In this document: in pieces, positions 1 to 64,000 of the stretch
Layout: each line of letters starts with the position of its first letter
Position numbering within the stretch: the stretch's first letter is position 1
Origin: a virus
Lineage: Duplodnaviria; Caudoviricetes
Direction: 5' to 3' (one strand)
DNA: 64,000 nt
IMG/VR virus record: IMGVR_UViG_3300009108_000480
Notes under the pieces: generated by a model
What the model saw: only the letters and a program-made list of their open reading frames with translations
Databases searched by the model: none
Told to the model about the DNA's origin: nothing
Position numbers and translations under genes: made by a program

Positions 1-2
1 AA

Positions 3-587
3 CGTGTAGATAATGCAGGTAGAGAGGGCAAAGTGAAAGCTATGGGATTAGATTTAAAAAGATCAGATACTCCTGTATTTGTTCAAGATTTTTTAAGTGA
101 AATACTGTATATGGTATTAACAGGTAAAACTGAAGAGCAAGTATTAGAAGCAATTACAAATTTTAGAGCAGAATTTAAAGCAAAACCAGGTTGGCAAAAA
201 GGATCTCCTAAACGAGCAAATAACGTAACCAAGTATACTGAATTAGAAAAGAAACAAGGCAAAGCAAATATGCCAGGACACATACGAGCAAGTATGAATT
301 GGAATAATTGCAAACAAATGTATAATGACAAATACTCATTGCCAATTACAGATGGTGCAAAAGTAATTGTATGTAAACTTAAAAACAATCCATTAGGATA
401 TACATCTGTTGCATACCCTACAGATGAATTACGTATTCCACAATGGTTCCAAGAATTGCCATTTGATAACGAAGCAATGGAACAAACTATACTAGATGGC
501 AAACTAGATAATTTAATTGGTGTATTAGACTGGGATATACAAAGCACTGAAACCAGTAATACATTCAACAAACTTTTTGAAATCTAA
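3..587 (+). CDS. polB: Family B DNA polymerase, C-terminal end (5'-truncated by window)
   Basis: Frame is open from base 3 (RVDNAGREGKVKAMGLDLKRSDTP). KxxGLDxKRSDTP and 'PGHIRAS' are PolB thumb-region motifs. Confidence 0.85.
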   Translation, partial: RVDNAGREGKVKAMGLDLKRSDTPVFVQDFLSEILYMVLTGKTEEQVLEAITNFRAEFKAKPGWQKGSPKRANNVTKYTELEKKQGKANMPGHIRASMNWNNCKQMYNDKYSLPITDGAKVIVCKLKNNPLGYTSVAYPTDELRIPQWFQELPFDNEAMEQTILDGKLDNLIGVLDWDIQSTETSNTFNKLFEI

Positions 588-590
588 ATA
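585..590 (+). promoter_or_regulatory. Late-type promoter box TAAATA, 5 nt before ATG 596
   Basis: Same hexamer recurs at similar spacing before many genes. Here it overlaps the pol stop codon. Confidence 0.4.
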
Positions 591-595
591 ACTGT

Positions 596-1393
596 ATGTT
601 AAGCATAGAAGAAATAAAACTGTTAAAAGAAAAACTACAAAAACTTAAAGGTACAGATTGGGAAAAGTTTTTAAAAGAACAAATACAAATTTTAACAGAT
701 GTGGAATTGGCTGTTGATGCTAATAATCAAGACACAATTGATCGATTAGATAAAACATTAGATTGGTTTAGACGAGATTTAAAAATAAAAAGAGAACAAC
801 CTATGTTTGATCCAATATTAAGGGGAGCTATAACAAGAAAAATATTCCAATTTGCTAAAACTAATATCTATAATAGTCTTGAAATTGGTCCTGGTACAGG
901 TATGTTTTCTAAAGACTTTAGAGCATGGCGATTAAATTATTTTCTTGAAGTACTGCCTGAACTAGAAGCAAAAATACGAAGAAGATTTCCTCCACCTCAT
1001 CAAAAATATCTTAAATTTTATCTAACACGCAATACTGAATGTTCAAATATTCCACAAGGTTCTTGCAATCTTGTGTTTAGCTGGGATACCTTTGTATTCT
1101 TTACACAACAACACATACAACAATACCTACACGACATTAAAAGAGTATTAATACCAGGTGGTTATTGTTTTATACATTATGCAGATTGCCATTTTGATTA
1201 TGATTTACACGAAGCAAAAAGAGGTTATTGGAACTACAATACCAAAAGTGAAATGGAAAAAATTATTAAAGAAGAAGGTTATGAAATTGTGGAAATGAAA
1301 CAATTTAAACCAGGAGCCAATTATGCCATATTTAAAAAACCTGGTAAACAAAATCCAGCAGTGTATAAAATAAATGAAATTACTATTGATTAA
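596..1393 (+). CDS. Class I SAM-dependent methyltransferase
   Basis: Motif I SLEIGPGTG, 'LVFSWDTFVF' and 'VLIPGGYCFI' (typical xLxPGG). Confidence 0.8.
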   Translation: MLSIEEIKLLKEKLQKLKGTDWEKFLKEQIQILTDVELAVDANNQDTIDRLDKTLDWFRRDLKIKREQPMFDPILRGAITRKIFQFAKTNIYNSLEIGPGTGMFSKDFRAWRLNYFLEVLPELEAKIRRRFPPPHQKYLKFYLTRNTECSNIPQGSCNLVFSWDTFVFFTQQHIQQYLHDIKRVLIPGGYCFIHYADCHFDYDLHEAKRGYWNYNTKSEMEKIIKEEGYEIVEMKQFKPGANYAIFKKPGKQNPAVYKINEITID

Positions 1394-1414
1394 TTTAACA
1401 AAGGAGTATACAAT
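1386..1414 (+). promoter_or_regulatory. sigma70-type promoter
   Basis: TTGATT(1386-1391)-17 nt-TACAAT(1409-1414). ATG at 1421 is 6 nt downstream. Confidence 0.6.
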
Positions 1415-1420
1415 TAACAT

Positions 1421-2158
1421 ATGAAAGATATCTTACAAGACATAGTTAAGCACACGCATGGACTAGGATTTTTAGATCTTGTCAAAATTTCCGGAGATGG
1501 TAGTGAAACTGCTATTGATTCAATGGCAGAAGACAGATCAGTTATCTTGCAAGGAACCTTTAACAAACCACAATCAGAAATGACTGGTACGTTTGGTATG
1601 CCTCAATTGAATAAATTAGATATTCACTTGAAGTGTCCTGAATATCAAGAAAAAGCAAAAATAACTGTAACAAAAGGCAACAGAAATAGTGCTGAAGTTC
1701 CAACAGGAATTCATTTTGAAAACGAAAAGGGAGACTTCAAAAACGATTACAGATTTATGAATGCTGAAATTATCAACGAAAAACTTAAAACAGTTAAGTT
1801 TAAGGGAGTTAAATGGGACGTTGAAATTGAACCAACCGTGGCGAGTGTACAAAGGTTTAACTTTCAATCTATTGCAAATACAGAACATAATTCTTTTGTT
1901 GTTAGAACAGAGAACAATAACCTGATATTTTCATTTGGTGATCAAGCATCACATGGTGGAGAATTTGTTTTTGCAAAAGGAGTGAAAGGAACTCTAAATA
2001 AAGGATGGAGTTGGCCTGTAGCACAGGTATTGCAAATACTGAAACTGTCGGATTCAGCAAAAGTTATATTACATTTCTCAAACGAAGGAGCAATGATGGT
2101 AACGGTTGATTCGGGGTTAGGCAAGTATCAATATATAATTCCAGCCCAGGCGCAATAA
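1421..2158 (+). CDS. Probable DNA polymerase sliding clamp (gp45/PCNA-like)
   Basis: 245 aa, beta-rich alternating pattern, next to the polymerase, C-terminal 'YQYIIPAQ'. Assigned from size, context and recalled resemblance. Confidence 0.55.
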   Translation: MKDILQDIVKHTHGLGFLDLVKISGDGSETAIDSMAEDRSVILQGTFNKPQSEMTGTFGMPQLNKLDIHLKCPEYQEKAKITVTKGNRNSAEVPTGIHFENEKGDFKNDYRFMNAEIINEKLKTVKFKGVKWDVEIEPTVASVQRFNFQSIANTEHNSFVVRTENNNLIFSFGDQASHGGEFVFAKGVKGTLNKGWSWPVAQVLQILKLSDSAKVILHFSNEGAMMVTVDSGLGKYQYIIPAQAQ

Positions 2159-3600
2159 TGGCAGAATATCGGCAAGAACATTTAGGCAAATTTAACAGAA
2201 ACTTTGCAGTGTTCTTGCCTGCAATTTCAAATTTTTACAATACATTTATATCCAGACAACGAACTACCAAAGGTAAACACATTCCAAAGGATAGAATTCC
2301 AAAAGGTTTTGATCAAGACGTTGAAGGTTTAAACTTCATTAATCCAGATAAAGGTTATTTTACATATCCAACTGCATTATATTCGGCAGGACACGCCTGT
2401 TTAGATATGGATAAAGTTACAGATAGAGATTCTATGTGTGTAAACAGAGATAGAAAGTTTAGCACAATAGTAGGTGATTCTGGTGGATATCAAATAGCAA
2501 AAGGTGTTATACAATTCGATTGGAAAGATTTCGAAGGAAATAAAGCAAATGCAGTTAGAAACAATATACTAAACTGGTTAGAACTTACATCAGATTGGGC
2601 AATGACATTAGACGTTCCAACTTGGGCGGCAGATGACTTAAACAAAGGAAAATCAGGATTAAACAGTTTTGAGGATTGTTTAAATGCTACAAAATTTAAT
2701 AATGATTACTTCCAAAAAAATAGACTTGGACAAACAAAATTCTTAAACGTACTACAAGGTGATGATTGGGAAACTGGAACAATTTGGTATGATCAAATGA
2801 AAAACTATAAGTTTGAAGGTTGGGCATTTGGTGGTATTAATATGTGTGATATGGAAATATTACTTAAAAGACTAATTGTAATGAGAGACGAAAAGCAATT
2901 AGACGGCAAAGATTGGATTCACATATTAGGCACATCACAATTAGACTGGGCTTGTTTCTTAACACAAATACAAAGACAACTAAAAAAACATATTAATCCA
3001 AATGTTACAATAAGTTTTGATTCAGCATCGGCATTTTTATCAGTTGCAAATGGATTAACATATACTCAAAATGTGTTTACTCCAAAACGATTTTCTTACA
3101 TTATGGATAAAGCACCAGATGACAAAAGATTAAAAGGATCTGATATTCCATTTCCATTTCAAAGTGCAATTGGTGATAGATTAACAATGGGAGATATTTG
3201 TAGGTATGGCGAAGGAGACCTAAATAAGAATAACAAAGAAGGTAAAACTGCTTGGGACAGTTTTAGCTATTGTTTATTAATGGCTCATAGTGTTTATAAT
3301 CATATTAAAGCAGTACAAGTTGCAAATGATTTAAATGATATTGAAAGTGTGGTACATAAACCACAAGTTAAACATTGGAGAAAAACTAAAGGACAAGACA
3401 ATACAGACGAATTTAGCAATTTTGTTCCAAGAAACATCTTATATTTTAATACATTAGTCGAAGAAGTGTTTACTTCTGAGAACCCAATGGAAGTTATTAA
3501 CAATGCTAAAAGTTTTCTAGCAGATATACGAGGTACACGATGGGCAAGACATACAGGGGGAGGAAAAGGTAAAAATAACTTTAGTTCATTATTTGAATAG
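2158..3600 (+). CDS. dpdA: TGT-family guanine transglycosylase, phage DpdA type (7-deazaguanine insertion)
   Basis: TGT motifs in order: GDSGGYQ, MTLDVP, VLQG, WAFGG, HILG, SFDS. The canonical CxCxxC zinc site is absent. folE, queE, queD-like and yhhQ are nearby. Confidence 0.8.
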   Translation: MAEYRQEHLGKFNRNFAVFLPAISNFYNTFISRQRTTKGKHIPKDRIPKGFDQDVEGLNFINPDKGYFTYPTALYSAGHACLDMDKVTDRDSMCVNRDRKFSTIVGDSGGYQIAKGVIQFDWKDFEGNKANAVRNNILNWLELTSDWAMTLDVPTWAADDLNKGKSGLNSFEDCLNATKFNNDYFQKNRLGQTKFLNVLQGDDWETGTIWYDQMKNYKFEGWAFGGINMCDMEILLKRLIVMRDEKQLDGKDWIHILGTSQLDWACFLTQIQRQLKKHINPNVTISFDSASAFLSVANGLTYTQNVFTPKRFSYIMDKAPDDKRLKGSDIPFPFQSAIGDRLTMGDICRYGEGDLNKNNKEGKTAWDSFSYCLLMAHSVYNHIKAVQVANDLNDIESVVHKPQVKHWRKTKGQDNTDEFSNFVPRNILYFNTLVEEVFTSENPMEVINNAKSFLADIRGTRWARHTGGGKGKNNFSSLFE

Positions 3601-3608
3601 GAGGATAT

Positions 3609-3848
3609 ATGACAGGTAAAGACAATTATCAAAAACATTTAAACCGACGCAAAGATAAAAAACTAAAAAAACTACTAGATCATCACGATTATCTAAATAG
3701 AAAAACCAAAGAATTAGACAAAGAACGAGGACATGGTGACAGAAGTGAAGAAAGCAAACAACTACTTTTAAGATTAAAAAAAACCAAATTAGCAATTAAA
3801 GACGAAATTACAAGAGTTACCGAAGAATTAAGCAAACTTACCAAATGA
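3609..3848 (+). CDS. Small basic coiled-coil hypothetical protein
   Basis: SD GAGGA upstream. 'LLLRLKKTKLAIKDEI' resembles the DUF465/YdcH pattern. Confidence 0.6.
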   Translation: MTGKDNYQKHLNRRKDKKLKKLLDHHDYLNRKTKELDKERGHGDRSEESKQLLLRLKKTKLAIKDEITRVTEELSKLTK

Positions 3849-3855
3849 AAATAGT

Positions 3856-3883
3856 TTGACAAAATAAAAGGATATGCTATAAT
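3856..3883 (+). promoter_or_regulatory. sigma70 promoter with extended -10
   Basis: TTGACA(3856-3861)-16 nt-TATAAT(3878-3883), preceded by TGn. ATG at 3891 is 7 nt downstream. Confidence 0.75.
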
Positions 3884-3890
3884 GCAAGTA

Positions 3891-4427
3891 ATGGAAAGAG
3901 ATTACAAAACCGGTGTAAAAAAAGATATTACAGTTTTCTCAGGTGTGGAAATTGAACACACACCAGCATATGGAAAACAAACATTATTTCTTGCTCGTAA
4001 TGATTTAACATTTGATCAAATACAAGAATGTGCTGTTATGGTGAATGCTGAAGCAATTTATTATGGTGCAAATAGAAGCTATATGCACAGCCAATTCATG
4101 CAAGTACCACAAATTATGAAATTTTTAGAACATGGTTATTATGTAACCGTAGATTATCCTTTTGAATTACACCAACTAGTTAGTCAAAAATTTGCATTGG
4201 TTTGGAAACATGAAAAGTTTATTCCATTTTGTTCAATTATAATGCCAGACTCAGAAGAAGATACATCATTATATTTTAAAATTGATGACGTTGATTTTAA
4301 TAAAACAAATCCCGGTGTATGGACAATGAGTATAAAAGACTTTAAAGATAAAGCAGGATTTACTAAATGGGATGATTATAAAAAAGATGAACCAATAGAG
4401 GAGAGTAAAATATGGTCAATGAGATGA
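3891..4427 (+). CDS. Hypothetical protein between dpdA and the QueD-like gene
   Basis: Good ORF. Start moved from 3882, which lies inside the -10 box, to 3891. Confidence 0.75.
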   Translation: MERDYKTGVKKDITVFSGVEIEHTPAYGKQTLFLARNDLTFDQIQECAVMVNAEAIYYGANRSYMHSQFMQVPQIMKFLEHGYYVTVDYPFELHQLVSQKFALVWKHEKFIPFCSIIMPDSEEDTSLYFKIDDVDFNKTNPGVWTMSIKDFKDKAGFTKWDDYKKDEPIEESKIWSMR

Positions 4428-4903
4428 AAAGCGAAGAATTAAGTATCAGTCAATTAGATGCAATAAGAGATAATGAATTAAACGAACAAAGAAATCAAGC
4501 ATTAAAGGAACGAGCAGGTAAGGCATCTAAAATGATTTGGGTAACCTTTCGTAAAGAAGGTATGCACAAATACCCAGCGGCATTAGAAGATCCAAAGTTA
4601 AAAACAGGTGATGAATATGACGTATCATTTTTAGGATATCCGCATAGGCATACATTTCATTTTAAAGTTGCAATAGAAGTATTTCATGATGATAGAGATA
4701 TTGAATTTATACAATTCCAAAGATGGATTTTAAGTTTATATAGTCAAGGCACTTTACAAAACGATTTTAAAAGTTGTGAAATGATGTCAGATGATTTATA
4801 CATTCAAATAACAAAAAAATATCCAGGCAGAAAAATTGAAATAGACGTTTCTGAAGATGGAGAAAATGGATCACACGCAGTTTATGAAAGAAATAACATT
4901 TAA
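4412..4903 (+). CDS. QueD-like T-fold protein with LxxxHRHxF motif (DpdL-type candidate)
   Basis: 'FLGYPHRHTFHF', 'DRDIEF', 'SCEMMSDDL'. CxxxHGH of canonical QueD is absent. SD GAGGAG upstream. Confidence 0.75.
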   Translation: MVNEMKSEELSISQLDAIRDNELNEQRNQALKERAGKASKMIWVTFRKEGMHKYPAALEDPKLKTGDEYDVSFLGYPHRHTFHFKVAIEVFHDDRDIEFIQFQRWILSLYSQGTLQNDFKSCEMMSDDLYIQITKKYPGRKIEIDVSEDGENGSHAVYERNNI

Positions 4904-5204
4904 AGAAAAAAGAGCAACAACAAGAATGGGTTATCTACCAATAGGTGGAGGAGGCTTAAATGCATCTTATACATTTGTAGATGCCGTTGCAAATATCTGT
5001 GCCACTGCAGGTAACCTAGGTATGATATATGGCAAAGATTTTATTTGGGCATATCATGGATATGACGCCGATAATGACGATTGTATTACACTAATGGTTA
5101 AAGAAGAAAAGTATGAAACTTTTTTACATTTAGCACTTAAAAATGATCACAAAATTAAGCATACCCAAAATGGTGATGCTATACTAGTTAAGTCATCTAA
5201 ATAA
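4857..5204 (+). CDS. Hypothetical protein
   Basis: ORF fills the gap between neighbours. True start is uncertain. Confidence 0.6.
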   Translation: MEKMDHTQFMKEITFKEKRATTRMGYLPIGGGGLNASYTFVDAVANICATAGNLGMIYGKDFIWAYHGYDADNDDCITLMVKEEKYETFLHLALKNDHKIKHTQNGDAILVKSSK

Positions 5205-5212
5205 CATGAATG
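5198..5212 (+). promoter_or_regulatory. Late-type box TAAATA-ACATGA-ATG
   Basis: 14 of 15 nt identical to 11891-11905. Confidence 0.5.
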
Positions 5213-6367
5213 TCACGCAAACTACTAGACAAAAATTTCTGTGTATTACCTTGGACAGGTTTTCAACTAGAACCTAACGGTATAGTAAAAAACTGCATCA
5301 TTGCTGAAGATACTATTGGCAATATACATCAAAATAGCATAGAAAACATTCTTCAATCAAAAAAGAATCTTGAGATTAAAACTCAAATGCTAAACAAAGA
5401 ATTTCCAAGTAATTGTAAAGGTTGCTATTTTCAAGAAGAAAATCGAGCAAAAAGTTTTGAAAGTATTAGTAGTCGACTATATTATGCAAAAGAATTAGGT
5501 CCGCACATTAGCAATAACTTATTAGATGATAAAAATAACTTTGATTTAAGTCATGTAGATCTTAGATGGAACAATAAATGCAATCAAGCCTGTGTTTATT
5601 GTAACTCTGATTACAGTAGTAAATGGGCACAAGAATTAAACATTAAACAAAAATTTGAAAAGAAAAATGTTGAAAAAGTAAAACAATATGTCTTTAAAAA
5701 TATTAAAAAATTAAAAAACATTTATCTTGCTGGAGGTGAACCTTTGCTTATGAACGATAATAAGGAGTTTCTAGAATTATTATTAAAACAAAATCCTGAT
5801 ATCCATTTAAGAGTAAACACAAATTTAAGTTCTACAGGAACAGGAGTGTTTCAATTGTTATGTCAGTTTAAAAATGTTCATTGGACTATAAGCATAGAAT
5901 CCATAGAAGAAGAATATGAATATATTAGATACCATAGTTCCTGGAATACTTTTTTAAAAAATTTACAACACATACAAACACTTAATCATAGAATTAGTTT
6001 TAATATGTTACATTTTATTCTAAACTATAAAAGCATTTTTAATTGCGTTGACTATTTAAAATCGTTAGGCTTTCACAACAATAATTTTATAATTGGACCA
6101 CTGTATGGACCTTTATTTTTGAACATTAAACATTTACCACAAAAAATATTAAATGAAGTTATTAATATTCTTAAAACCAAAATTAACGAAAAACCAGGAT
6201 TTTACCTACAAAATAGTTTGGAAAATATACTGAAGTATTTGACTGAACCCAATTTTTATGCTAATATAGAACTAGTACGTAGTAGAATAAAAAAAATGGA
6301 TGAGAGACGAAATTTAAATAGTAGGAAAATATTTCCAAAATTATATAAGGAAATGTTTAATGAGTAA
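5210..6367 (+). CDS. Radical SAM protein with N-terminal twitch/SPASM-like domain (#1)
   Basis: N-terminal FCVLPW...C...CKGC, core CNQACVYC, GGEP, NTN. Confidence 0.9.
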   Translation: MSRKLLDKNFCVLPWTGFQLEPNGIVKNCIIAEDTIGNIHQNSIENILQSKKNLEIKTQMLNKEFPSNCKGCYFQEENRAKSFESISSRLYYAKELGPHISNNLLDDKNNFDLSHVDLRWNNKCNQACVYCNSDYSSKWAQELNIKQKFEKKNVEKVKQYVFKNIKKLKNIYLAGGEPLLMNDNKEFLELLLKQNPDIHLRVNTNLSSTGTGVFQLLCQFKNVHWTISIESIEEEYEYIRYHSSWNTFLKNLQHIQTLNHRISFNMLHFILNYKSIFNCVDYLKSLGFHNNNFIIGPLYGPLFLNIKHLPQKILNEVINILKTKINEKPGFYLQNSLENILKYLTEPNFYANIELVRSRIKKMDERRNLNSRKIFPKLYKEMFNE

Positions 6368-6527
6368 ATGTAATTGTGGAAGATCACCTACAGGACTTTG
6401 TGTTGGTTGGCATTCTTTAACTGAAGAAAAATATAAAGAAAAGAAAAAGAAATATGAAAAAATGGAAGAAGAAAAAAAGAAAAAGAATCCCTTTCATGCA
6501 AGAGCAATTGATGGGTTTGGAGAGTAA
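6360..6527 (+). CDS. 55-aa CDGSH-like Fe-S/zinc-finger protein (absent from ORF track)
   Basis: My translation is MSKCNCGRSPTGLCVGWHSLTEEKY...GFGE*. ATG overlaps the radical SAM 3' end; the stop abuts the next ATG (TAAATG). Confidence 0.7.
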   Translation: MSKCNCGRSPTGLCVGWHSLTEEKYKEKKKKYEKMEEEKKKKNPFHARAIDGFGE

Positions 6528-7700
6528 ATGAAAATATTTTACATGGGCCTAGAGCCATACGAAGGCAGATATACATTACAATTAACTGATTGGACTGAAC
6601 GGGCTTTCAAAAATAGAGGTATCGATTATGTTATAGTACCTGGTACTACTATCGATGATTCCAAAGCAATTGTAACAGGACAAGTATTAGATGCACATGG
6701 ACGTTCATATTTTGGTATGAGTCAAATGATGAATTTAGTACAAATGATGAAAGCTGGTGAAATTACATCAAATGATATTATATTTTTTGAAGATATGTTT
6801 CAACCAGGTATAGAATCGTTACCATACATTATGAATCAATCACCAGCAGAATTTAGACCAAAAGTTTGGATAAGATGTTTAGCACAATCAATTGATCCTG
6901 ATGATTTTATACACGTATGGGATATGAGCAAATGGATGAGCTTATATGAAGCGATGTGCAATGAATTTGTAACAGGTGTATTAGCAACTAATGAAGAAAT
7001 GGTTGCACATATGAAAATTGCAAATTGGAAAGCACCAATTTATAACATATCAGGATTAAGTTTTGGCAAAGAAGAAGTACAAAATAGAGTAAAAGATATT
7101 AAACCTTTTGAAGAACGAACAATGCGAGTTGTTTTTGGTGCAAGATGGGATCAAGAAAAACAACCAGGTTTCTTTATGGATATGATTGACCATTGGCAAC
7201 AAAATAAAAAATTGCCTCCAGTTGAATTTTGTATCTGCGTAGGTGGACCTTTAAGAAGTAATAACAAAGTATATGTAGACAGGGCAAGACGAATGGAAAA
7301 AGAAGGCACACTTACAATATATGAAAATTTAAAAAAGAATCAATATTACAACATACTTGCAGATTCAAGAGTATTATTTAATTGTGCGTTACAAGATTGG
7401 ACATCCAATACTGTATCAGAAGCAGATTCATTAGGTTGTAATGTACTATTTCCAGCATACAGAACATTTCCTGAAGTTTTTGCAAACGACGAAACAAGAA
7501 TGTATGTTCCGTGGAGTGGCAGAGATGCAATGGAAAAACTAAAAGTATTATTAATGAAACCATCCCCTAGTATGGGTCAAATATCTGATTGGACTGACGG
7601 TACAATAGACAGAATGATTGACATTATGACAGGCACGGGAGAACAATGGAGAAGAGATGGAAAACACTACAGAACACCAGTTTCCGAATCTAAATATTAA
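6528..7700 (+). CDS. GT-B (GT4-like) glycosyltransferase
   Basis: 'ARWDQEKQP', 'LFNCALQDWTSNTVSEADSLGC' (Ex7E-like region), 'YRTFPEVF'. 390 aa. Confidence 0.75.
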   Translation: MKIFYMGLEPYEGRYTLQLTDWTERAFKNRGIDYVIVPGTTIDDSKAIVTGQVLDAHGRSYFGMSQMMNLVQMMKAGEITSNDIIFFEDMFQPGIESLPYIMNQSPAEFRPKVWIRCLAQSIDPDDFIHVWDMSKWMSLYEAMCNEFVTGVLATNEEMVAHMKIANWKAPIYNISGLSFGKEEVQNRVKDIKPFEERTMRVVFGARWDQEKQPGFFMDMIDHWQQNKKLPPVEFCICVGGPLRSNNKVYVDRARRMEKEGTLTIYENLKKNQYYNILADSRVLFNCALQDWTSNTVSEADSLGCNVLFPAYRTFPEVFANDETRMYVPWSGRDAMEKLKVLLMKPSPSMGQISDWTDGTIDRMIDIMTGTGEQWRRDGKHYRTPVSESKY

Positions 7701-8691
7701 ACCAATTGGATCCTGTGTATTAGTAACAGGAGGAGCTGGATATATTGGCTCACACACCTGTAAAATATTAAAGAAAAATGGATTCACTCCAATAACTATT
7801 GATAGACATATTGAAAGGTTTGGTCATGCAACATTTGGCCCACATTTTCAAGTTGACCTACCTAAAAATCAAAGTTATCTAAACGAAATAATTAAAAGAT
7901 ACGATATACAATCTTGCATACACTTTGCTGGTAGTGCCTCAGTTGGTGAATCTGTAAAAGATCCAAGCAAGTATTATAAAAATAATGTAATAACTACAAT
8001 GGCTCTGCTTGATCAATTAGTACAAAATAATATTAAAACATTTATATTTTCATCAAGTGCGGCTGTATATGGCGATCCCGGAAATCGAAAATGTAGAGAA
8101 GATCGCGGACCAAATCCAATTAACCCATATGGTGTTACAAAATTAATAGTAGAAAGAATGCTTATGGATTATAAAACAGCATATGGCATTTCATCGGTAA
8201 GTTTAAGATATTTTAATGCCGCAGGTGCTGATCCAGAGGAAGAAATTGGAGAATCAAGAACCAAAGAAACTCATTTAATTCCATTGGCCATTAACGCATC
8301 AAGACAATTAAAAACATTTTATATAAATGGCGATAAATTTCCTACAGAAGATGGAACGTGTGTAAGAGATTATGTTCATGTTATGGACCTAGCCGACGCA
8401 CACATTAAGGCTTTAAATTATGCAAATAAAAATTCAGTATGTGAACAAATTAATTTAGGATCAGGTATACCTATTTCTAACAAACAATTATTAGACATCA
8501 TACAAAAACATACCGGTAAAATGGACATAATTGTAAGAGATGGTAGACAAGGAGATCCGGCATATCTTGTAGCTGATATTTTCAAAGCTAAAAAAATATT
8601 AAATTGGTCTCCTACACAAAGTTCTATTGACAATATAGTGGCAACTGCTGTAAAATGGTATAATAAAATACATAAAAAAGAAATACAATAA
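7657..8691 (+). CDS. galE: UDP-glucose 4-epimerase
   Basis: VTGGAGYIGSH, HFAG, SSSAAVYG, YGVTK (YxxxK), LRYFNAAGA, CVRDYVHVMDLADAH. Confidence 0.93.
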   Translation: MENTTEHQFPNLNIKPIGSCVLVTGGAGYIGSHTCKILKKNGFTPITIDRHIERFGHATFGPHFQVDLPKNQSYLNEIIKRYDIQSCIHFAGSASVGESVKDPSKYYKNNVITTMALLDQLVQNNIKTFIFSSSAAVYGDPGNRKCREDRGPNPINPYGVTKLIVERMLMDYKTAYGISSVSLRYFNAAGADPEEEIGESRTKETHLIPLAINASRQLKTFYINGDKFPTEDGTCVRDYVHVMDLADAHIKALNYANKNSVCEQINLGSGIPISNKQLLDIIQKHTGKMDIIVRDGRQGDPAYLVADIFKAKKILNWSPTQSSIDNIVATAVKWYNKIHKKEIQ

Positions 8692-9404
8692 TGGATGATA
8701 CATTAAAAGATAGTTGGGATAATACACATGATCCAATTAGCAAACAAATAAAACAAAGAATTAAAAAAGCAGGAAAAAGATTTCACTGTAATGATAATAT
8801 TTCTGAATACATTGAAGATGGTGATTTAGAACAATTACAAGCAGAAGTACAAGAAAAATTACAAGGTGTATTAGAAAGTCTTGTAATTGATACAGAAAAC
8901 GATCACAATACACAGGAAACTGCAAAACGTGTCGCTAAAATGTATGTACAAGAAACATTTGGTGGCAGATATAAACCGTTTCCGAGAGTTACAAGTTTTC
9001 CTAATGTGGGTTACAAGAGTATGTACACTAGTGGTCCAATTAGTATTAAGTCAACGTGTGCTCACCATTTACAAAATATTGTAGGTAATGCTTGGGTAGG
9101 TATTATTCCAACTGGCAAAGTTATTGGTTTGAGTAAGTTTAACAGAATTATACATCACATTGTAGAAAGACCACAGATACAAGAAGAAATGACAACACAA
9201 ATTGCTGATGCATTAAAAGAATACGCACACACAACTCATATTGCAGTAGTAGTTAAAGCAGAACATCATTGTATGACACACAGAGGCGTAAGAGAACAGG
9301 AATCTGATATGACAACTGCAATTATGTTAGGTGCATTTAAAGATGACCCAGCAACTAGAGATGAATTTTATAAAATTTGCATGAGCATGAAGGGCCATGC
9401 ATAA
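8691..9404 (+). CDS. folE: GTP cyclohydrolase I
   Basis: ETAKRVAKMY, STCAHH, GLSKFNRI, RPQIQE, EHHCMTHRGVR. Confidence 0.95.
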   Translation: MDDTLKDSWDNTHDPISKQIKQRIKKAGKRFHCNDNISEYIEDGDLEQLQAEVQEKLQGVLESLVIDTENDHNTQETAKRVAKMYVQETFGGRYKPFPRVTSFPNVGYKSMYTSGPISIKSTCAHHLQNIVGNAWVGIIPTGKVIGLSKFNRIIHHIVERPQIQEEMTTQIADALKEYAHTTHIAVVVKAEHHCMTHRGVREQESDMTTAIMLGAFKDDPATRDEFYKICMSMKGHA

Positions 9405-10063
9405 TGAATAATGAACTTCGAAAGAGGTCATTTATAGAGTTAGACGTAGAAATCGATTTCGAAAAACTTTTACAAGAGTATCATATCATAGACAAGAAGT
9501 ATGCTTTCCACAATTACAATACAAATTACTGGGCAGTAAGAAAAAAATATGCTAAAAGTTGGTCTGGTGTATGCCTGACAAGTTCTGATGGAAGTCTATA
9601 CACTGATCTACATGAAAATAGACGAGATATTCCTTTTATAGATACAGAAATAAAAAAACATTGTCCATACATTTACAAATTAATAAAAGATCTAGGCGGC
9701 GACAAATGTAGTGCAAGAATCATGAGGATTTCCCCAAAAGAATCTTTAGTATGGCATAGCCACGTGCAAGAGCACGGACAAGAAGAGAATCAACTTACAG
9801 TGCAAATACCTATAATAGTACCAAAACAATTTGAATATTGTGTGGTTAACAAGAACGAATTTAAATGGTACAAAAGATTTTTTAGACCTTCATGGTTTAA
9901 AAATGCCGAATGCAAAAGACTTGAGACGGGTAAAGCATATATTTTCAATTCCTATCATTACCATAATGTATATAATCATAGCAACGAATATAGAATAACG
10001 TTAATGTTATATCTTGACTTACGAAACCCAACAGTTTATAATTTGGTACAAAGAAGTTTATGA
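9404..10063 (+). CDS. Asp/Asn beta-hydroxylase-like double-stranded beta-helix oxygenase
   Basis: 'ARIMRISPKESLVWHSH...IPIIVP...GKAYIFNSYHYHNVYN..RI'. Start taken as ATG 9404, overlapping the folE stop. Confidence 0.65.
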   Translation: MNNELRKRSFIELDVEIDFEKLLQEYHIIDKKYAFHNYNTNYWAVRKKYAKSWSGVCLTSSDGSLYTDLHENRRDIPFIDTEIKKHCPYIYKLIKDLGGDKCSARIMRISPKESLVWHSHVQEHGQEENQLTVQIPIIVPKQFEYCVVNKNEFKWYKRFFRPSWFKNAECKRLETGKAYIFNSYHYHNVYNHSNEYRITLMLYLDLRNPTVYNLVQRSL

Positions 10064-10266
10064 AAAAAGGAAAAAAATTAACATTTAAGAAAAAAGTATG
10101 GAAAATTTTAGATGGAACTTATAAAAGACCTATAGATCAAGAAGACGTTGATAGACTAGTAGCGGCAGTACAACAAGAAATAATGTTAGATACTAGAGAT
10201 GTGGAAACGATGGACGCAATTAATGATGGTAAAATAGACTGGAGCGGAAATGCCACCAAAAAGTAA
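10060..10266 (+). CDS. Hypothetical protein
   Basis: ATGA overlap with upstream gene. Confidence 0.6.
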   Translation: MKKGKKLTFKKKVWKILDGTYKRPIDQEDVDRLVAAVQQEIMLDTRDVETMDAINDGKIDWSGNATKK

Positions 10267-10603
10267 AAAAGAATTATTAAAAGATTTAAAAAATGTACAA
10301 GAAAATACTAAAGTAATGGATCAATACGATCAAGCACAAGATTTAGATGGAGGTATGAGTAGTTGGACTTATAATATGGGAGAATTAAACACAGGTACAA
10401 CTGTAACCACGGCAAGCGTAGGTTCATTAGATGATGGACTTGATGTAAAATTTGACGTAAGTGATGGTTTATATCAACCAAGTTTTGACTTTGATGATGA
10501 AAAATTAAGAAAAAAATATCCAGCATTACAAGATGCTCATGAACATTACCAAAATATAAAACAAATGTGCGAAACTAGAGAACGAGAAGAAGATGGAAAT
10601 TAA
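10250..10603 (+). CDS. Hypothetical protein
   Basis: SD GGAG upstream; coupled to neighbours. Confidence 0.7.
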   Translation: MPPKSKKELLKDLKNVQENTKVMDQYDQAQDLDGGMSSWTYNMGELNTGTTVTTASVGSLDDGLDVKFDVSDGLYQPSFDFDDEKLRKKYPALQDAHEHYQNIKQMCETREREEDGN

Positions 10604-10850
10604 AGATTTATTAGAAGATGTTAAAGCATATCGTAATACAATGGTTGCTAGAAATTTCCCACATCAAGAAATTACAAACCTTATTATAAAATGGGATCAA
10701 AAACTTCTAGAAGATACACCCGAATACAAACAACGTAAAGAAAGAGAAGCAAAGGAAAAACAGTTAGAAGAATTTAAAAAAAGAGAACAAGAAGAACAAG
10801 AAAATTTAGAAAAAATAGCCAAAGAAGCAAGAGAGGAAGATGCGTCTTAA
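10593..10850 (+). CDS. Hypothetical protein with charged coiled-coil tail
   Basis: Overlaps both neighbours by about 11 nt. Confidence 0.65.
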   Translation: MEIKDLLEDVKAYRNTMVARNFPHQEITNLIIKWDQKLLEDTPEYKQRKEREAKEKQLEEFKKREQEEQENLEKIAKEAREEDAS

Positions 10851-11889
10851 TACTGAACTTAAATTAAATTATGCAGATGTTTTGTTACAACCAAAACGTT
10901 CAACATTATCTTCTCGAAAAGATGTTGACATAGAAAGAACATTTACATTTCAAAATTCAAAAGAAACTTATACGTGTGTTCCTATTGTAGCATCTAATAT
11001 GGATGGCGTTGGTACATTTAGTATGGCTAAAGTATTACAGGAATATAAAATGATGACTGTAATAACAAAAACAACAACACCTGAGCAATGGAAACAAGCC
11101 GTAGGACAAGGAATAAAATTAAAATACATATCTGTATGTACAGGTACAGGAAAACTTTGGGATAAAGACGCAGAAGATTATGCCACAATGCAACAAATAT
11201 TAAAAAGTTATCCAGATGTTAAATTTATTACAATTGACGTTGCAAATGGGTATCATGAAAATTATGTAGACTTTGTCGAAAAAGTAAGAGAAGAGTTTCC
11301 TGACAAAACTATAATTGCAGGTAACGTTGTTACTGCAGAAATGGTTGAGCAATTAATTATTAGTGGTGCTGATGTAGTAAAAATTGGTATAGGACCAGGA
11401 TCAGTATGTACAACAAGAACAATGGCTGGTGTAGGTGTTCCACAATTTTCAGCGGTAGTAGAATGTGCTGATGCGGCCAACGGTGTTGGAGGACACATAA
11501 TGGCTGATGGTGGTTGTGTAGAACCAGGTGATGTAGCAAAAGCATTTGGTGGCGGTGCACATTTTGTTATGCTAGGTGGTATGTTAGCAGGACACAATGA
11601 ATCAGAGTTGCCAGTTGTAGATGGAGAAAGAGAATTTTATGGTATGAGTTCTGATAGAGCAAGAGAAATACACGGTAAAAGAAAAGATGGATATAGAGGT
11701 AACGAAGGACGAAGAGTATTTTTACCTGACAGAGGACCTGTATCAGAAACAATTGAAGATATGTTAGGTGGAGTAAGATCCGCTTGTACATATATTGGTG
11801 CAAGAAGATTAAAGGATATACCTAAATGTGCAAGTTTTGTTAGAACAAACAATCCAATTAATAAAGTTTACGACCAATACGAAGATTAA
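10840..11889 (+). CDS. guaC: GMP reductase
   Basis: LNYADVLLQPKRS, SNMDGVG, IDVANGY, KIGIGPGSVCTTR (catalytic Cys), ADGGC, FYGMSS, GGVRSACTYIGA. Confidence 0.95.
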   Translation: MRLNTELKLNYADVLLQPKRSTLSSRKDVDIERTFTFQNSKETYTCVPIVASNMDGVGTFSMAKVLQEYKMMTVITKTTTPEQWKQAVGQGIKLKYISVCTGTGKLWDKDAEDYATMQQILKSYPDVKFITIDVANGYHENYVDFVEKVREEFPDKTIIAGNVVTAEMVEQLIISGADVVKIGIGPGSVCTTRTMAGVGVPQFSAVVECADAANGVGGHIMADGGCVEPGDVAKAFGGGAHFVMLGGMLAGHNESELPVVDGEREFYGMSSDRAREIHGKRKDGYRGNEGRRVFLPDRGPVSETIEDMLGGVRSACTYIGARRLKDIPKCASFVRTNNPINKVYDQYED

Positions 11890-11890
11890 T

Positions 11891-11905
11891 TAAATATCAT
11901 GAATG
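11891..11905 (+). promoter_or_regulatory. Late-type box TAAATA-TCATGA-ATG
   Basis: 14 of 15 nt identical to 5198-5212. Confidence 0.5.
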
Positions 11906-13054
11906 ATACCGAACAAAAATACATTCTGCGTTGCACCTTTTAATAGTCTTTATGTAGGTCCAACTGGCAGTATTACCCCTTGTTGTCTTTTCGACAAACC
12001 AACAAAATATAAATTTCACGAAACTGAAGACTATTATCATTCTAAAGATCTGAATAAAGTAAGAAATAATTTAATTAACGGTATTAAAGATACCAACTGT
12101 ATTGCGTGTTGGAAACAAGAAGAAGCTAATGGTGATTCATTAAGATTAATATTAAACAGAACTGTTGGAAAAGATATTACTCAAGCAATTAATAATTTAG
12201 ATACAAAAAATATAAAAAGTTTTGACTTACAGCTTGGAAATTTATGTAATTTAAAATGCGTTATGTGTTCACCAAAGTGGAGTAGTCAAATACTTGCTGA
12301 GATAAACATAAATCAAGAAATGAAAAAATTTTATAAACATGGCAATTTGAAACAAAACGAATTTAATTGGCCAAAAGAAAACGATTTTGCAAAATGGTGT
12401 GAAAAATTTTTACCACAAAGTATACATATCAAATTAACTGGGGGCGAACCCTTCATAAATCCGTGGCTGTTCAAAACATTAGAAAACATACCAACAAGTC
12501 AAAAAGAAAAATGTATTCTTCACTTTACTACAAACCTAACAATAATTAATGACAAAATATTAAACATACTTAAAAAATTTAAAGAAACATGGATTAGTGT
12601 ATCTGTTGATGGCATAGAAGATACTTTTGAATATATTAGATTTGGCCATACTTGGAATGCTATTAAAAAAAATATAGACACATTATTAAATGTTAAAGAA
12701 AACATAAAATTATCAATTAACTGTGTAATACAAGCACCAATACTACCTAATATTGTTAATATGGTAAATTATTTTGATACTAAAAAAATAAAAATAAGAC
12801 CTATTATACTAACATCACCAAAAAAACTAACACTTTCTTCTTTAAAAGAACAATTTAAAAATAATATTATAAAAGATCTACAAAATTATAAAGGATATAA
12901 TCAAGAATTTATTGACGTTGTTAAATCAGTAATTAAAGATAATATAAATCACGACAATGAATTAGCTCAAGAATGTGTGCATTACCTAGATAATATTGAC
13001 AAAATACGAAACACTAATTTTAAAAACATTATTCCGGTTGATTGTTTTATATGA
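11903..13054 (+). CDS. Radical SAM protein with N-terminal twitch domain (#2)
   Basis: FCVAPF...PCC...CIACW, core CNLKCVMC, TGGEP. Confidence 0.9.
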   Translation: MIPNKNTFCVAPFNSLYVGPTGSITPCCLFDKPTKYKFHETEDYYHSKDLNKVRNNLINGIKDTNCIACWKQEEANGDSLRLILNRTVGKDITQAINNLDTKNIKSFDLQLGNLCNLKCVMCSPKWSSQILAEININQEMKKFYKHGNLKQNEFNWPKENDFAKWCEKFLPQSIHIKLTGGEPFINPWLFKTLENIPTSQKEKCILHFTTNLTIINDKILNILKKFKETWISVSVDGIEDTFEYIRFGHTWNAIKKNIDTLLNVKENIKLSINCVIQAPILPNIVNMVNYFDTKKIKIRPIILTSPKKLTLSSLKEQFKNNIIKDLQNYKGYNQEFIDVVKSVIKDNINHDNELAQECVHYLDNIDKIRNTNFKNIIPVDCFI

Positions 13055-13743
13055 GAGACATAGGCATTTATTATAAAAGTTCTACTTGCGGTATGTTCCT
13101 ATTATATTATATTTTAGGATCAGATCAAAAATTTAATGTGACTTCACGTAATCAAGATCTTAACTATGGTACTAATAAAAAATTAATGACCTCGATGTTC
13201 TATACACAATTTAAACCTAAAAAATATGGCGAGTGGATTAGTGGTGAATATTGGCCAGATAATTTGTTTGCTGACAACCATTTACCAAAATTTTATTACT
13301 TTCAAATACACGATTTTGCTCCACACCAAGATTTTAAAGAAAAATTTCGAATAAATGACTTATATAAAAAACTCGACTGCATAAAAATTAATCCTTATGT
13401 TGCTGATGATAGCAAATGGTTTAAACTAATGTTCTATAAAAGATCTGGATCATTTCATGATTTCCCAAAACAAAATTTTACTTTTAAAGAATTTTACCAA
13501 CGATTTAAATTTGTATTATCAAGAAGTAAAGGCTCCAAATTAGATTGGTGTGATTATAGCTTTGATATCTTAAAATTTTTAGTGGATAAAGAAGAAAGAC
13601 AACGTTTATGTGATTATATAGGTATTACAATGAACGAAAGGATGGAGGAATTTTTAAATTATTATATAAAGGCTCATGAAGAATGGCTACTTAAAAAATT
13701 ATATAGTGATGATGTAAAACGACCAACTGGAGTAATAAAATAA
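13051..13743 (+). CDS. Hypothetical protein (sulfotransferase-like N-terminus), paralog A
   Basis: ATGA overlap at 13051. N- and C-termini are nearly identical to the next gene. Confidence 0.75.
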   Translation: MRDIGIYYKSSTCGMFLLYYILGSDQKFNVTSRNQDLNYGTNKKLMTSMFYTQFKPKKYGEWISGEYWPDNLFADNHLPKFYYFQIHDFAPHQDFKEKFRINDLYKKLDCIKINPYVADDSKWFKLMFYKRSGSFHDFPKQNFTFKEFYQRFKFVLSRSKGSKLDWCDYSFDILKFLVDKEERQRLCDYIGITMNERMEEFLNYYIKAHEEWLLKKLYSDDVKRPTGVIK

Positions 13744-14564
13744 TGAAAGATATAGGCATTTATTATAAAAGTACTTGTTGTGGTATGTTTGTATTGTATT
13801 ACATATTAGGTTCAGACCAAAAATTTAACGTAACTGCACGTAATAAAGAACTTGACTACGGTACTAATAAAAAATTAATGAACTATATGTTCTACAAACA
13901 ATTTCAAAAAACGCAAAAAACCAAAGGCATAACTGGTTGGACTAATGATGCCGAAAGGAAAGACCACAAAAATCGAGTTGGGAATTGGAAAGATGGAAAA
14001 TGGTGGAGCAATTGGACTAGTAAAGAATACTGGCCAGATAACACATTTAAAGACAATGATTTACCAAAACTTTGGTATTTTCAACTTCACGATAACGTAG
14101 AAAAACAAAGTGTTGAGTATTGGGATTACAGACAGAAAACAGAAGAAGAAATAAAAATAATTAGGGATTATAAAAATATTGATTGTATTAAACTTAATCC
14201 TTATGTTACGGATAAAAGAAAATGGTATAAAATGCAATATGCTAAAAGAACCGGAAGTTGTGGGAATATTCCAAAAAAAAATCCTACTTTTAAAAAAGTG
14301 CGTGATACTTATATAGATGGTTGGATTAAAGGTAATGGTGGAGCAACATGGCCATCTAAGTTAGATTGGTGTGATTATAACTTTGACATTCTTAAATTTT
14401 TAGTAGATAAAGAAGAAAGACAGCGTCTATGCGATTACCTTGGCATTACAATAAACGAAAGAATGGAAGAATTTTTAGTACATTATCTAGAATGCCACCC
14501 CGAAAAATTACTTAAAAAATTATACGGATCTGAAGTAGAAAGACCTATTGGTAAAACCATTTAA
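13743..14564 (+). CDS. Hypothetical protein, paralog B (tandem duplicate)
   Basis: Shared blocks DIGIYYKS..CGMF.LYYILGSDQKFNV and SKLDWCDY.FDILKFLVDKEERQRLCDY. Confidence 0.75.
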   Translation: MKDIGIYYKSTCCGMFVLYYILGSDQKFNVTARNKELDYGTNKKLMNYMFYKQFQKTQKTKGITGWTNDAERKDHKNRVGNWKDGKWWSNWTSKEYWPDNTFKDNDLPKLWYFQLHDNVEKQSVEYWDYRQKTEEEIKIIRDYKNIDCIKLNPYVTDKRKWYKMQYAKRTGSCGNIPKKNPTFKKVRDTYIDGWIKGNGGATWPSKLDWCDYNFDILKFLVDKEERQRLCDYLGITINERMEEFLVHYLECHPEKLLKKLYGSEVERPIGKTI

Positions 14565-14581
14565 TTAAACTTAAAAGTGTA

Positions 14582-14610
14582 TTGATTTAATTCACAAATT
14601 GTCGTACAAT
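14582..14610 (+). promoter_or_regulatory. sigma70-type promoter of yhhQ
   Basis: TTGATT(14582-14587)-17 nt-TACAAT(14605-14610). SD AGGAGG at 14633-14638. Confidence 0.65.
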
Positions 14611-14642
14611 AGTGAACATTTAATAATATCCTAGGAGGATTA

Positions 14643-15305
14643 ATGTTAGATTTATTAAAAAACGTAGACAAAAGTATGCTGTGGAAACTTGTAGCACTTC
14701 ACGTTATCGTGATTACAGTTTCAAACGGTTTAGTAAACATTCCTGTAGAAATACTTGGAGTTAAACTAACCTGGGCGGCATTCACTTTCCCTTTAGTAGT
14801 AATAGCAACTGACTTAACAGTCAGACTATTGGGTAAAACGATAGCACGGTCTACAATTGCAATAGCCTATCCACTTGCGATCATTGGATCCATTTTGGTA
14901 GTGCTGGCAGAAGGAGCACCTCAATCAGTTGCGTTAAGAATTGGTTTTGCAAGTGCGACTGCGTATGCAATTGGAACTTTGCTAGATGTATATGTCTTCC
15001 AATGGCTGAGAGAAAATTATTCAGCTTGGTGGTTAGCACCTGCAGTATCAACTGTGGTAGCAAACATAATTGACACATACACATTCTTCTTTACAGCATT
15101 CTCAGGTGGCGCCAACGAGTATATGGCGGCTAACTGGGCAGAAATTGCCGGTTCACAAACTGTATTAAAAATTATGGTTGGTTTGATAGTATTCTTACCA
15201 GCTTATGGTTTATTACTTAGACATTTGTCGGGTAAATTTAAAGTTAGTGCAACTGTACAAAAAGCATTTAAAGATGCAAGTAAAGACCTAGTAAAATCAA
15301 AATAA
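14643..15305 (+). CDS. yhhQ: Queuosine-precursor (preQ0/preQ1) transporter, YhhQ/VUT family
   Basis: About six hydrophobic helices. 'TWAAFTFPLVVIATDLTVRLLG', 'RIGFASATAY', 'ANIIDTYTFFFTAF', 'QTVLKI'. Confidence 0.9.
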   Translation: MLDLLKNVDKSMLWKLVALHVIVITVSNGLVNIPVEILGVKLTWAAFTFPLVVIATDLTVRLLGKTIARSTIAIAYPLAIIGSILVVLAEGAPQSVALRIGFASATAYAIGTLLDVYVFQWLRENYSAWWLAPAVSTVVANIIDTYTFFFTAFSGGANEYMAANWAEIAGSQTVLKIMVGLIVFLPAYGLLLRHLSGKFKVSATVQKAFKDASKDLVKSK

Positions 15306-15318
15306 AATTGATTTATTT

Positions 15319-15360
15319 TCAATAGGGGGTATTTTTTTACCCCCTGTTGATATTTCATTT
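15319..15360 (+). terminator. Intrinsic terminator after yhhQ
   Basis: CAATAGGGGGTA / TACCCCCTGTTG 12-bp stem (one G-U), T6 loop, followed by TATTTCATTT. Confidence 0.75.
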
Positions 15361-15370
15361 AAATATTGGT

Positions 15371-16333
15371 ATGAATTTCTTAATACTAACTCCTGACGGC
15401 GTCGGTTCTACCATTTTACAAAGACTTTTAACAATGACATTTTCGTTAGAGAACGTTAATGCCGTTAATACCCACGAATTAACTAACAGAATACTATTAG
15501 AAGATAATATTGCTGTACATGATAAAAGATTTATAGGTTCACGATGGAAACAAATGTATGCACAATCGTTGCCCGAAATAGAAAGTATTATAAGACAATC
15601 TTCAAAAGATACAAATATTATAAGCAGAGTTGCCAAATATCATTTAGATAATAGATCAGAACATTTAGGAGAATCTAAAGAACTTGTTACTAATTTTTAT
15701 AAATTTTTAAATGAAGTATACGATAAAAAAATAATGTGCGTAAGAAATAATATTTTTGAATACGCATTGAGTTGGAGTATACGAGAGGAATCTGGAATAT
15801 TAAATGTATATAATAGAGATGACAAACAAAAAGTATTTAAAGTTAAATCGGTTAAAGAAGATTTTTTCGAAAAAAAATGTCAACAATACCTTAATTATAC
15901 GTACTGGGTAAAAGATAACTTTCCTGATGTTATTGAAATTGCTTATGAGGATGTAATTACTAATTCCGACAAAATATTAGAACAACTAACTGGATTTAAA
16001 AATACATATAAAAATAACTTTAAACTAGAATTATCGAGAATTTTAAAAATTGAATACGAAACATTTAACGCTCTCATGACTAGCAAAAAACTAACCAAAT
16101 ATACCAATAAAGAATTAGGTGCGTTAGTACAATATAAAAGATATACAAAAAAACTAGTAGACGAAAACAAAATAATGAACCAACCAATTAAAAACACTAC
16201 ACTATACGATAAGCGAAGACAAATTAAAAATTTTAATAACTGTCTAAGAAAATTCGAGTCTTTTGCTAAAAATCATAACTGGATTGATACTTCTAATGCA
16301 ACATATGATTTTTGGCATGATAAAAAATTATAA
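15371..16333 (+). CDS. Sulfotransferase-like hypothetical protein
   Basis: 'LILTPDGVGSTILQRLL' resembles the PAPS-binding loop; 'RNNIFEYALSW' and 'IAYED' also fit. Start moved to ATG 15371, 5 nt after TAAATA (15360-15365). Confidence 0.6.
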   Translation: MNFLILTPDGVGSTILQRLLTMTFSLENVNAVNTHELTNRILLEDNIAVHDKRFIGSRWKQMYAQSLPEIESIIRQSSKDTNIISRVAKYHLDNRSEHLGESKELVTNFYKFLNEVYDKKIMCVRNNIFEYALSWSIREESGILNVYNRDDKQKVFKVKSVKEDFFEKKCQQYLNYTYWVKDNFPDVIEIAYEDVITNSDKILEQLTGFKNTYKNNFKLELSRILKIEYETFNALMTSKKLTKYTNKELGALVQYKRYTKKLVDENKIMNQPIKNTTLYDKRRQIKNFNNCLRKFESFAKNHNWIDTSNATYDFWHDKKL

Positions 16334-17118
16334 TGAAAAACCGATTTAGTATAGACAATTACAAAGACCCTTTTAGGGTAGCAACTAAAGTTAATTATAG
16401 TGGAGAGTACTCTAGTACAGACGATCCTAAACATACCAAAGAATTTCATGCAAGACATCTTGAACATTTTAACAACTATCCTAAAAAAGTTTATTACCAA
16501 TATAATTCGAAAGGCTTTAGGGATAATGAATGGCCTGATGATTTATCTAATGTTATATGGTGCGTTGGTGATAGTTTTACATTAGGTTGTGGACAACCAC
16601 AAAACGAATCTTGGCCTGCATTACTGGAAAAAATTACTAATAAAAGATGTATAAATTTAGGACAGGATGGTGCCAGTAATGATACTATTGCCCTTAGAGT
16701 ACAAGCAATTGAAAAAACATATAACCCTAAACTAATAGTAATAATGTGGTCTTATCTTCATAGACGAAGAGTCAATGGCATAGATCAATTACATGATAAA
16801 AACGATTTTGGGGATAACGCCGATATTAAAAACTTTTTAAAGAACTATGAAGCAGTGAATTCACTACCAACAAAAATAATACATCTAGCAATACCTCTTT
16901 CTACATATAACGATATTAACGAGGAGAATAGACAATCTGAAAAAACAGCTTATGATAATGAGATTTCAGAAACAATTAAAAAGAAAATATTATTTTTAAT
17001 GAAAAACAATGTAACTGAAGTAAAACAATTAGATTTTAGTCGTGATGGACGACATTTTGATATTAAAACTAGTTTGGGTGTAGCACACTTAATTAACAAA
17101 AAAATTAATGATAGATAA
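16333..17118 (+). CDS. SGNH/GDSL-like protein
   Basis: Block I VGDSFTLG, block II NLGQDGASN, block V RDGRH. Confidence 0.7.
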   Translation: MKNRFSIDNYKDPFRVATKVNYSGEYSSTDDPKHTKEFHARHLEHFNNYPKKVYYQYNSKGFRDNEWPDDLSNVIWCVGDSFTLGCGQPQNESWPALLEKITNKRCINLGQDGASNDTIALRVQAIEKTYNPKLIVIMWSYLHRRRVNGIDQLHDKNDFGDNADIKNFLKNYEAVNSLPTKIIHLAIPLSTYNDINEENRQSEKTAYDNEISETIKKKILFLMKNNVTEVKQLDFSRDGRHFDIKTSLGVAHLINKKINDR

Positions 17119-17836
17119 ACCACAAATTTTTATAATGTATGGATCTGGAATGTTTGGAACATTTATAGCTGGACTATTTTCTCATCATCCAGATGCCAAC
17201 ATAGTTCTATCAGAAGAAATTGAAGGAGATGAATATAAACTTAATGCACATCATAGTTATAAAAAACAAATAAATTTATTTCACAACGAAAATGATTACG
17301 AAAAAATTAGTAATATGAACAACAATGAACTGTCAAAATTTTTTGATCAATTTAATAAAAAAAATATTGGTATACATAGAATGGCAACTTATGATTTTGC
17401 TACATTACCTTATGAAAAATACTTTAAAAATTATGTAAAAATCCTAGTAATTTGTAAAGAAAAAGAAAGACTAAAATATGCACGAAGACACGTAGAAGTT
17501 GGAGGATATCATCCTCGAGTTTACCTTGAATTTTGGTATAAACAAATTAAAAAACCTATTAAGGAATTACCAGAATACTTTATAAAAGGTATGAATATAA
17601 AACAACGATGTAAATTTATCGAAGAAGAAACAAATCGGTATTTAAAAAAAGATATATTTGATCCTAAACACGACATAATGTTTGATCCTGATAACGTACA
17701 ATATGTAAACAAGTTGCAAAAATTAGTCAATGATAGTTGTAAAATATTAAATATTAAAACTTTTAATTTACCAAAACAAAAAATTGAAAAATTTATAGAA
17801 AAAAATAAAATATACTTTGACAAAACATTGAAATAA
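17108..17836 (+). CDS. Hypothetical protein (sulfotransferase-like N-terminal loop)
   Basis: 'IMYGSGMFGTFIAGLF'. Weak resemblance only. Confidence 0.55.
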   Translation: MIDKPQIFIMYGSGMFGTFIAGLFSHHPDANIVLSEEIEGDEYKLNAHHSYKKQINLFHNENDYEKISNMNNNELSKFFDQFNKKNIGIHRMATYDFATLPYEKYFKNYVKILVICKEKERLKYARRHVEVGGYHPRVYLEFWYKQIKKPIKELPEYFIKGMNIKQRCKFIEEETNRYLKKDIFDPKHDIMFDPDNVQYVNKLQKLVNDSCKILNIKTFNLPKQKIEKFIEKNKIYFDKTLK

Positions 17837-17845
17837 TTATATAAT
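17817..17845 (+). promoter_or_regulatory. Consensus sigma70 promoter
   Basis: TTGACA(17817-17822)-17 nt-TATAAT(17840-17845). ATG at 17852 is 6 nt downstream. Confidence 0.85.
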
Positions 17846-17851
17846 AACACT

Positions 17852-18241
17852 ATGTCGAATATAGCAGGAAAAATTTGGGGATCTACAGAACTTATCCTAG
17901 CAAATAGTTCACTTGAATTTCACAGAATAGATTTTAAAAAAGGTGGTGTGTGTTCTAAGCACAAACACAAATACAAATGGAATGGTTTTTATTGTATGTC
18001 GGGAAAAATGAAAATCCGCATATGGCAAACAGCATATGATCTAGTTGATGAAACAATATTAGAACCCGGAAATTTTACCGCAGTTAAACCTGGACTATAC
18101 CATTCCTTTGAGGGTTTACAAGATGGAGTTGCTTTTGAATTATATTGGGCAAATTTTGATCACAGCGATATTGAAAGAGAATCTGTAGGCCATCTTAAAG
18201 AAAGAGACAACGTGGTTAGACTCGACAAGAAGAAAAGATAA
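17852..18241 (+). CDS. Cupin-fold protein
   Basis: 'CSKHKHKYKWNGF' and 'VKPGLYHSFE', the two cupin His motifs. Confidence 0.8.
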   Translation: MSNIAGKIWGSTELILANSSLEFHRIDFKKGGVCSKHKHKYKWNGFYCMSGKMKIRIWQTAYDLVDETILEPGNFTAVKPGLYHSFEGLQDGVAFELYWANFDHSDIERESVGHLKERDNVVRLDKKKR

Positions 18242-18348
18242 TGTCTGATGAAATGGAAAAGAAAATTAATGGTAATTGGACCATTAAAGAAATAATAGAA
18301 GCCATGAAAACATTATGTCCAGAAGCCTGGATTGACCAATCTAAATAA
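18241..18348 (+). CDS. 35-aa micro-ORF (absent from ORF track)
   Basis: MSDEMEKKINGNWTIKEIIEAMKTLCPEAWIDQSK*. TAATG-coupled to the cupin gene. Confidence 0.5.
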   Translation: MSDEMEKKINGNWTIKEIIEAMKTLCPEAWIDQSK

Positions 18349-18360
18349 TTATAGTATAAT
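18332..18360 (+). promoter_or_regulatory. sigma70 promoter of queE
   Basis: TTGACC(18332-18337)-17 nt-TATAAT(18355-18360). ATG at 18366 is 5 nt downstream. A TAAATA also lies at 18342-18347. Confidence 0.75.
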
Positions 18361-18365
18361 ATAAT

Positions 18366-19253
18366 ATGGAGAAAATTAGGTACTCTGAAATATTTAGAAG
18401 CATACAAGGTGAGGGTCGTTTTGCAGGCGTACCAAGTGTATTTTTTAGAACATTTGGTTGTAATTTTCACTGTCATGGATTTGGACAAGGCAGAGATAAA
18501 AGCAAATGGCTTAAACCAGAAGAAATGCCATATGCTACAATGGATCTTACAAATATTAAACACGTTAAAGACTTACCAGTAGTAGACATTGGTTGTGATG
18601 CTAGTGCCAGTTGGGCGGCAAGATACAAACATCTTGTAGATTGGGATCCGGTTGATGTTATTGCTAAAAAAATATTAAGTCATACACCAGAAGGCAAGTG
18701 GATTTCTTCTACCGGACAAGACATACATCTTGTTATAACAGGTGGCGAACCCTTAATGTGGCAAAGACAATTAGAAGCATTAATAAGACAACCTGAATTT
18801 CGTTTCATAAAAAATATTACATTTGAAACTAATTGTACACAACCATGGAAAGATAATTTTGACAAATTTATGCACGGTTTAACTGCTGGTGATTATACAA
18901 AACATCCAGTTCACGTAACTTGGTCTACATCACCTAAACTATCTATATCAGGAGAGCATTGGGCAAAAGCAATACGTCCTGAAGTTGCTTACCAATATTC
19001 ACAAATACCAAACACACATTTATACTTTAAATTTGTGGTAATGGATGAACAAGATATAGAAGAAGTTGATTTAGCAAGAAAGGCTTTTTCTGACAAAGGA
19101 ATAGAAGCTGACATATATCTTATGCCACTAGGAGCAACGTTAGAAGGACAGGCAAAAACTGGTAGACAAGTAGCGGAAATTTGTTTAAAATATGGATATA
19201 AGTTTTCGCCAAGATTACACGTAGATTTGTTTGGTAATAAATGGGGAACTTAA
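18366..19253 (+). CDS. queE: 7-carboxy-7-deazaguanine synthase (radical SAM)
   Basis: EIFRSIQGEG, VFFRTFGCNFHC...GCD, VITGGEP, FETN, SPKLS, FKFVV, YLMP, SPRLHVDLFG. Confidence 0.93.
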   Translation: MEKIRYSEIFRSIQGEGRFAGVPSVFFRTFGCNFHCHGFGQGRDKSKWLKPEEMPYATMDLTNIKHVKDLPVVDIGCDASASWAARYKHLVDWDPVDVIAKKILSHTPEGKWISSTGQDIHLVITGGEPLMWQRQLEALIRQPEFRFIKNITFETNCTQPWKDNFDKFMHGLTAGDYTKHPVHVTWSTSPKLSISGEHWAKAIRPEVAYQYSQIPNTHLYFKFVVMDEQDIEEVDLARKAFSDKGIEADIYLMPLGATLEGQAKTGRQVAEICLKYGYKFSPRLHVDLFGNKWGT

Positions 19254-19266
19254 CAAGGAGAATAAC

Positions 19267-19317
19267 ATGGAAATTATAATAGTAGTAGCAGTAGTTTTAT
19301 TATTAGGTATATTTTAA
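19267..19317 (+). CDS. 16-aa hydrophobic micro-peptide (absent from ORF track)
   Basis: MEIIIVVAVVLLLGIF*. SD AAGGAG 6 nt upstream; stop is 2 nt before the next ATG. Confidence 0.5.
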   Translation: MEIIIVVAVVLLLGIF

Positions 19318-19319
19318 TA

Positions 19320-19640
19320 ATGAAAATAAAAAAGACAACAAAATCAAAAGCTAAGAAAACTAAAACTCAAGGCAAAAGCGAGGAACCTTGGGTTAAGGTT
19401 CTAAACATGAATGTTAATCCAGAAAATCCAAGAAATGGTTTTTTTGAATTGGATTGGAATAAAGAATTTGTCAATAATTTACAACAACATGGATATCAAG
19501 GGGATAGCGAAGAACAAATAGTCGACAAATGGTTTCAAACTCTCTGTAGAACAATCGGCAACGAACAAGGTATTGATGTTTCAGGATCTGGTTATGTTCA
19601 AATAAACAGAAGAGACGACGGAAAAACGGAAGTTTCTTAA
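19320..19640 (+). CDS. Phage hypothetical protein
   Basis: Good ORF, 'EPWVKVLNMNVNPENPRNGFFELDWN'. Confidence 0.75.
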   Translation: MKIKKTTKSKAKKTKTQGKSEEPWVKVLNMNVNPENPRNGFFELDWNKEFVNNLQQHGYQGDSEEQIVDKWFQTLCRTIGNEQGIDVSGSGYVQINRRDDGKTEVS

Positions 19641-19642
19641 AC

Positions 19643-20629
19643 ATGACTCATATATTAATAGACACGGCAAATACTTTTTTCCGTGCTAGGCACGTTATTC
19701 GTGGTGATACTAGCGAGAAAATAGGTATGGCTATTCATATTACTATGAATTCTATTAAAAAAGCATGGGCAGATTTTAATGGTTCTCATCTTATATTTTG
19801 TTTAGAAGGACGTAGTTGGCGTAAGGATCATTACGCACCTTATAAAAGAAATAGAAAAGAAACATTTGAAGCAATGAGTGATAAAGAAAAAGAAGAAAAT
19901 AAAATATTTTGGGAGTGCTATGATGACCTTACTAATTTTATTAAAACAAAAACAAATGCAACAGTATTACAAAACTCACGTGCCGAAGCAGACGATTTAA
20001 TTGCACGTTGGATAGATAAACATCCAAACGATAAACACGTTATTTTAAGCACTGATAAAGATTTAAATCAACTTGTAAAAGAAAATGTTAAACAATACAA
20101 TGGGATTACAGAAACAACTATTACACACAAAGGATGGTTTGACAACAAAGGCAACAAAATAATAGATAAAAAAACTGAATTACCTAAAGATGCACCGGAT
20201 ATAGAATGGATAATATTTGAAAAATCTATGAGGGGTGATCCTTCCGATAATATTTTTAGTGCATATCCGGGTGTAAGAACAAAAGGTACTAAAAACAAAA
20301 TAGGATTAAAAGAAGCATTTGGAGATAGACAAGCAAAAGGTTATACATGGAATAATTTAATGCTAACAAAATGGGTAGATCATGAAGGAAAAGAACACAG
20401 AGTTATGGACGATTATGAAAGAAATAAATTATTAGTTGATTTACACGCACAACCAGAAGCTATTGTAGAAGAACTTGATCAAACGATTGCACAGGCTAAG
20501 GCAGAAAATAAAAGTGTAGAACAAGTTGGAATCAGATTCATGAGGTTCTGTGCCAAGTATGATTTAAATAAAATTAGTGAACAGGCTCAATTGTATGTGG
20601 AGCCATTTAATGCGAGGTTAAGTGCATGA
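19643..20629 (+). CDS. rnh: RNase H / 5'-3' exonuclease (T4 RNase H, FEN-like)
   Basis: LIDTAN, EGRSWRK, EADDLIA, STDKDL, RGDPSDNI. Confidence 0.9.
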   Translation: MTHILIDTANTFFRARHVIRGDTSEKIGMAIHITMNSIKKAWADFNGSHLIFCLEGRSWRKDHYAPYKRNRKETFEAMSDKEKEENKIFWECYDDLTNFIKTKTNATVLQNSRAEADDLIARWIDKHPNDKHVILSTDKDLNQLVKENVKQYNGITETTITHKGWFDNKGNKIIDKKTELPKDAPDIEWIIFEKSMRGDPSDNIFSAYPGVRTKGTKNKIGLKEAFGDRQAKGYTWNNLMLTKWVDHEGKEHRVMDDYERNKLLVDLHAQPEAIVEELDQTIAQAKAENKSVEQVGIRFMRFCAKYDLNKISEQAQLYVEPFNARLSA

Positions 20630-21156
20630 CAGTAAGAGCGAAAACACTTGTTAAAGATAAATTTTGGATAGTTGAGCAAAACGGCCAAAAATTAGGAACC
20701 CTGCAAAAAAAAGAAGATGATGGTTGGATCTTCTTAAGCAAACAAGATAAAAGACAAGTTTATCATACACAAGAAAGCCTGTTCACAAAGTTTGGATTTA
20801 ATATTTTTGAAAACAATCAATCTGTACCTAAAGAAATAAAAGAACAAGAAAAATTTGTAAACAAATGGGACGTAAAACACGCAGAAAACTTTGAGGTTCA
20901 CGGATATCCTTGTTCACAAAAACCTTATAATCCATTATGGAACGTACAAAAAGGATTACCTTTATATACAAAAACACCTAAATCTAAAAGTATGTTTTGT
21001 GCAGGCTATTATATTGTAAAATTTGAAACTGTAAATTGGCGTAAAGCATATTGTCCAAAAATAATTACATTACAACGATATCCTTACAAAGGACCAATTA
21101 AATCAAAAACAGAAATGGTTGCACAATTAAATGAAGCACTCAAAAATTCAGACTAA
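20626..21156 (+). CDS. Hypothetical protein
   Basis: ATGA-coupled to rnh. Confidence 0.75.
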   Translation: MTVRAKTLVKDKFWIVEQNGQKLGTLQKKEDDGWIFLSKQDKRQVYHTQESLFTKFGFNIFENNQSVPKEIKEQEKFVNKWDVKHAENFEVHGYPCSQKPYNPLWNVQKGLPLYTKTPKSKSMFCAGYYIVKFETVNWRKAYCPKIITLQRYPYKGPIKSKTEMVAQLNEALKNSD

Positions 21157-21382
21157 ACCAATTGAAAATTTACTAGGTAGAATACGTACTCTACGTCAAA
21201 AGGGAACCAGTGATATTCGTATAACTGCTCGAGAGGCTGATCAATTAGCAGATTCCTTAACACAAGTAATGACTAGACTTGTTACAATACAAGAAGAAAT
21301 AATTGAAGCATTAAAAACTGCTCAAGAGGCCAAAACTATCAATATCGAAATGGATGGTGGTACCTTTGATAGCAAAAAATAA
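21131..21382 (+). CDS. Hypothetical protein
   Basis: ORF in operon context. Confidence 0.7.
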   Translation: MKHSKIQTKPIENLLGRIRTLRQKGTSDIRITAREADQLADSLTQVMTRLVTIQEEIIEALKTAQEAKTINIEMDGGTFDSKK

Positions 21383-21905
21383 AAAAATTACAATAATAAA
21401 ACCTACTGCTTTATACAAGTGGGCAAAAAATTTTAAAAGAATTCAAGATAAATTCTACGACAACAAATATAAATTAAGAAGATTACAACAAATTGAAGAT
21501 TTTATTACTTTAAATAATTATAAACAAATACATCATATTGAAGAAGTACATTTAGATATTAATATTCCAACTGTAAAATTTGTAGACAATATTAAACAAG
21601 CAGAACTATTACTGGTCACACACCAAGGATACTCAAGATACCCTTGTACGGGCATTATAGAGCAAATAAACACCTGGTTAAACAACTGTGATAACATTTA
21701 TTTGTGTTTAAACAGACATTATCTTAACATTGATAACAAAAAAATACCCTTAAAACTACCTACTGACTACCAACAAGCAATAACAAGTTGGCTAAAACAA
21801 TCATTGCCAAACAATACAGTTGTAGATTTAAGCAAAAACTATACTGACTATGGTTTAAATTTTACTTGGAGTGTTCCTGATCGACATTACTTTATAAGCA
21901 AATGA
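21354..21905 (+). CDS. Hypothetical protein (accessory)
   Basis: 183-aa ORF, very AT-rich. Start uncertain. Confidence 0.6.
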   Translation: MVVPLIAKNKKITIIKPTALYKWAKNFKRIQDKFYDNKYKLRRLQQIEDFITLNNYKQIHHIEEVHLDINIPTVKFVDNIKQAELLLVTHQGYSRYPCTGIIEQINTWLNNCDNIYLCLNRHYLNIDNKKIPLKLPTDYQQAITSWLKQSLPNNTVVDLSKNYTDYGLNFTWSVPDRHYFISK

Positions 21906-22579
21906 AAAAATTAATAGAACATTTTACTGATTATCCTATGATTAATACTGATCAACACAATTATAGAAGATATCGTATGGGTAGACTTAAACATGAATTA
22001 TGGTTAAGAAATCGTAAAAACAAAAACAAAATAATAATAGATGAATATGACAAATTTATTATTGATAAATTACAAAAAGGCAAAACTTGTATATTTGGTA
22101 GTGCTGGATATTACTTAGAAGAACTAATTCCTAATCTTACAGTTATCGAACAATGGCCAATTGTCAAAACATTTTATCCAAAAGCACAAATAATAAATGA
22201 CAGGTCTGAAATAGCAAAAATTAACGGTAGAATATTTGATAATTTTATTGTCATAAACAATAGAGGAGATATTTGGTGTGAACTTTCGGTTGTTGAGAAC
22301 CATATTTCTAAATATGTAAAAGCTATGAAACCTAATTGTTTATTTTTTTATAGTTTTAGAGACACACAAATTGTTGACTGGAATCGTTTAACTATTGATC
22401 ATAAAGTATACTTTGAAACTTTTGCAAAACATATTGAAAAAACATATAACCTAAAATTACTATGGAAAAATATTAAATTCATAACTAAAATAAAAGATGG
22501 AAATGGCAATTATGATATACTTGAAAATCCAGATACAACAAACGGCAACATAAAGTTTTTATTCCAATACAATGCATAA
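21902..22579 (+). CDS. Hypothetical protein, possibly a degenerate Rossmann/methyltransferase fold
   Basis: 'TCIFGSAGYY', 'FDNFIVIN', 'LFFYSFR'. Confidence 0.55.
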   Translation: MKKLIEHFTDYPMINTDQHNYRRYRMGRLKHELWLRNRKNKNKIIIDEYDKFIIDKLQKGKTCIFGSAGYYLEELIPNLTVIEQWPIVKTFYPKAQIINDRSEIAKINGRIFDNFIVINNRGDIWCELSVVENHISKYVKAMKPNCLFFYSFRDTQIVDWNRLTIDHKVYFETFAKHIEKTYNLKLLWKNIKFITKIKDGNGNYDILENPDTTNGNIKFLFQYNA

Positions 22580-23153
22580 TATAATTTTATTTCGTGGTGG
22601 TATGTGTGGTGATTTAATACTAGGTATGATTAACAAAGATTACCTACATACACATGGACCAACTGAAATTGAGGATTCTGTTTGCAACCAATATAAAATT
22701 AAAACAGATCGTCAAATAATGAAGAAATTTTTTAGATATTCTAATGAAGAAAAAGAAGAATACTTTAAAAAATTTGAAAATAATGACTCCGAATATACAT
22801 TGTCACACGATACAGATTTTTGCCTTACAAAAAAGAAAAATACCATACAAATTATTTGTTCAGATAGCTCTATGTTTCAAAAATGTGCTACCCGTTTTGA
22901 AAAAAAACATCGTGACATAGTAATTGAAGAAGCAAAAAAATATATTGAAAATACTGCCAACACATTCGTTGAAAATTATGCGAACAGTTTACAACAATGG
23001 CAAGATACTTTTAAATTTTCTAATACATTTGACATTAAAAACATCGGTACAAGTCAATTTCCTGACGACGTGTTTAATAACTTTCAAATCAAAGACAAAA
23101 CCTGGTCGTTGCAAATTTATAACACATGGTTGAATAAGCCTATAAATCTTTAA
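22572..23153 (+). CDS. Hypothetical protein (sulfotransferase-like N-terminal loop)
   Basis: 'IILFRGGMCGDLILGMI'. Confidence 0.55.
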   Translation: MHNIILFRGGMCGDLILGMINKDYLHTHGPTEIEDSVCNQYKIKTDRQIMKKFFRYSNEEKEEYFKKFENNDSEYTLSHDTDFCLTKKKNTIQIICSDSSMFQKCATRFEKKHRDIVIEEAKKYIENTANTFVENYANSLQQWQDTFKFSNTFDIKNIGTSQFPDDVFNNFQIKDKTWSLQIYNTWLNKPINL

Positions 23154-23206
23154 CTAACTTTTGTTTTTCGTCCATTAATAGTTTCTGGTAAATACAACTA
23201 GTAATT

Positions 23207-23494
23207 ATGAGCAGACCGAAACCAACAGTCTTACTTCAGTACTCCAATAAGGAAACATATAAATTGGACGAAGTTCTTGCGGCAGAAGGTATATGGGCCG
23301 TGTTTTATGACGGTAAACCTATTAATTTAAAATCATCTAGTTTGGTTGCTAATTACCCAGGACCTAAGTACAAAAAAGTTTCATTTTCAAATCCAGGACA
23401 CGCAGAAAACTTGGTTAAAAAACTTAATACCATGCATAAGACAGACAAGTTTGCGGTGTATCTTTTAAAAACAGGCGACAAATTCACTAGATAA
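23207..23494 (+). CDS. Phage hypothetical protein
   Basis: Good ORF. TAAATA at 23189-23194. Confidence 0.75.
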   Translation: MSRPKPTVLLQYSNKETYKLDEVLAAEGIWAVFYDGKPINLKSSSLVANYPGPKYKKVSFSNPGHAENLVKKLNTMHKTDKFAVYLLKTGDKFTR

Positions 23495-23502
23495 TTAAGT
23501 GT

Positions 23503-23898
23503 ATGGACGTAAAGACGGCATACACTCGAACCTTCCTAATGCTCAAGGAAGAACCGTTGCACGAAGAAAGTATTAAGACTGCATACTTCACTTGGTGGCA
23601 AAATGTCCGTGAATCTTACCAAGCACGTTCATTAAGACTTACAAAAATAGGCTATGAATGGATACAATCCTTAGATATTAAAGTTTACGAAATTAAATTT
23701 CCAGCAAAAATTATATTCACTCCACAAACCTTTCTTTGGTTGGATGAATTCGTGGATTGTCCGTATTATGTAGATAAAAAACAAATAGTAGTAACCATGG
23801 AAAAAATGGCATTACAGCTCATGATGTTTGCTGGAGATGTCACAAAATACGGGTTAGCACGGGCAATGAGCAAGGCAGATGAGCAAAAAACCCAATAA
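23503..23898 (+). CDS. Phage hypothetical protein
   Basis: 131-aa ORF in operon context. Confidence 0.75.
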   Translation: MDVKTAYTRTFLMLKEEPLHEESIKTAYFTWWQNVRESYQARSLRLTKIGYEWIQSLDIKVYEIKFPAKIIFTPQTFLWLDEFVDCPYYVDKKQIVVTMEKMALQLMMFAGDVTKYGLARAMSKADEQKTQ

Positions 23899-23928
23899 AA
23901 TAGCGACTTTTTAGCCATAATTACCAGG

Positions 23929-23956
23929 TTGACGCATTATAATAGTATGTTATTAT
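23929..23956 (+). promoter_or_regulatory. Probable sigma70 promoter of the MoxR-vWA operon
   Basis: TTGACG(23929-23934)-16 nt-TATTAT, preceded by TGn. SD GAGGAG before ATG 23993. Confidence 0.5.
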
Positions 23957-23992
23957 AGTATTATAACAATTAAACGAGGAGCTATAGACAAA

Positions 23993-25099
23993 ATGGCAAG
24001 AGCAAAACAAACAGATAAACAAGCAGTAGGATCACAAAATAGAACGGTTACGCCTAATGAAGCGAAACTGGCACTAGAACACTGCATTAAATTACAAAGA
24101 CCAATAATGATGTGGGGAGCACCAGGTATTGGTAAATCAGACATAGTTAAACAAATTGCAGATTCTCAAAAAAGAGAAGTTATTGATATTAGACTTCCTT
24201 TATGGGAACCAACAGATATTAAGGGTATTCCTTATTATAACGCAAAAGAAAATAATATGGTATGGGCCGCACCGGCTGAATTACCAGTAGATGTAAAATC
24301 AACATCAATTATTTTCTTAGATGAATTAAATTCGGCGGCACCGGCAGTACAGGCGGCGGCGTACCAACTTATATTAAACAGAAGAGTTGGACAATATAAA
24401 CTGCCCGACGGTGTTTCAATTGTAGCGGCTGGTAACAGAGATGCTGACAAAGGTGTCACTTACAGAATGCCGGCTCCATTAGCCAACAGATTTGTTCACA
24501 TAGAATTAAGAGTAGACTACGACGACTGGATGGAATGGGCAACATTTAATCATATTCATCCTGATGTTGTAGGTTATGTGACATTTGCAAAACAAGATTT
24601 ATATGATTTTGATCCAAAAGGATCATCAAGATCTTTCGCAACTCCAAGATCATGGAGTTTCGTATCACAACTTCTATCAGATGACCTGCCAGAAAGTACG
24701 CTCACTGACCTCGTTGCAGGCGCAGTAGGAGAAGGATTGGCCGTTAAGTTTATGAATCACCGTAAGGTGAGCGGCCAACTTCCTAATCCATCTGATATAT
24801 TGAGCGGTAAAGTTAAAGATTTAAAATGCAAAGAAATATCAGCGATGTATTCTTTAACTGTTTCATTGTGTTATGAATTACAACAAGCACATGAAAAGAA
24901 AACAAAAAACTGGAACGAACAAGCAGACAGATTCTTTCACTACATGATGGACAACTTTGAAACAGAGTTAGTTGTTATGGGTGCCAAGATTGCTTTGACA
25001 AACTATAAACTTCCGTTCGATCCTAGCAAACTAAAATCTTTTGATAGGTTCCATAAGAAGTTTGGCAAATATGTCATAACTGCTATGGAGTCTAAATGA
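23993..25099 (+). CDS. MoxR-like AAA+ ATPase
   Basis: Walker A WGAPGIGKS, Walker B IFLDELN, 'AAGNR', 'LANRF', 'TPRSW'. Confidence 0.92.
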   Translation: MARAKQTDKQAVGSQNRTVTPNEAKLALEHCIKLQRPIMMWGAPGIGKSDIVKQIADSQKREVIDIRLPLWEPTDIKGIPYYNAKENNMVWAAPAELPVDVKSTSIIFLDELNSAAPAVQAAAYQLILNRRVGQYKLPDGVSIVAAGNRDADKGVTYRMPAPLANRFVHIELRVDYDDWMEWATFNHIHPDVVGYVTFAKQDLYDFDPKGSSRSFATPRSWSFVSQLLSDDLPESTLTDLVAGAVGEGLAVKFMNHRKVSGQLPNPSDILSGKVKDLKCKEISAMYSLTVSLCYELQQAHEKKTKNWNEQADRFFHYMMDNFETELVVMGAKIALTNYKLPFDPSKLKSFDRFHKKFGKYVITAMESK

Positions 25100-26319
25100 C
25101 CGCAACAGATCAACAAATTGTAGACAAACTAGTTACCGCAAGGATTGCCTTACTTTTAAAACATCCGTTTTTTGGCAACCTTGCAACTAGATTAAAATTA
25201 GTTAACGCAGATAATTGGATACCAACTGCTGGTACTGATGGCAGAAATTTTTATTACAATACTAAATTTATAGATAAACTTACACCAAAACAAGCAGAGT
25301 TTTTATTTGGTCACGAAGTTCTACATAATGTATTTGAACATATGTTAGTTAGACAAGGTAATAGGCAACCAACATTATGGAATATTGCGGCGGATTATGC
25401 CGTTAATCAAATACTTGTTGAAAGCAAAATTGGTGAGATGCCAACAGGTAGTAATAAAGGTTTTCAGGATGACAAATATAAAGATTGGCCTGCAGAAAAA
25501 ATATATGATGAATTATATAAAACTGCAAAAAAGAATGGTAAAAAAGTAATAGAAAAATTAGGTAAACTTATTGATGAACATATCGATTGGGACAAAGGTC
25601 TAGGAAAGAATGGAAAAGGAAAAGATAAAAAAGATGGAAAAGGACAACCTGTTTATACAAAAGACGAATTAAAGAAAATTAGAGATGAAGTTAAAGAAGC
25701 AATGATAAGTGCCGCACAAAGTACAGGTGCAGGTAGCTTACCTGGTGCAATACAAAAAATGGTTGCTGAATTAACAGAACCAAAAATGGATTGGAGAGAA
25801 ATAATCCAACAACAAATTTTAAGTACAATGAAATCGGATTATACTTGGATGAGACCTAGTAGAAAAGCATGGCATACATCTGCTATACTACCAGGACAAA
25901 ACAATGATCAAATGATTGATATATGTTTGGCTATTGATGCTTCTGGTTCAATATCAGACCAACAATGCAAAGAATTTTTAACAGAAGTTAAAAACATAAT
26001 GGATCAATATAAAGACTTTAGAATACATCTTTGGACATTTGATACCAAAGTATTCAATCCAAAAGTGTTTACACCCGATAATGCACAAGAACTATTAGAC
26101 TATAAATTAGGTTCAGGTGGTGGTACAGAGTTTGAATGTAATTGGGATTATATGAAAGAACAAGGTATTGTACCTAAGAAATTTATAATGTTTACAGATG
26201 GCTGGCCTTTTGATAGCTGGGGAGATGAAAATTATTGCGATACTATATTTCTAATTAATAACGAATACGACAGAAACATAGAAGCACCATTTGGAATGAC
26301 GGTGCAATATGAAGATTAA
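25096..26319 (+). CDS. Metallopeptidase-like (HExxH) plus vWA-domain protein (DUF2201 type)
   Basis: 'TAGTDG', HEVLH, 'WNIAADYAVN', MIDAS-type DASGS, GGGTEF, MFTDG. Confidence 0.9.
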   Translation: MTATDQQIVDKLVTARIALLLKHPFFGNLATRLKLVNADNWIPTAGTDGRNFYYNTKFIDKLTPKQAEFLFGHEVLHNVFEHMLVRQGNRQPTLWNIAADYAVNQILVESKIGEMPTGSNKGFQDDKYKDWPAEKIYDELYKTAKKNGKKVIEKLGKLIDEHIDWDKGLGKNGKGKDKKDGKGQPVYTKDELKKIRDEVKEAMISAAQSTGAGSLPGAIQKMVAELTEPKMDWREIIQQQILSTMKSDYTWMRPSRKAWHTSAILPGQNNDQMIDICLAIDASGSISDQQCKEFLTEVKNIMDQYKDFRIHLWTFDTKVFNPKVFTPDNAQELLDYKLGSGGGTEFECNWDYMKEQGIVPKKFIMFTDGWPFDSWGDENYCDTIFLINNEYDRNIEAPFGMTVQYED

Positions 26320-26575
26320 TCCAAAAAACTTTTACCAAAGAGAACTAGATATATTACCACCACATTTTGTTAATACTGTGGTAAGAGCTTCAGATAATGA
26401 CATTCACAAAATGAGAACTTGGATATATGAACATTGTTCAGGTCGGTATTCAATTACCAAAGACGTAATATTTGACAAAGACAAATCTAAATCTGTTACA
26501 GTACTTGGTTTTGAAGATCCAGGAGACCTTATTCTATTCTCTTTGAGTGGAATGACTCAAATACCCCAAAATTAA
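26309..26575 (+). CDS. Hypothetical protein
   Basis: ORF overlapping the vWA gene end. Confidence 0.7.
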   Translation: MKINPKNFYQRELDILPPHFVNTVVRASDNDIHKMRTWIYEHCSGRYSITKDVIFDKDKSKSVTVLGFEDPGDLILFSLSGMTQIPQN

Positions 26576-26578
26576 CTG

Positions 26579-26625
26579 TTGCTTTATATAATTAATATTA
26601 GTATAATATGCGTATATATTAAATA
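26579..26625 (+). promoter_or_regulatory. Tandem sigma70 and late-type promoter boxes
   Basis: TTGCTT(26579-26584)-17 nt-TATAAT(26602-26607), then TAAATA(26620-26625). SD AGGAG before 26653. Confidence 0.6.
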
Positions 26626-26652
26626 CTAATTGCAATTAGGAGAAAAAAATAA

Positions 26653-26991
26653 ATGGCAACAAAGAAAAGTAAACTAAAAAAAGCATCCAAGACTACTACG
26701 GCACAACCAACTGTGGCGGCTGGTGCTTTACCTCAGCCTGATCCTAGTGCTTTATCAATTGGTGACTTAAAAAACTTGACAGCTATATTAGATGTAGCTT
26801 CAAGCAGAGGTGCATTTAGAGCCAGTGAAATGGCAGGTGTAGGATTAATGTATAATAAACTTCAAGCATTTTTGGCTAAGGTAGCACCACCTGAACCTAA
26901 AAAAGAAGGAACACCTACAACCGGAACGGCACCAACACAAACACCAACACAAACACAAGCACCAGTATCAAAAGGTATAGGGGAGATATAA
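26653..26991 (+). CDS. Hypothetical protein with low-complexity P/T/Q tail
   Basis: Strong SD. Core 'DVASSRGAFRASEM..VG.MYNKL..FL'. Confidence 0.8.
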   Translation: MATKKSKLKKASKTTTAQPTVAAGALPQPDPSALSIGDLKNLTAILDVASSRGAFRASEMAGVGLMYNKLQAFLAKVAPPEPKKEGTPTTGTAPTQTPTQTQAPVSKGIGEI

Positions 26992-27000
26992 GGAGAAAAT

Positions 27001-27537
27001 ATGGCAAAATTAATGAACATAAACGAAACAGTGATGCCATTGGGTCCTGGTACAGGAGCAACAGGAGGTCAAGCCGATGGACCACGAAGACATTTTAAAC
27101 ATATTGGAGAACTTAAAGATGGTGGAGCAAAAGTAGTAATTGTTTATAGAACTGTACCAAATGAACCAAATAACTGTTTAGTAGTAGGTACAAAGTTTTT
27201 ACCTAATGTATATCATGATTCACTAATGAAAGCAGTAGAATCCGATGGTGGACAAGCAGAAAAAGAATTTGGTGTTTTTCTGTCTAGACAAACATTTCCA
27301 GATGGAACTAATATGTTGCAACTATTACACAACGACAACTATATCAAAAAGTTTGCAACTAAAGATATTATTGTAACTTTTGGTGCAACTGCAGATGGAA
27401 GAATAGCACTTGATAAACTAAACACCCAAATTGCAAAAGATCTGGGTGTAAAAGTGTCTGAATTGGCAGTAGCTGATGATACACCGATGGCAGAGACAAT
27501 AACCAAAACGTCTGATGCCAAAAAAACCAAAAAATAA
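27001..27537 (+). CDS. Hypothetical protein
   Basis: SD AAGGAG. Confidence 0.8.
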   Translation: MAKLMNINETVMPLGPGTGATGGQADGPRRHFKHIGELKDGGAKVVIVYRTVPNEPNNCLVVGTKFLPNVYHDSLMKAVESDGGQAEKEFGVFLSRQTFPDGTNMLQLLHNDNYIKKFATKDIIVTFGATADGRIALDKLNTQIAKDLGVKVSELAVADDTPMAETITKTSDAKKTKK

Positions 27538-27850
27538 ATCCTGGATATCGTTAACTAAAGGTTTTGTAAAAGGGTGGCCTGAAGTATTAGAAGGTCTCTC
27601 TTTTACAAATATGCCTGTAAAGTATCTAATATACGTTAATATACTTCTTAAAAACAATCTTACAATACATTACGATGTTGAAAAAGAACTAAAAACTAAA
27701 AAACAAGATCGTATCGCTAGTTTTTTAAAAGATACTATAGAAAAAAATTATTTTAAAATAAAAACAGTTGATTTAAAATTTAATATTCCACTGTTAAAAC
27801 AAGATATAGAATCAAAAACTTCTTCTGTACTTGGTAAAACATTTAAATAA
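27515..27850 (+). CDS. Hypothetical protein
   Basis: ORF in operon context. Confidence 0.65.
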   Translation: MPKKPKNKSWISLTKGFVKGWPEVLEGLSFTNMPVKYLIYVNILLKNNLTIHYDVEKELKTKKQDRIASFLKDTIEKNYFKIKTVDLKFNIPLLKQDIESKTSSVLGKTFK

Positions 27851-27855
27851 TTTGA

Positions 27856-28500
27856 ATGAAAGCATTTTCTAAAAAGTTTTTTATATTAACTGCTCATCCT
27901 GAAGATATGGAAGTAGGTTGTGGAGGATTAGTAGCAAAAATTCTCGCCCATGGCGGATCAGTAACAAACTTAATAATGGTACAACCGGCGGCAGAAGAGC
28001 ATCCAAAAAGAAATCAAGAAGTTGTTAAAAAAGAATTAACAAATAGTAATGCAATTTTAAAACATAAAACTATAATATATGATACTCCACTACACAACAA
28101 CCATAGACCAAATTTAACTCTTACTAATAATGTAATTACTGACGTTGAAAAAATTGCAAAAAGACATGACATTTTAATTAGTCATTGGCAGGAAGATCAC
28201 CATCAAGACCATCAAACTTGTCACAAAATTGCAAGAAGTATAGCAAGAAAAAACTTTGAACAATTTTGGTGTATGGACGAAACACCTTACAATTTACATT
28301 ATAAAAATTTTAAATGCAATTTATATATTGATATTAGTGATTACATTAATACAAAACGTAAAAGTATTGAAGCATATAACTCATATTTTTCTGATAGTGC
28401 TATAAATCAAATAATTAATTACAACAAATATCGAGGCGAGTTTTTAGGATCAAACAAAATTGCAGAAACATTTCAAATAATGTTTAAAAAAGACGTATGA
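27856..28500 (+). CDS. PIG-L/LmbE-family N-deacetylase
   Basis: AHPEDMEVGCGG, 'HWQEDHHQDH', 'AETF'. TAAATA 6 nt upstream (27844-27849). Confidence 0.85.
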   Translation: MKAFSKKFFILTAHPEDMEVGCGGLVAKILAHGGSVTNLIMVQPAAEEHPKRNQEVVKKELTNSNAILKHKTIIYDTPLHNNHRPNLTLTNNVITDVEKIAKRHDILISHWQEDHHQDHQTCHKIARSIARKNFEQFWCMDETPYNLHYKNFKCNLYIDISDYINTKRKSIEAYNSYFSDSAINQIINYNKYRGEFLGSNKIAETFQIMFKKDV

Positions 28501-29498
28501 GAATATTAGTATTAGGTGGATATGGATTTATTGGTAGTCATATTTGTCAACAATTAAAAAAAGACAATCATATTATTGGTGTAGTTGATTGTTATCATCA
28601 ATATTATACATTTCCTAATTGGGAATACCAACCTATATTATCACAAAGAAAAGAAATTACACAAACCGATAAAGAATATATTGGACAAATTGAAAATTTA
28701 CAATTCATGGAACAAGCGTTTGAAGATTTTAAACCCGACAGAGTTATTCACGTTGCAACCTATCCAAATGCAAAAATGGTCAAAAGAAATGTAGCTGATG
28801 CTACGAACAATATGATTACTGCTACTTCATATATTTTAGACTTATGTGTAAAACATAAAGTTGAAAAAATTGTATATGCATCTAGCAGTATGGTATATGG
28901 AGAATTTAATAAACAAATACCTGACGAAAATGTAATACCTAAACCAAATACAGTCTATGGTTCGTATAAAAGACAAGGAGAAATTTTATGCAAAATTTGG
29001 CATCGACAACACGGATTAAACTATGTAATAATGAGACCTTCGGCAGTTTATGGTACTCGAGATACAGTAACAAGGGTGATTAGTCATTTATTAAAAAATG
29101 TATTAACTACCGGAACAATGACTGTGCAAGGACCTGATAATAAATTAGATTTTTCTAATGTGCTTGACGTAGCAGAATATTTTTCTTTAGTTTGTACAAA
29201 CGAAATTATAAATGAAACATTTAATTGTACAAGAGGATATGGTAGAAAAATTATTGAAGCGGCTGAAATAATAAAACAAAAACTAGGTACAGGAACAATT
29301 ATTACTAAACCACATGACGATTTTTATCCAAACAGAGATACACTTAATAGTGACAAAGCAAAGACTATGCTAAATTTTAATCCTACAATAGATATTGAAG
29401 AAGGTATCCCAAAATATATGAATTGGTTTTTAGGACAACCATTTTATTTTGAAAATTTAGATATTAATAAAAAGTTTCCGTTGGGTACAAAGATTTAA
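28497..29498 (+). CDS. NAD-dependent nucleotide-sugar epimerase/dehydratase
   Basis: LGGYGFIG, ASSSMVYG, YGSYK (YxxxK), RPSAVYG, 'LDFSNVLD'. Confidence 0.9.
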   Translation: MRILVLGGYGFIGSHICQQLKKDNHIIGVVDCYHQYYTFPNWEYQPILSQRKEITQTDKEYIGQIENLQFMEQAFEDFKPDRVIHVATYPNAKMVKRNVADATNNMITATSYILDLCVKHKVEKIVYASSSMVYGEFNKQIPDENVIPKPNTVYGSYKRQGEILCKIWHRQHGLNYVIMRPSAVYGTRDTVTRVISHLLKNVLTTGTMTVQGPDNKLDFSNVLDVAEYFSLVCTNEIINETFNCTRGYGRKIIEAAEIIKQKLGTGTIITKPHDDFYPNRDTLNSDKAKTMLNFNPTIDIEEGIPKYMNWFLGQPFYFENLDINKKFPLGTKI

Positions 29499-30792
29499 AT
29501 TTACTTCTACAAAAATCCCAAGTATAAGTTTGTAAAATTTTATCTTCATCATACGCACATTCTTTAACAAAATCTTTTGCATCTTTTGAACCACGTGCTA
29601 ACCATTTATGTTCCGTTGCCATCCATTTTTTTAATCTATAAGATGTTTCTACAGTAGGTTTACGTTCATTCCATAATATTAATTTTGAAACTTCTCTAAA
29701 TGCATTTTTCCATGCAGTATAATTGTCGGGTGTTAATAATGATGTACTAGCAATAATTGATATTACTTCATGTGGTTGTGATAATGTAAAATCTAAAATA
29801 TTATCATTAGCAGTAGCTAAACATAAACTTTTATTATAGATATTAATGTTAAATGTACCATAATCTAGATCTAATTCTTCTAAACGAGAATGAAAAATAT
29901 AATGTCTTTTTGTTAAGCATCTATCTATTGTATAATCAAACATAAATGTATCTGCTACAATACTTTTAGCAAATACGGCATAAAAATATTCTGTATTAGA
30001 CTGTTTAGCGGCTTCTTTGTATGCTTGACTTCTACCTTTAACATTTTTTACCCAATGTAATTTATTTTTTAAACTATATTTTTTAATATGAGCTTGTAAA
30101 ATATCAAAATTTTCTTGTTCAAAAGGCTCTCCATTTGAAATAAAAATAACATCAAAGCAATCTTTTTTGTTATTATCTTTTATTGTGTACAGTAAATTAT
30201 AATCATATAACTGTGTTCTAATATCTTGTAGAGCTTTACGAGGAATATAAAACGTTTTTCCTGCTAGATATATTTTTAAATCTTCCCAATACGATGGATA
30301 AAACATTTCTTCTTCTTCTCCAGTTTCATAATATCTAATATATTGTGAATTTGGAATTTTATTTTTTGGTAATGATTCAATAACATTACTTAAATTAAAT
30401 TCAACTGCTTCTACATCATTATCATATTTTAAATTTTCTGTATGATAATTTACGTGTTCAAAATCTCTTAAAAATTTTATATTTTGTGTTGTAAAAGATT
30501 TATGAAATAAAAACGTATCGCCTTCTTTTTGTGTTGGACAACTCCATGTGTGCAATTGTTTTGCTTCAAATTGTTCTGGTATATAATTAAAATCAAATTT
30601 TGTGTAATCTATTTTGCTACTTAACATCCACACATATTCAGTATTAGCTGATTCTATTATAACTTTACTTAAATCATAATAACTTTTTATAAAAGGCATT
30701 ACTTTAACATATGGAAAAACTTGTTTAATTTTGTTTATATTTTCTTTACTTTTTTTATTTTGAAAATTAATACAATAACAATCAAACGCCAT
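29464..30792 (-). CDS. Two-domain GT-A-like glycosyltransferase
   Basis: The C-terminal half parallels 43355..44248 (DVIFISNGEP..., AYKEAA, AWKNAFREVSKL). DxD is replaced by FAK. Confidence 0.6.
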   Translation of the reverse strand: MAFDCYCINFQNKKSKENINKIKQVFPYVKVMPFIKSYYDLSKVIIESANTEYVWMLSSKIDYTKFDFNYIPEQFEAKQLHTWSCPTQKEGDTFLFHKSFTTQNIKFLRDFEHVNYHTENLKYDNDVEAVEFNLSNVIESLPKNKIPNSQYIRYYETGEEEEMFYPSYWEDLKIYLAGKTFYIPRKALQDIRTQLYDYNLLYTIKDNNKKDCFDVIFISNGEPFEQENFDILQAHIKKYSLKNKLHWVKNVKGRSQAYKEAAKQSNTEYFYAVFAKSIVADTFMFDYTIDRCLTKRHYIFHSRLEELDLDYGTFNINIYNKSLCLATANDNILDFTLSQPHEVISIIASTSLLTPDNYTAWKNAFREVSKLILWNERKPTVETSYRLKKWMATEHKWLARGSKDAKDFVKECAYDEDKILQTYTWDFCRSKFKSLYPTETFY

Positions 30793-31876
30793 AAAATTCC
30801 TGAATACATTTACAAATGTATTTTACTTCTTCTTCTTTAAGATAAGGATAAATTGGCAACGAAATAACTTCTTTACAAAATGCTTCTGCTTTCCAATACC
30901 CATTAACTAATGGATCTTTTTTAAAAAAATATAACTCTGGCATAGGTTTTTTATAATGTACTTGCGTTTCAATACCTTTATTAGCTAAAAATATTTGTAA
31001 TTCATCTCTATTTTGCAATTTAAGTACTAGTTTGTGATTATTGCTTACTGTTTTTTCTGGTGTTTTAACACTATTAATATGCATTTTGTCAAACTCTTCT
31101 TCATACCATCGTCTAATCTTTGCTCTCTTTTTAAGTAACCCTTTATATTTTGAAAATAGAAAATTTAATATAGCGGCATGATCTTCAGATAATACAGAAT
31201 TGTATCCATGACTAATACGTATTGGTCCTGCTCCATGATAACGATATGCTCTAATAGCCTGAGCTTCTTCTAAAGTATCACATACTACCATTCCACCATT
31301 TCCAAATGCTGGTAAAGGTTTTGATGGTGCAAAACTTAATACACTAATATCACCTAATTTTCCTGATGGAATTTTTTTATAAAATGATCCTAACGATTGT
31401 GCGGCATCTTCTATTAATGGAATTTTTCTTTCTTCACAAAACGTTTTAAGCCGATCATAATTTGCTAAATTACCAAAAAGATTTACATATACTACTGCAT
31501 CAACTTTATTAATTGGTGTAAGTTGACCAATTTGACCATTTTCATCAATATCAATAAATTCAATACTTGCTCCGGTTCTTTTAATTGCTTCTGCAGTTGC
31601 CATAAAAGATACTGCTGGACATAAAACATTTTTACCAGGACCTATTCCTTTCGTCTTAAGAGCAAAATATAACGCATCAGTTCCACTACCAACTGCAACT
31701 GCATATTCTCTTTTTGTATATTTTGCAATACTAGTTTCAAGTTGTGCAACTTCACTAGTTAAAACATGACGACCAATTATCATATTACCACTCTTCCATA
31801 CTGCTTTGGCACGTCTTGTTATACGCCAACTAAAACTATCATACAATCTGTCTAATCCAGTAAATTTAATATTCAT
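30782..31876 (-). CDS. DegT/DnrJ/EryC1/StrS sugar aminotransferase
   Basis: VGSGTDAL, IEDAAQSLG, SFAPSKPLPAFGNGG, GIETQVHY, ISLPIYP. Confidence 0.92.
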   Translation of the reverse strand: MNIKFTGLDRLYDSFSWRITRRAKAVWKSGNMIIGRHVLTSEVAQLETSIAKYTKREYAVAVGSGTDALYFALKTKGIGPGKNVLCPAVSFMATAEAIKRTGASIEFIDIDENGQIGQLTPINKVDAVVYVNLFGNLANYDRLKTFCEERKIPLIEDAAQSLGSFYKKIPSGKLGDISVLSFAPSKPLPAFGNGGMVVCDTLEEAQAIRAYRYHGAGPIRISHGYNSVLSEDHAAILNFLFSKYKGLLKKRAKIRRWYEEEFDKMHINSVKTPEKTVSNNHKLVLKLQNRDELQIFLANKGIETQVHYKKPMPELYFFKKDPLVNGYWKAEAFCKEVISLPIYPYLKEEEVKYICKCIQEFYGV

Positions 31877-32936
31877 AAAATCCTAAAGTTTGTAATAATT
31901 TTTTATTTTCAAAAAGAGGTCCAAGATTATATCTATTTTGTTGATCATTAAATTCACTAAAAAATCTTTTATTATTCTTTCTACCATGCTCAGTGAATGG
32001 TTCACCTAAAGCGAAATGCACCACCTTTGTTGGTTTCAATCCAAGAGACCTACACCAATGTTTTTGTTCGTCGAAGTATTTTTCAACCATGTAATCTACA
32101 TTATAATTTTTCATTAACTGTAAACCAAGACCCGAGGCAAGCCTGTTAGCAACGTTTTCATCATTGCTTATCTGCATTGGATCTTTTATTTTTTCCCTTG
32201 TCATTCGTAATGCTATTCTGGCATTTCCTACTGGAAACGCTTTACTGAAACTAAAACTTAAAGACTTAATGCAAGTTGGTGTCAAATCAATTTGTAGAGT
32301 ATCATACGTCGCGTTGGGTATGTATATGAAATCTAACATTACTGGTATGCCAATTCTTTCACACTGTTCCAACAAATCTTTTTGCTGTGGATGTTCGTCA
32401 CCTAACCGTGCAAAAGGAAAACTTAATATTACAACGTCATCGGCACCCAAATCGTCATCTTCTATGTACGCCCATTTAAGTTCTAAATGTTTCCAAACCT
32501 CCATGTGCCACCAGTACTCTCCTTTGAATACTCGAAATCTTTTATCCCGGTATTTCAAATAAAAATTTACAAAGTATTCTTGTGAACCTTGTGAGAAACA
32601 ACTGTATTTGAAATCATTAATGCCTTTTAATTGATACCTTGGACATTGTTTCAACCACACCGGAAAATACTCCTCAAATTTTTTCACTACGTAAGGGTCT
32701 CGTAAGGATTTGTTCAAATTGATACCTTGAATAAAATCTCTCAAGTGTTGATCCTTTATGCAGTTACCACTAGAATACACACTCCAAGATTTGGACCTTA
32801 TCTCGTGGAATTCATCACTTACTGGAATATTCCATAGGTATTCACCCGGAACATCCAACTTCTTTTTTGCTGAGGCTGTCATTAGTGCCCAAGCAATCTT
32901 TGTTATTTTATCTGTATTTTGTTTAATATCTGACAT
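31866..32936 (-). CDS. PLP-dependent (fold type I) enzyme, atypical
   Basis: 'VMLDFIY', 'SFSFSKAFPVGNARIALR' (SxSK...R PLP-lysine motif). Confidence 0.65.
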   Translation of the reverse strand: MSDIKQNTDKITKIAWALMTASAKKKLDVPGEYLWNIPVSDEFHEIRSKSWSVYSSGNCIKDQHLRDFIQGINLNKSLRDPYVVKKFEEYFPVWLKQCPRYQLKGINDFKYSCFSQGSQEYFVNFYLKYRDKRFRVFKGEYWWHMEVWKHLELKWAYIEDDDLGADDVVILSFPFARLGDEHPQQKDLLEQCERIGIPVMLDFIYIPNATYDTLQIDLTPTCIKSLSFSFSKAFPVGNARIALRMTREKIKDPMQISNDENVANRLASGLGLQLMKNYNVDYMVEKYFDEQKHWCRSLGLKPTKVVHFALGEPFTEHGRKNNKRFFSEFNDQQNRYNLGPLFENKKLLQTLGFYEY

Positions 32937-33397
32937 GATTCTTCGTAATATTTGTAATCTTCCTCCCAGGTAGGATCGTTGTTGTTCTTATTATGATTGG
33001 TCTTTAGAAACCATTTCAATACAGGTGTATCAAATTTTAATTCCCAATATCCTTTTGGCCCAAAAAACAAACAAGAATCAATCACAGAGTCTTTAGTAAC
33101 ATATCTGCTCTCCCATATCAAATGTTGCAAATCGATCCCGTCTATAGTTAATTTTTCTAATTCAAAATTTAGATCTTGTTTAATTTTATTGTTATCATCT
33201 AAAATAGTGTCCTTGTTCCCTTTGTTTTCAAAAAATATTCTTAAGACATTGTTCTCCTGCGTGTCTGCATCTAAAACTATTCTTCGCTCTACTTTACCAA
33301 CACAAATATCATTACTATTAAGTTCTATTCTGCAAATTGGATACTTGTTATTAACAGGATTAATATTTTTAAACTTAAATTCAAAATTTACTGACAT
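32903..33397 (-). CDS. Hypothetical protein
   Basis: Coupled to the carbamoyltransferase end. Confidence 0.7.
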   Translation of the reverse strand: MSVNFEFKFKNINPVNNKYPICRIELNSNDICVGKVERRIVLDADTQENNVLRIFFENKGNKDTILDDNNKIKQDLNFELEKLTIDGIDLQHLIWESRYVTKDSVIDSCLFFGPKGYWELKFDTPVLKWFLKTNHNKNNNDPTWEEDYKYYEESCQILNKIQIK

Positions 33398-34842
33398 ACC
33401 TTTACTCCATATTTGTAGGTAAATGCATTGGCATCTTCGATGTCATTTACCATCGGTTGCCCCTTAATATTCAAACTAGTATTTAGAAGCATTGGGCACC
33501 CTGTCTTTTTTTTCCATGCTTTTAACAGCTCATAAAACCCTTCGTTATCGCTTTTAGACACGGTTTGCACACGGCTTGAGTTATCATAGTGTATAATGGC
33601 AGGACAGTCTTTACCATGCGTGTACGCCGCTGTAAACTGCATATAAGGGGTATTTTTTACGGGGGTTGGGAGAGCAAAATAGTCATTTACATCCTCTTCT
33701 AAAATAGCCGGAGCGAATGGTCTAAATTTCTGTCTTCTCTTAATTCGATTTACCATATCCTTAATCCCTGGACCTCTCGGATCAGCCAAAAGCGATCTAT
33801 TACCAAGTGCTCGTGGTCCGAACTCTGCTTTACCATTTGCAACTCCACAAATTTTACTTTCTGTTAATTCTTTTATAATTGCATCAACTGGATATTCACT
33901 TTTAATGTTATAACCTAAAAATGGATTTTTCCAATTTAAATGTTTTTGTTCTGAAGCCGCAATACATCCTATTGAAGATCCTGCATCACCCGGATTAGGA
34001 ATAATCCAAATATTATCAAACAATCCCATATTAGCAAGTCCTGAATTAGCTACACAATTTAATGCAACACCTCCTACATAAACTAAATTTTTACTACCAT
34101 ACTCAGATGCTCTTTGCCATAAATTTGCAAGACATTCTACAAGAACAGCTTGTACTGATGCGGCAAGATCAACTGGATCTGCGCCGGCGTGCCAATTACC
34201 TATACCTTGATGTAAGTTTTGTTTTAATTTAAAAGGACCTTGCTGAACAAAATCTTCATATATATCATCTTTATAATCTGGTTTTCCATATGCCGCCATT
34301 CCCATTAAAATATATTCTTCTTCTGCAGGTTTTAATCCACAACGTTGTGTAAATGCAGAATACAATATTCCTAATGAATGCGGATACCTTATAGTTTCTT
34401 TCCGTTCAATTTTATTTCCTTTTGCAACTGATATAGACACTGTATCCCATTCTCCAATTGCATCAACTGTAAGAATTACTGCTTCTTTAAATGGTGATGT
34501 AAAATATCCTGCCGCGGCGTGTGAATTATGATGATTTACATATTCATCAATTTTAATTCCAAACCTATCCAAATTCCATTGTGGCATTTCTGTATAACTT
34601 AAAGCATCACTATATTGTCCTGCATATAGTTGTCTAGTTTTCTTTAACAAAGGTTTTTCATAATAAACAACTTTATCAAACGGTCCATATGTTTTTGCTT
34701 CGTCAACAATTGCTTGATTTAAGAAATGATCATTTTTAATTCTTGAATAACGTTCTGAATGTGCGGCCCACAGAATTTCTCTGTCGTCTACTACTGCCAT
34801 TGCGGCGTCATGGTTCATGCAATTTATTCCTAATATCCTCAT
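33388..34842 (-). CDS. Carbamoyltransferase (NodU/CmcH family)
   Basis: HDAAMA, HHNSHAAAG, DAIGE, GGVALNC, PGDAG, EFGPRALGNRS, RQKFRPFAP, LNTSLN. Confidence 0.95.
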   Translation of the reverse strand: MRILGINCMNHDAAMAVVDDREILWAAHSERYSRIKNDHFLNQAIVDEAKTYGPFDKVVYYEKPLLKKTRQLYAGQYSDALSYTEMPQWNLDRFGIKIDEYVNHHNSHAAAGYFTSPFKEAVILTVDAIGEWDTVSISVAKGNKIERKETIRYPHSLGILYSAFTQRCGLKPAEEEYILMGMAAYGKPDYKDDIYEDFVQQGPFKLKQNLHQGIGNWHAGADPVDLAASVQAVLVECLANLWQRASEYGSKNLVYVGGVALNCVANSGLANMGLFDNIWIIPNPGDAGSSIGCIAASEQKHLNWKNPFLGYNIKSEYPVDAIIKELTESKICGVANGKAEFGPRALGNRSLLADPRGPGIKDMVNRIKRRQKFRPFAPAILEEDVNDYFALPTPVKNTPYMQFTAAYTHGKDCPAIIHYDNSSRVQTVSKSDNEGFYELLKAWKKKTGCPMLLNTSLNIKGQPMVNDIEDANAFTYKYGVKVCQ

Positions 34843-35276
34843 ATGCTATGACGTCCTATTAATTGAAATTTTTCTGTTATATCATTCTTAATCATAAATG
34901 CCCACATATCTGCATCATAGTGCGTTACTATAAAATCTGGATTTTTTGGTTCTTCAAACATTTGATTTGTGTCTTCAAATCTTCCTTTTTTAATCGTATC
35001 CATCCAAATTGTATAACTGGCATTAAAATCGTTTCTAGTACGTTCTGTTGGGCAAATAAAATCTGCTACAACAATTCTATTATCATTTGCGGCTTCTTGT
35101 GCTAATTGTTTCATTCTGTTTGCTTGTCTTACTCTACCTTCTGCAGAAAAATCAAAATCGTTTGCTTCTTTTCTTACCTCATCGGCATTTAAATGAACTG
35201 CCATTAGCATTGGTGCTAACTTTTTTGCTAATGTGGTTTTTCCTGATCCCGGTAATCCCATTATTAATATTTTCAT
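34839..35276 (-). CDS. Adenylyl-sulfate kinase-like P-loop protein
   Basis: MGLPGSGKTT, 'LNADEVR', 'DFSAEGRVRQ', 'ADFICP', 'FEEP'. Short CysC-like protein. Confidence 0.75.
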   Translation of the reverse strand: MKILIMGLPGSGKTTLAKKLAPMLMAVHLNADEVRKEANDFDFSAEGRVRQANRMKQLAQEAANDNRIVVADFICPTERTRNDFNASYTIWMDTIKKGRFEDTNQMFEEPKNPDFIVTHYDADMWAFMIKNDITEKFQLIGRHSI

Positions 35277-35381
35277 TTATTTGTATATAAAAGGGTCTTT
35301 TTTCTTTAGTTCTTTTAATCTTTTACGATAAGCAAATTCTTGCTTAATCTTTTTGATTAAATTTTTTAACCAACTAAACAT
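35277..35381 (-). CDS. 34-aa basic micro-protein (absent from ORF track)
   Basis: MFSWLKNLIKKIKQEFAYRKRLKELKKKDPFIYK*. SD GGAGG upstream; stop abuts the next ATG. Confidence 0.7.
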   Translation of the reverse strand: MFSWLKNLIKKIKQEFAYRKRLKELKKKDPFIYK

Positions 35382-36198
35382 TTTTTCCTCCTATTATTTC
35401 TTTAAACTTAGGTAACATTAATTTTACAGCATCTAGGTGTGCTTTGTCTAGCGGATGTGTTACCCCTTTTTCATATTCATTTAACGTTGCCCACTGGTTA
35501 AATCCCATCATTCTTTCACCAAAACTAAACCATTTGGTAAAATCTATTTCATTATATAATGCTTTCATAAACGAATCCTTCTCACTATGTAAAGTCATTT
35601 CATCATAAAACAAAGTATTATCTGCAAGTGTAAACATAAATGGAATTTTTTTCTTTTCCAATAAATTTTGCAACCAAATAATTGATTTCCAACTCAAATA
35701 TAATTCATGATATTCGTTAGCCGCATTTTTATATAACGAATTTGCAAAATCACTTACACCAGTATTTTTTAATAAATCTCTTCTATGTTTCCATACTTCT
35801 TGTTGTGGTTCCGATCCTGATAACTCTCTAAATGCTTCGGCTTCACCTTGTACTGTATCCCATGGTGTTATTGTTGCCCAACGAGTATTTTCTAAATTTT
35901 TATGCCTTGGCATTGCCCAATCATACCGTGATAAAAATGACCACATTACAGCAACTCCAGTAATATCTTTTAAATTTCCTACGGCGTTAAAAACTCTACG
36001 AGCAATTCCTGTATTACCAGAACCTGGCCTTGCTGTACAAACATAATCGTCAGGCTGACAAAGATTTAATTCTTGACTTAAAATGTATGCCCAACTTTGT
36101 TTAGATGGTGTTTTACCTTCGTTATCATCTGACAATTCATGTCCAAATGTAAAACTACAACCGCCTGCTATAAATTTTTTTACAACTTTTTTATTCAT
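35374..36198 (-). CDS. SGNH-like protein
   Basis: AGGCSFTFG, ARPGSGN, C-terminal 'THP'. Confidence 0.65.
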   Translation of the reverse strand: MNKKVVKKFIAGGCSFTFGHELSDDNEGKTPSKQSWAYILSQELNLCQPDDYVCTARPGSGNTGIARRVFNAVGNLKDITGVAVMWSFLSRYDWAMPRHKNLENTRWATITPWDTVQGEAEAFRELSGSEPQQEVWKHRRDLLKNTGVSDFANSLYKNAANEYHELYLSWKSIIWLQNLLEKKKIPFMFTLADNTLFYDEMTLHSEKDSFMKALYNEIDFTKWFSFGERMMGFNQWATLNEYEKGVTHPLDKAHLDAVKLMLPKFKEIIGGKNV

Positions 36199-37357
36199 AA
36201 ATTTTTAATACTTTATTTAAAAGTGGAAAAACATCTCCAAAATTTTCTTCTCTATACTTGTCTGTTTGTAAAATACGTTCTTTTCTTTGTTTTTGTATTT
36301 CTCTAGAATCTCTATGTGCTGAATTCATAAATCTTAATGTAGGTTTAAAATCGTTTAAATCTGAATAACGTGAATTTACAATATTTTTTATTTGTTTTGG
36401 TAATGTTTGAATATTAAAATAATCCGGATCAAAACAAGTATTAACATAAAAAAATGTTGGTTCAAATTGTCTTACCCATAATGCAATTTTTGCCAAACTA
36501 AAAATGTTAAAAATACTAATTGTTGTACAAATTTGAAATTCCATATTTGCTAATTGATATACTTTAAATTGATTTAGATTATAATTTACTTCTTTCCAAT
36601 TTGCAGGATGTCTTTGGTATTGAAATTGTTCTCCTACATCATCAATACTAAACGCAATTTCAACTCTTTTAAAATGTTTCCACAAATCAAAAATTTCTCT
36701 ACCCGGGTAATGTGTTCCATTTGTATTATAATGTATATCTTGATTTTTAGCATACCCTTTTTCAACACAATGTTCTAATATTTTAAAATGATTATGTATC
36801 ATAAAAGGTTCTCCGCCTGTGAATTCAAAATATTCTACATCTTCTAATACTTCTTTTATATCATCAAAAAATTGTGGATTCTTTTTAGGCCATCCACCTT
36901 CTGTTAAGTGCTTTCTTGCAACTGGATTTTCTCCATAGTCTAATTCTTCCTGTGCCCATTTACTAGAACTCCAACTACCACATATTCTACATTTTAAATT
37001 ACATACATTTCCTAACTTAAAATCTATAAATTTTAAATTTGTTTCACTGTCTGGTGTCCAGTCTTTTAAACTATGTTTCATTTTGTAAAGTGAATTCATA
37101 CGTTTACTAATCTTTCCAGCACTTTCTTCTTGCCAACAACTTTGACATCCTATCGGTTTTTTACCGTCTTTAAATTGTTGTCTTAATTTTTCCATATACT
37201 CTGAATTCTGTATTGTTTTAAGATTTGTTTCATATACCTTATAATTTGGAATAGTACCTTTATACAAACAACAAGGCGATGCTGAGCCATTTACGTCAAT
37301 TTCTAAACTAGTCCACGGCAACGGGCAAATGTTTGATTTTATATACTTGTCCACCAT
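36191..37357 (-). CDS. N-terminal-twitch radical SAM (#7)
   Basis: ICPLPW..PCC..CQSC, core CNLKCRIC, TGGEP. Confidence 0.9.
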   Translation of the reverse strand: MVDKYIKSNICPLPWTSLEIDVNGSASPCCLYKGTIPNYKVYETNLKTIQNSEYMEKLRQQFKDGKKPIGCQSCWQEESAGKISKRMNSLYKMKHSLKDWTPDSETNLKFIDFKLGNVCNLKCRICGSWSSSKWAQEELDYGENPVARKHLTEGGWPKKNPQFFDDIKEVLEDVEYFEFTGGEPFMIHNHFKILEHCVEKGYAKNQDIHYNTNGTHYPGREIFDLWKHFKRVEIAFSIDDVGEQFQYQRHPANWKEVNYNLNQFKVYQLANMEFQICTTISIFNIFSLAKIALWVRQFEPTFFYVNTCFDPDYFNIQTLPKQIKNIVNSRYSDLNDFKPTLRFMNSAHRDSREIQKQRKERILQTDKYREENFGDVFPLLNKVLKIYE

Positions 37358-38664
37358 TCTAATACCTTTTTATTTTTACCTAATATTTTTTTAATATCTG
37401 TTCCTCTAATTCTATCTAAATATTCTAGATGTTTTTTTCCTTCTCTAAGACCTTCCCAATACAATTTTGTTGAATATTTTTCTTGATTGGTTGGGTGCGA
37501 TTTTAAATCTTTTAATCCTGCAAAAAAAGCCATATTAAAAACATTAGGCTTATCTGTAATTTTATTTTGCACTTCTGACACTATTTCTTCTAAAATATCT
37601 CTTGGCAAACACAAAGGACTTAACAAAAGATCATTAGTGAAACTAAAAACTTTTTTACACAATAATGGTACTTTTAATTCCTTACTTAATTTATACATAT
37701 TTTCTAAATCAAATAAACCCGGCAATGTAACAGTTAAATCTAATTGTAATTGCCGTGGATGCTTAACAAATTTTCTGGCATACTGCATATTTTTAAACCA
37801 TTGTTTATAATCTAATCCTGTTCTAATATATTCTCCAATTTCTCCTGTACCGTCTATTGATGCATTAATTTGCCAATCTTGAAAATGTATTAAACAATCA
37901 TCAAATAAATTTTTTCCATAAAAGTCTATTCTACTCATATTAGAATTATATCGTGCAAATACACTATTTGCATAACCTAACTCTACAACCCTCTGCATAG
38001 CTGTCCAATGTATCTTCCACATTAAAGGTTCACCACCACACCAATAAAATTCTTTAATTCTTTTTTCTTCTATTGCTTCTGTAAATTCTTTAACTACTTG
38101 TTGATCATGAAATTTTTGTAATCTTTCTTTAATATCTTTCCTTCCCCAAATTCTTTTGTTTTCATAATCTACTGTTCCGTGCTTTTTATTTTCTGCCTCC
38201 CACGTGCTTGATAACATATCACCACACATTCTACAACTAAAATTACATAAATTTGAAAATCTATAATCGAAACTAGTAACTTTCATTTGTGTATGCCCTG
38301 TTTCATCGGTTTTCTCAAATGCTTCATTTATTTGATTGGAATACATTCGATTAAAATGCTGTCTATATACGTTTGCATTTAAAAGTTTATAATTACAAGT
38401 TTCACACTGTGGTATTTCTTTTCCTGCCATTAAATCTTTTCTAACACCCTTCATATAATTAGAATTCCAATGTTCTTCAAGAGTAGGCAAATTTAATTTA
38501 ACACTACCGTCGGATTCTTGCTTATCAATATACTGCTTAAAGTTTGTAAATCCTTCCAAACTAGCACAACACAACCTTCTTTCCATTTGTGGTGACAAAT
38601 ACGTATGCACCCATGGTGCCATACAAAATGTTTTATTTCCTTCAGAAGGTTTATTTCTTTTCAT
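37339..38664 (-). CDS. N-terminal-twitch radical SAM (#6)
   Basis: FCMAPW..LCC..CETC, core CNFSCRMC, CGGEP. Start taken at MKRNK (38664). Confidence 0.9.
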   Translation of the reverse strand: MKRNKPSEGNKTFCMAPWVHTYLSPQMERRLCCASLEGFTNFKQYIDKQESDGSVKLNLPTLEEHWNSNYMKGVRKDLMAGKEIPQCETCNYKLLNANVYRQHFNRMYSNQINEAFEKTDETGHTQMKVTSFDYRFSNLCNFSCRMCGDMLSSTWEAENKKHGTVDYENKRIWGRKDIKERLQKFHDQQVVKEFTEAIEEKRIKEFYWCGGEPLMWKIHWTAMQRVVELGYANSVFARYNSNMSRIDFYGKNLFDDCLIHFQDWQINASIDGTGEIGEYIRTGLDYKQWFKNMQYARKFVKHPRQLQLDLTVTLPGLFDLENMYKLSKELKVPLLCKKVFSFTNDLLLSPLCLPRDILEEIVSEVQNKITDKPNVFNMAFFAGLKDLKSHPTNQEKYSTKLYWEGLREGKKHLEYLDRIRGTDIKKILGKNKKVLEWWTSI

Positions 38665-39943
38665 ACTTGTTAAATAACTCCTTCCATTCTGGAAATACAT
38701 CTAGTGTTTTTTCGTTCCTAATTTCATCATATTTTCGTGTTTGTGCAAAATGTAAATCCAAATGTTTTTGATTATCTGTTTTAAACATCCAATTTAATGC
38801 TGATTCAAACCCTTTAGTTGCCCTTGTTAATGGGTCTTTATCTTTTAACCATTTCATATGTGCATCATACTTTTCTTTTACTTGCTGTTTAAACTCAGGT
38901 GGAAGTAAATCTATTCTTTGCCAAGTAGGATGTTGTAATAAATTATAATTGAAATCTTGTGATTTAATTAATCCTTGTTCTACCCAACTTTTATGAAAAT
39001 CACAAACGTGTAAAGAATTAACTAAACCAACAGTAGAACTTATATAAAAATCTACTTTAGGACAAACTTCCATCATTCTTTTTCTATTAGCAACAATATC
39101 TTTCCATACAGTACCTTTACGCATTAATTCTCCACGTGGGCCTTCTGCATCTAAACTTGCACCAATTGAAACTGAATCAAATTTGTTCCATAGCTCAAAA
39201 ACATCTATGTCTTTAAATTTAGTTCTACTAAAATTAGTATTATAAATTAATCTTACGTGATACATTTTACGTTTATCTAATTCTTTTAATATTCTATAAT
39301 GTTCTTCCATAATAATTGGTTCACCTCCAGCAAAATAAAATTGTTCTGTGTGCTCAAATGATTCTAACATCTGTTCCCACAAATCGTTTGTATATCTACC
39401 AACTCTCATTATTTTTGCATGGGGAGGAGGACTACCTGTTAATTTTTTATGGTCTTCATACCAGTTAGAACTAAACCATGTACCACAACTTCTACAAGCC
39501 ATATTGCATAAGTTGGAAAAACGTATATCCCAATATTTCATTACAAAGTCAGCAGTACCGTCAGGTTGTGTTGAATCAACTAGTCCAATATTATGTCCAA
39601 AGTGCTTATTAGAACTTAAACGTAAACTAAAAAATCCTGATTTTTCTTGGTCATAACACTTTATACATTCACGTGATTTTTTATTATTCAACATTTTCAA
39701 ACGCATTTCTTTCATTTTATCATTATTAAAAACTTCTTTTAAACTTTGCTTGTTTAAATCACCTACTGGATAAGGATCAAAAGCAAAACAACAAGGATAT
39801 GCTCTACCATCTGGATATGCGTGAAGATGCATCCACGGTAACATACAAAATGATTCACTTTCTATTAACAACTCCTTTTGTTTAGGAGTCATATTTTTTA
39901 TTTTTAATTTCTCAGGCTCTTTTGCCCCGTACTCATATGCCAC
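38651..39943 (-). CDS. N-terminal-twitch radical SAM (#5)
   Basis: FCMLPW..PCC..CIKC, core CNMACRSC, AGGEP. Confidence 0.9.
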   Translation of the reverse strand: MAYEYGAKEPEKLKIKNMTPKQKELLIESESFCMLPWMHLHAYPDGRAYPCCFAFDPYPVGDLNKQSLKEVFNNDKMKEMRLKMLNNKKSRECIKCYDQEKSGFFSLRLSSNKHFGHNIGLVDSTQPDGTADFVMKYWDIRFSNLCNMACRSCGTWFSSNWYEDHKKLTGSPPPHAKIMRVGRYTNDLWEQMLESFEHTEQFYFAGGEPIIMEEHYRILKELDKRKMYHVRLIYNTNFSRTKFKDIDVFELWNKFDSVSIGASLDAEGPRGELMRKGTVWKDIVANRKRMMEVCPKVDFYISSTVGLVNSLHVCDFHKSWVEQGLIKSQDFNYNLLQHPTWQRIDLLPPEFKQQVKEKYDAHMKWLKDKDPLTRATKGFESALNWMFKTDNQKHLDLHFAQTRKYDEIRNEKTLDVFPEWKELFNKYEKK

Positions 39944-41279
39944 GGTACCATTCTCCTATAATTGGGAAAGTTTTTTCAAAATTCTTTCCTCTTCTTTTAT
40001 CATATTGTGTATAAAATGTTTTAAAATCTTTTCTTAACTTATCAACTGATGCAGAATCCTTATGTGGAGTCTTCACAACATCCAAATAATCCACTAATCT
40101 TTGGACCTGATTAATTTCCATTTCCTCTAATAGCGAGCCAAATTGCCGTAAAAATTTTTCTAAATTCTGTTTAAACATATTACGCAAGTCGTCGGGTAGA
40201 ACTAAAGCACTTTGAAAGCTAGGAAATCTTAAAATATTTAAAGTAAAATTAAAAGGTATTCCATAATGCTTACAAGCACTTTCTTTTTGTTTAACAATTG
40301 TTTCTAAAAACTGTGGCAACGATTCTAAACATAAAGCATTAATGGTACACATATTATGAATTTGTGATGGCACACGATCTTGCATCATGTTAACAACTTC
40401 AACAAACCATTGTGAATAATTTAAACCATCTCTAATATATTCTGCTTGTTCGTTTGTTGCCTCCATTGATGTATATAAATGAAAGTTGTCAAAGTGTTTA
40501 AGTTTGGCTTTGAACTTTTCTATCATTTCACTTTTTGCCCCTAAATTGGAGTTTATAGCCAAACGCATATTTGGGTTAATTTTATCCTTTTGTGTCTCAA
40601 ACCAATCTAATAATCGCCATAAATTTGGTGACATCATTGGTTCTCCACCTGTAATTCTTAATTCATCTAAACTTTTATGCAAATCTGTCTCCCACCATTT
40701 GTAAAATGCTTCTACATATGGATTTGCTTCATCTTTTTTATATGGTTCTGCAGAATCGTGTGCATGAGTAAAGTGATTACGCCCATCTGTTGTTAAATTT
40801 TTATATGGACCTTTATATTTGATGTCATTTGCCCACGTTGTACTAAATGCAGGATTACAATATGAACAAGCAAAGTTGCAAGTTCTATCAAATGCAATTT
40901 CTAAAGTTTTTAAATTATAATCTGTTTTATAATCTGTTCTAAATGCATCATCTAATGCCATATCAGAATAAATTTTTGATTTATATACTCTATCTGATAT
41001 TGCATCTCGTCCTATGTCTTCAATTTTCCAACAATATTCACATCCTGCAGGTCGTTCTCCAACTTGCATTTGTCTTCGTTGTTCTTTTTTCTGTTTTGTA
41101 TTGTGTATTGCAGAAGGATTTGTTTTTATTTCTTCCAGATTAATTGCGTGTGGCAATGGATGGTGACAAGATGTTGTTTGTCCTGATCCTAACCATATAG
41201 TCGCATTGTACCATTTAGCCGCACAAAATGATGCTGACTTTGTATCTAGTTTTTCTTTTTTAAATTTAAGGTCTTCCAT
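39933..41279 (-). CDS. N-terminal-twitch radical SAM (#4)
   Basis: FCAAKW..SCHHP..CEYC, core CNFACSYC, TGGEP. Confidence 0.9.
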   Translation of the reverse strand: MEDLKFKKEKLDTKSASFCAAKWYNATIWLGSGQTTSCHHPLPHAINLEEIKTNPSAIHNTKQKKEQRRQMQVGERPAGCEYCWKIEDIGRDAISDRVYKSKIYSDMALDDAFRTDYKTDYNLKTLEIAFDRTCNFACSYCNPAFSTTWANDIKYKGPYKNLTTDGRNHFTHAHDSAEPYKKDEANPYVEAFYKWWETDLHKSLDELRITGGEPMMSPNLWRLLDWFETQKDKINPNMRLAINSNLGAKSEMIEKFKAKLKHFDNFHLYTSMEATNEQAEYIRDGLNYSQWFVEVVNMMQDRVPSQIHNMCTINALCLESLPQFLETIVKQKESACKHYGIPFNFTLNILRFPSFQSALVLPDDLRNMFKQNLEKFLRQFGSLLEEMEINQVQRLVDYLDVVKTPHKDSASVDKLRKDFKTFYTQYDKRRGKNFEKTFPIIGEWYRGI

Positions 41280-42001
41280 TCTTTTAATTTCCTATATTCC
41301 TCTTCTGGTGGTTCTATGTCACTTTTAAAAATAATATCTTTAACCCATTTATAATGTGTAAATGGTAACGGATGTAGATCACTTTTTTCTGCAAATTGTT
41401 CAGGATATAATTCATAAGCAAAGTCATCTAATCCACCAAAGTCTTTATAAAATATAAACTTACTCCAATCAATTTTATTGTATAATGCCCTTTGTCCATT
41501 TGACATTTTATCTTTGTCGTGCATAATAATATGTCCTCGATAACACATCATTTTATATTCAATATTATGCTTTTCTAAATACATTTGTGTAAACAAAATC
41601 CTTTCAAGCATACGTACATCATTTTGCCTTTCGTTTTGAAACCAACGTACATAATATTCATGTTTGTCTTTAAAATAATGACCACCATAAAAAACATTCC
41701 AATTAAAGTCTGGATCCCAACGAGAATATGTAACAGTTTCATCTTTTTTCAAATCTTGGTCAATCTTATCGTGTACAATTTCATATCTATTTGTTCCTGA
41801 CCACATAATATAAACTTTCTCTGTACTACTCTTCCATTTATTAATAGCATTATAAACTGATCTCATTATAATTTCGTTAGAGTTACCTGCCGCTCCTAAA
41901 TTTTTTAAATCATACCCATTTTCAAACCATGATAAAAAGTTTGGCCAACATGGCCATTTATATTTTGTATAACTACAACCTGTTGTTATTATTTTTTTCA
42001 T
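41246..42001 (-). CDS. SGNH-like protein
   Basis: TTGCSYT, NLGAAGNSN, 'DLHP'. Confidence 0.65.
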   Translation of the reverse strand: MKKIITTGCSYTKYKWPCWPNFLSWFENGYDLKNLGAAGNSNEIIMRSVYNAINKWKSSTEKVYIMWSGTNRYEIVHDKIDQDLKKDETVTYSRWDPDFNWNVFYGGHYFKDKHEYYVRWFQNERQNDVRMLERILFTQMYLEKHNIEYKMMCYRGHIIMHDKDKMSNGQRALYNKIDWSKFIFYKDFGGLDDFAYELYPEQFAEKSDLHPLPFTHYKWVKDIIFKSDIEPPEEEYRKLKEWKTLNLKKKN

Positions 42002-43368
42002 AAGTTTTTACACTCCGTCCAAAATTCCGCCATTTCTGGAAACGTATTTTCAAAATGCGTTCCACGTCTGCGATCATGTTCGTTAAAAAATGCGTAAAAG
42101 TTCTTTTTATTTTGCGTATTATCGTTTTTATTATTGCGCCAATAAGCTAAATTGCGTAACATTTTTTGAATTTCAAAATCTTTGAATCCTCCAAACCCTT
42201 CATCTTCGCCAGAAAATTCTCTCATATATTCTATATTCGCTTTGTGTATCTCTTGATACGATTCTGGCAATAAAGTTATCTGTTGCCATGCTGGTTGTCT
42301 TAATAATGGTATGTCAAACCATACTCTTTGATACGTTTTTGAATGCTTTTCTCTTAACAAACGTATATCTCTTAATAAATCATTTAAACTAGTAACACTT
42401 AAATTATTATAGGTAATAATAAACGTTATAGAATTACGCACTGGTATACGTTCCAAAAATTCATCCACATTATCCAACATACGATTAAAATCTAATCCAT
42501 AACGTATGTATTCTGCTTTTTTGCCATATGCATCTACTGATACGAATTGCATCATATGTTCTACTGCTTCATTTAAACATATTCTTTTAACCATATCAAA
42601 ATACTTGTTTTTTAATTTTTCATCTGGTGGACAGAAATTTGACGTTACGTTTAAATGTAAATCGGGTTTAGGGTGATATGTAATGTATTCAAGTACTTCA
42701 TATGTATTTTTATCCATTAAAGGTTCACCCCCTGTCATTCTGAAATGTTTTAAATTTTTATATAACGTAGGCCACCATCTCCAAAATGCATCAACATATG
42801 GATTATGTTCTCTATGAGGAATAGGTCTACGTCTGCCAGTAAAATGTTCTGGAGCGTTGTGGGGAGGAGACGTTGGATATTGGCCATATACAGCAATCTC
42901 CTGTCCCCACGTGGTCGAGAATTGAGGTGAACAATAAGAACACTTGAGGTTACAAGCATTATTAAAATTAACTTCTACGTATCTCGGCGTCCATCCTGAG
43001 TCAATTGGTTTATTTTTAATCGACTCAAAATCTTGTATAGCCCATGGTTCACCTGAACGATACTGTCTATCTGACATTTGTCCAGTATCTTCTATATTCC
43101 AGCAATAAGAACATCCTTCAGGACGTTCACCATTGAGCATTTGTTGTCTTTGTTTTAATTTCTCCGGTGTATTATGTAATTCAGCAGGGTTACTATCTAA
43201 ATTTGTAGAATCTATTTGGTGCAAAGGTGGATGATAACAGCTATTTGTTAATCCTGTAGGCAGATGTAATGAAACTTGATTCCATTTAGCCAAACACATA
43301 GTAGGAGAAATTGTTTCTAATTTCTTTGCGGCAACTAGAGCATCTGATTTATAATCACTTTGTTTCAC
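41998..43368 (-). CDS. N-terminal-twitch radical SAM (#3)
   Basis: MCLAKW..SCYHP..CSYC, core CNLKCSYC, TGGEP. GTG start at 43368 with SD AAGGAG. Confidence 0.9.
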   Translation of the reverse strand: MKQSDYKSDALVAAKKLETISPTMCLAKWNQVSLHLPTGLTNSCYHPPLHQIDSTNLDSNPAELHNTPEKLKQRQQMLNGERPEGCSYCWNIEDTGQMSDRQYRSGEPWAIQDFESIKNKPIDSGWTPRYVEVNFNNACNLKCSYCSPQFSTTWGQEIAVYGQYPTSPPHNAPEHFTGRRRPIPHREHNPYVDAFWRWWPTLYKNLKHFRMTGGEPLMDKNTYEVLEYITYHPKPDLHLNVTSNFCPPDEKLKNKYFDMVKRICLNEAVEHMMQFVSVDAYGKKAEYIRYGLDFNRMLDNVDEFLERIPVRNSITFIITYNNLSVTSLNDLLRDIRLLREKHSKTYQRVWFDIPLLRQPAWQQITLLPESYQEIHKANIEYMREFSGEDEGFGGFKDFEIQKMLRNLAYWRNNKNDNTQNKKNFYAFFNEHDRRRGTHFENTFPEMAEFWTECKNL

Positions 43369-44248
43369 GATCTTGTACTCCTTTATTAATATGTTGTGGC
43401 ATACAGAATTTAAACAATTTACTTTCGTCGGCATCATAGTCTGCTACTGGCAAATCCAATCTTCGTCTTACTGATTCTCCATATGCTTGTAAATCCGTTC
43501 CAATATCTTCAACAGTTTTAGTAAATACACTGGCCATTTGTTCCATATCTCTTACTTCAAGAATATTTGCTCCTCTAACAGTTGTTGCATAACAACCCAT
43601 TCTTGCACCTAACATAGCAAATCGACCATATTCCATATCAGCACCTACACTCATCCATGTTATTAACACCCGCAAGTTCGAAGGCTGAATTAATTTTTTA
43701 AAATGCATTGGTGCAACAGGTAATCCTTGTTCTAAACTCATTTTAGTACCTTCTCGATATCCTGCAATAAAAGCCTGTTGTGGATCTACATTTATAATTG
43801 TTGTTGAATAACAATTATGCAAATTTTCATGAGGTACTGTCCAACAAAAATCAATTTGTGCTTTTTCACTATCTGCATTTTCATGAGTTTTCATTTGTAA
43901 ACACGTTTCTTTATCCCAACCTACTAACCCACCATTGCCATATACTAAACCATTTACATTATTTTTTGCTCTCCAACGATGTACAGCTTTTGGATTTGTT
44001 TTTGTCCAATCTAATGATTCTAATAAAAATGCTTCATCTATAATATTATCACCATCAACTGATATGAAAAAATCTGTTTCTGCTTTTTCTGCCGCGGCTT
44101 TGTGTGCATTGTCAAATCCTACAACACCATCTATTCTTTTTGCCCAAGGTACTTTGCTTAATAAGTCTGCCCAATTTTCTTCCTTATTGGGTTCCTTATA
44201 GCTGATATAAACAAAGTCTAAATCTGATATTCTTATTCTATCCGCCAT
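43355..44248 (-). CDS. GT-A fold glycosyltransferase
   Basis: 'ISYKEP', 'AHKAAA', DxD motif VDGDN. Confidence 0.7.
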   Translation of the reverse strand: MADRIRISDLDFVYISYKEPNKEENWADLLSKVPWAKRIDGVVGFDNAHKAAAEKAETDFFISVDGDNIIDEAFLLESLDWTKTNPKAVHRWRAKNNVNGLVYGNGGLVGWDKETCLQMKTHENADSEKAQIDFCWTVPHENLHNCYSTTIINVDPQQAFIAGYREGTKMSLEQGLPVAPMHFKKLIQPSNLRVLITWMSVGADMEYGRFAMLGARMGCYATTVRGANILEVRDMEQMASVFTKTVEDIGTDLQAYGESVRRRLDLPVADYDADESKLFKFCMPQHINKGVQDRETK

Positions 44249-44529
44249 TCAAATCCTTCTCTATTATGTCCTATTACCCAATATGGATCCCCATTATAAA
44301 AATGATAACCTACCTCTGCTAAATGTAGTGTTGGTTGTAATTGTTCTGCAGGAATACGCTTTTTTCTTGTAATTTTTTTGTCTTTATATTCAAAGTTTTC
44401 TATTCCTGCATTAATAACTTGTAAATATTGTTCTAAAGTCACTTCTATTTTTTCTTTATTAAAAGTAAGATAATGTTTTTTAGGTGGAGTAGGCTTAAAC
44501 TCTTCTAATGCTTTCCAAAAATTAGTCAT
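44233..44529 (-). CDS. Hypothetical protein
   Basis: Coupled in operon. Confidence 0.7.
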   Translation of the reverse strand: MTNFWKALEEFKPTPPKKHYLTFNKEKIEVTLEQYLQVINAGIENFEYKDKKITRKKRIPAEQLQPTLHLAEVGYHFYNGDPYWVIGHNREGFEWRIE

Positions 44530-45334
44530 AAAATTCCTTTATTAATTTTTTATTATGATAATGAAATATTCTTGATTGTTTATAACCACCTGAATATATG
44601 TATTCTCCAACTAAAGGATGACCTACCATCATTGTATATAGATATTGATCATTAATATATGCACGACTTAATCCATTTACTCCACTTTTATTATGCATAA
44701 AATTAAACCATTCAAATTTGATTTGTTTTTCACACAATGGATCTTGAATTTTTAGTGCAAGAGCATAAACAACATCTGTTGTTGAGTGTTTATCATGACA
44801 ATTTATTAAAAATGTATCTCTAACTGTATTCCAATTTAACATAATATCTTTACAAATATTATAAAATGATTGTGCTTGTTTACTTTTTCTAAAATAAGTT
44901 AATCCATTGTATACATCTGGCAAATTATTTGTTTTAAAAAGTTTTCTATAAGGTGTATTAGTAATAATTGTATCTCTATAACATCTAACATGATACGAAA
45001 ACACCATATTATGCTGATGCAAATAATTCCACCACCAGTCTGTATTTGATGTGAACAACATATCTGCTTCTAATTTAATTGTATGTTTAAAAGGTGTTAA
45101 ATTAAAAATTTGCCACTCATTATTCATCTTCCATTCTTGATCTTTACTATAATCATTTTTTAATACAATAACTTTATCAATTTCTTCTTTATGTTCTACA
45201 GGTTTATCAGTAATAACACATACTTGATTATGCTTGTTATGTTTTTTAATAGAACTTGCAAGTTTTTTGCTTAATTCTACATAGTCAGTTGTAGAATTGT
45301 TCAATGCAAACCAAACATATCCTCTATCAGACAT
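44522..45334 (-). CDS. GT-A (GT8-like) glycosyltransferase
   Basis: 'TPFKHTIKLEADM', 'YNGLTYF', 'TDVVYA', 'FHYHNK'. Confidence 0.65.
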   Translation of the reverse strand: MSDRGYVWFALNNSTTDYVELSKKLASSIKKHNKHNQVCVITDKPVEHKEEIDKVIVLKNDYSKDQEWKMNNEWQIFNLTPFKHTIKLEADMLFTSNTDWWWNYLHQHNMVFSYHVRCYRDTIITNTPYRKLFKTNNLPDVYNGLTYFRKSKQAQSFYNICKDIMLNWNTVRDTFLINCHDKHSTTDVVYALALKIQDPLCEKQIKFEWFNFMHNKSGVNGLSRAYINDQYLYTMMVGHPLVGEYIYSGGYKQSRIFHYHNKKLIKEFYD

Positions 45335-46091
45335 TTACAAACTCCTTATCCATTACATGAACATCTTGTAATTCTGTTATACCAACTTTTTTGCCATATT
45401 TAAATGTGACTCCTGTATCTGACATATCTAACACATCAACTTCGTGTGCTAACATTGCCATTGGAGTAGGAATAAAGTTTTTATGAGAAATCATTCCATT
45501 AAGTTGATGTAGTGCAATTGCAAATGCAAAATCATTTCTATAATTTCTATATTTGATCCGATATAAATTTCTATAATGCTCATAACGTTTTTGTATTAAC
45601 TGAATTAAATCAAACATCTGCTTTGCAAAAGTTGATTTACGAAATATTGTTACTGTTGCCCAAACTATTGGTACAGTTGATTCATTTTTTCCTTCAATCA
45701 TATCTTCACCAGTTAAATCGTGTACTTTATTATGAAGTAAAAAATCATAATCTGTGTTTGTGTATGTTAAAAGATTATCTGTAAACACAAAATAATCACA
45801 ATCCATAAGAATAGTAGTATCATAAGGTGAATGTTCGTATGCTAAACTTCTTTCTAAATTATGCCAAGCAATATTTTTTCCACGATAACTTCGTCTATTA
45901 CCGACTGCATTGTCTACTAGTTTATAATTTATAAACCCTAACGGTTTGAATTGTTTATAAGTTTCAATATTAGTGACTACTGTTATTTCTAATTTTAAAT
46001 GTTTTTGTATTTGTGCGATACATCGTTCTGCTAACAAATGATAGTTAACTTCCGGTGTATTGAAACAGTACATTAATACACCTGTAGTCAT
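45327..46091 (-). CDS. GT-A (GT8-like) glycosyltransferase, paralog of neighbour
   Basis: 'SPYDTTILMDCDY', 'WATVTIF', 'RNDFAFAIA', 'HVMDK'. Confidence 0.7.
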   Translation of the reverse strand: MTTGVLMYCFNTPEVNYHLLAERCIAQIQKHLKLEITVVTNIETYKQFKPLGFINYKLVDNAVGNRRSYRGKNIAWHNLERSLAYEHSPYDTTILMDCDYFVFTDNLLTYTNTDYDFLLHNKVHDLTGEDMIEGKNESTVPIVWATVTIFRKSTFAKQMFDLIQLIQKRYEHYRNLYRIKYRNYRNDFAFAIALHQLNGMISHKNFIPTPMAMLAHEVDVLDMSDTGVTFKYGKKVGITELQDVHVMDKEFVNV

Positions 46092-46408
46092 TTGAGCCTT
46101 TTGTTTTTCAGATCCTCGTGTAATTGATGATAGGTATTAAGTGTTTCTTGATTTCTTTCAATTAATATTCTCAAAAATTCATCTGGATCTGTTATGTGAC
46201 AAGGATTATCGTTAGTGTCCAACATATAAAAATCTTTAGAATGTGCTTTAAATGTTTGAACTACATTTATGGTTTCAGCATTGGCTTGAAAAAGCCTGCC
46301 ATTATATGCCACAATCTGCCTGCTCCGCATTTTTTCCAGAGCATTCTTTTTAATTTGTGCTAGATCATGTGCTAGATCAGAATAGTCTTTAAGGGTGCCA
46401 ATATCCAT
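46088..46408 (-). CDS. Hypothetical protein, first gene of the tailoring cluster
   Basis: Directly after a sigma70 promoter. Confidence 0.75.
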   Translation of the reverse strand: MDIGTLKDYSDLAHDLAQIKKNALEKMRSRQIVAYNGRLFQANAETINVVQTFKAHSKDFYMLDTNDNPCHITDPDEFLRILIERNQETLNTYHQLHEDLKNKRLK

Positions 46409-46443
46409 AACTGTATTATACAGTTAATTATTAACATAGTCAA
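46408..46443 (-). promoter_or_regulatory. sigma70 promoter with a palindrome over the -10 box
   Basis: Minus strand TTGACT(46443-46438)-17 nt-TATAAT(46420-46415)-6 nt-ATG. 8-bp inverted repeat TAACTGTA-nnn-TACAGTTA at 46408-46426. Confidence 0.8.
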
Positions 46444-46469
46444 TATGGTAAAATGTTTTTGATTAATTA

Positions 46470-47450
46470 TTACGTTGTGGTATTACTTACAACTGCACTT
46501 GAGGCAATCGACGCTACTGACGCCAACCCTTGTGCTGTCGTTGGATTCATTGTATGAGTAGCAAAATCTGTTATACCAATAAATTCTGCATTTACATCAA
46601 CTGAACTTAAATTACCAGAAGTGTAAGCCGCATCTGTGGTATCTACATCATTTAATGTGTATTTCATTGTTACTGTAACTGCTGTACCAATTGCCGCATC
46701 TAATTTTGCTTCTACTTGAACAAACATTGTAGTATACGTACCTGAACTTTGTGTAAGTTTTATTAATGTTGCATAACTCGTACTTAAATCTCTAACACCA
46801 GTTGTAGAACCGTCTGTTGTTAACGTTTCTCCAGATCCTGATCTACTTGATGTTGTTTGTTTTAAATCAAAGTTACCAATTGCTGTAATTAATTCATCGA
46901 CTGAACTATCTTTTGATGTTGCAGTTGAACCACCTGCTGTTCCACCACTATTTCTAGTAAATTTCATTCTCATTTTTCCGCCTGAATTAAAAAAGTGTCT
47001 TAAATCTGTGTTATTTGAAAATGTAATTGAATGTTCTACTACGTGTGTACCATTCCATCTTGTACTTGAAACTGAACTTTGTAATTCTGCTGATTCCGAT
47101 ACGGCTGTTGCATTTGGACATCCTGCCGCAACTGATGCCGCTAGTGTATTTAAATCTGTTTGTATTGCCGCCACTGCCGCAATTGTATTACCAGCTGATC
47201 TTTGTGTTGTTGATGTTATTGAATCATTTGTGTGATTTGCAATATTATCCATCTGTGTAAATAATGAATTCCATTGTGCCGCTGTAATTGTTTGACCTGC
47301 GGCTACTGATACTAAATGAGTTTGCCCTGTGCCGTACTCACCTGCTCCTGTTCCACCTATGTGGTTAATTCCGTATGCTCCTGCTGAACTACCGTTTAAA
47401 AAACTTTCATAGTGATCGTCTAAAATTGAATCCCCTGTTGCGTATGCCAT
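46470..47450 (-). CDS. Probable virion structural protein (Ser/Thr/Ala-rich)
   Basis: 'MAYATGDSI', 'ITAAQWNSL', 'RHFFNSGGKMR'. TAAATA 5 nt upstream; lies in the tail module. Confidence 0.7.
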   Translation of the reverse strand: MAYATGDSILDDHYESFLNGSSAGAYGINHIGGTGAGEYGTGQTHLVSVAAGQTITAAQWNSLFTQMDNIANHTNDSITSTTQRSAGNTIAAVAAIQTDLNTLAASVAAGCPNATAVSESAELQSSVSSTRWNGTHVVEHSITFSNNTDLRHFFNSGGKMRMKFTRNSGGTAGGSTATSKDSSVDELITAIGNFDLKQTTSSRSGSGETLTTDGSTTGVRDLSTSYATLIKLTQSSGTYTTMFVQVEAKLDAAIGTAVTVTMKYTLNDVDTTDAAYTSGNLSSVDVNAEFIGITDFATHTMNPTTAQGLASVASIASSAVVSNTTT

Positions 47451-47454
47451 ATTG

Positions 47455-49104
47455 CTATTTAACTCCTATTACACATTCCGTTAATATTGTATCTACTGAA
47501 TATTTATCCTTTATTAGTCTTCCTAGCACATTAAAAGCCGTACATTCATCAATTGATGCTACTTTTCCTATACCATTTCCTGCTGAAACGATACGATCTC
47601 CAGCATTTCCTTTTCCTTTAATTTTAACAAGTACTCTTCCTTTAAGTGCTATCATTGGATGAGAATCATTATTTCCTGCTTGAGAATTCATTAAAAATGC
47701 CGGAGAATTACTTACAACTCCAAAAACTTTGTCACATAATTCTTTGTTACATTTAGTAACTTCTGCTTCTCCACCTAACATAACAACATCTCCAACTTCC
47801 AATTGCATATCTGACTCATATCTTTCTGCCAAATCCGCATACATGGCACTTGTTGTTTGTGCGTGTACTACATTTGCTCGTATATCAACCAATGTTGCCG
47901 CTGATAATTCAGCTCCATCTCCACCACCTGATTTAAATGCTGTCCAGGCTCCTCCTGCATTTCCGTATAGTGTTGTGCCATCATCTGCAAATGTTTCATC
48001 CCAAACCCAAAATAAATCTTGCTCAGTTGCAACTGACGTTTCACCTCTGTTTACTTTCAAACCTGTGTAGTTTGGCATTCCTGCATTTGAAGAAATATTT
48101 CTGTTTAATTCTATAATATTGTCTTCAACTCTTAATGTTGATGTATTCACCGTAGTTGTTACACCATCAACTGTTAAATTCCCTTTAATTCTTATATCTC
48201 CAACAGTAGGGAGTTCTAATCTTCCTGTTGACCCATCCATTGTCATTATAGTAGTTGTGTCACCACCTTGATTAACTGTAAAAATAATATCTTTATTAAT
48301 AGTAGTTTGTGCGATTGTAAAGTTATCACTGCTCATAGACATTGTAATATCTGAACCTGCACCTAAAATTATTCCTGTATCATTTGCAATAGTAAATGAA
48401 CCAGTAGTACTATCATTTTGATCTGATCTCAAATAATTTGCCGCCGCAACTCCGCCTAATTTATCTGAATCTGTTGCAAGTCCTCTAAATTTTACATTTG
48501 CAACTGACGATGATAATTGAATACCTTGTGATATTGTAGAAAATCCTGCTGTAATTAAAGCCGCAGAATTTGTTTCAGTTGCGTGTGGAGTAAATGCTTC
48601 TCCTGATACTACAAACACTACTGTATCTTCCTGTACACCTTTTAATATTGATTTGTTTACTCCTGCATTATCTTGTATGGTTTCACCAATCATTGCTGTT
48701 ACGCCTGATCCTGCAATTGTTGTTGGTCCAATTAATGACCATCCTGTACCTGTATAAACATATAATTGTGTGTTACCTGTATCAAACCATAAATCACCTT
48801 GTGATGCATTAGTAGGTGATGACGTTGAGTTAGTTGTTGATCCTACTGGTTTCCATTTTGTACCAGTATAGATATTAATTTGTTTATTTGTTTGATCGTA
48901 CCACAGCTGACCTGTTATTTTATTTGACGGTGCCGATGTATTATTAAAATTTTCAAGAAGTTTTACGAAATTTTCATTTAATTTCTCACCAAATCCTGCA
49001 TAACCTTTTCCAAAGAGTGCAAGATCCGTAGTAGTGGTATCTAACGTACCGTCTGCTAATGAAACTATTTTAGTTCCAAATGTGTTGTTTATTTCGTAAG
49101 CCAT
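47455..49104 (-). CDS. Tail fibre/baseplate-associated protein with C-terminal YADLAE domain
   Basis: Shared N-terminal module (GKGYAGFGE..NENFVKLLENF, GQLWYD). C-terminal 'SAMYADLAERY...GDVV...GVVS..PAFLMN' resembles an intramolecular chaperone/Peptidase_G2. Confidence 0.75.
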   Translation of the reverse strand: MAYEINNTFGTKIVSLADGTLDTTTTDLALFGKGYAGFGEKLNENFVKLLENFNNTSAPSNKITGQLWYDQTNKQINIYTGTKWKPVGSTTNSTSSPTNASQGDLWFDTGNTQLYVYTGTGWSLIGPTTIAGSGVTAMIGETIQDNAGVNKSILKGVQEDTVVFVVSGEAFTPHATETNSAALITAGFSTISQGIQLSSSVANVKFRGLATDSDKLGGVAAANYLRSDQNDSTTGSFTIANDTGIILGAGSDITMSMSSDNFTIAQTTINKDIIFTVNQGGDTTTIMTMDGSTGRLELPTVGDIRIKGNLTVDGVTTTVNTSTLRVEDNIIELNRNISSNAGMPNYTGLKVNRGETSVATEQDLFWVWDETFADDGTTLYGNAGGAWTAFKSGGGDGAELSAATLVDIRANVVHAQTTSAMYADLAERYESDMQLEVGDVVMLGGEAEVTKCNKELCDKVFGVVSNSPAFLMNSQAGNNDSHPMIALKGRVLVKIKGKGNAGDRIVSAGNGIGKVASIDECTAFNVLGRLIKDKYSVDTILTECVIGVK

Positions 49105-49289
49105 TATTCTGCGTCCCTTATGTCAACTAACATTGTAACATCACCGAATACTTCAATTAATATTTCAGATAAAAATATTGGAACTTTACTATTGACTATT
49201 GAATTTCTAAGCGTATCTCTTTCTTCAGGAGTTAATGCTACTGACATATTTGCATTAATATAATCTGCACATTCTTGTTTAGTTATCAT
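49104..49289 (-). CDS. Small hypothetical protein, paralog of 49286..49525
   Basis: MITKQECADYINA versus MVTKAEVTEYIDA. Confidence 0.7.
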   Translation of the reverse strand: MITKQECADYINANMSVALTPEERDTLRNSIVNSKVPIFLSEILIEVFGDVTMLVDIRDAE

Positions 49290-49525
49290 GAACTATTACT
49301 CCTATTCTTTGCAATTTTTTTCACCATTGAAGCTTCACCAATTAATTTCTGTAATATTGTTGCAACTTCTGGTGACATCCATTCCTGAATTACAGAAAGT
49401 CTATTACCTACATAAAATTTTTCAACAAAATGCTGTTGTTCCCGCCAAAAAATGTGATTTGCGTCACCTTCTTCACCAACAAATTGTGCATCAATATATT
49501 CTGTAACTTCTGCTTTTGTTACCAT
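49286..49525 (-). CDS. Small hypothetical protein
   Basis: SD AAGGAG; TAAATA at 49550-49545. Confidence 0.75.
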   Translation of the reverse strand: MVTKAEVTEYIDAQFVGEEGDANHIFWREQQHFVEKFYVGNRLSVIQEWMSPEVATILQKLIGEASMVKKIAKNRSNSS

Positions 49526-49547
49526 TTAGATGTCTCCTTATGCATAT

Positions 49548-51629
49548 TTATTTTCCTTTTATTCCTGCTAGAATGTACAATATTCCAAATACTGTCCACA
49601 TACTATATCCAAGTGTTACCGATTTTGTATCTGTTGTAGTATTTGTAGTTTTACCAATTAAACGGCTTAACCATAGTCCAAATTTCATTATCATTCTACC
49701 TGCTTTGCTATCTTCTGGTAATGTTCCCATTCTATAAGCCATATGTTGTGCCCATGGAGTAGCAATTCTCTTTGCCCAACTTATAGCAAGAGCTTTTTGC
49801 TTCTCACCTCGTGCTTTTTTGTCTCTAATCCAAAACATACATTGTGGACCTTCTTTATCCATCCATTCAACTACAACACTTGCCCATTTGACATAACCAA
49901 AATATGCATAAGGATCGTTCTCACGTAACCACTCTCCAAATTTTTGATCTGCTGTGTATACTTCTTGTGGTAGATAACCTAGCTCGAATAATTTTGTACA
50001 AATAATTTTTGGTTTATTGTGAACACAATATCTATCTGCAAAGTAAGAATGATCTCCTGACACTTCAAAATTATACAATGATAAATCTTTATTTTCAGTC
50101 TCTTTTGATTCTATTGATTTTATTCTTATCATTCCATCTAATGTTTGTATATAATCTCCAATGCTTAATGCACCACTTTCCAATTCATTATATAATTTTG
50201 TTGCTTTTGGATTAATTGATTTCCATCCTTCTTTTGTCCAAAATGGGTGTTCATCAGTAACAAAGAAATTATTACTTCCATTAAAAGCATATAATCGTTG
50301 ATTACCTAAAGTACTAGGTTTTAAAGCGATAACTTCATTATCACTAGTTTTTCCTTTTAGCATATCACCAACTATTACATCTTCAATTTTTATATCTGTG
50401 CCATCTGCCATACGAACCATGGTACCTGCAATGAAACAAGAGTCAGATTTTGTTTCCTTGCAATAACCTTTTACTACTTGCCCATTTGGATCGTTAAGAT
50501 TGTAATCAGCTGGCCAACTACCAGTTTGACATTTATGGGGTGGAACTGGTCTTGATTCTCCACCGCCTCCGGGTGGATTAGCCACTTCTGCTGGAGTGGC
50601 TGGTATAGAACCTCTAACTCCTACCGTACCTGACGTTGTTGAGCCAGTGTCGTCACCAAATCCTGCATAGTTTATAGAAAAATTTACATCGTTAGCAAAT
50701 AAGGCTTTCCATACTCCTGAAACTTTTGTGTATCCTGCAACAAGTGATTTCCATGTTCCTGAAACTTTTTTATGTATTCCTGTAATTTTTTTCCATACAC
50801 CACCAACTTTATAATGTGCTTCTGCTGGTATTGTAAAAATTAAAACTGCTTTTCCGTTTCCACCTGTTTGGGCATGAGCTCCACCTTCTGCTATACCTGA
50901 TGCATAATAACTTACTGCGGTTCCGCCTGGTGTTACACCTGAACCATTAGCTTGAGATCCACCTGCTGGTACAGTATTTGATCCTGCTCTTCCACCAAAT
51001 GCTCCTATATCTCCTGTATCAGCTGATCCGCCTTTTCCGCCATCGGCTCCACCGCCTCCAGCACCTGCACCACCACCTTCTGCACTATGATGGGCACCAT
51101 TTTCTCCTAATGTTCCTGTTGCGTTTGCTGTGGCACTATTTGTATTAGATCCAGCGGCTCCACCTGACTTGGCACCGCCACCGCCACCGCCAGCACCACC
51201 CCCAGCTATGGCTACTATTGTATTGTCAATTGCTTGTCCATTTGTGAATACTGTTACAACTGTGGCTCCGCCACCGCCACCTCCTGATCCTGAGGGATTG
51301 TTTGGCCCTGCCGCACCACCTACACCACCTGAATAGGCTGATAAACTTTTTCCATTTTCTCCACCTTCAGCTCCAGCACCACTTGATCCACCAGCACCAC
51401 CTCCACCTACTGTAACGCTAATATTTTTGACGCCTGCATATGAAGATATATCTAAATTTGTTACTGTAACATATTGGCCAGATGATCCCGGTCCACCATC
51501 TCCAACATCATCACCTCCGCCACCTCCGGCACCACCCCATAAATGTAATGTAAGTGTTGTCGTTCCATGCGGGACTTCGGCTATATGAACTCCACCTGTG
51601 TATATGAATTCTTTGATTATAGTGCTCAT
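49548..51629 (-). CDS. Gly-rich tail-associated protein with Hint domain and C-terminal domain
   Basis: WGGAGGGGG repeats, 3x KVxGxWK, then Hint (CFIAGT...TDEHP...YNFEV...VHN), then 'KIICTKL' domain with a hydrophobic end. Confidence 0.85.
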   Translation of the reverse strand: MSTIIKEFIYTGGVHIAEVPHGTTTLTLHLWGGAGGGGGDDVGDGGPGSSGQYVTVTNLDISSYAGVKNISVTVGGGGAGGSSGAGAEGGENGKSLSAYSGGVGGAAGPNNPSGSGGGGGGATVVTVFTNGQAIDNTIVAIAGGGAGGGGGGAKSGGAAGSNTNSATANATGTLGENGAHHSAEGGGAGAGGGGADGGKGGSADTGDIGAFGGRAGSNTVPAGGSQANGSGVTPGGTAVSYYASGIAEGGAHAQTGGNGKAVLIFTIPAEAHYKVGGVWKKITGIHKKVSGTWKSLVAGYTKVSGVWKALFANDVNFSINYAGFGDDTGSTTSGTVGVRGSIPATPAEVANPPGGGGESRPVPPHKCQTGSWPADYNLNDPNGQVVKGYCKETKSDSCFIAGTMVRMADGTDIKIEDVIVGDMLKGKTSDNEVIALKPSTLGNQRLYAFNGSNNFFVTDEHPFWTKEGWKSINPKATKLYNELESGALSIGDYIQTLDGMIRIKSIESKETENKDLSLYNFEVSGDHSYFADRYCVHNKPKIICTKLFELGYLPQEVYTADQKFGEWLRENDPYAYFGYVKWASVVVEWMDKEGPQCMFWIRDKKARGEKQKALAISWAKRIATPWAQHMAYRMGTLPEDSKAGRMIMKFGLWLSRLIGKTTNTTTDTKSVTLGYSMWTVFGILYILAGIKGK
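50016..50438 (-). other. Hint (intein-like, BIL/PT-HINT type) domain, 141 aa, no endonuclease
   Basis: Block A C1, block B TxxH, block F YNFEV, block G HN. The +1 residue is Lys, not C/S/T. Confidence 0.85.
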
Positions 51630-51638
51630 AAAGGATTA

Positions 51639-53042
51639 TTAAGTCTCCCTTACAAACCAAAAGTCTCCGTCGTTACCATCACCTGATGTTGGATTAGAGG
51701 TTGAAACAGTTTTTGCTGAACCGCCCCATAAGTCACCAAATGTAACCACGGCACCAATGGTTGGTACGTTTAAATTAGATGTATCACCCTCAGCAATTGT
51801 TCCTACTGCCGCCAATGTTGCTGTTGTAACTTTAACGTTACCTGCCGCAGTAGTTTTTAAAACTTTTTCTTTTGCCGCATTACCATCAGCTGTGGCATCT
51901 GCTAATCTAATTACTTGTGAATATGATCCTGTTACTCCAGCACTCCAAAATGTTTCTGATGTATCCCAAAACATTCTTGCTTCAGAGCCTGATCCTCTTT
52001 CAACAATTAATCCACCATCAACGTTTGTTGCATTTCCTTCATTTAATCCGATAAATGCATCTACATATGTAGATACATCAACTGATGCTTTATCGTAAGA
52101 TCCAGTAATTGTTAAATTTCCTGTAATTGTTGTATTACCTGTTAAAGTAATATCACCACTTGAACCTGTAAATACTAAAGGAGTTTTTGTTACTCCTCCA
52201 TCATTAATTGTAAATGACAAATCTTTATTATTTGATGTTTGAGCAATTGTAACGTTATTACTTGCAACTGTTATTGATAATTCTTGTGCATCACCAACAA
52301 TTAATCCTGTATCTGCATCAATTGTTATTGCGCCAGTTGTTGTATCTGCCGCATTTGATCTTAAAAAGTGAGCACCTCCTTGTACAGCCGCACTTGGATC
52401 ACCAGAATTGGTAGTGTCAGTTGAATCAAGTGCCGTTGCCGACGTAGTTGTTCCTGAAAATACAGCACCTAATGTAGAATTTAATGTAATTCCTACATAT
52501 ATTACAGCAAATCCAGTTTGAGTTATTGTTGGTGTAAATGTTTCTTTAGATAAAATTGCAACTCTAGTATTTCCTACGTACATAGAAGAAACAACTTTGT
52601 TTCCGCCTGAACTTCCAAGTGTTTCAATATACCATCCTGATAATGTTTGTCCTGACGTGTAAACTGGTCCTAATAATGTCCAAGCACTACCAGTATAAAA
52701 ATATATTTGATCATCGTCAGTATCATGATAAAAATCTCCTGCTGATGCAGTAACTGGTGCGGTAGCTTGTGATTTTGCACCACCTGTTGGTTTAAATGAT
52801 GTACCATCATAAACTTTTAATTGTGCTGTTGTAGTATCAAAAAATAATTCACCTGTTATCGGTGCTGTTGGTTGTGCCGTTGAGGCTGAATTCTCTAATA
52901 ATTTTAAAAGATTTTCATTTAATAATTCACCAAATCCTGAATAACTTTTTCCAAAAAGCGTTAATGATGTTGAATTATCAATTGTACCATCTGTTATTGT
53001 AGCTACTACTGAGCCGTCTGTTTTGTTTATTGTATAAGCCAT
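51639..53042 (-). CDS. Tail fibre/baseplate-associated protein, paralog lacking the YADLAE domain
   Basis: Same N-terminal module (MAYTINKTDG...ENLLKLLENS). Ends in 'GDGNDGDFWF'. Confidence 0.75.
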   Translation of the reverse strand: MAYTINKTDGSVVATITDGTIDNSTSLTLFGKSYSGFGELLNENLLKLLENSASTAQPTAPITGELFFDTTTAQLKVYDGTSFKPTGGAKSQATAPVTASAGDFYHDTDDDQIYFYTGSAWTLLGPVYTSGQTLSGWYIETLGSSGGNKVVSSMYVGNTRVAILSKETFTPTITQTGFAVIYVGITLNSTLGAVFSGTTTSATALDSTDTTNSGDPSAAVQGGAHFLRSNAADTTTGAITIDADTGLIVGDAQELSITVASNNVTIAQTSNNKDLSFTINDGGVTKTPLVFTGSSGDITLTGNTTITGNLTITGSYDKASVDVSTYVDAFIGLNEGNATNVDGGLIVERGSGSEARMFWDTSETFWSAGVTGSYSQVIRLADATADGNAAKEKVLKTTAAGNVKVTTATLAAVGTIAEGDTSNLNVPTIGAVVTFGDLWGGSAKTVSTSNPTSGDGNDGDFWFVRET

Positions 53043-53057
53043 AATTTATACCCGTAT

Positions 53058-54545
53058 TTATTGTCTCCCTACACTTATTAAAATGACGCTTTCTTCTGCT
53101 CCAACATAGTCTTCCATTGCTTTTCCTATAATAGATCCAATTTTTGGAGAGAATGCTTTTTTGGCACATCCTGGATGTTGTCCACACGTTGTTAAAAGAT
53201 CACCTTTATTAATAGTGCCATGTACTTTACATTTAACTTTTCCTACAAGTGCAACTGCCTGTCCTTCTGACTCGTCATTCATTAAGTAAGCAGGATTTTC
53301 ACTTATTACTCCTGCTACTCTTGTATCTTCTGCTATTGTTGATTGTGTAATTTCTTTATCTCCTCCAAATATAACAACTGTACCTATGTCATACTCAGAA
53401 TCTGATGTATATTTTTCTGCCAAGTCAGCGTATTGAGCCGATGTTGCTTTGGCGTAAACTGTATTATATCCTAATAATGATGTTCCAATATCATATGTAG
53501 CATCAGCTGATGGTGTTATTGCTTGAGATATTAATGTACCTGTCATAGTACCACCTGCTAATGGCATATCTAAACTTGCTGTACCTGTTATGTTTCCTGT
53601 AATTGCTCCTACAAATTCTGTGGCTGTAACTGTACCCGAAACTTCTAATTTTGTTGATGGTGTTAATGTACCAATTCCTACTCTTGATTCAGAACCATCA
53701 ATAGTCATTACAGGAGTTGTTACTCCGCCATCATTAACTTTAAATGTGATATCTGTATCTTGTATTGTATTTGAAATAATTGCTCCACTACTATCAACTG
53801 TAAGAGATAAATCACTATCTATTCCTACTGTCATTCCTGAATCTGTTACAATTCCTAATGTACCAGTTGTTGTATCGTTTGCATTTGATCTCAAATAATT
53901 TACCGCCGTAACTCCGCCTAATTTATCTGAGTCAGTTGATGTACCTGCAAATTTGATATCTGTAATTGCTGTTGAAAGTGTTATACCTTTTGTAACTGTT
54001 GCAAATCCTGATATGGCCGCTTTTGGTGTAAAACTATCTTCTGAAATAATTGCAATTAAATTTCCGTCATTATACCATTTAGTAATATTTTGATTAGCAT
54101 CTGTTGAATCTAAAATTGTATCATATGTAAATCCATTTGTAGTACCCGTACCTGCAGGTGGGCCTACTAATATATTTGTTGTTCCGTTATAAAAATACAT
54201 TTGGCCAGTATCTGAATCTATCCAAATATCTCCTGACACTTGTGCCGACGGTGCTGTTGATTGATACGATGCTCCACCTAATGGTCCCCAACTAGTTCCG
54301 TTATAAACTTTTAATCTTGAATTTGTTGAATCATACCAAAGTTGTCCTATAATTGGTTTTGTTGGTGCACTTGTATTTGAAAAATTTTCTAATAAATGTA
54401 AAAAGTTTTCAGCAATATTTTCTCCATATCCTGCATATCCTTTTCCAATTAAACTTAAATCAGTTTGTGTATTAACTACACCATCCTGAACTGTGTAAGC
54501 ATTTGGTGATGCTGAACTATTAGTTTTGTTTACAGTATAAGGCAT
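53058..54545 (-). CDS. Tail fibre/baseplate-associated protein with C-terminal YADLAE domain
   Basis: Same N-terminal module, 'NYLRSNANDTTTG', 'SAQYADLAEKY'. Confidence 0.75.
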   Translation of the reverse strand: MPYTVNKTNSSASPNAYTVQDGVVNTQTDLSLIGKGYAGYGENIAENFLHLLENFSNTSAPTKPIIGQLWYDSTNSRLKVYNGTSWGPLGGASYQSTAPSAQVSGDIWIDSDTGQMYFYNGTTNILVGPPAGTGTTNGFTYDTILDSTDANQNITKWYNDGNLIAIISEDSFTPKAAISGFATVTKGITLSTAITDIKFAGTSTDSDKLGGVTAVNYLRSNANDTTTGTLGIVTDSGMTVGIDSDLSLTVDSSGAIISNTIQDTDITFKVNDGGVTTPVMTIDGSESRVGIGTLTPSTKLEVSGTVTATEFVGAITGNITGTASLDMPLAGGTMTGTLISQAITPSADATYDIGTSLLGYNTVYAKATSAQYADLAEKYTSDSEYDIGTVVIFGGDKEITQSTIAEDTRVAGVISENPAYLMNDESEGQAVALVGKVKCKVHGTINKGDLLTTCGQHPGCAKKAFSPKIGSIIGKAMEDYVGAEESVILISVGRQ

Positions 54546-54547
54546 CC

Positions 54548-55273
54548 TTAATATCCTGTGTTGCTACCTGCCGTTGTTCCACTTACAGTATTTGATGTGC
54601 TTATTGCAGTTGAACTCGTTTCAGTAAATGTTGTTAATGATTGTATTCTTAAAGTATAATCAATTTGAATTAATCTGTTTAATGATTTTTGTACTGGGTG
54701 AAATATAACGTGTGTTAATAATTTATTTGTTGAACCATTTTCTGTTCCTTCCCAACTTTTTAATCCTAATTCATCAAACACATAATCGCCATTAAAATTT
54801 GTTGTATTGTCAAATGCTGATTGCCCTGTTGGCTCTCCATAATCTAACGTGCAAGTACAAACTATATCAGTATATTTGTTTCCTGCTGTGTGTCGTACTT
54901 CCATTTTATTTCTTGTTGTATCTTTATTAGTAGATGAATTATCATCTACTACTTTATAATATGTTTGATTATATAATGTTGCACTTGTACCTGTGCTATT
55001 TGGCGTTAAGTAAGTTATAATTCCTGTTGGATCTACTGAAGTACCCCCATTACCAAAAGCCATTTCATGTACAAATCCTGTTGTTTTATTTGCTAATGAA
55101 TTTGCTAATGCCTGAGACATATTTTCATAATGAATAGCATTACTTTTATCCACTATTACTTCACCGGTTTCTGGATCAAATATTTTAATATGTCCAGTCA
55201 TCATGACTCCGCTATGATCTTGTGGCTTTTTATTTTCTTCTATATGCTCGTTTTGTTTAGATTCTTCAGTCAT
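54548..55273 (-). CDS. Probable baseplate/virion structural protein
   Basis: 'GHIKIFDPETGEVIVDKSNAIHYEN', 'FDELGL', 'HPVQKSLNR'. Start moved to 55273, 7 nt after TAAATA. Confidence 0.7.
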   Translation of the reverse strand: MTEESKQNEHIEENKKPQDHSGVMMTGHIKIFDPETGEVIVDKSNAIHYENMSQALANSLANKTTGFVHEMAFGNGGTSVDPTGIITYLTPNSTGTSATLYNQTYYKVVDDNSSTNKDTTRNKMEVRHTAGNKYTDIVCTCTLDYGEPTGQSAFDNTTNFNGDYVFDELGLKSWEGTENGSTNKLLTHVIFHPVQKSLNRLIQIDYTLRIQSLTTFTETSSTAISTSNTVSGTTAGSNTGY

Positions 55274-55283
55274 CTTATTGTAT

Positions 55284-58200
55284 TTATTCAGGTGCATTTG
55301 TTGGTTCTCCTGCTATGAAATTAGCCTGTTGAGTTGTAGAAGCCTGCAATCCTTGTCCATTTGACGGATTACCGTCTGCCCCTGTATACCAGACCTGTCC
55401 TTTCTTATGTAATATTTTAACTTGCGTTCCATCTGCTGGTGGAGAACTTAATATTATTCCAGCATTACAAGTATATTCATTAATGTCATCTCCGGTAAAC
55501 CCGCAAACAAACAGTTGGCTACCGTCATTGTTAAAACAGAAGCCTCTTGGGTTTGCTTCTTCAGTAAGTGTACTAAAAGACGTATTTTCGTAAGATGCTG
55601 TTGAAATATCAAATGCTGTTATTAATGTATATTGAAATATTGTTGGAGCACCAGTTCCATTTAAAACATACATTTTAGTTCCAGTATTATTAAATTGTAC
55701 TGCTGATGGTTTTCCGGCTTGAGCACTGACACTGAAATTTTGAGAATATGTTGCTGTCGAAACATCAAAACCTGTACTTAATGTATATTCATTTATATCA
55801 TCACCTGCCCAACCAGTAACAAACATCTTAGTTCCGTCATTATTAAATGCTAGACCATACGGTAGAAGTTCTTGAGACGCTACACTAAAACTATGTGTAA
55901 AGGAAGCCGTTGAAAGATCGAAGCTTGTACTTAATGCATATTCATCAACTTTATCTTGTCCTTGACCTAACACAAACAGTTTTGTTCCGTCTGTATTAAA
56001 TTCTATACTATTGGCCGCATCATCTCCTTGCGTAGCAGATACAACACCAATATCTAAAAGACGAACATAAGTTATTGTTGAAACGTCAAAGGCCGTTGAT
56101 GCTGAATATTCATAAACACTATCGTTTGCTCTACCTAACATAAACATTTTAGTTCCGTCATTGTTCCACTTAACATCTCTTACATCGTTATCAGTAGAAT
56201 TTAAAGAAGTTGAGGCTCTAACAAAAGTTGCTGATGAAATATTTGTAAATCCACCTATTGAATAGTTAATAGTTGAGCCGTCCTCGCTAGTCAACAACAA
56301 TCGTTGGCCACCAATGAATATGTCTAATTGACTAGCTGAGGTTAAGGCTTGTGTTGTCGTAAAACCGACTGTACTACCGTCACCTGTGTGGGTATCAGTA
56401 TATACTGTGTCAGCATAAGGGATAGTTTGAATTCCAGAGGCGTCTACGACTTCCACTCCTGAACTATGCTCCTTAATTCCTGTTCCTAAAGTACCTCTTC
56501 TTAATTGAGATAATGTATCTCCATTTTTAACAAAGTATTCTATTCTTTCTTTGTCAACAAAGATAACTCCTGGCGTTGTTCCAGTTACTTCAGGTAATTT
56601 TGTTCCATCTTTAACTTGAATAGTTGATGATTCTGGTGTGATATCATTTGCTATTTCAGTTGTACTTGTTTTTGAAATACGTTTATAGAATGTTCTATTC
56701 AACATATCTTTAAATATTCTAAATCCTGTTGCTCCAACAGCCGATCCTAATGCAAAATATAATACATCTAATCTATCAGATGCTGTTATTGTTTTGCCTA
56801 CTACTGTAACTATATTTCCTGTTAATGTATAATCATGATCTTTTATTAATTGTGTTCCATTTAACCAAACAGTTGTATATCCAGCATTTAATGGATCAAA
56901 TCTTAATGCAAATATTCCAGTTGATCTTCCTTCTAAAACTTCTCTTCTTAGTTTTGTACCAAGTGCATTATTAAATGTTGTAACTGTTATAACATCACTT
57001 GATGACAAACTGTAAGGACTTGTTATTCTACTTGGAATTAAAATTATATCATTTCCTTCATTGTAATAATGATTATCAACTAATGTTGATATTGCAATTA
57101 CATCTGTTACTGTTGGTGCTGTTACCATTGAAATTGTTTGTGCACCAATGTTAACTGTGTAATCAGTGTTTAATAATTTTTGTACTCCATTTACAAATAC
57201 TTGTACATCTGATTCAGCTGAAATTGTTTTTGACGGATCAACTGTTGAATCATCTTCTAAACCTGTTACTACACCGTAGTTGTATGTACTACCGTCACCT
57301 AAATAATATGTATTGTCGGGACCTCTTAACATTTTTCCATTAACTTCAACTAGTGTTAATCCTGAATATGGACCAATTGCTCCTGGTGGATATGTTAAAG
57401 TATGCCTAGTTGTTGATCCATCATATGTAATTGTACCTGACATAATTTGAGCATACGCTCTTGTTGCTGATGTTTGATTAAATCCTGCAACTTGAACATA
57501 AGCATTTGCCGCCGGAGCAGAATCAAATGTAACAATAATTGATTTTGCTAATGATGTTGTTGTGTATGCTGTTGTTGGTACACCATTAATTGTAATATAA
57601 ATTTGTGAATTACTAGAATCTAAATTAAAGTTTTCTCTTGTTGATGTTGTGTATGCAACTGTACTACCATCTCCTGTGTACGTATCTAATACTCTATAAT
57701 TTTCTCCTGATATTGCAAACGTCCTAATTGAAATAATAGAATTATTTGCTGGTGCTGAACCAAATGTAACTGTTTTATTTGCTACATTAATTGTATAATC
57801 TGTTGTAATTTTTTTAGTTACTCCATCAACTGATACAATAACTGATGCTAATGTTCCTGGATACTCTCCTGTTGAAAACGCTGTTGTTGATCCGTTACCT
57901 GTATAATTTTTTGTTGTAATAAATGGCGCACCTGATTCTGGTGATGTATAAACTTTTATATCTACTGTATCAAACATTTGTCCAGGTACTGCTTCTTCTG
58001 GAGCATAACTTGTATCTGGTGAAACAAATTCATCTCCTTCTAATAAAATATCTGATGGTGATGTACCTAATGCTGAATTAAACAATCCACCTTTAACAAT
58101 TGAATCTAATGTTCTATCATCAGTTGGTGTTAATACACCATCGTCATCAAATAGTATAAATTTAATCACAGCTCCGTCGGCTGGAGCAGAACTTAATGTA

Positions 58201-61200
58201 AATGTTGTTGTTGACCCATCCCCTCTGAAAACATCTGTTGTTAATGTTCCTGCAACATATATTTGATAAACTTCAGTTGTTGCTGGTGCTGTTGTAAATG
58301 TAAATGCAACTGTACTACCATCTCCATAAAATGTTTTAATTTTTGATGTACCATAATGATCCCACGCATAATCATACCAACCCGATTTATCCCATCCTTG
58401 ACCTTGTGTAAACAATAAGCCTGTAACCATTGTGCCACCATAATCTACTCCAGTCATTAATTGTGATAATTCATTTCCTGGCATTCCTGACGCTGGTGTA
58501 TAAAACCCTTTTGTTCTATCCGCCGCACTTAATCCTGTTTCGTCTCCATATACTTTGTATACATTTCCATCGTTGTCATCAAAATCTGTTGTTGCAGTAA
58601 AAGCCGATGTTGCTTTATACAATTGATTTTTATATCTAATTAAATCTCCATATGCATAACTGGATAATGCTGTCCAATCTTGTACTCGTGATGTAGATGA
58701 TATTCTATCAAATTTAACTGTTGTACTAAAATCTCTTACAAGATCATTTCCTAAATTTGCATATGCTTTAGCTTGATCTGTAGGATTTGTACCATCCACT
58801 AAACCACCTGAAATTATTACTGTTGGTGTTGATGTATAATTTGCTCCAATTCCGGTTACTGTAATTGCTGACACCGACCCATTCTTAACAATTGCCGTGG
58901 CAGTTGCCGCAGTTGTGTCGGGTGTTGTATACATTTTATACGTTGCTGATTTTATTAATTGTGCATATGTTACATACGAAGTTGGTTGATAAAACGTGCC
59001 CGAATAACTGTCAAATGTAAATTGTCTTGACGTTCCTGTTCCACCATTTTGTGTATCAGCAATATTAGATTGTAATTCTGTTGTATAAAGTGGATAATAA
59101 TATCCCAATGATCCTGCACTTGCACCTGATGCCGCTGTATCATAAATTTGGAACGGTCCTGTACTGCCTGTGGTTCCACCTAATATTGTTACTGTTGGAA
59201 CTGCTGTATATCCTGAACCTCCGTTAGTTACAGTAATTGAAGCAACGTGTTTTTTATAATATTCACTCCAAAATTTATGAGGATATTCAGTTTGTTTAGT
59301 AGCATCACCTAGTACATTTAAATTTCTTATTGTTCCGGTTGTTGCATCATAAAAAGGAGGATTATCAAAATCAGTATTAATTCCATCTTCAGTATCTGTA
59401 CCTGTATAACCTAATTTGTATTCTCTCAATTTTGTATGGAAAGGTTTAACTTCATTTATATAAGATTCAATCCAAGCATCTGTTCCTGTTGTATAAGTTT
59501 TTCGTTGATCTAAAGTTCTTACAGAATTTCTTGCATTAATAAAAGATGTTTTAAACATCCAATCTACATAAGTTTGTTCTGACAATACTCGTTTTAATCC
59601 AATAAAAAATAATGTATTGTATTCTACTGCTAATTCATTTATAAACAAATCATCTCTTAATGCTGTTAATATTTTTCTAGTTTCTATTGCAGGTTCTTGA
59701 TCAAAGAAGTTATCATCAAAATTATCTGCATCTGCAAATCCTGTTGCATCTTGCGTATAATCATAAAGTTTTGTTGATAATCTAAGTGTACCATTTTCTG
59801 TTGCAACATTTTCCCACCCAGTACTGGTTTTCATGAATATTTTCCAACCACCGGTATCTGCGGATGTAACTTTTACGTGTTTACCTGTTGCTAAAGTTAA
59901 TGCGTCTAATTCATATTGATACGTTACTTGCTTATCTATTGATGTATTTTCATCATGAACCATAGTGCCTGTCGTTTTATACCAATCAATGTAAGACCAA
60001 TAATTTTTTGTATTAAATGTTTGTACTTTGGTTCGTGACCATGTTGATCCATCCCATTTATATATTGACCAATAGCCATTTACTGTTTCGTCTGCTTCAA
60101 CAAGATAATTTAAAGTACCACTTAAATCTCTTGTATCAATATATGTTAGTTCAGCATATGTGGCAACTTTAGCGTCCCATTCTAAACTTTCAGCTGTTGG
60201 TTCTGGATCTTCTGAATTTAAATTATCTAAATTTATTGTTCCCGAAAGTTCATTAACTTTTAAAATTGAATTAGCATAATCTATTATTTCTTTTAATGCA
60301 TTAAATCTATTAACATACCAAGATTGTCGTGGTCTTATATTATTTCCATATTTTTCATTTACAGGTAAATTTATATCCGGTACAATATCTCCTATTAAAT
60401 TTGAACCTATTAATGAATCCCACCAACGTGTTTCTATTTGTGTTCCTGGACGATAAAATTTATCTCCTTCACGTACTAATTTCCATATTGAATGTGCTCC
60501 TCCTTCAAATGTATTTGTTCTTGTGTCAACATTTAAAATAACTTCATCATTTGAAAGATCTTGTTTTGCACCAAATACTAACATTTTGTTTACATCAGTA
60601 ATTGAATAATGTCTAATATCTGAATTTAAAGGATTCAAAATTATATTGCTTATATAAGAAGCAGTATTTTTTCTTACAACTACTGAATTTGTTGGCATTG
60701 ATTGTTTATTTCTTACCCAATAATAATAATAATTTACAAAACCATCGAGTGCTGAATTATATATTTGTTTAACGGTGTAATGTGAATTGTCTGGATGTAA
60801 CGGTATTCCTGATATACCTTGTGAGGATCCTGGTGTTGTTCCTGCTAAATCATTCCACTCATGTGGCAACATTGTTGATTCGGTCCATTCATAAATGTCA
60901 ATCGAAGATCCCGGAAATACTTTACCCCAGTTATTAATTTTAAATTCTTGATCTCCTTGTTCATACCATAACCATTTAACTTTAGATAAATCCCACCATA
61001 TTTCTCCAATATGGTCTTCGGCCCATGCAACTTTTTCTTTAGGATTTGTACCAGCATTATATGACGCTGGATCCCAAGTAGTTTTAATATTAATTTCTCT
61101 ATCTGCTATTCCTAAAATTCTTCCTTTAACTGGATCATATAAATCAAAATAATTTAAAATTTGTTTACTATTTTTATTAAAATGAAAAACCTGTCCTAAT

Positions 61201-64000
61201 TTATTAATGTCTATTAATGCAGTTTCTGATGAAATTTCTTTCCAAGCGTATGTGTCATTAGTTGTTAAGTCAAAACAAGTAACTGTTCCGTCATTACTAA
61301 CCATTGAACTTCCGTCTGCAGATGTGTTACCTTCATCTTCTGGTGCACCAACAAAAACTGTTTGATCAATAACACAAACACCTCTACCAAAATCATCATT
61401 TGCTGATACACTTGTTGTAACTAATATATCATCTATTACAAATTTTGTATTATACATAGTAGCGGTATATGCCGCACCTGATCCTAAATTTTCATCAATA
61501 AATCTTGTATCTTGTAAATCAAATGTTGTTTCTCCCAAATCAAATTTTTGTTCTCTATGATTTGACATTTTTTCTGCACCAATTACTAATCTTGTTCCTG
61601 TATCGTTTATATCTACTGTACTACCAAATTTTGAATTAGTTTGTTCGTCTGGTGCTTTTATAGTTTGTTGCAAAGTATATGTGTTTGTAGATCCGTCTGC
61701 ATTCCATTTATAATAATAGATAGCACCTACATCTGCTTGGCTACTATCATCAAATCCTGGAGCACCAACTACTAAAACTGTGCCATCTTTAGTCATTGTT
61801 AATGACTCTCCAAATTGAGTATTCAACGAAGAACCGTCTGCTGTTGTACCTGTCAATGTTTGTGCAAGAGCAAATGAATGACTTGTACTATCATCACTTG
61901 ATTGTGATATTCTTGTATAAATTTCTACTTTTCCTGCCTGCCCTGGTGCTTTAGAACTAACAGCAAGTATATCACCATTATCATTTGCTTGTAGTCGATG
62001 ACCAAATCTTTTATTCTCACCTGGGTCAGAAGATGTTATTGTTAAATTTTGTGTCCATGTATCATATGTTGATAAATCTTCTCCTATACCCCATTCATAC
62101 ATATAAACTGCACCTGCATTTGTACCTACTCCTGGTGCTGAAACAAATAGATATTTTACTGGTGTGCTTCTTACTGAACTTGCTCCTGGTTCACAAATTT
62201 TATGTGCCCAGCCAAAGTTTTGCGATGCCGCATCAGTTGGTGGTAATTTTGTAACTAATGGATCATATTTGAAGGTTGATGTATTCCATAAAAATATTTT
62301 AATTAAACCTGCATCTGAAAATCTTGTACTTCCGTCTGAACCAAGAGAATTGGCATAAGGTCCACCTGCTACAACAAAGTTTTCGTCGGTACTCATTGAT
62401 AATGAACTACCTAATCTACTTGTATTATCACTACCAGAAGTTGTTGTTACAGCTGATTGTGTTAAAAATGTTGTTCCTGCTGTACTTTCTCTTCTAAATA
62501 AAAAGTGTACTGTACCTTGGCCTTTTGTTGGCGATGATATAATAACTGATCGACCATCATTCCTTGCTACTATTTGATATCCAAAATCTTGTTCTGCTGT
62601 TGTGTCTGGTGAAAGCATTCTAATTTGCGTGTATGGATCTTGCTTTTCATAAACACGCCACAATCCAGATGCATCTGCATCTGCAAAAACTTTATCACCT
62701 TCTTTTGATATACTATCATTTAAATCATTATAAACATTATAAGATAACACATCATTAACATTGTCCATTGATGCTAATCTTACAGATATAAATTTGTAAA
62801 TATTACCATATGAATCTGCTGTTGACCCATCTTCTAATGGTGTGAAGGTTGAAATTTCAGAAATAGTGTCTGTATAATCTACAATCACAGTTTTATGAGT
62901 TGGTGCCGACTGAACAGTATAAACTCCATTTAATTCTACAGTTTTAGAATTTGTTATTGCAAAATAATCTGCCATTGTTGTTGAACTGCCTGCTACTAGA
63001 TCATGTGAACTGGTAAATGTAATTTCTAATTGTGTATTACCATTAATTGGTTTTAATTGTGCAATTTTATATCCTGACAACGTTAAACGAAATACGTCCC
63101 AATCGTTATTAGTTTTATTTGCTACCCAAATTAAATCATTTGAGCTAGTTAAGGTAAGATCCAACTCTAAAAGATCTTCTATGTTATATGCTGTACGTTG
63201 TACTTGATTTAATTGTGGATAACCTGCATTTGGAAGAACTTGTACTGTATCTCTATCTACCCCTTCTGTAGCATAACTATATCTTGAAAACGTTGTACTG
63301 GCTATATATTCAACTGGCTTACTATATAAATTATTTTTATCAACATAAACAGATCTAGCATACTGTTGTGTCTCATTTGACGTATCAAATAATTCAATAC
63401 TTTGTGAATTCGCTGTAAACTCGTCATCATCTAACACAATTTGAATACTTTCTTTTAAATCTGTGTTTCCAATTTTACCTGTACGAATCATCCATTCTGG
63501 ATATAAATCTAAAGATATATTTTGTCCTTCGTATTTTGCTTTTAATAACTTATCAATAGCATTTTGCGTACCTTTTTCTTGAATATATCCTTGATAAAAT
63601 TTATATTGTGAAATATCATTAACAAAAAGATTTTCTAAGTAATCTCTTGATTGGTATCCAATTAAATGTTGTGCCAATCCTTGCTGTGATTCATCAAAAT
63701 TATTTGATTCTAAACTATAAAAATCATTAAACCGTGAAATTTTATAATCAAAATTTGGAATTAATTGTAATTTAGGCTTTTCCGATTTTTGTATCCAACT
63801 TTCATTAACAAAAGTCGTGCTTGAATTATGATTTATTTTTGCAACATAAAATTTTCCTTGATACTCTACTGTGTCACCAATTTTATAATCTGTATTTTTT
63901 AACCAATATGTTACCTGTGCCGCATCAAACATAAACCCTGGAGCATGATAATCACCAGTCCAGTTGCTTGTTTTCCATCCTACTAATTTTAATCTTGCTT
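55284..64000 (-). CDS. Giant baseplate wedge/hub-type structural protein (>2,900 aa, 5'-truncated by window)
   Basis: Frame stays open to the window edge (...ARLKLVGWKTSNWTGDYHAPGF-MFDAA). Contains FG-GAP-like propeller repeats (about 61250-62650), 'VKPFHTKLR', GDGST repeats and a second repeat module near the C-terminus. Confidence 0.8.
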   Translation of the reverse strand, partial: ARLKLVGWKTSNWTGDYHAPGFMFDAAQVTYWLKNTDYKIGDTVEYQGKFYVAKINHNSSTTFVNESWIQKSEKPKLQLIPNFDYKISRFNDFYSLESNNFDESQQGLAQHLIGYQSRDYLENLFVNDISQYKFYQGYIQEKGTQNAIDKLLKAKYEGQNISLDLYPEWMIRTGKIGNTDLKESIQIVLDDDEFTANSQSIELFDTSNETQQYARSVYVDKNNLYSKPVEYIASTTFSRYSYATEGVDRDTVQVLPNAGYPQLNQVQRTAYNIEDLLELDLTLTSSNDLIWVANKTNNDWDVFRLTLSGYKIAQLKPINGNTQLEITFTSSHDLVAGSSTTMADYFAITNSKTVELNGVYTVQSAPTHKTVIVDYTDTISEISTFTPLEDGSTADSYGNIYKFISVRLASMDNVNDVLSYNVYNDLNDSISKEGDKVFADADASGLWRVYEKQDPYTQIRMLSPDTTAEQDFGYQIVARNDGRSVIISSPTKGQGTVHFLFRRESTAGTTFLTQSAVTTTSGSDNTSRLGSSLSMSTDENFVVAGGPYANSLGSDGSTRFSDAGLIKIFLWNTSTFKYDPLVTKLPPTDAASQNFGWAHKICEPGASSVRSTPVKYLFVSAPGVGTNAGAVYMYEWGIGEDLSTYDTWTQNLTITSSDPGENKRFGHRLQANDNGDILAVSSKAPGQAGKVEIYTRISQSSDDSTSHSFALAQTLTGTTADGSSLNTQFGESLTMTKDGTVLVVGAPGFDDSSQADVGAIYYYKWNADGSTNTYTLQQTIKAPDEQTNSKFGSTVDINDTGTRLVIGAEKMSNHREQKFDLGETTFDLQDTRFIDENLGSGAAYTATMYNTKFVIDDILVTTSVSANDDFGRGVCVIDQTVFVGAPEDEGNTSADGSSMVSNDGTVTCFDLTTNDTYAWKEISSETALIDINKLGQVFHFNKNSKQILNYFDLYDPVKGRILGIADREINIKTTWDPASYNAGTNPKEKVAWAEDHIGEIWWDLSKVKWLWYEQGDQEFKINNWGKVFPGSSIDIYEWTESTMLPHEWNDLAGTTPGSSQGISGIPLHPDNSHYTVKQIYNSALDGFVNYYYYWVRNKQSMPTNSVVVRKNTASYISNIILNPLNSDIRHYSITDVNKMLVFGAKQDLSNDEVILNVDTRTNTFEGGAHSIWKLVREGDKFYRPGTQIETRWWDSLIGSNLIGDIVPDINLPVNEKYGNNIRPRQSWYVNRFNALKEIIDYANSILKVNELSGTINLDNLNSEDPEPTAESLEWDAKVATYAELTYIDTRDLSGTLNYLVEADETVNGYWSIYKWDGSTWSRTKVQTFNTKNYWSYIDWYKTTGTMVHDENTSIDKQVTYQYELDALTLATGKHVKVTSADTGGWKIFMKTSTGWENVATENGTLRLSTKLYDYTQDATGFADADNFDDNFFDQEPAIETRKILTALRDDLFINELAVEYNTLFFIGLKRVLSEQTYVDWMFKTSFINARNSVRTLDQRKTYTTGTDAWIESYINEVKPFHTKLREYKLGYTGTDTEDGINTDFDNPPFYDATTGTIRNLNVLGDATKQTEYPHKFWSEYYKKHVASITVTNGGSGYTAVPTVTILGGTTGSTGPFQIYDTAASGASAGSLGYYYPLYTTELQSNIADTQNGGTGTSRQFTFDSYSGTFYQPTSYVTYAQLIKSATYKMYTTPDTTAATATAIVKNGSVSAITVTGIGANYTSTPTVIISGGLVDGTNPTDQAKAYANLGNDLVRDFSTTVKFDRISSTSRVQDWTALSSYAYGDLIRYKNQLYKATSAFTATTDFDDNDGNVYKVYGDETGLSAADRTKGFYTPASGMPGNELSQLMTGVDYGGTMVTGLLFTQGQGWDKSGWYDYAWDHYGTSKIKTFYGDGSTVAFTFTTAPATTEVYQIYVAGTLTTDVFRGDGSTTTFTLSSAPADGAVIKFILFDDDGVLTPTDDRTLDSIVKGGLFNSALGTSPSDILLEGDEFVSPDTSYAPEEAVPGQMFDTVDIKVYTSPESGAPFITTKNYTGNGSTTAFSTGEYPGTLASVIVSVDGVTKKITTDYTINVANKTVTFGSAPANNSIISIRTFAISGENYRVLDTYTGDGSTVAYTTSTRENFNLDSSNSQIYITINGVPTTAYTTTSLAKSIIVTFDSAPAANAYVQVAGFNQTSATRAYAQIMSGTITYDGSTTRHTLTYPPGAIGPYSGLTLVEVNGKMLRGPDNTYYLGDGSTYNYGVVTGLEDDSTVDPSKTISAESDVQVFVNGVQKLLNTDYTVNIGAQTISMVTAPTVTDVIAISTLVDNHYYNEGNDIILIPSRITSPYSLSSSDVITVTTFNNALGTKLRREVLEGRSTGIFALRFDPLNAGYTTVWLNGTQLIKDHDYTLTGNIVTVVGKTITASDRLDVLYFALGSAVGATGFRIFKDMLNRTFYKRISKTSTTEIANDITPESSTIQVKDGTKLPEVTGTTPGVIFVDKERIEYFVKNGDTLSQLRRGTLGTGIKEHSSGVEVVDASGIQTIPYADTVYTDTHTGDGSTVGFTTTQALTSASQLDIFIGGQRLLLTSEDGSTINYSIGGFTNISSATFVRASTSLNSTDNDVRDVKWNNDGTKMFMLGRANDSVYEYSASTAFDVSTITYVRLLDIGVVSATQGDDAANSIEFNTDGTKLFVLGQGQDKVDEYALSTSFDLSTASFTHSFSVASQELLPYGLAFNNDGTKMFVTGWAGDDINEYTLSTGFDVSTATYSQNFSVSAQAGKPSAVQFNNTGTKMYVLNGTGAPTIFQYTLITAFDISTASYENTSFSTLTEEANPRGFCFNNDGSQLFVCGFTGDDINEYTCNAGIILSSPPADGTQVKILHKKGQVWYTGADGNPSNGQGLQASTTQQANFIAGEPTNAPE
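55465..56250 (-). repeat. Five ~50-aa beta-propeller-blade repeats inside the giant protein
   Basis: KWNNDGTKMFMLG, EFNTDGTKLFVLG, AFNNDGTKMFVTG, QFNNTGTKMYVLN, CFNNDGSQLFVCG. Each is followed by EY/QY and four of the five end in FD.ST. Confidence 0.85.

Follow-up and report, generated by a model that had tools for sequence, protein, structure and literature searches.

A QueC-less, DpdL-type 7-deazaguanine gene module with a linked glycosyltransferase and GalE in an uncultured giant phage: candidate for a sugar-bearing DNA base

Genes of the locus

The window, i.e., the whole stretch of 64,000 nucleotides that was analysed (IMG/VR record IMGVR_UViG_3300009108_000480), comes from an uncultured marine giant phage, which is abundant and whose complete relatives have genomes of about 350 kb. 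It contains a deazaguanine module set among replication genes (Table 1). An earlier note, made from the letters of the sequence, had listed nine genes here, and all nine are open frames on the plus strand at the positions tabulated. Six of them (GalE, FolE, YhhQ, the QueE-like enzyme, the cupin and the 2OG-type oxygenase) were recognized by HMM, and the three calls that had no HMM support (the 480-aa, the “QueD-like” and the 390-aa proteins) were checked by fold, motif and family, which placed each of them, one under a new name.

Table 1. Features of the module and its surroundings (positions in the window)
Position	Strand	Feature	Evidence and remarks
1421..2158	+	Clamp-like neighbour	phrog_12062, 2.1e-39; called sliding clamp in the earlier note; one base in common with the transglycosylase gene
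2158..3600	+	DpdA-like transglycosylase, 480 aa, TGT fold; predicted base-exchange enzyme	Fold, motifs
3856..3883	+	Sigma-70-type promoter match, 12/12 + TG extension	Consensus only; just 5′ of the 3882 gene
3882..4427	+	Conserved protein, 181 aa, just upstream of DpdL	69/80 related loci
4412..4903	+	DpdL, T-fold paralog of QueD; proposed CDG decarboxylase	Motif, phrog_17812
4857..5204	+	Small ORF, 115 aa, lineage-specific	12 close relatives only; no family match
5210..6367	+	Radical SAM protein, N-terminal twitch domain	NF033640, 264 bits vs cut-off 170
6360..6527	+	Cys-rich ORF, 55 aa, between radical SAM gene and GT	Open frame; 1 other locus only
6528..7700	+	GT-B, GT4-like glycosyltransferase (GT), 390 aa; DpdL-linked family	Predicted fold, family profile
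7657..8691	+	UDP-glucose 4-epimerase GalE	TIGR01179, 334.5 bits vs cut-off 262.3
8691..9404	+	FolE, GTP cyclohydrolase I, first step towards 7-deazaguanines	PF01227, 162 bits, 1.2e-47
9404..10063	+	Asp/Arg beta-hydroxylase-like oxygenase	PF05118, 40.4 bits, 3.4e-10
10840..11889	+	GMP reductase / IMPDH-family enzyme	PF00478, 233 bits; conserved in 14 related loci
11903..13054	+	Second radical SAM protein, N-terminal twitch domain	NF033640, 293 bits
14643..15305	+	YhhQ-type transporter of queuosine precursors	TIGR00697, 108 bits vs cut-off 51
17852..18241	+	Small cupin, lineage-specific	PF07883, 26.3 bits, just under cut-off 27.2; 11 close relatives
18366..19253	+	QueE-like radical SAM enzyme (CDG synthase)	phrog_2076, 1.6e-53

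DpdA enzymes have the fold of the tRNA-guanine transglycosylases (TGT). The 480-aa protein was matched by no Pfam or NCBIfam model and by no TGT HMM; its predicted structure (AF2, pLDDT 88.7) found only tRNA-guanine transglycosylases among its top 50 PDB matches (E ~3e-8) and only TGT among its top 30 Swiss-Prot matches. It carries the motifs GDSGGYQ (residues 106-112) and FDSAS (287-291), in which D107 and D288 are invariant, and is 40% identical to EST35_0316 of phage PA5oct. A conserved CxCxxC zinc motif is lacking in the DpdA-like protein, which, like the missing TGT HMM match, counts against the pathway proposed below. PA5oct and 76 of the 80 related viral loci have the clamp-like gene adjoining the DpdA-like one.

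The protein encoded at 4412, which the earlier note had called QueD-like, is DpdL and not QueD, because it carries LxxxHRHxF (here LGYPHRHTF), the sequence defined as the DpdL signature (PMC10516641). The motif is invariant in 22 homologs (L74, H78, R79, H80 and F82), and the protein is 55% identical to those of ACP17 and PA5oct and 32% identical to CGPG_00067 of phiST. The 181-aa protein encoded just before it also occurs in ACP17 (ASD50402, 32% identity) and found no match in Pfam, PDB or Atlas, also when a 26-sequence profile was used. Promoter-like sites such as the one in front of this gene were, over the region as a whole, no more numerous than expected by chance. The radical SAM gene at 5210, which separates DpdL from the GT, is an insertion specific to the lineage and was seen in nine related loci.

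The 390-aa protein is predicted to be of the GT-B fold (AF2, pLDDT 94.9), with PimA, BshA, MshA and GlgM as its best Foldseek matches (E ~1e-11). PF00534 is matched by 47 of 63 members of the family, which comprises 829 clusters at 50% identity and whose profile could be aligned with WlaC and GlgM over the region where these bind the donor. The family keeps the Arg, Lys and Glu residues of donor binding: R206, E210 and K211 do not vary, and E298 is found in at least 90% of its members. The GT gene overlaps galE by 44 nt, and TAATG junctions connect GalE with FolE and FolE with the oxygenase, so that the gene coupling claimed in the earlier note for these four genes is real. The oxygenase call and its coupling to FolE stood, too; its membership in the conserved module did not, because a homolog was missing from all 83 loci compared. 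It is probably a passenger gene, to judge from these loci.

Farther downstream, the GMP reductase/IMPDH-family enzyme possibly recycles guanine nucleotides. The YhhQ protein scored 185 bits with NF008406, under the cut-off of 252 for that model; behind its gene there is a strong hairpin terminator (15319-15350). In three related loci (L019, L021 and L058), a YhhQ gene lies directly 3′ of the GT. The N-terminus of the QueE-like protein matches QueE equivalog models, and the protein shares 31% identity with a PA5oct gene product annotated as 7-carboxy-7-deazaguanine synthase. No canonical QueD was found within the window; by analogy with the closest relative, its gene probably lies upstream. QueD was present in all three complete relatives, in which neither QueC above the cut-off nor a Pfam-type TGT was found, and the base is therefore taken to derive from 7-carboxy-7-deazaguanine (CDG).

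Linkage of the glycosyltransferase with DpdL and DpdA

The GT is tightly and repeatedly linked with DpdL and DpdA. In a set of 80 GT-bearing IMG/VR loci, which were the top hits by GT similarity and belong largely to one broad clade, so that the common gene order is in part common descent, the same order was found with DpdL in 77, a DpdA-like gene in 76, GalE in 69 and FolE in 61. The GT also adjoins DpdL in six cultured lineages (the PA5oct group, Phosso, ACP17, BUDD/X1, BCSR5 and BUCT-ZZ01) and in seven of seven metagenome contigs with DNA, in which the GT is only 28-36% identical. The backbones include a RecT/ParB-carrying phage, jumbo phages and a cyanophage, and no family member with a family-profile score above about 120 bits is encoded more than about 3 kb away from DpdL, the distance being 1.5 kb or less in most cases. 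Recurrence in many other phages takes the arrangement far beyond chance. A spread of the GT independent of dpdA, for which the earlier note had proposed to look, was not seen: every member that could be inspected adjoins DpdL, near a DpdA-type gene, in several backbones. The same linkage places the GT and GalE in the deazaguanine module rather than in a virion glycan pathway, as that note had favored.

The DpdA partner varies, with at least three unrelated-looking types in GT contexts: the 480-aa type; a type of 416-437 aa with DSGGLQ, present in ACP17, BUDD and BUCT-ZZ01, with which the 446-aa BCSR5 protein (DSGGFQ) was grouped; and a 300-aa type with LDSGAH and SVDS. In 47 of 67 related loci, the GT has a GalE as its immediate neighbour, and 8 of 10 sampled neighbours passed the GalE cut-off; the pairing extends across the giant-phage group. 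When the proteins of the module are compared within the same genomes, the GT stands out as the most conserved, its median identity being 69% vs 40% (DpdA-like protein) and 51% (clamp-like neighbour). DpdL loci with no GT within 9 kb were found in RHph_I1_18, Ahp1, Bakedbeans and D479. Because such GT-less DpdL pathways exist and phiST makes a plain base (see below), the GT looks like an optional tailoring step.

Comparison with known systems and a proposed pathway

Cellulophaga phage phiST encodes FolE, QueD, QueE, DpdL and DpdA3, and its product is plain dDG (2′-deoxy-7-deazaguanosine) (Cui, Hutinet et al., NAR 2023, PMC10516641). It has in common with the module here FolE, QueE, a DpdL with LxxxHRHxF, the absence of QueC and a TGT-superfamily transglycosylase adjoining the synthesis genes; since FolE, QueE and DpdL are present and QueC is missing in both, the base should come from CDG and not from preQ0. 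In contrast, phiST has no GT or GalE, whereas here a GT4-family enzyme and GalE are placed between DpdL and FolE, and no sequence similarity was detected between the phiST DpdA3 (259 aa) and the 480-aa protein. The Pseudomonas jumbo phage PA5oct has a module (EST35_0314-0322) of near-identical gene order, with homologs of the clamp-like gene, the 480-aa transglycosylase (40%), the GT (EST35_0317), DpdL (55%) and QueE, but no full-length GalE. PA5oct DNA is restriction-resistant at G-containing sites and the phage is a target of nucleases that sense modified G (PMC12191111); the module genes are annotated as hypothetical.

The stretch has, in our estimation, about an even chance of being a QueC-less, DpdL-type 7-deazaguanine DNA-modification module with an added sugar-tailoring step. 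In the proposed pathway, for which the action on DNA, the kind of sugar, the acceptor atom and the sequence of the steps are predictions, FolE and the QueE-like enzyme, together with a QueD whose gene is outside the window, would convert GTP to CDG, and DpdL would then turn CDG into a 7-deazaguanine-type base, a decarboxylation having been proposed by its discoverers (PMC10516641). The 480-aa TGT-fold enzyme would swap guanine in the phage DNA for this base, and the GT4-like glycosyltransferase would add a hexose to the deazaguanine, probably from UDP-galactose supplied by the adjoining GalE, either on the free base prior to insertion or on the base already in the DNA. The predicted outcome is virion DNA with a sugar-bearing 7-deazaguanine that resists restriction. 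An unsubstituted 7-deazaguanine offers no obvious hydroxyl handle, which counts against this pathway; N2, C7 or a retained C7 substituent would be possible attachment points. The oxygenase is the only one in the window and yet is unconserved, which counts against the pathway as well, and so do the DpdL pathways that work with no such GT.

No published description of a glycosylated deazaguanine in DNA was found, and the pathway, if true, would add a phage DNA with a sugar-bearing purine, for which no paper was found. Galactosyl- and mannosyl-queuosine of animal tRNA carry a hexose on a 7-deazaguanine derivative in a nucleic acid; they differ in that the nucleic acid is tRNA and not DNA, that the sugar is on the cyclopentenediol of queuosine, and that the phage here has no queuosine-making genes. 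HuiG of Kutzneria albida, which acts in huimycin biosynthesis, is a precedent for a GT that acts on a 7-deazapurine base: it transfers a sugar from UDP-GlcNAc to a 7-deazapurine made by FolE, QueD, QueE and QueC-type genes, its acceptor being the O-methylated preQ0 free base (10.64898/2026.04.15.718813). Its secondary-metabolite cluster, unlike the module here, has no enzyme for insertion into nucleic acid, and the comparison with the phage GT is by description. The alpha- and beta-glucosyltransferases of T4 are likewise phage-encoded GT-B enzymes that use a nucleotide-sugar donor and protect DNA from host nucleases (PMC13216743), but T4-type enzymes act on the hydroxyl of 5-hydroxymethylcytosine or 5-hydroxymethyluracil, whereas the acceptor here is presumably a purine analogue. 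No gene for making a hydroxymethyl-pyrimidine was seen in the annotated region (1-22.6 kb), and a cyanophage DNA alpha-GT ranked only 50th (TM 0.54) among viral structural models compared with the GT4-like enzyme.

Alternative roles

In structure, the GT comes closest to enzymes that glycosylate small molecules (BshA, MshA, SenB, LmbT and GlgM), not to DNA glycosyltransferases, and the acceptors of its closest structural relatives are malate, inositol phosphate, selenophosphate, ergothioneine and glucose-1-phosphate. These matches count against the proposed pathway and speak for an alternative in which the GT belongs to the deazaguanine pathway but acts on a soluble small molecule only, giving a transient glycosylated intermediate required for the DpdL step or a free, huimycin-like glycosylated 7-deazapurine, and the DNA contains dDG or a similar base with no sugar. 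This alternative, which appears rather unlikely, is also favored by the glycosylation of a free 7-deazapurine by HuiG and by the constant partner of the GT being DpdL, predicted to act on a free base (PMC10516641), while the DpdA type varies. Moreover, dpdL and dpdA of ACP17 alone did not yield dDG in E. coli, and Cui et al. raised the possibility that more enzymes are required (PMC10516641); this result speaks for the tailoring pathway proposed above, too. Against it, phiST makes dDG with DpdL and without such a GT, so that the GT is dispensable for the DpdL reaction as such; a secreted antimetabolite would be of no evident use to a lytic phage, and the module is surrounded by replication genes.

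It is distinctly improbable that the GT and GalE serve an unrelated task (virion protein glycosylation, host envelope sugars or another modified base) and are neighbours of the pathway only through the clustering of early and DNA-metabolism genes. The window does contain a separate, large sugar-tailoring locus on the minus strand (~29.5-46 kb; DegT, a carbamoyltransferase and five radical SAM proteins), and Xanthomonas phage PhiXhv-15 has a distant GT4 relative that is accompanied by GlmS and a deacetylase instead of DpdL. The PhiXhv-15 protein is, however, an outlier with only 76 bits against the family profile, whereas the members above about 120 bits are all near DpdL in several backbones, and the GT is translationally coupled into the gene string that runs from the 3882 gene and DpdL to GalE and FolE.

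The earlier note had left open that the transglycosylase acts on tRNA, in which case the product of the module would be a queuosine-like tRNA base with a sugar, akin to those of animals; this has very little probability, for although all fold matches are tRNA enzymes and YhhQ transporters salvage the precursors of tRNA bases, the window has no tRNA gene, QueC, QueF and the enzymes of the later queuosine steps are missing, the transglycosylase gene is joined to replication genes like phage dpdA genes, every phage known to have 7-deazaguanine DNA encodes a DpdA-type protein (PMC10516641), and the restriction resistance at G sites is a property of PA5oct DNA itself. Since the DNA of PA5oct, which encodes a homolog of the 480-aa protein, is protected from restriction at sites with G, the transglycosylase is, by analogy, most likely a DNA enzyme. 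The proposal of a sugar-bearing deazaguanine in phage DNA is testable, since PA5oct, with both the module and the restriction-resistant G sites, is a cultured phage.

Gene content of the run and identity of the glycosyltransferase

Over its first 20 kb, the window consists of a single long run of plus-strand genes with very few gaps. Six gene calls that an earlier note, made without database searches, had placed there were confirmed by HMMs, i.e., GalE, FolE, the oxygenase, YhhQ, the cupin and the QueE-like enzyme (see the table), and the coupled junctions were as it had described: a 44-nt overlap joins the gene of the 390-aa glycosyltransferase (GT) to that of GalE, and TAATG is common to the GalE/FolE and the FolE/oxygenase junctions. 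The promoter match lies directly 5′ of the gene for o3882, a protein of 181 aa, and a strong hairpin terminator follows YhhQ on its 3′ side. The two radical SAM proteins with twitch domains are paralogs embedded in the deazaguanine cluster. The 480-aa, 163-aa and 390-aa proteins found no informative family in Pfam, NCBIfam or PHROGs. No enzyme making 5-hydroxymethyl-dC or -dU was found among the 30 plus-strand frames scanned between 596 and 22579, and the constant neighbours of the GT are deazaguanine genes, not hydroxymethyl-pyrimidine enzymes.

Features of the window, with positions in nucleotides and the profile evidence for each
Feature	Position	Strand	Evidence
Clamp-like gene	1421-2158	+	phrog_12062
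DpdA-like (TGT-fold) protein, 480 aa	2158-3600	+	
Sigma-70-type promoter match	3856-3883		perfect, 12/12
o3882, 181 aa	3882-4427	+	
DpdL, 163 aa	4412-4903	+	
Radical SAM, N-terminal twitch domain	5210-6367	+	NF033640, 264 bits
GT, 390 aa	6528-7700	+	
GalE (UDP-glucose 4-epimerase)	7657-8691	+	TIGR01179 equivalog, 334.5 bits vs cut-off 262.3
FolE	8691-9404	+	PF01227, 1.2e-47, 162 bits
Asp/Arg-hydroxylase-like oxygenase	9404-10063	+	PF05118, 3.4e-10
GMP reductase/IMPDH-family gene	10840-11889	+	
Radical SAM, N-terminal twitch domain	11903-13054	+	NF033640, 293 bits
YhhQ	14643-15305	+	TIGR00697 over cut-off
Small cupin	17852-18241	+	HMM match just below cut-off
QueE-like radical SAM enzyme	18366-19253	+	phrog_2076, 1.6e-53
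Separate sugar-tailoring locus	29464-46091	minus	
DegT-type aminotransferase, same locus	30782-31876	minus	
NodU/CmcH-type carbamoyltransferase, same locus	33388-34842	minus	

The window stretch was found in marine metagenomes from many studies, and megablast of 24 kb of it against cultured phages gave no match. Because related IMG/VR contigs with terminal repeats reach 343–353 kb and 100-kb fragments are rated ~28% complete, the phage counts as a giant phage, with a genome of ~350 kb.

Clustered at 50% identity, the family of the GT comprises 829 clusters (exhaustive search). An AlphaFold model built from a 63-member alignment (pLDDT 94.9) has the two Rossmann domains of the GT-B fold, and its best matches in the PDB are the GT4-type enzymes PimA, BshA, MshA, GlgM, SenB and LmbT (Foldseek E = 4e-12 for PimA, ~1e-11 for BshA and GlgM, and 3e-11 for MshA). 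The window protein itself stays below the cut-off of PF00534 (E = 0.014, 15.4 bits, cut-off 26.4); this model is matched by 47 of the 63 family members, the best at 4.5e-10. R206, E210 and K211 are invariant in the alignment and E298 is present in at least 90% of members, and the family profile places these four residues on matching regions of WlaC and GlgM. Judged from the alignment, the C-terminal domain has thus kept the Arg, Lys and Glu that putatively bind the donor (R206, K211 and E298). The GT-B assignment of the earlier note is in this way borne out by the predicted fold, the PF00534 matches of other family members and the donor-binding residues. A reading of the 390-aa protein as a DpdA3-type transglycosylase was rejected, the fold being clearly GT-B.

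Linkage of the glycosyltransferase to deazaguanine genes

Among 80 IMG/VR loci carrying the GT, DpdL was found in 77, the DpdA-like protein in 76, the clamp-like gene in 76, o3882 in 69, GalE in 69 and FolE in 61, in the same order, which partly reflects common descent since the loci are the best matches by GT similarity and largely form one broad group. Of the 67 loci that have both genes, 47 have GalE directly next to the GT, and eight of ten sampled GT-adjacent GalE homologs pass the equivalog cut-off of TIGR01179. In three loci (L019, L021 and L058, at ~11180) a gene for YhhQ, 77–79% identical to that of the window, takes the position of GalE directly 3′ of the GT. The GT is the best-conserved protein of the module, with a same-genome median identity of 69% versus 40% for the transglycosylase, the former value being somewhat inflated by the choice of loci by GT similarity.

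More independent evidence for the linkage than that of the related giant phages comes from cultured phages. The GT lies beside DpdL in six cultured lineages, namely the PA5oct group, Phosso (Sinorhizobium, the hosts being those in the phage names), ACP17 (Acidovorax), BUDD/X1 (Xanthomonas), BCSR5 (Burkholderia) and BUCT-ZZ01 (Synechococcus); in PA5oct the module includes the transglycosylase EST35_0316, the GT (0317), DpdL (0318) and QueE (0322). Nine divergent members of the GT family, 28–36% identical to the window GT, were also inspected. In all seven of their contigs with nucleotide sequence a DpdL match lies ~1.5 kb or less from the GT, those of sufficient length also have QueD, FolE or QueE-like genes nearby, and the other two follow the same pattern, with small flanking genes or a PTPS/radical SAM/FolE trio nearby. 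The contexts of the GT are diverse, e.g., a phage contig carrying RecT and ParB, and so are the transglycosylases near it, among which at least three types can be told apart: that of 480 aa, one of 416–437 aa with DSGGLQ (with which the 446-aa protein of BCSR5, with DSGGFQ, was grouped) and one of ~300 aa with LDSGAH and SVDS.

The sole exception to the linkage is a distant GT4 protein of Xanthomonas phage PhiXhv-15, which scores 76 bits against the family profile, the other members scoring 124–490 bits, and which is treated as the nearest outgroup of the family. It sits (L102, 6747-9981) with GlmS and an LmbE/BshB-type deacetylase in a BshA/BshB-like trio, and the locus has no deazaguanine genes. 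A GT family spread independently of dpdA, which the earlier note had named as counter-evidence to its sugar-decorated deazaguanine base, was not seen; the GT sits with DpdL/DpdA-type genes across phage contexts, and we consider it probable that it works in the deazaguanine pathway.

Two further arrangements were observed. On the metagenome contig of P0360, two GT genes lie close together (7165-8136, whose 323-aa product matches PF00534 weakly, and 9001-10125, encoding a 374-aa family member), with a PTPS, radical SAM and FolE trio 4–6 kb downstream; the pairing hints at a disaccharide in some lineages. On the contig that carries RecT and ParB (L089, 11464-12692), two genes with ParB_N domains lie 3′ of a UDG–DpdL–GT–DpdA-like string, separated from it by one small ORF, and recall DpdB, the ParB-like partner of bacterial DpdA.

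DpdL, the transglycosylase and the proposed sugar-bearing base

DpdL, a proposed decarboxylase of 7-carboxy-7-deazaguanine (CDG), was defined by Cui et al. by a change of the QueD motif CxxxHGH to LxxxHRHxF (PMC10516641). The 163-aa protein, which the earlier note had called QueD-like, is instead DpdL, because its LGYPHRHTF (residues 74–82, invariant in 22 homologs) fits that motif and because it is homologous to DpdL of phiST (32% identity, E = 2e-8); its counterparts in ACP17 and PA5oct share 55% identity with it. Its family profile found no match among PDB sequences. A tblastn search of all 64 kb of the window, seeded with two phage QueD proteins, found no QueD itself (PTPS, PF01242); it is present in all three complete relatives and, in the closest relative, lies 42 kb upstream of the GT, which would correspond to a position before the window start. 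The three relatives (99–100% complete) contain no QueC over cut-off, and five contig fragments of close relatives gave a single partial match of 24.8 bits in a 270-aa frame; the pathway would therefore halt at CDG. The three complete relatives also contain no Pfam-type tRNA-guanine transglycosylase (TGT), which leaves the 480-aa family as the sole transglycosylase candidate.

The 480-aa protein and its 28 homologs match neither PF01702 nor any other Pfam or NCBIfam model, their profile found no match among PDB sequences, and member-by-member Pfam scans of this family, of DpdL and of o3882 gave matches at chance level only. A structural model from a 28-sequence alignment of related loci (pLDDT 88.7) found TGT in all of its top 50 PDB and top 30 Swiss-Prot structural matches (probability 1.00, TM 0.37–0.55). 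The protein carries GDSGGYQ with the invariant D107 and FDSAS with the invariant D288, whose likeness to the catalytic Asp residues of TGT was judged from the motifs. The zinc motif CxCxxC is absent from the sequence, C348 being the sole invariant Cys, and H377 is invariant as well. The model thus places the protein, as a very divergent member, in the TGT/DpdA superfamily, to which only its fold links it, and the dpdA/TGT call of the earlier note holds at the level of the fold but not at that of HMMs.

The pathway that we propose builds on the gene identities and the linkage, which the analysis shows, and infers DNA as the target, which sugar is added, to which atom, and in what order the steps run. 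In it, FolE, QueD and QueE would make CDG, DpdL would turn it into a 7-deazaguanine-type base, and the TGT-fold enzyme would swap this base for guanine in DNA. The GT would add a hexose, probably galactose supplied through GalE, either before or after insertion. The linkage of the GT to the DpdL and DpdA genes speaks for the sugar on the inserted base that the earlier note had proposed, whereas two weak points of the mechanism speak against it: plain 7-deazaguanine has no hydroxyl for attachment of the sugar, and the enzymes that most resemble the GT in structure have small molecules as their substrates. That a sugar-bearing deazaguanine ends up in virion DNA is, in our view, close to an even call. 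The full proposal, i.e., that a dedicated GT4-family enzyme, together with DpdL and a DpdA-type transglycosylase, gives rise to a hexosylated, probably galactosylated, 7-deazaguanine in the virion DNA of the window phage, PA5oct, ACP17, BUCT-ZZ01, Phosso, BUDD and BCSR5, is put forward tentatively, as falling a little short of that.

To our knowledge, the glycosylated bases of DNA are all pyrimidines (glucosyl- and arabinosyl-hydroxymethylcytosine, base J and glycosylated 5-hydroxycytosine), and full-text searches found no literature report of a glycosylated 7-deazaguanine in DNA. If real, the base would be the first sugar-bearing purine analogue known from any DNA and would add a new chemical class, one based on a purine, to the natural modifications of DNA. 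A precedent exists in huimycin biosynthesis, where HuiG glycosylates a 7-deazapurine base with UDP-GlcNAc (10.64898/2026.04.15.718813).

The paper of Cui et al. makes no mention of a glycosyltransferase; their expression of dpdL and dpdA of phiST and ACP17 in E. coli yielded no 2′-deoxy-7-deazaguanosine (dDG), and they suggest that other enzymes may be required (PMC10516641). The absent GT step might explain the failure with ACP17; the same attempt failed for phiST, which naturally has no GT. DNA of PA5oct resists restriction at G sites and the phage is targeted by nucleases specific for modified G, according to passages of PMC12191111 in which no nucleoside analysis of PA5oct was found. This resistance may lend indirect support, from a relative, to deazaguanine in virion DNA, and the proposal in turn bears on the modified G of PA5oct, a therapeutic jumbo phage. 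With 829 clusters and thousands of marine sequences in the GT family, the modification would be common in ocean viromes, with possible consequences for restriction, CRISPR and glycosylase defences, for sequencing chemistry and for nanopore base-calling. As several cultured phages have the module, the question is directly open to mass spectrometry.

Pathways lacking the glycosyltransferase, and accessory genes

The locus of phiST, a phage in which dDG was measured (PMC10516641), contains QueD, QueE, FolE, MazG, DpdL and DpdA3 and lacks the GT. Likewise, no GT was found within 9 kb of DpdL in RHph_I1_18, Ahp1, Bakedbeans and D479. Since DpdL pathways occur without it, the GT looks like a tailoring step that a DpdL pathway may or may not have acquired, which fits a secondary decoration. 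Rows lacking the GT are scattered in the DpdL tree, which is poorly resolved (four label changes, many long branches) and cannot date gains or losses of the GT. In Vibrio phage Bakedbeans, DpdL forms the C-terminal half of the 383-aa protein gp176 (L100, 8245-9396), the DpdL profile matching residues 264–391 of a 394-residue open frame after ~250 preceding residues.

None of the 83 loci compared carries a homolog of the oxygenase; by this distribution the enzyme lies outside the core module, and the idea that it supplies the hydroxyl to which the sugar is attached was rejected on the same count. The twitch radical SAM genes (the first of which is inserted between DpdL and the GT), the cupin, an SGNH-like gene and small ORFs are confined to close relatives. 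A candidate for an extra module component is o3882, which is found just 5′ of DpdL in 69 of the 80 related loci and in ACP17. Its family found no match in Pfam, PDB sequences (profile search) or the Atlas, and has 20 invariant residues, e.g., G21, E23, E25, G62-A63-N64, K133 and D135-D136.

The separate sugar-tailoring locus may serve a virion glycan or a DNA-linked sugar. Besides the aminotransferase and the carbamoyltransferase it encodes five radical SAM proteins; in several of these, an N-terminal SPASM/twitch domain resembles that of the pair in the deazaguanine cluster.

Follow-up and report, generated by a model that had tools for sequence, protein, structure and literature searches.

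Seven N-terminal-twitch radical SAM paralogs of one phage lie among sugar and glycan genes

We found that a 64,000-nucleotide stretch of DNA from an uncultured marine jumbo phage (IMG/VR record IMGVR_UViG_3300009108_000480; hereafter the window) encodes seven radical SAM paralogs of the N_Twi_rSAM family, a pattern far beyond chance. On balance, these seven non-redundant enzymes are likely to carry out a radical, oxygen-independent tailoring of sugars. Because sugar and glycan genes surround the paralogs both here and in unrelated genomes, a glycan tailoring line is the best reading of the data, and the sugar substrate, the kind of reaction, and the acceptor discussed below are those that we infer to be most likely. 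A radical tailoring line had been proposed in a preliminary description of this DNA; its non-redundancy and its glycan-related surroundings are borne out by our analysis, but its chemistry, substrate, and target do not receive the same support.

The paralogs were all recovered as open reading frames (ORFs) at the positions first reported for them:

5210-6367, plus strand: N_Twi radical SAM paralog 1 (385 aa; NF033640 264 bits)
11903-13054, plus strand: N_Twi radical SAM paralog 2 (383 aa; NF033640 293 bits)
36191-37357, minus strand: N_Twi radical SAM paralog 3 (388 aa; NF033640 366 bits)
37339-38700, minus strand: N_Twi radical SAM paralog 4 (453 aa; NF033640 307 bits)
38651-39943, minus strand: N_Twi radical SAM paralog 5 (430 aa; NF033640 397 bits)
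39933-41279, minus strand: N_Twi radical SAM paralog 6, SC[HY]HP subtype (448 aa; NF033640 304 bits)
41998-43437, minus strand: N_Twi radical SAM paralog 7, SC[HY]HP subtype (479-aa ORF; NF033640 337 bits)

The lengths (383-479 aa) are those of the longest ORFs; paralog 7 probably starts at 43368, for a length of about 456 aa, matching its ortholog. In a profile search, all seven ORFs matched the NCBIfam model NF033640 (N_Twi_rSAM, twitch domain-containing radical SAM protein) over their full length, each spanning model positions about 1-398, with scores of 264-397 bits (E 1.8e-78 to 7.4e-119) as compared to the curated cut-off of 170 bits. This is the N-terminal-twitch family to which the preliminary description had referred. 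A six-frame profile scan of the window identified these seven ORFs as its only family members. One further, weak match at 18366-19253 was rejected as an eighth member, as it represents a QueE-like radical SAM protein of another family.

The CxxxCxxC and GGEP motifs were present in all seven paralogs, and PF04055 (radical SAM) matched each of them; six reached its gathering score, and paralog 5 fell short of it at 24.5 bits. Each also carries four conserved cysteines before the radical SAM core (C-x17-18-C-x~40-C-x2-C), and the motif check thus confirmed the intact motifs and the auxiliary cysteines reported earlier. In the auxiliary domain, just four cysteines are conserved in the seven copies as well as in a set of 84 family members, which fits a one-cluster twitch domain; the seven or eight conserved cysteines of a two-cluster SPASM domain were found in neither set. 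The Pfam SPASM model matched the N-terminal domain (residues about 10-97) of paralogs 1, 2, 3, and 5, above the cut-off in paralogs 1, 3, and 5 and at 19.3 bits versus a cut-off of 21.5 in paralog 2. Pairwise identity among the seven is 21-24%. The two subtypes described before are both real, C..PW/PF..CC (with a single C in the copy at 5210) and C..AKW..SC[HY]HP, but the second comprises the copies at 39933 and 41998 rather than the third and fourth, to which it had been assigned.

The separate-orthogroup question raised in the preliminary description was answered by a tree, in which each paralog fell into an orthogroup of its own (SH-aLRT 100) with orthologs on other contigs. The dN/dS values of the paralogs were 0.10-0.25 (0.10 for paralog 5 and, relative to contig L001, 0.17 for paralog 3, which is 80% identical to its ortholog there, and 0.24 for paralog 4), demonstrating purifying selection. 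The relaxed selection that had been named as an argument against the first reading was therefore not seen, and the claim of distinct, non-redundant paralogs is sustained by the orthogroups and by selection together. The paralog 1 orthogroup takes in contigs L021, L026, and L028 and a broad set of T4-like contigs. A pattern search of viral contigs detected no paralog 2, although its ortholog (L021:15344-16522) was recovered by tblastn and the tree; paralog 2 falls within a wider clade (SH-aLRT 82) that includes bacterial O-antigen-locus copies. Relatives of paralog 5 were found at E<=1e-5 in 6,355 of 8,000 scored candidates, with 78-93% identity among the 120 matches listed.

At 50% identity, the family as a whole falls into about 7,500 clusters, of which nearly every one comes from phage metagenomes, and the nearest ESM Atlas clusters are viral with few exceptions. 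Many studies of seawater have yielded metagenomes with close relatives of the cassette, a gene set common among ocean phages. Several metagenome-assembled genomes (Verrucomicrobia, Flavobacterium, Betaproteobacteria, and Rickettsiales) were rejected as bacterial carriers because they hold the phage cassette and are thus read as mis-binned phage contigs. Vibrio phage K566 and Ralstonia phage RsoM2USA are cultured carriers; tblastn against cultured phages returned K566, K567, and RsoM2USA only, and near and distant DNA searches with the block yielded no related cultured phage.

Paralogs 3-6 are consecutive and overlapping (36191-41279), followed by a DUF6071 gene and then by paralog 7. This agrees with the earlier account of five clustered copies, four of them consecutive. 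Of the two SGNH-like genes, one (the DUF6071 gene) lies inside the array and its paralog flanks it. The region contains the following features:

28497-29498, plus strand: NAD-dependent sugar epimerase/dehydratase, convergent with the cluster (PF01370, E 4e-39)
29464-30792, minus strand: 442-aa protein with a C-terminal half paralogous to 43355-44248 (BLASTP E 2e-8)
30782-31876, minus strand: DegT/DnrJ/EryC1 sugar aminotransferase (PF01041, E 1.5e-72)
33388-34842, minus strand: NodU/CmcH-type carbamoyltransferase (PF16861, E 3e-53; PF02543, E 1e-46)
34839-35276, minus strand: P-loop kinase, APS-kinase-like (PF01583, E 8e-12; PF13671)
35277-35381, minus strand: conserved 34-aa basic peptide gene inside the cassette (AGGAGG upstream)
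35374-36198, minus strand: SGNH-like protein paralogous to the DUF6071 protein at 41246-42001 (26% identity, E 2e-7)
41246-42001, minus strand: DUF6071 protein, SGNH-like by motif (PF19547, 31.4 bits versus a cut-off of 27)
43355-44248, minus strand: 297-aa protein, probable GT-A-fold glycosyltransferase (homology to the N-terminal domain of P0210)
46415-46443, minus strand: best sigma-70-like promoter match of the region (TTGACT-17-TATAAT, 11/12)
46470-49104, minus strand: tail-fibre-like genes lying immediately upstream of the cluster (PHROG matches: tail fibre, virion structural)

The 297-aa gene overlaps the longest ORF of paralog 7 and abuts paralog 7 if the latter starts at 43368. Its product is homologous (E 1e-14) to the N-terminal domain of P0210, a fusion of this homolog of the gene immediately upstream of paralog 7 with a paralog-7-like radical SAM protein; paralog 7 is 42% identical to the radical SAM half. 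A model with a pLDDT of 67 and weak fold matches to GT2-like proteins suggest that the 297-aa protein is probably a GT-A-fold glycosyltransferase. The complex predicted for it with paralog 7 scored 0.00, which is uninformative either way. The two genes at 44522-46091 look GT8-like by eye, which was not confirmed by any search. The 35374-36198 gene had no Pfam, PHROG, or PDB-sequence match, and most neighbor genes had no PHROG, NCBIfam, or PDB-sequence match.

The tail-fibre-like genes, which in tblastn matched a baseplate/tail-pin protein of PA5oct-like phages, are on the same strand as the cluster, with synteny kept in contigs L001-L004. The gene order from 49104 to 33388, from the fibre-like genes to the carbamoyltransferase, is also kept in Tara contigs at 51-87% amino-acid identity. 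The promoter match lies in the gap upstream of the first gene of the cluster and is a match to the consensus only, as the total count of such sites was not above that in shuffles. No RNA data set was among the matches listed for the 7-kb block. A single-gene search found metatranscriptome runs with small shares; these comprise a 264-nt contig identical to 39075-39336 and a 708-nt contig identical to 46821-47500 in an RNA library of the source study, together with relatives at 88-95% in two other studies. These matches are at most a weak hint of cassette transcription, with DNA carry-over possible.

Paralog 1, outside the main cluster, also adjoins sugar genes, one for a GT4-like protein and one for a GalE-like epimerase. 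The association with glycan genes recurs in unrelated genomes. In a bacterial chromosome (G106), four tandem family members are flanked by RmlC, RmlD, and Wzm on one side and by a TylF methyltransferase, a second methyltransferase, and a WbsX glycosyltransferase on the other, and one of the four is fused in frame to Wzt and Wzt_C, marking an O-antigen locus. G106 is a single bacterial example, with other bacterial carriers examined in part; in Bacteroidota carriers, GT2 genes lie beside or near the array, and a Wzm search of four of them found no exporter adjoining the arrays. P0261, to which paralog 6 is sister (47% identity), is a paralog-6-like radical SAM protein fused to GT2. On metagenomic contig L106, at least eight Radical_SAM-annotated genes, five of them family members by profile, are interleaved with GT2 genes, and on L107, eleven such annotated genes in a row adjoin an NTP-sugar transferase. 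Some other relatives are fused to TPR repeats or an S8 protease.

Each paralog would bind a SAM-cleaving [4Fe-4S] cluster through CxxxCxxC and hold one four-cysteine auxiliary cluster on the twitch domain preceding the barrel. It would then remove one defined hydrogen from a C-H bond of a sugar residue, and the outcome would be epimerisation, dehydrogenation, deoxygenation, or a new C-C or C-X bond, as in twitch carbohydrate enzymes. The epimerase/dehydratase and the DegT aminotransferase would make amino-sugars for transfer by the GT-A-like proteins. Editing would fall to the five radical SAM enzymes of the main operon, and the finishing steps to the carbamoyltransferase, kinase, and SGNH-like enzymes. 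BtrN, HygY, and NeoN are twitch radical SAM carbohydrate enzymes, while BlsE, DesII, and AprD4 are other sugar radical SAM enzymes. The phage paralogs share with these enzymes the radical SAM core, one predicted auxiliary cluster, and a sugar-pathway context; however, the auxiliary domain of the twitch carbohydrate enzymes follows the barrel rather than preceding it, and sequence identity is about 15%. No close solved structure was found for the family. The AF2 model of paralog 5 has a pLDDT of 94.3. Structural comparison returned matches to the generic radical SAM core at Z 8-13 with no family standing out; the top match was BlsE (Z 12.9, rmsd 3.5 over 220 residues), with which the peptide-modifying CteB, anSME, and SkfB tie.

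No transmembrane protein is encoded in the phage cluster. Because all its gene products are soluble and it lacks an initiating or lipid-carrier transferase, flippase, polymerase, and exporter, the acceptor is most likely cytoplasmic. We tentatively favor virion (tail-fibre) proteins in this role. As a more speculative extension, the array, the GT-like proteins, and the 34-aa peptide may form a new pathway, in which the radical SAM enzymes would edit a protein- or peptide-attached glycan and the product would decorate virions of abundant aerobic-ocean phages. If true, this pathway would represent novel radical chemistry acting on glycoconjugates, and its product a virion modification of a new class that affects host recognition or grazing and immune evasion.

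The next option after virion proteins, although an unlikely one, is that the same chemistry acts on host envelope polysaccharide precursors (O-antigen or capsule) through host lipid carriers and exporters, for instance to block superinfection. The single clear bacterial context, an ABC-type O-antigen locus with the Wzt fusion, and the GT2 genes of the Bacteroidota carriers are consistent with such a target, and the sigma-70-like site weakly suits expression by the host polymerase before virion assembly. In contrast, the lack of membrane and export functions in the cluster and its conserved, co-oriented position directly behind tail-fibre-like genes in related contigs argue against it.

Somewhat less likely still is a RiPP-like modification of the 34-aa peptide or a virion protein by cross-links or epimerisations, as performed by other SPASM/twitch maturases. 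The peptide gene has a strong Shine-Dalgarno sequence and encodes aromatic-x-Lys motifs. It was found in 43 IMG/VR contigs, in most of them at a distance of about 800 nt from a gene for an N_Twi radical SAM protein, and in dozens of contigs its place one gene from the array is fixed. Its C-terminal 17 codons differ from those in L001 and L008 by 6-10 synonymous and no non-synonymous changes, so that this half is invariant. The TPR and S8 protease fusions and the structural similarity to CteB, anSME, SkfB, and SuiB, which act on peptides, fit this option as well. With SPASM peptide maturases (anSME, CteB, SkfB, SuiB, and MftC), the phage paralogs share the Pfam SPASM matches and structural similarity at Z 11.4-12.7. 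However, they have four rather than seven or eight auxiliary cysteines, are permuted in domain order, and lie among sugar enzymes, and Pfam and NCBIfam searches detected no RRE or leader-recognition domain. Moreover, the peptide was absent from the bacterial and mega-array loci searched, 9 of the 43 peptide-bearing stretches (5 of them 8-12 kb long) hold no family radical SAM gene in the available DNA, and paralogs 1 and 2 are distant from all such peptides. A RiPP-like pathway would also be hard to reconcile with the sugar-nucleotide enzymes and with the fusions to Wzt, GT2, and a GT-A-like domain.

A diffusible aminoglycoside- or nucleoside-like small molecule is improbable. Aminoglycoside pathways (BtrN, TobZ) combine enzymes of the kind found here, a DegT aminotransferase, a carbamoyltransferase, a kinase, and twitch radical SAM proteins, and BlsE is the top structural match. 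Similar cyanophage genes have been interpreted as "antibiotic synthesis" (PMC12801897). However, the cluster lacks a cyclitol synthase, an exporter, and a resistance gene, and the Wzt fusion and the GT2 interleaving elsewhere point to polymers.

The surroundings of paralogs 1 and 2 bear on one last alternative:

6528-7700, plus strand: GT4-like protein, next to paralog 1 (Atlas matches to Glycos_transf_1 clusters, a lead only)
7657-8691, plus strand: GalE-like epimerase, next to paralog 1 (PF01370, E 1e-49)
8691-9404: FolE
14643-15305: Vut_1/YhhQ (YhhQ-like transporter)
18366-19253: QueE-like radical SAM gene

These neighbors would suit a role of paralogs 1 and 2 in DNA hypermodification (a sugar-decorated 7-deazaguanine), but this is the least probable option, as paralog 1 is not QueE (TIGR03963 33.8 bits versus an equivalog cut-off of 260), the proposed DpdA-like and QueD-like genes had no Pfam or NCBIfam match (nor, for the DpdA-like gene, a PDB-sequence match), and the paralog 1 orthogroup in most other phages neighbors gp32-like, RecA-like, methyltransferase, and sugar-nucleotidyltransferase-like genes.

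The seven paralogs share the N-terminal four-cysteine twitch, CxxxCxxC, and GGEP with the rest of NF033640, and nothing sets them apart from it. Literature searches on N_Twi_rSAM, N-terminal twitch/SPASM, and radical SAM with O-antigen or Wzt returned nothing relevant and no member with a characterised activity; membership in the family thus gives no function. Twelve radical SAM genes have been reported in the marine T4-like EVG TARA_ERS488813_N000010 (PMC5332604) and 11-12 in Campylobacter phages CP220/CPt10 (PMC2853527). Like the present phage, these are large and carry numerous radical SAM paralogs grouped in modules; the Campylobacter phages differ in that CP21, the one compared here, has no NF033640 member. 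Given the curated model and these published phages, the earlier term "undescribed system" was an overstatement.

Among radical SAM families without a known function, N_Twi_rSAM is one of the largest. The retention of seven diverged, oxygen-sensitive Fe-S enzymes by phages of the oxic ocean implies a strong selective benefit. Our analysis adds three testable handles on the family, namely its fusions to Wzt, GT2, and a GT-A-like domain, the 34-aa peptide conserved in the cassette, and the two carriers available in culture. Identification of the substrate would lead to new enzymology and might reveal a further layer in the biology of the phage surface or the host envelope.

We found all seven ORFs that the preliminary description had proposed to be diverged N-terminal-twitch paralogs:

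Copy 1: 5210-6367, plus strand
Copy 2: 11903-13054, plus strand
Copy 3: 36191-37357, minus strand
Copy 4: 37339-38700, minus strand
Copy 5: 38651-39943, minus strand
Copy 6: 39933-41279, minus strand
Copy 7: 41998-43437, minus strand

Each copy matched the NCBIfam model NF033640 (N_Twi_rSAM, twitch domain-containing radical SAM protein) end to end at 264-397 bits, where the curated cut-off is 170 bits, and all features that define the family were present in the seven. Pfam recognized the Radical_SAM core in every copy and a SPASM-type domain at the N terminus of copies 1, 2, 3, and 5, with copy 2 under the cut-off. CxxxCxxC, GGEP, and four conserved cysteines before the core were found throughout. 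Because four auxiliary cysteines suffice for one [4Fe-4S] cluster, as in a twitch domain, but not for the two of SPASM, the window copies do not qualify as two-cluster SPASM proteins. The proposed division into two ligand-context subtypes was real, but SC[HY]HP is the subtype of copies 6 and 7 (39933 and 41998), not of those originally so labeled.

A six-frame profile scan of the window returned exactly these seven copies and one weak match at 18366-19253 (+). The latter is an eighth radical SAM gene, QueE-like (PDB QueE matches, E 2e-5) and outside the N_Twi family. Its presence alongside FolE (8691-9404) and the YhhQ/Vut_1 transporter gene (14643-15305) suggests that part of a 7-deazaguanine pathway is encoded. 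The DpdA-like and QueD-like candidates at 2158-3600 (+) and 3882-5204 (+) had no Pfam or NCBIfam match at E<=0.001, and the DpdA-like one had no match among PDB sequences either. Copy 1 was also considered as a QueE and rejected on the QueE identity test.

The seven copies share only 21-24% identity with one another. In a tree that also included relatives from 22 further loci, every window copy had its own orthogroup (SH-aLRT 100) with orthologs on other contigs; the stems between orthogroups are long, so the duplications long predate the phages compared. Identity between the five clustered copies and their counterparts on a syntenic Tara Oceans contig is 71-87%, with dN/dS of 0.10-0.24, and copy 1 gave 0.25 against an IMG/VR ortholog; because dS is high (0.5-1.3), these ratios are approximate. 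Values of this order exclude relaxed selection, and the copies are neither redundant nor decaying. Fragments that match copy 5 and the neighboring fiber-like gene exactly were present in an RNA library of the source study, a weak hint of expression.

Copies 3 to 7 belong to a tightly overlapping minus-strand operon that runs from 46408 down to 29464, directly behind tail-fiber-like genes.

Genes of the operon and its convergent neighbor, in operon order
Minus strand: two proteins without assignment, first in the operon
43355-44248, minus strand: probable GT-A-fold protein
Minus strand: copy 7
Minus strand: DUF6071/SGNH-like protein
Minus strand: copies 6, 5, 4, and 3, consecutive
Minus strand: second SGNH-like paralog
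35277-35381, minus strand: 34-aa ORF
34839-35276, minus strand: APS-kinase-like P-loop protein
Minus strand: NodU/CmcH carbamoyltransferase, then two unknown proteins
Minus strand: DegT aminotransferase
Minus strand: last operon protein, C-terminal half paralogous to the GT-A-like protein at 43355-44248
Plus strand: NAD-dependent epimerase/dehydratase, convergent, closing the cluster

The gene order from the fiber-like genes to the carbamoyltransferase is kept gene for gene in Tara contigs, while the distal end differs. The convergent epimerase gene shares its last 35 nt (29464-29498) with the 3' end of the final cluster gene, and no terminator-like hairpin was found in this overlap. No membrane span was predicted in any product of the operon or in the epimerase. 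Of the two remaining copies, copy 1 adjoins a GT4-like protein (an Atlas lead) and a GalE-like epimerase, and copy 2 lies between a GMP-reductase/IMPDH-like gene and a gene whose product weakly resembles sulfotransferases (13743-14564, plus strand; weak Atlas lead to sulfotransferase/DUF2972). Taken with the APS-kinase-like protein, this lead raises sugar sulfation as a possibility.

The strongest evidence comes from gene context outside the window. One bacterial chromosome contig, which also encodes AccA and DNA polymerase III alpha, has four family members in tandem within an O-antigen locus of the ABC-transporter type. RmlC, RmlD, and Wzm come first there, followed by Wzt with Wzt_C, which is joined in frame to the first of the four; the remaining three come next, ahead of a TylF methyltransferase, a second methyltransferase, and a WbsX glycosyltransferase. 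Another bacterial member has an epimerase gene and a GT2 gene as neighbors on one flank and prophage recombination genes on the other. Among metagenomic representatives, an enzyme 47% identical to copy 6 is fused to GT2, and a copy-7-like enzyme (42%) is fused to a homolog of the window gene preceding copy 7, a Rosetta-stone link; other family fusions carry TPR repeats or an S8 protease. Two metagenome/MAG loci, neither from this phage lineage, show the theme on a larger scale. In one (L106), at least eight Radical_SAM-annotated genes, five of eight being family members by the seven-copy profile, are interleaved with four separate GT2 genes, in addition to the GT2 fusion. The other (L107) has eleven or more such genes, eleven of them in a row (3 of 11 scoring as family members), beside an NTP-sugar transferase, a GDSL protein, and an asparagine synthase. 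It additionally encodes B12-binding radical SAM proteins.

When 1.84 billion proteins were searched with a profile of the seven copies, 7,544 representative clusters (50% identity) reached E<=1e-30, and 33 of the top 150 are polypeptides carrying two or three family modules. For copy 5, 6,355 of 8,000 scored candidates reached E<=1e-5, with 78-93% identity among the 120 matches listed. Almost all of the nearest ESM Atlas clusters are viral. In bacteria the family is rare: apart from two seed MAGs, members over the cut-off turned up in 2 out of 400 genomes sampled from Pseudomonadota and in 3 out of 400 from Bacteroidota. The phage radical SAM cassette also occurs, at 75-77% identity, on contigs (L005-L008) binned into MAGs of Verrucomicrobia, Flavobacterium, Betaproteobacteria, and Rickettsiales; these carriers from four phyla were rejected as true bacterial members and read as probable binning artifacts. 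Tests of cultured phages showed two family members in Ralstonia phage RsoM2USA, two over the cut-off and a further three slightly under it in Vibrio phage K566, and none in CP21, PA5oct, or Atu_ph07. Our literature search found no paper on the N_Twi_rSAM family; phages with many radical SAM genes were noted in earlier work (PMC5332604, PMC2853527).

The window itself is AT-rich (~31% G+C), with high coding density, and the relatives found for its clamp and tail-fiber-like proteins are all distant ones from jumbo myophages, among them PA5oct, Atu_ph07, and Vibrio phage 2.275.O. Among the tail genes, a 693-aa protein (49548-51629, minus strand) has weak Hint/intein-type domain matches at residues ~397-494 (E ~5e-5, under Pfam cut-offs). 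Downstream of the tail-fiber-like genes, a very large ORF of >2,900 aa (55284-63998, minus strand) runs off the window end. In the paralog-1 orthogroup, gp32-like, RecA/UvsX-like, and short SDR-like neighbors are kept in ~50-65 of ~76 IMG/VR contigs (L028-L100), which probably represent a T4-like lineage; some also encode a methyltransferase and a nucleotidyltransferase-cupin protein.

The AlphaFold model of copy 5 was confident (pLDDT 94.3). Its matches among solved structures were BlsE (Z 12.9), CteB (12.7), anSME (12.5), SkfB (12.3), and viperin (11.5), with TM-scores of 0.3-0.4, and Swiss-Prot held no close entry. The model shares only the generic radical SAM core with these structures; thus, it points to no characterized close relative and leaves the choice between sugar and peptide substrates undecided.

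That the family enzymes act on a peptide in a RiPP-like manner is unlikely in our estimate, and the reading is sustained by a conserved peptide inside the cassette. The sole apparent gap in the operon (35277-35381, minus strand) encodes a basic peptide of 34 aa, preceded by a strong Shine-Dalgarno sequence. The 17 C-terminal residues of the peptide do not vary between the window, the syntenic Tara contig (L001), and the MAG-assigned L008, although 6-10 codons differ synonymously; Trp-4 is invariant and the C-terminal half nearly so. A back-translated pattern of the last nine residues located the peptide in 43 IMG/VR contigs (35 distinct sequences). A family radical SAM gene was present in 34 of the 43 stretches, usually ~800 nt away, in the window's order of radical SAM, SGNH-like gene, peptide. 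Among the bacterial and mega-array loci examined, none was found to encode the peptide. Its role could be that of a RiPP-like substrate, acceptor, or carrier, or it may be an accessory or unrelated small protein.

The preliminary description had envisaged a radical tailoring line on glycans, proteins, or DNA-linked sugars. We lean, with moderate confidence, toward the window copies being non-redundant enzymes that use radical chemistry to tailor the sugars of a glycan or glycoconjugate. Twitch enzymes that act on carbohydrates catalyze epimerization, dehydrogenation, deoxygenation, or bond formation, and the putative chemistry of the copies on a sugar could be any of these. Because the cluster is without membrane or export functions and stays attached to the fiber genes, we consider an acceptor in the cytoplasm, for instance virion proteins, more likely than the host envelope. 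The N_Twi_rSAM family itself was already known, and the window is a well-documented instance of it, which contributes fusion evidence, a conserved peptide, and named carriers in culture as starting points for experiments.
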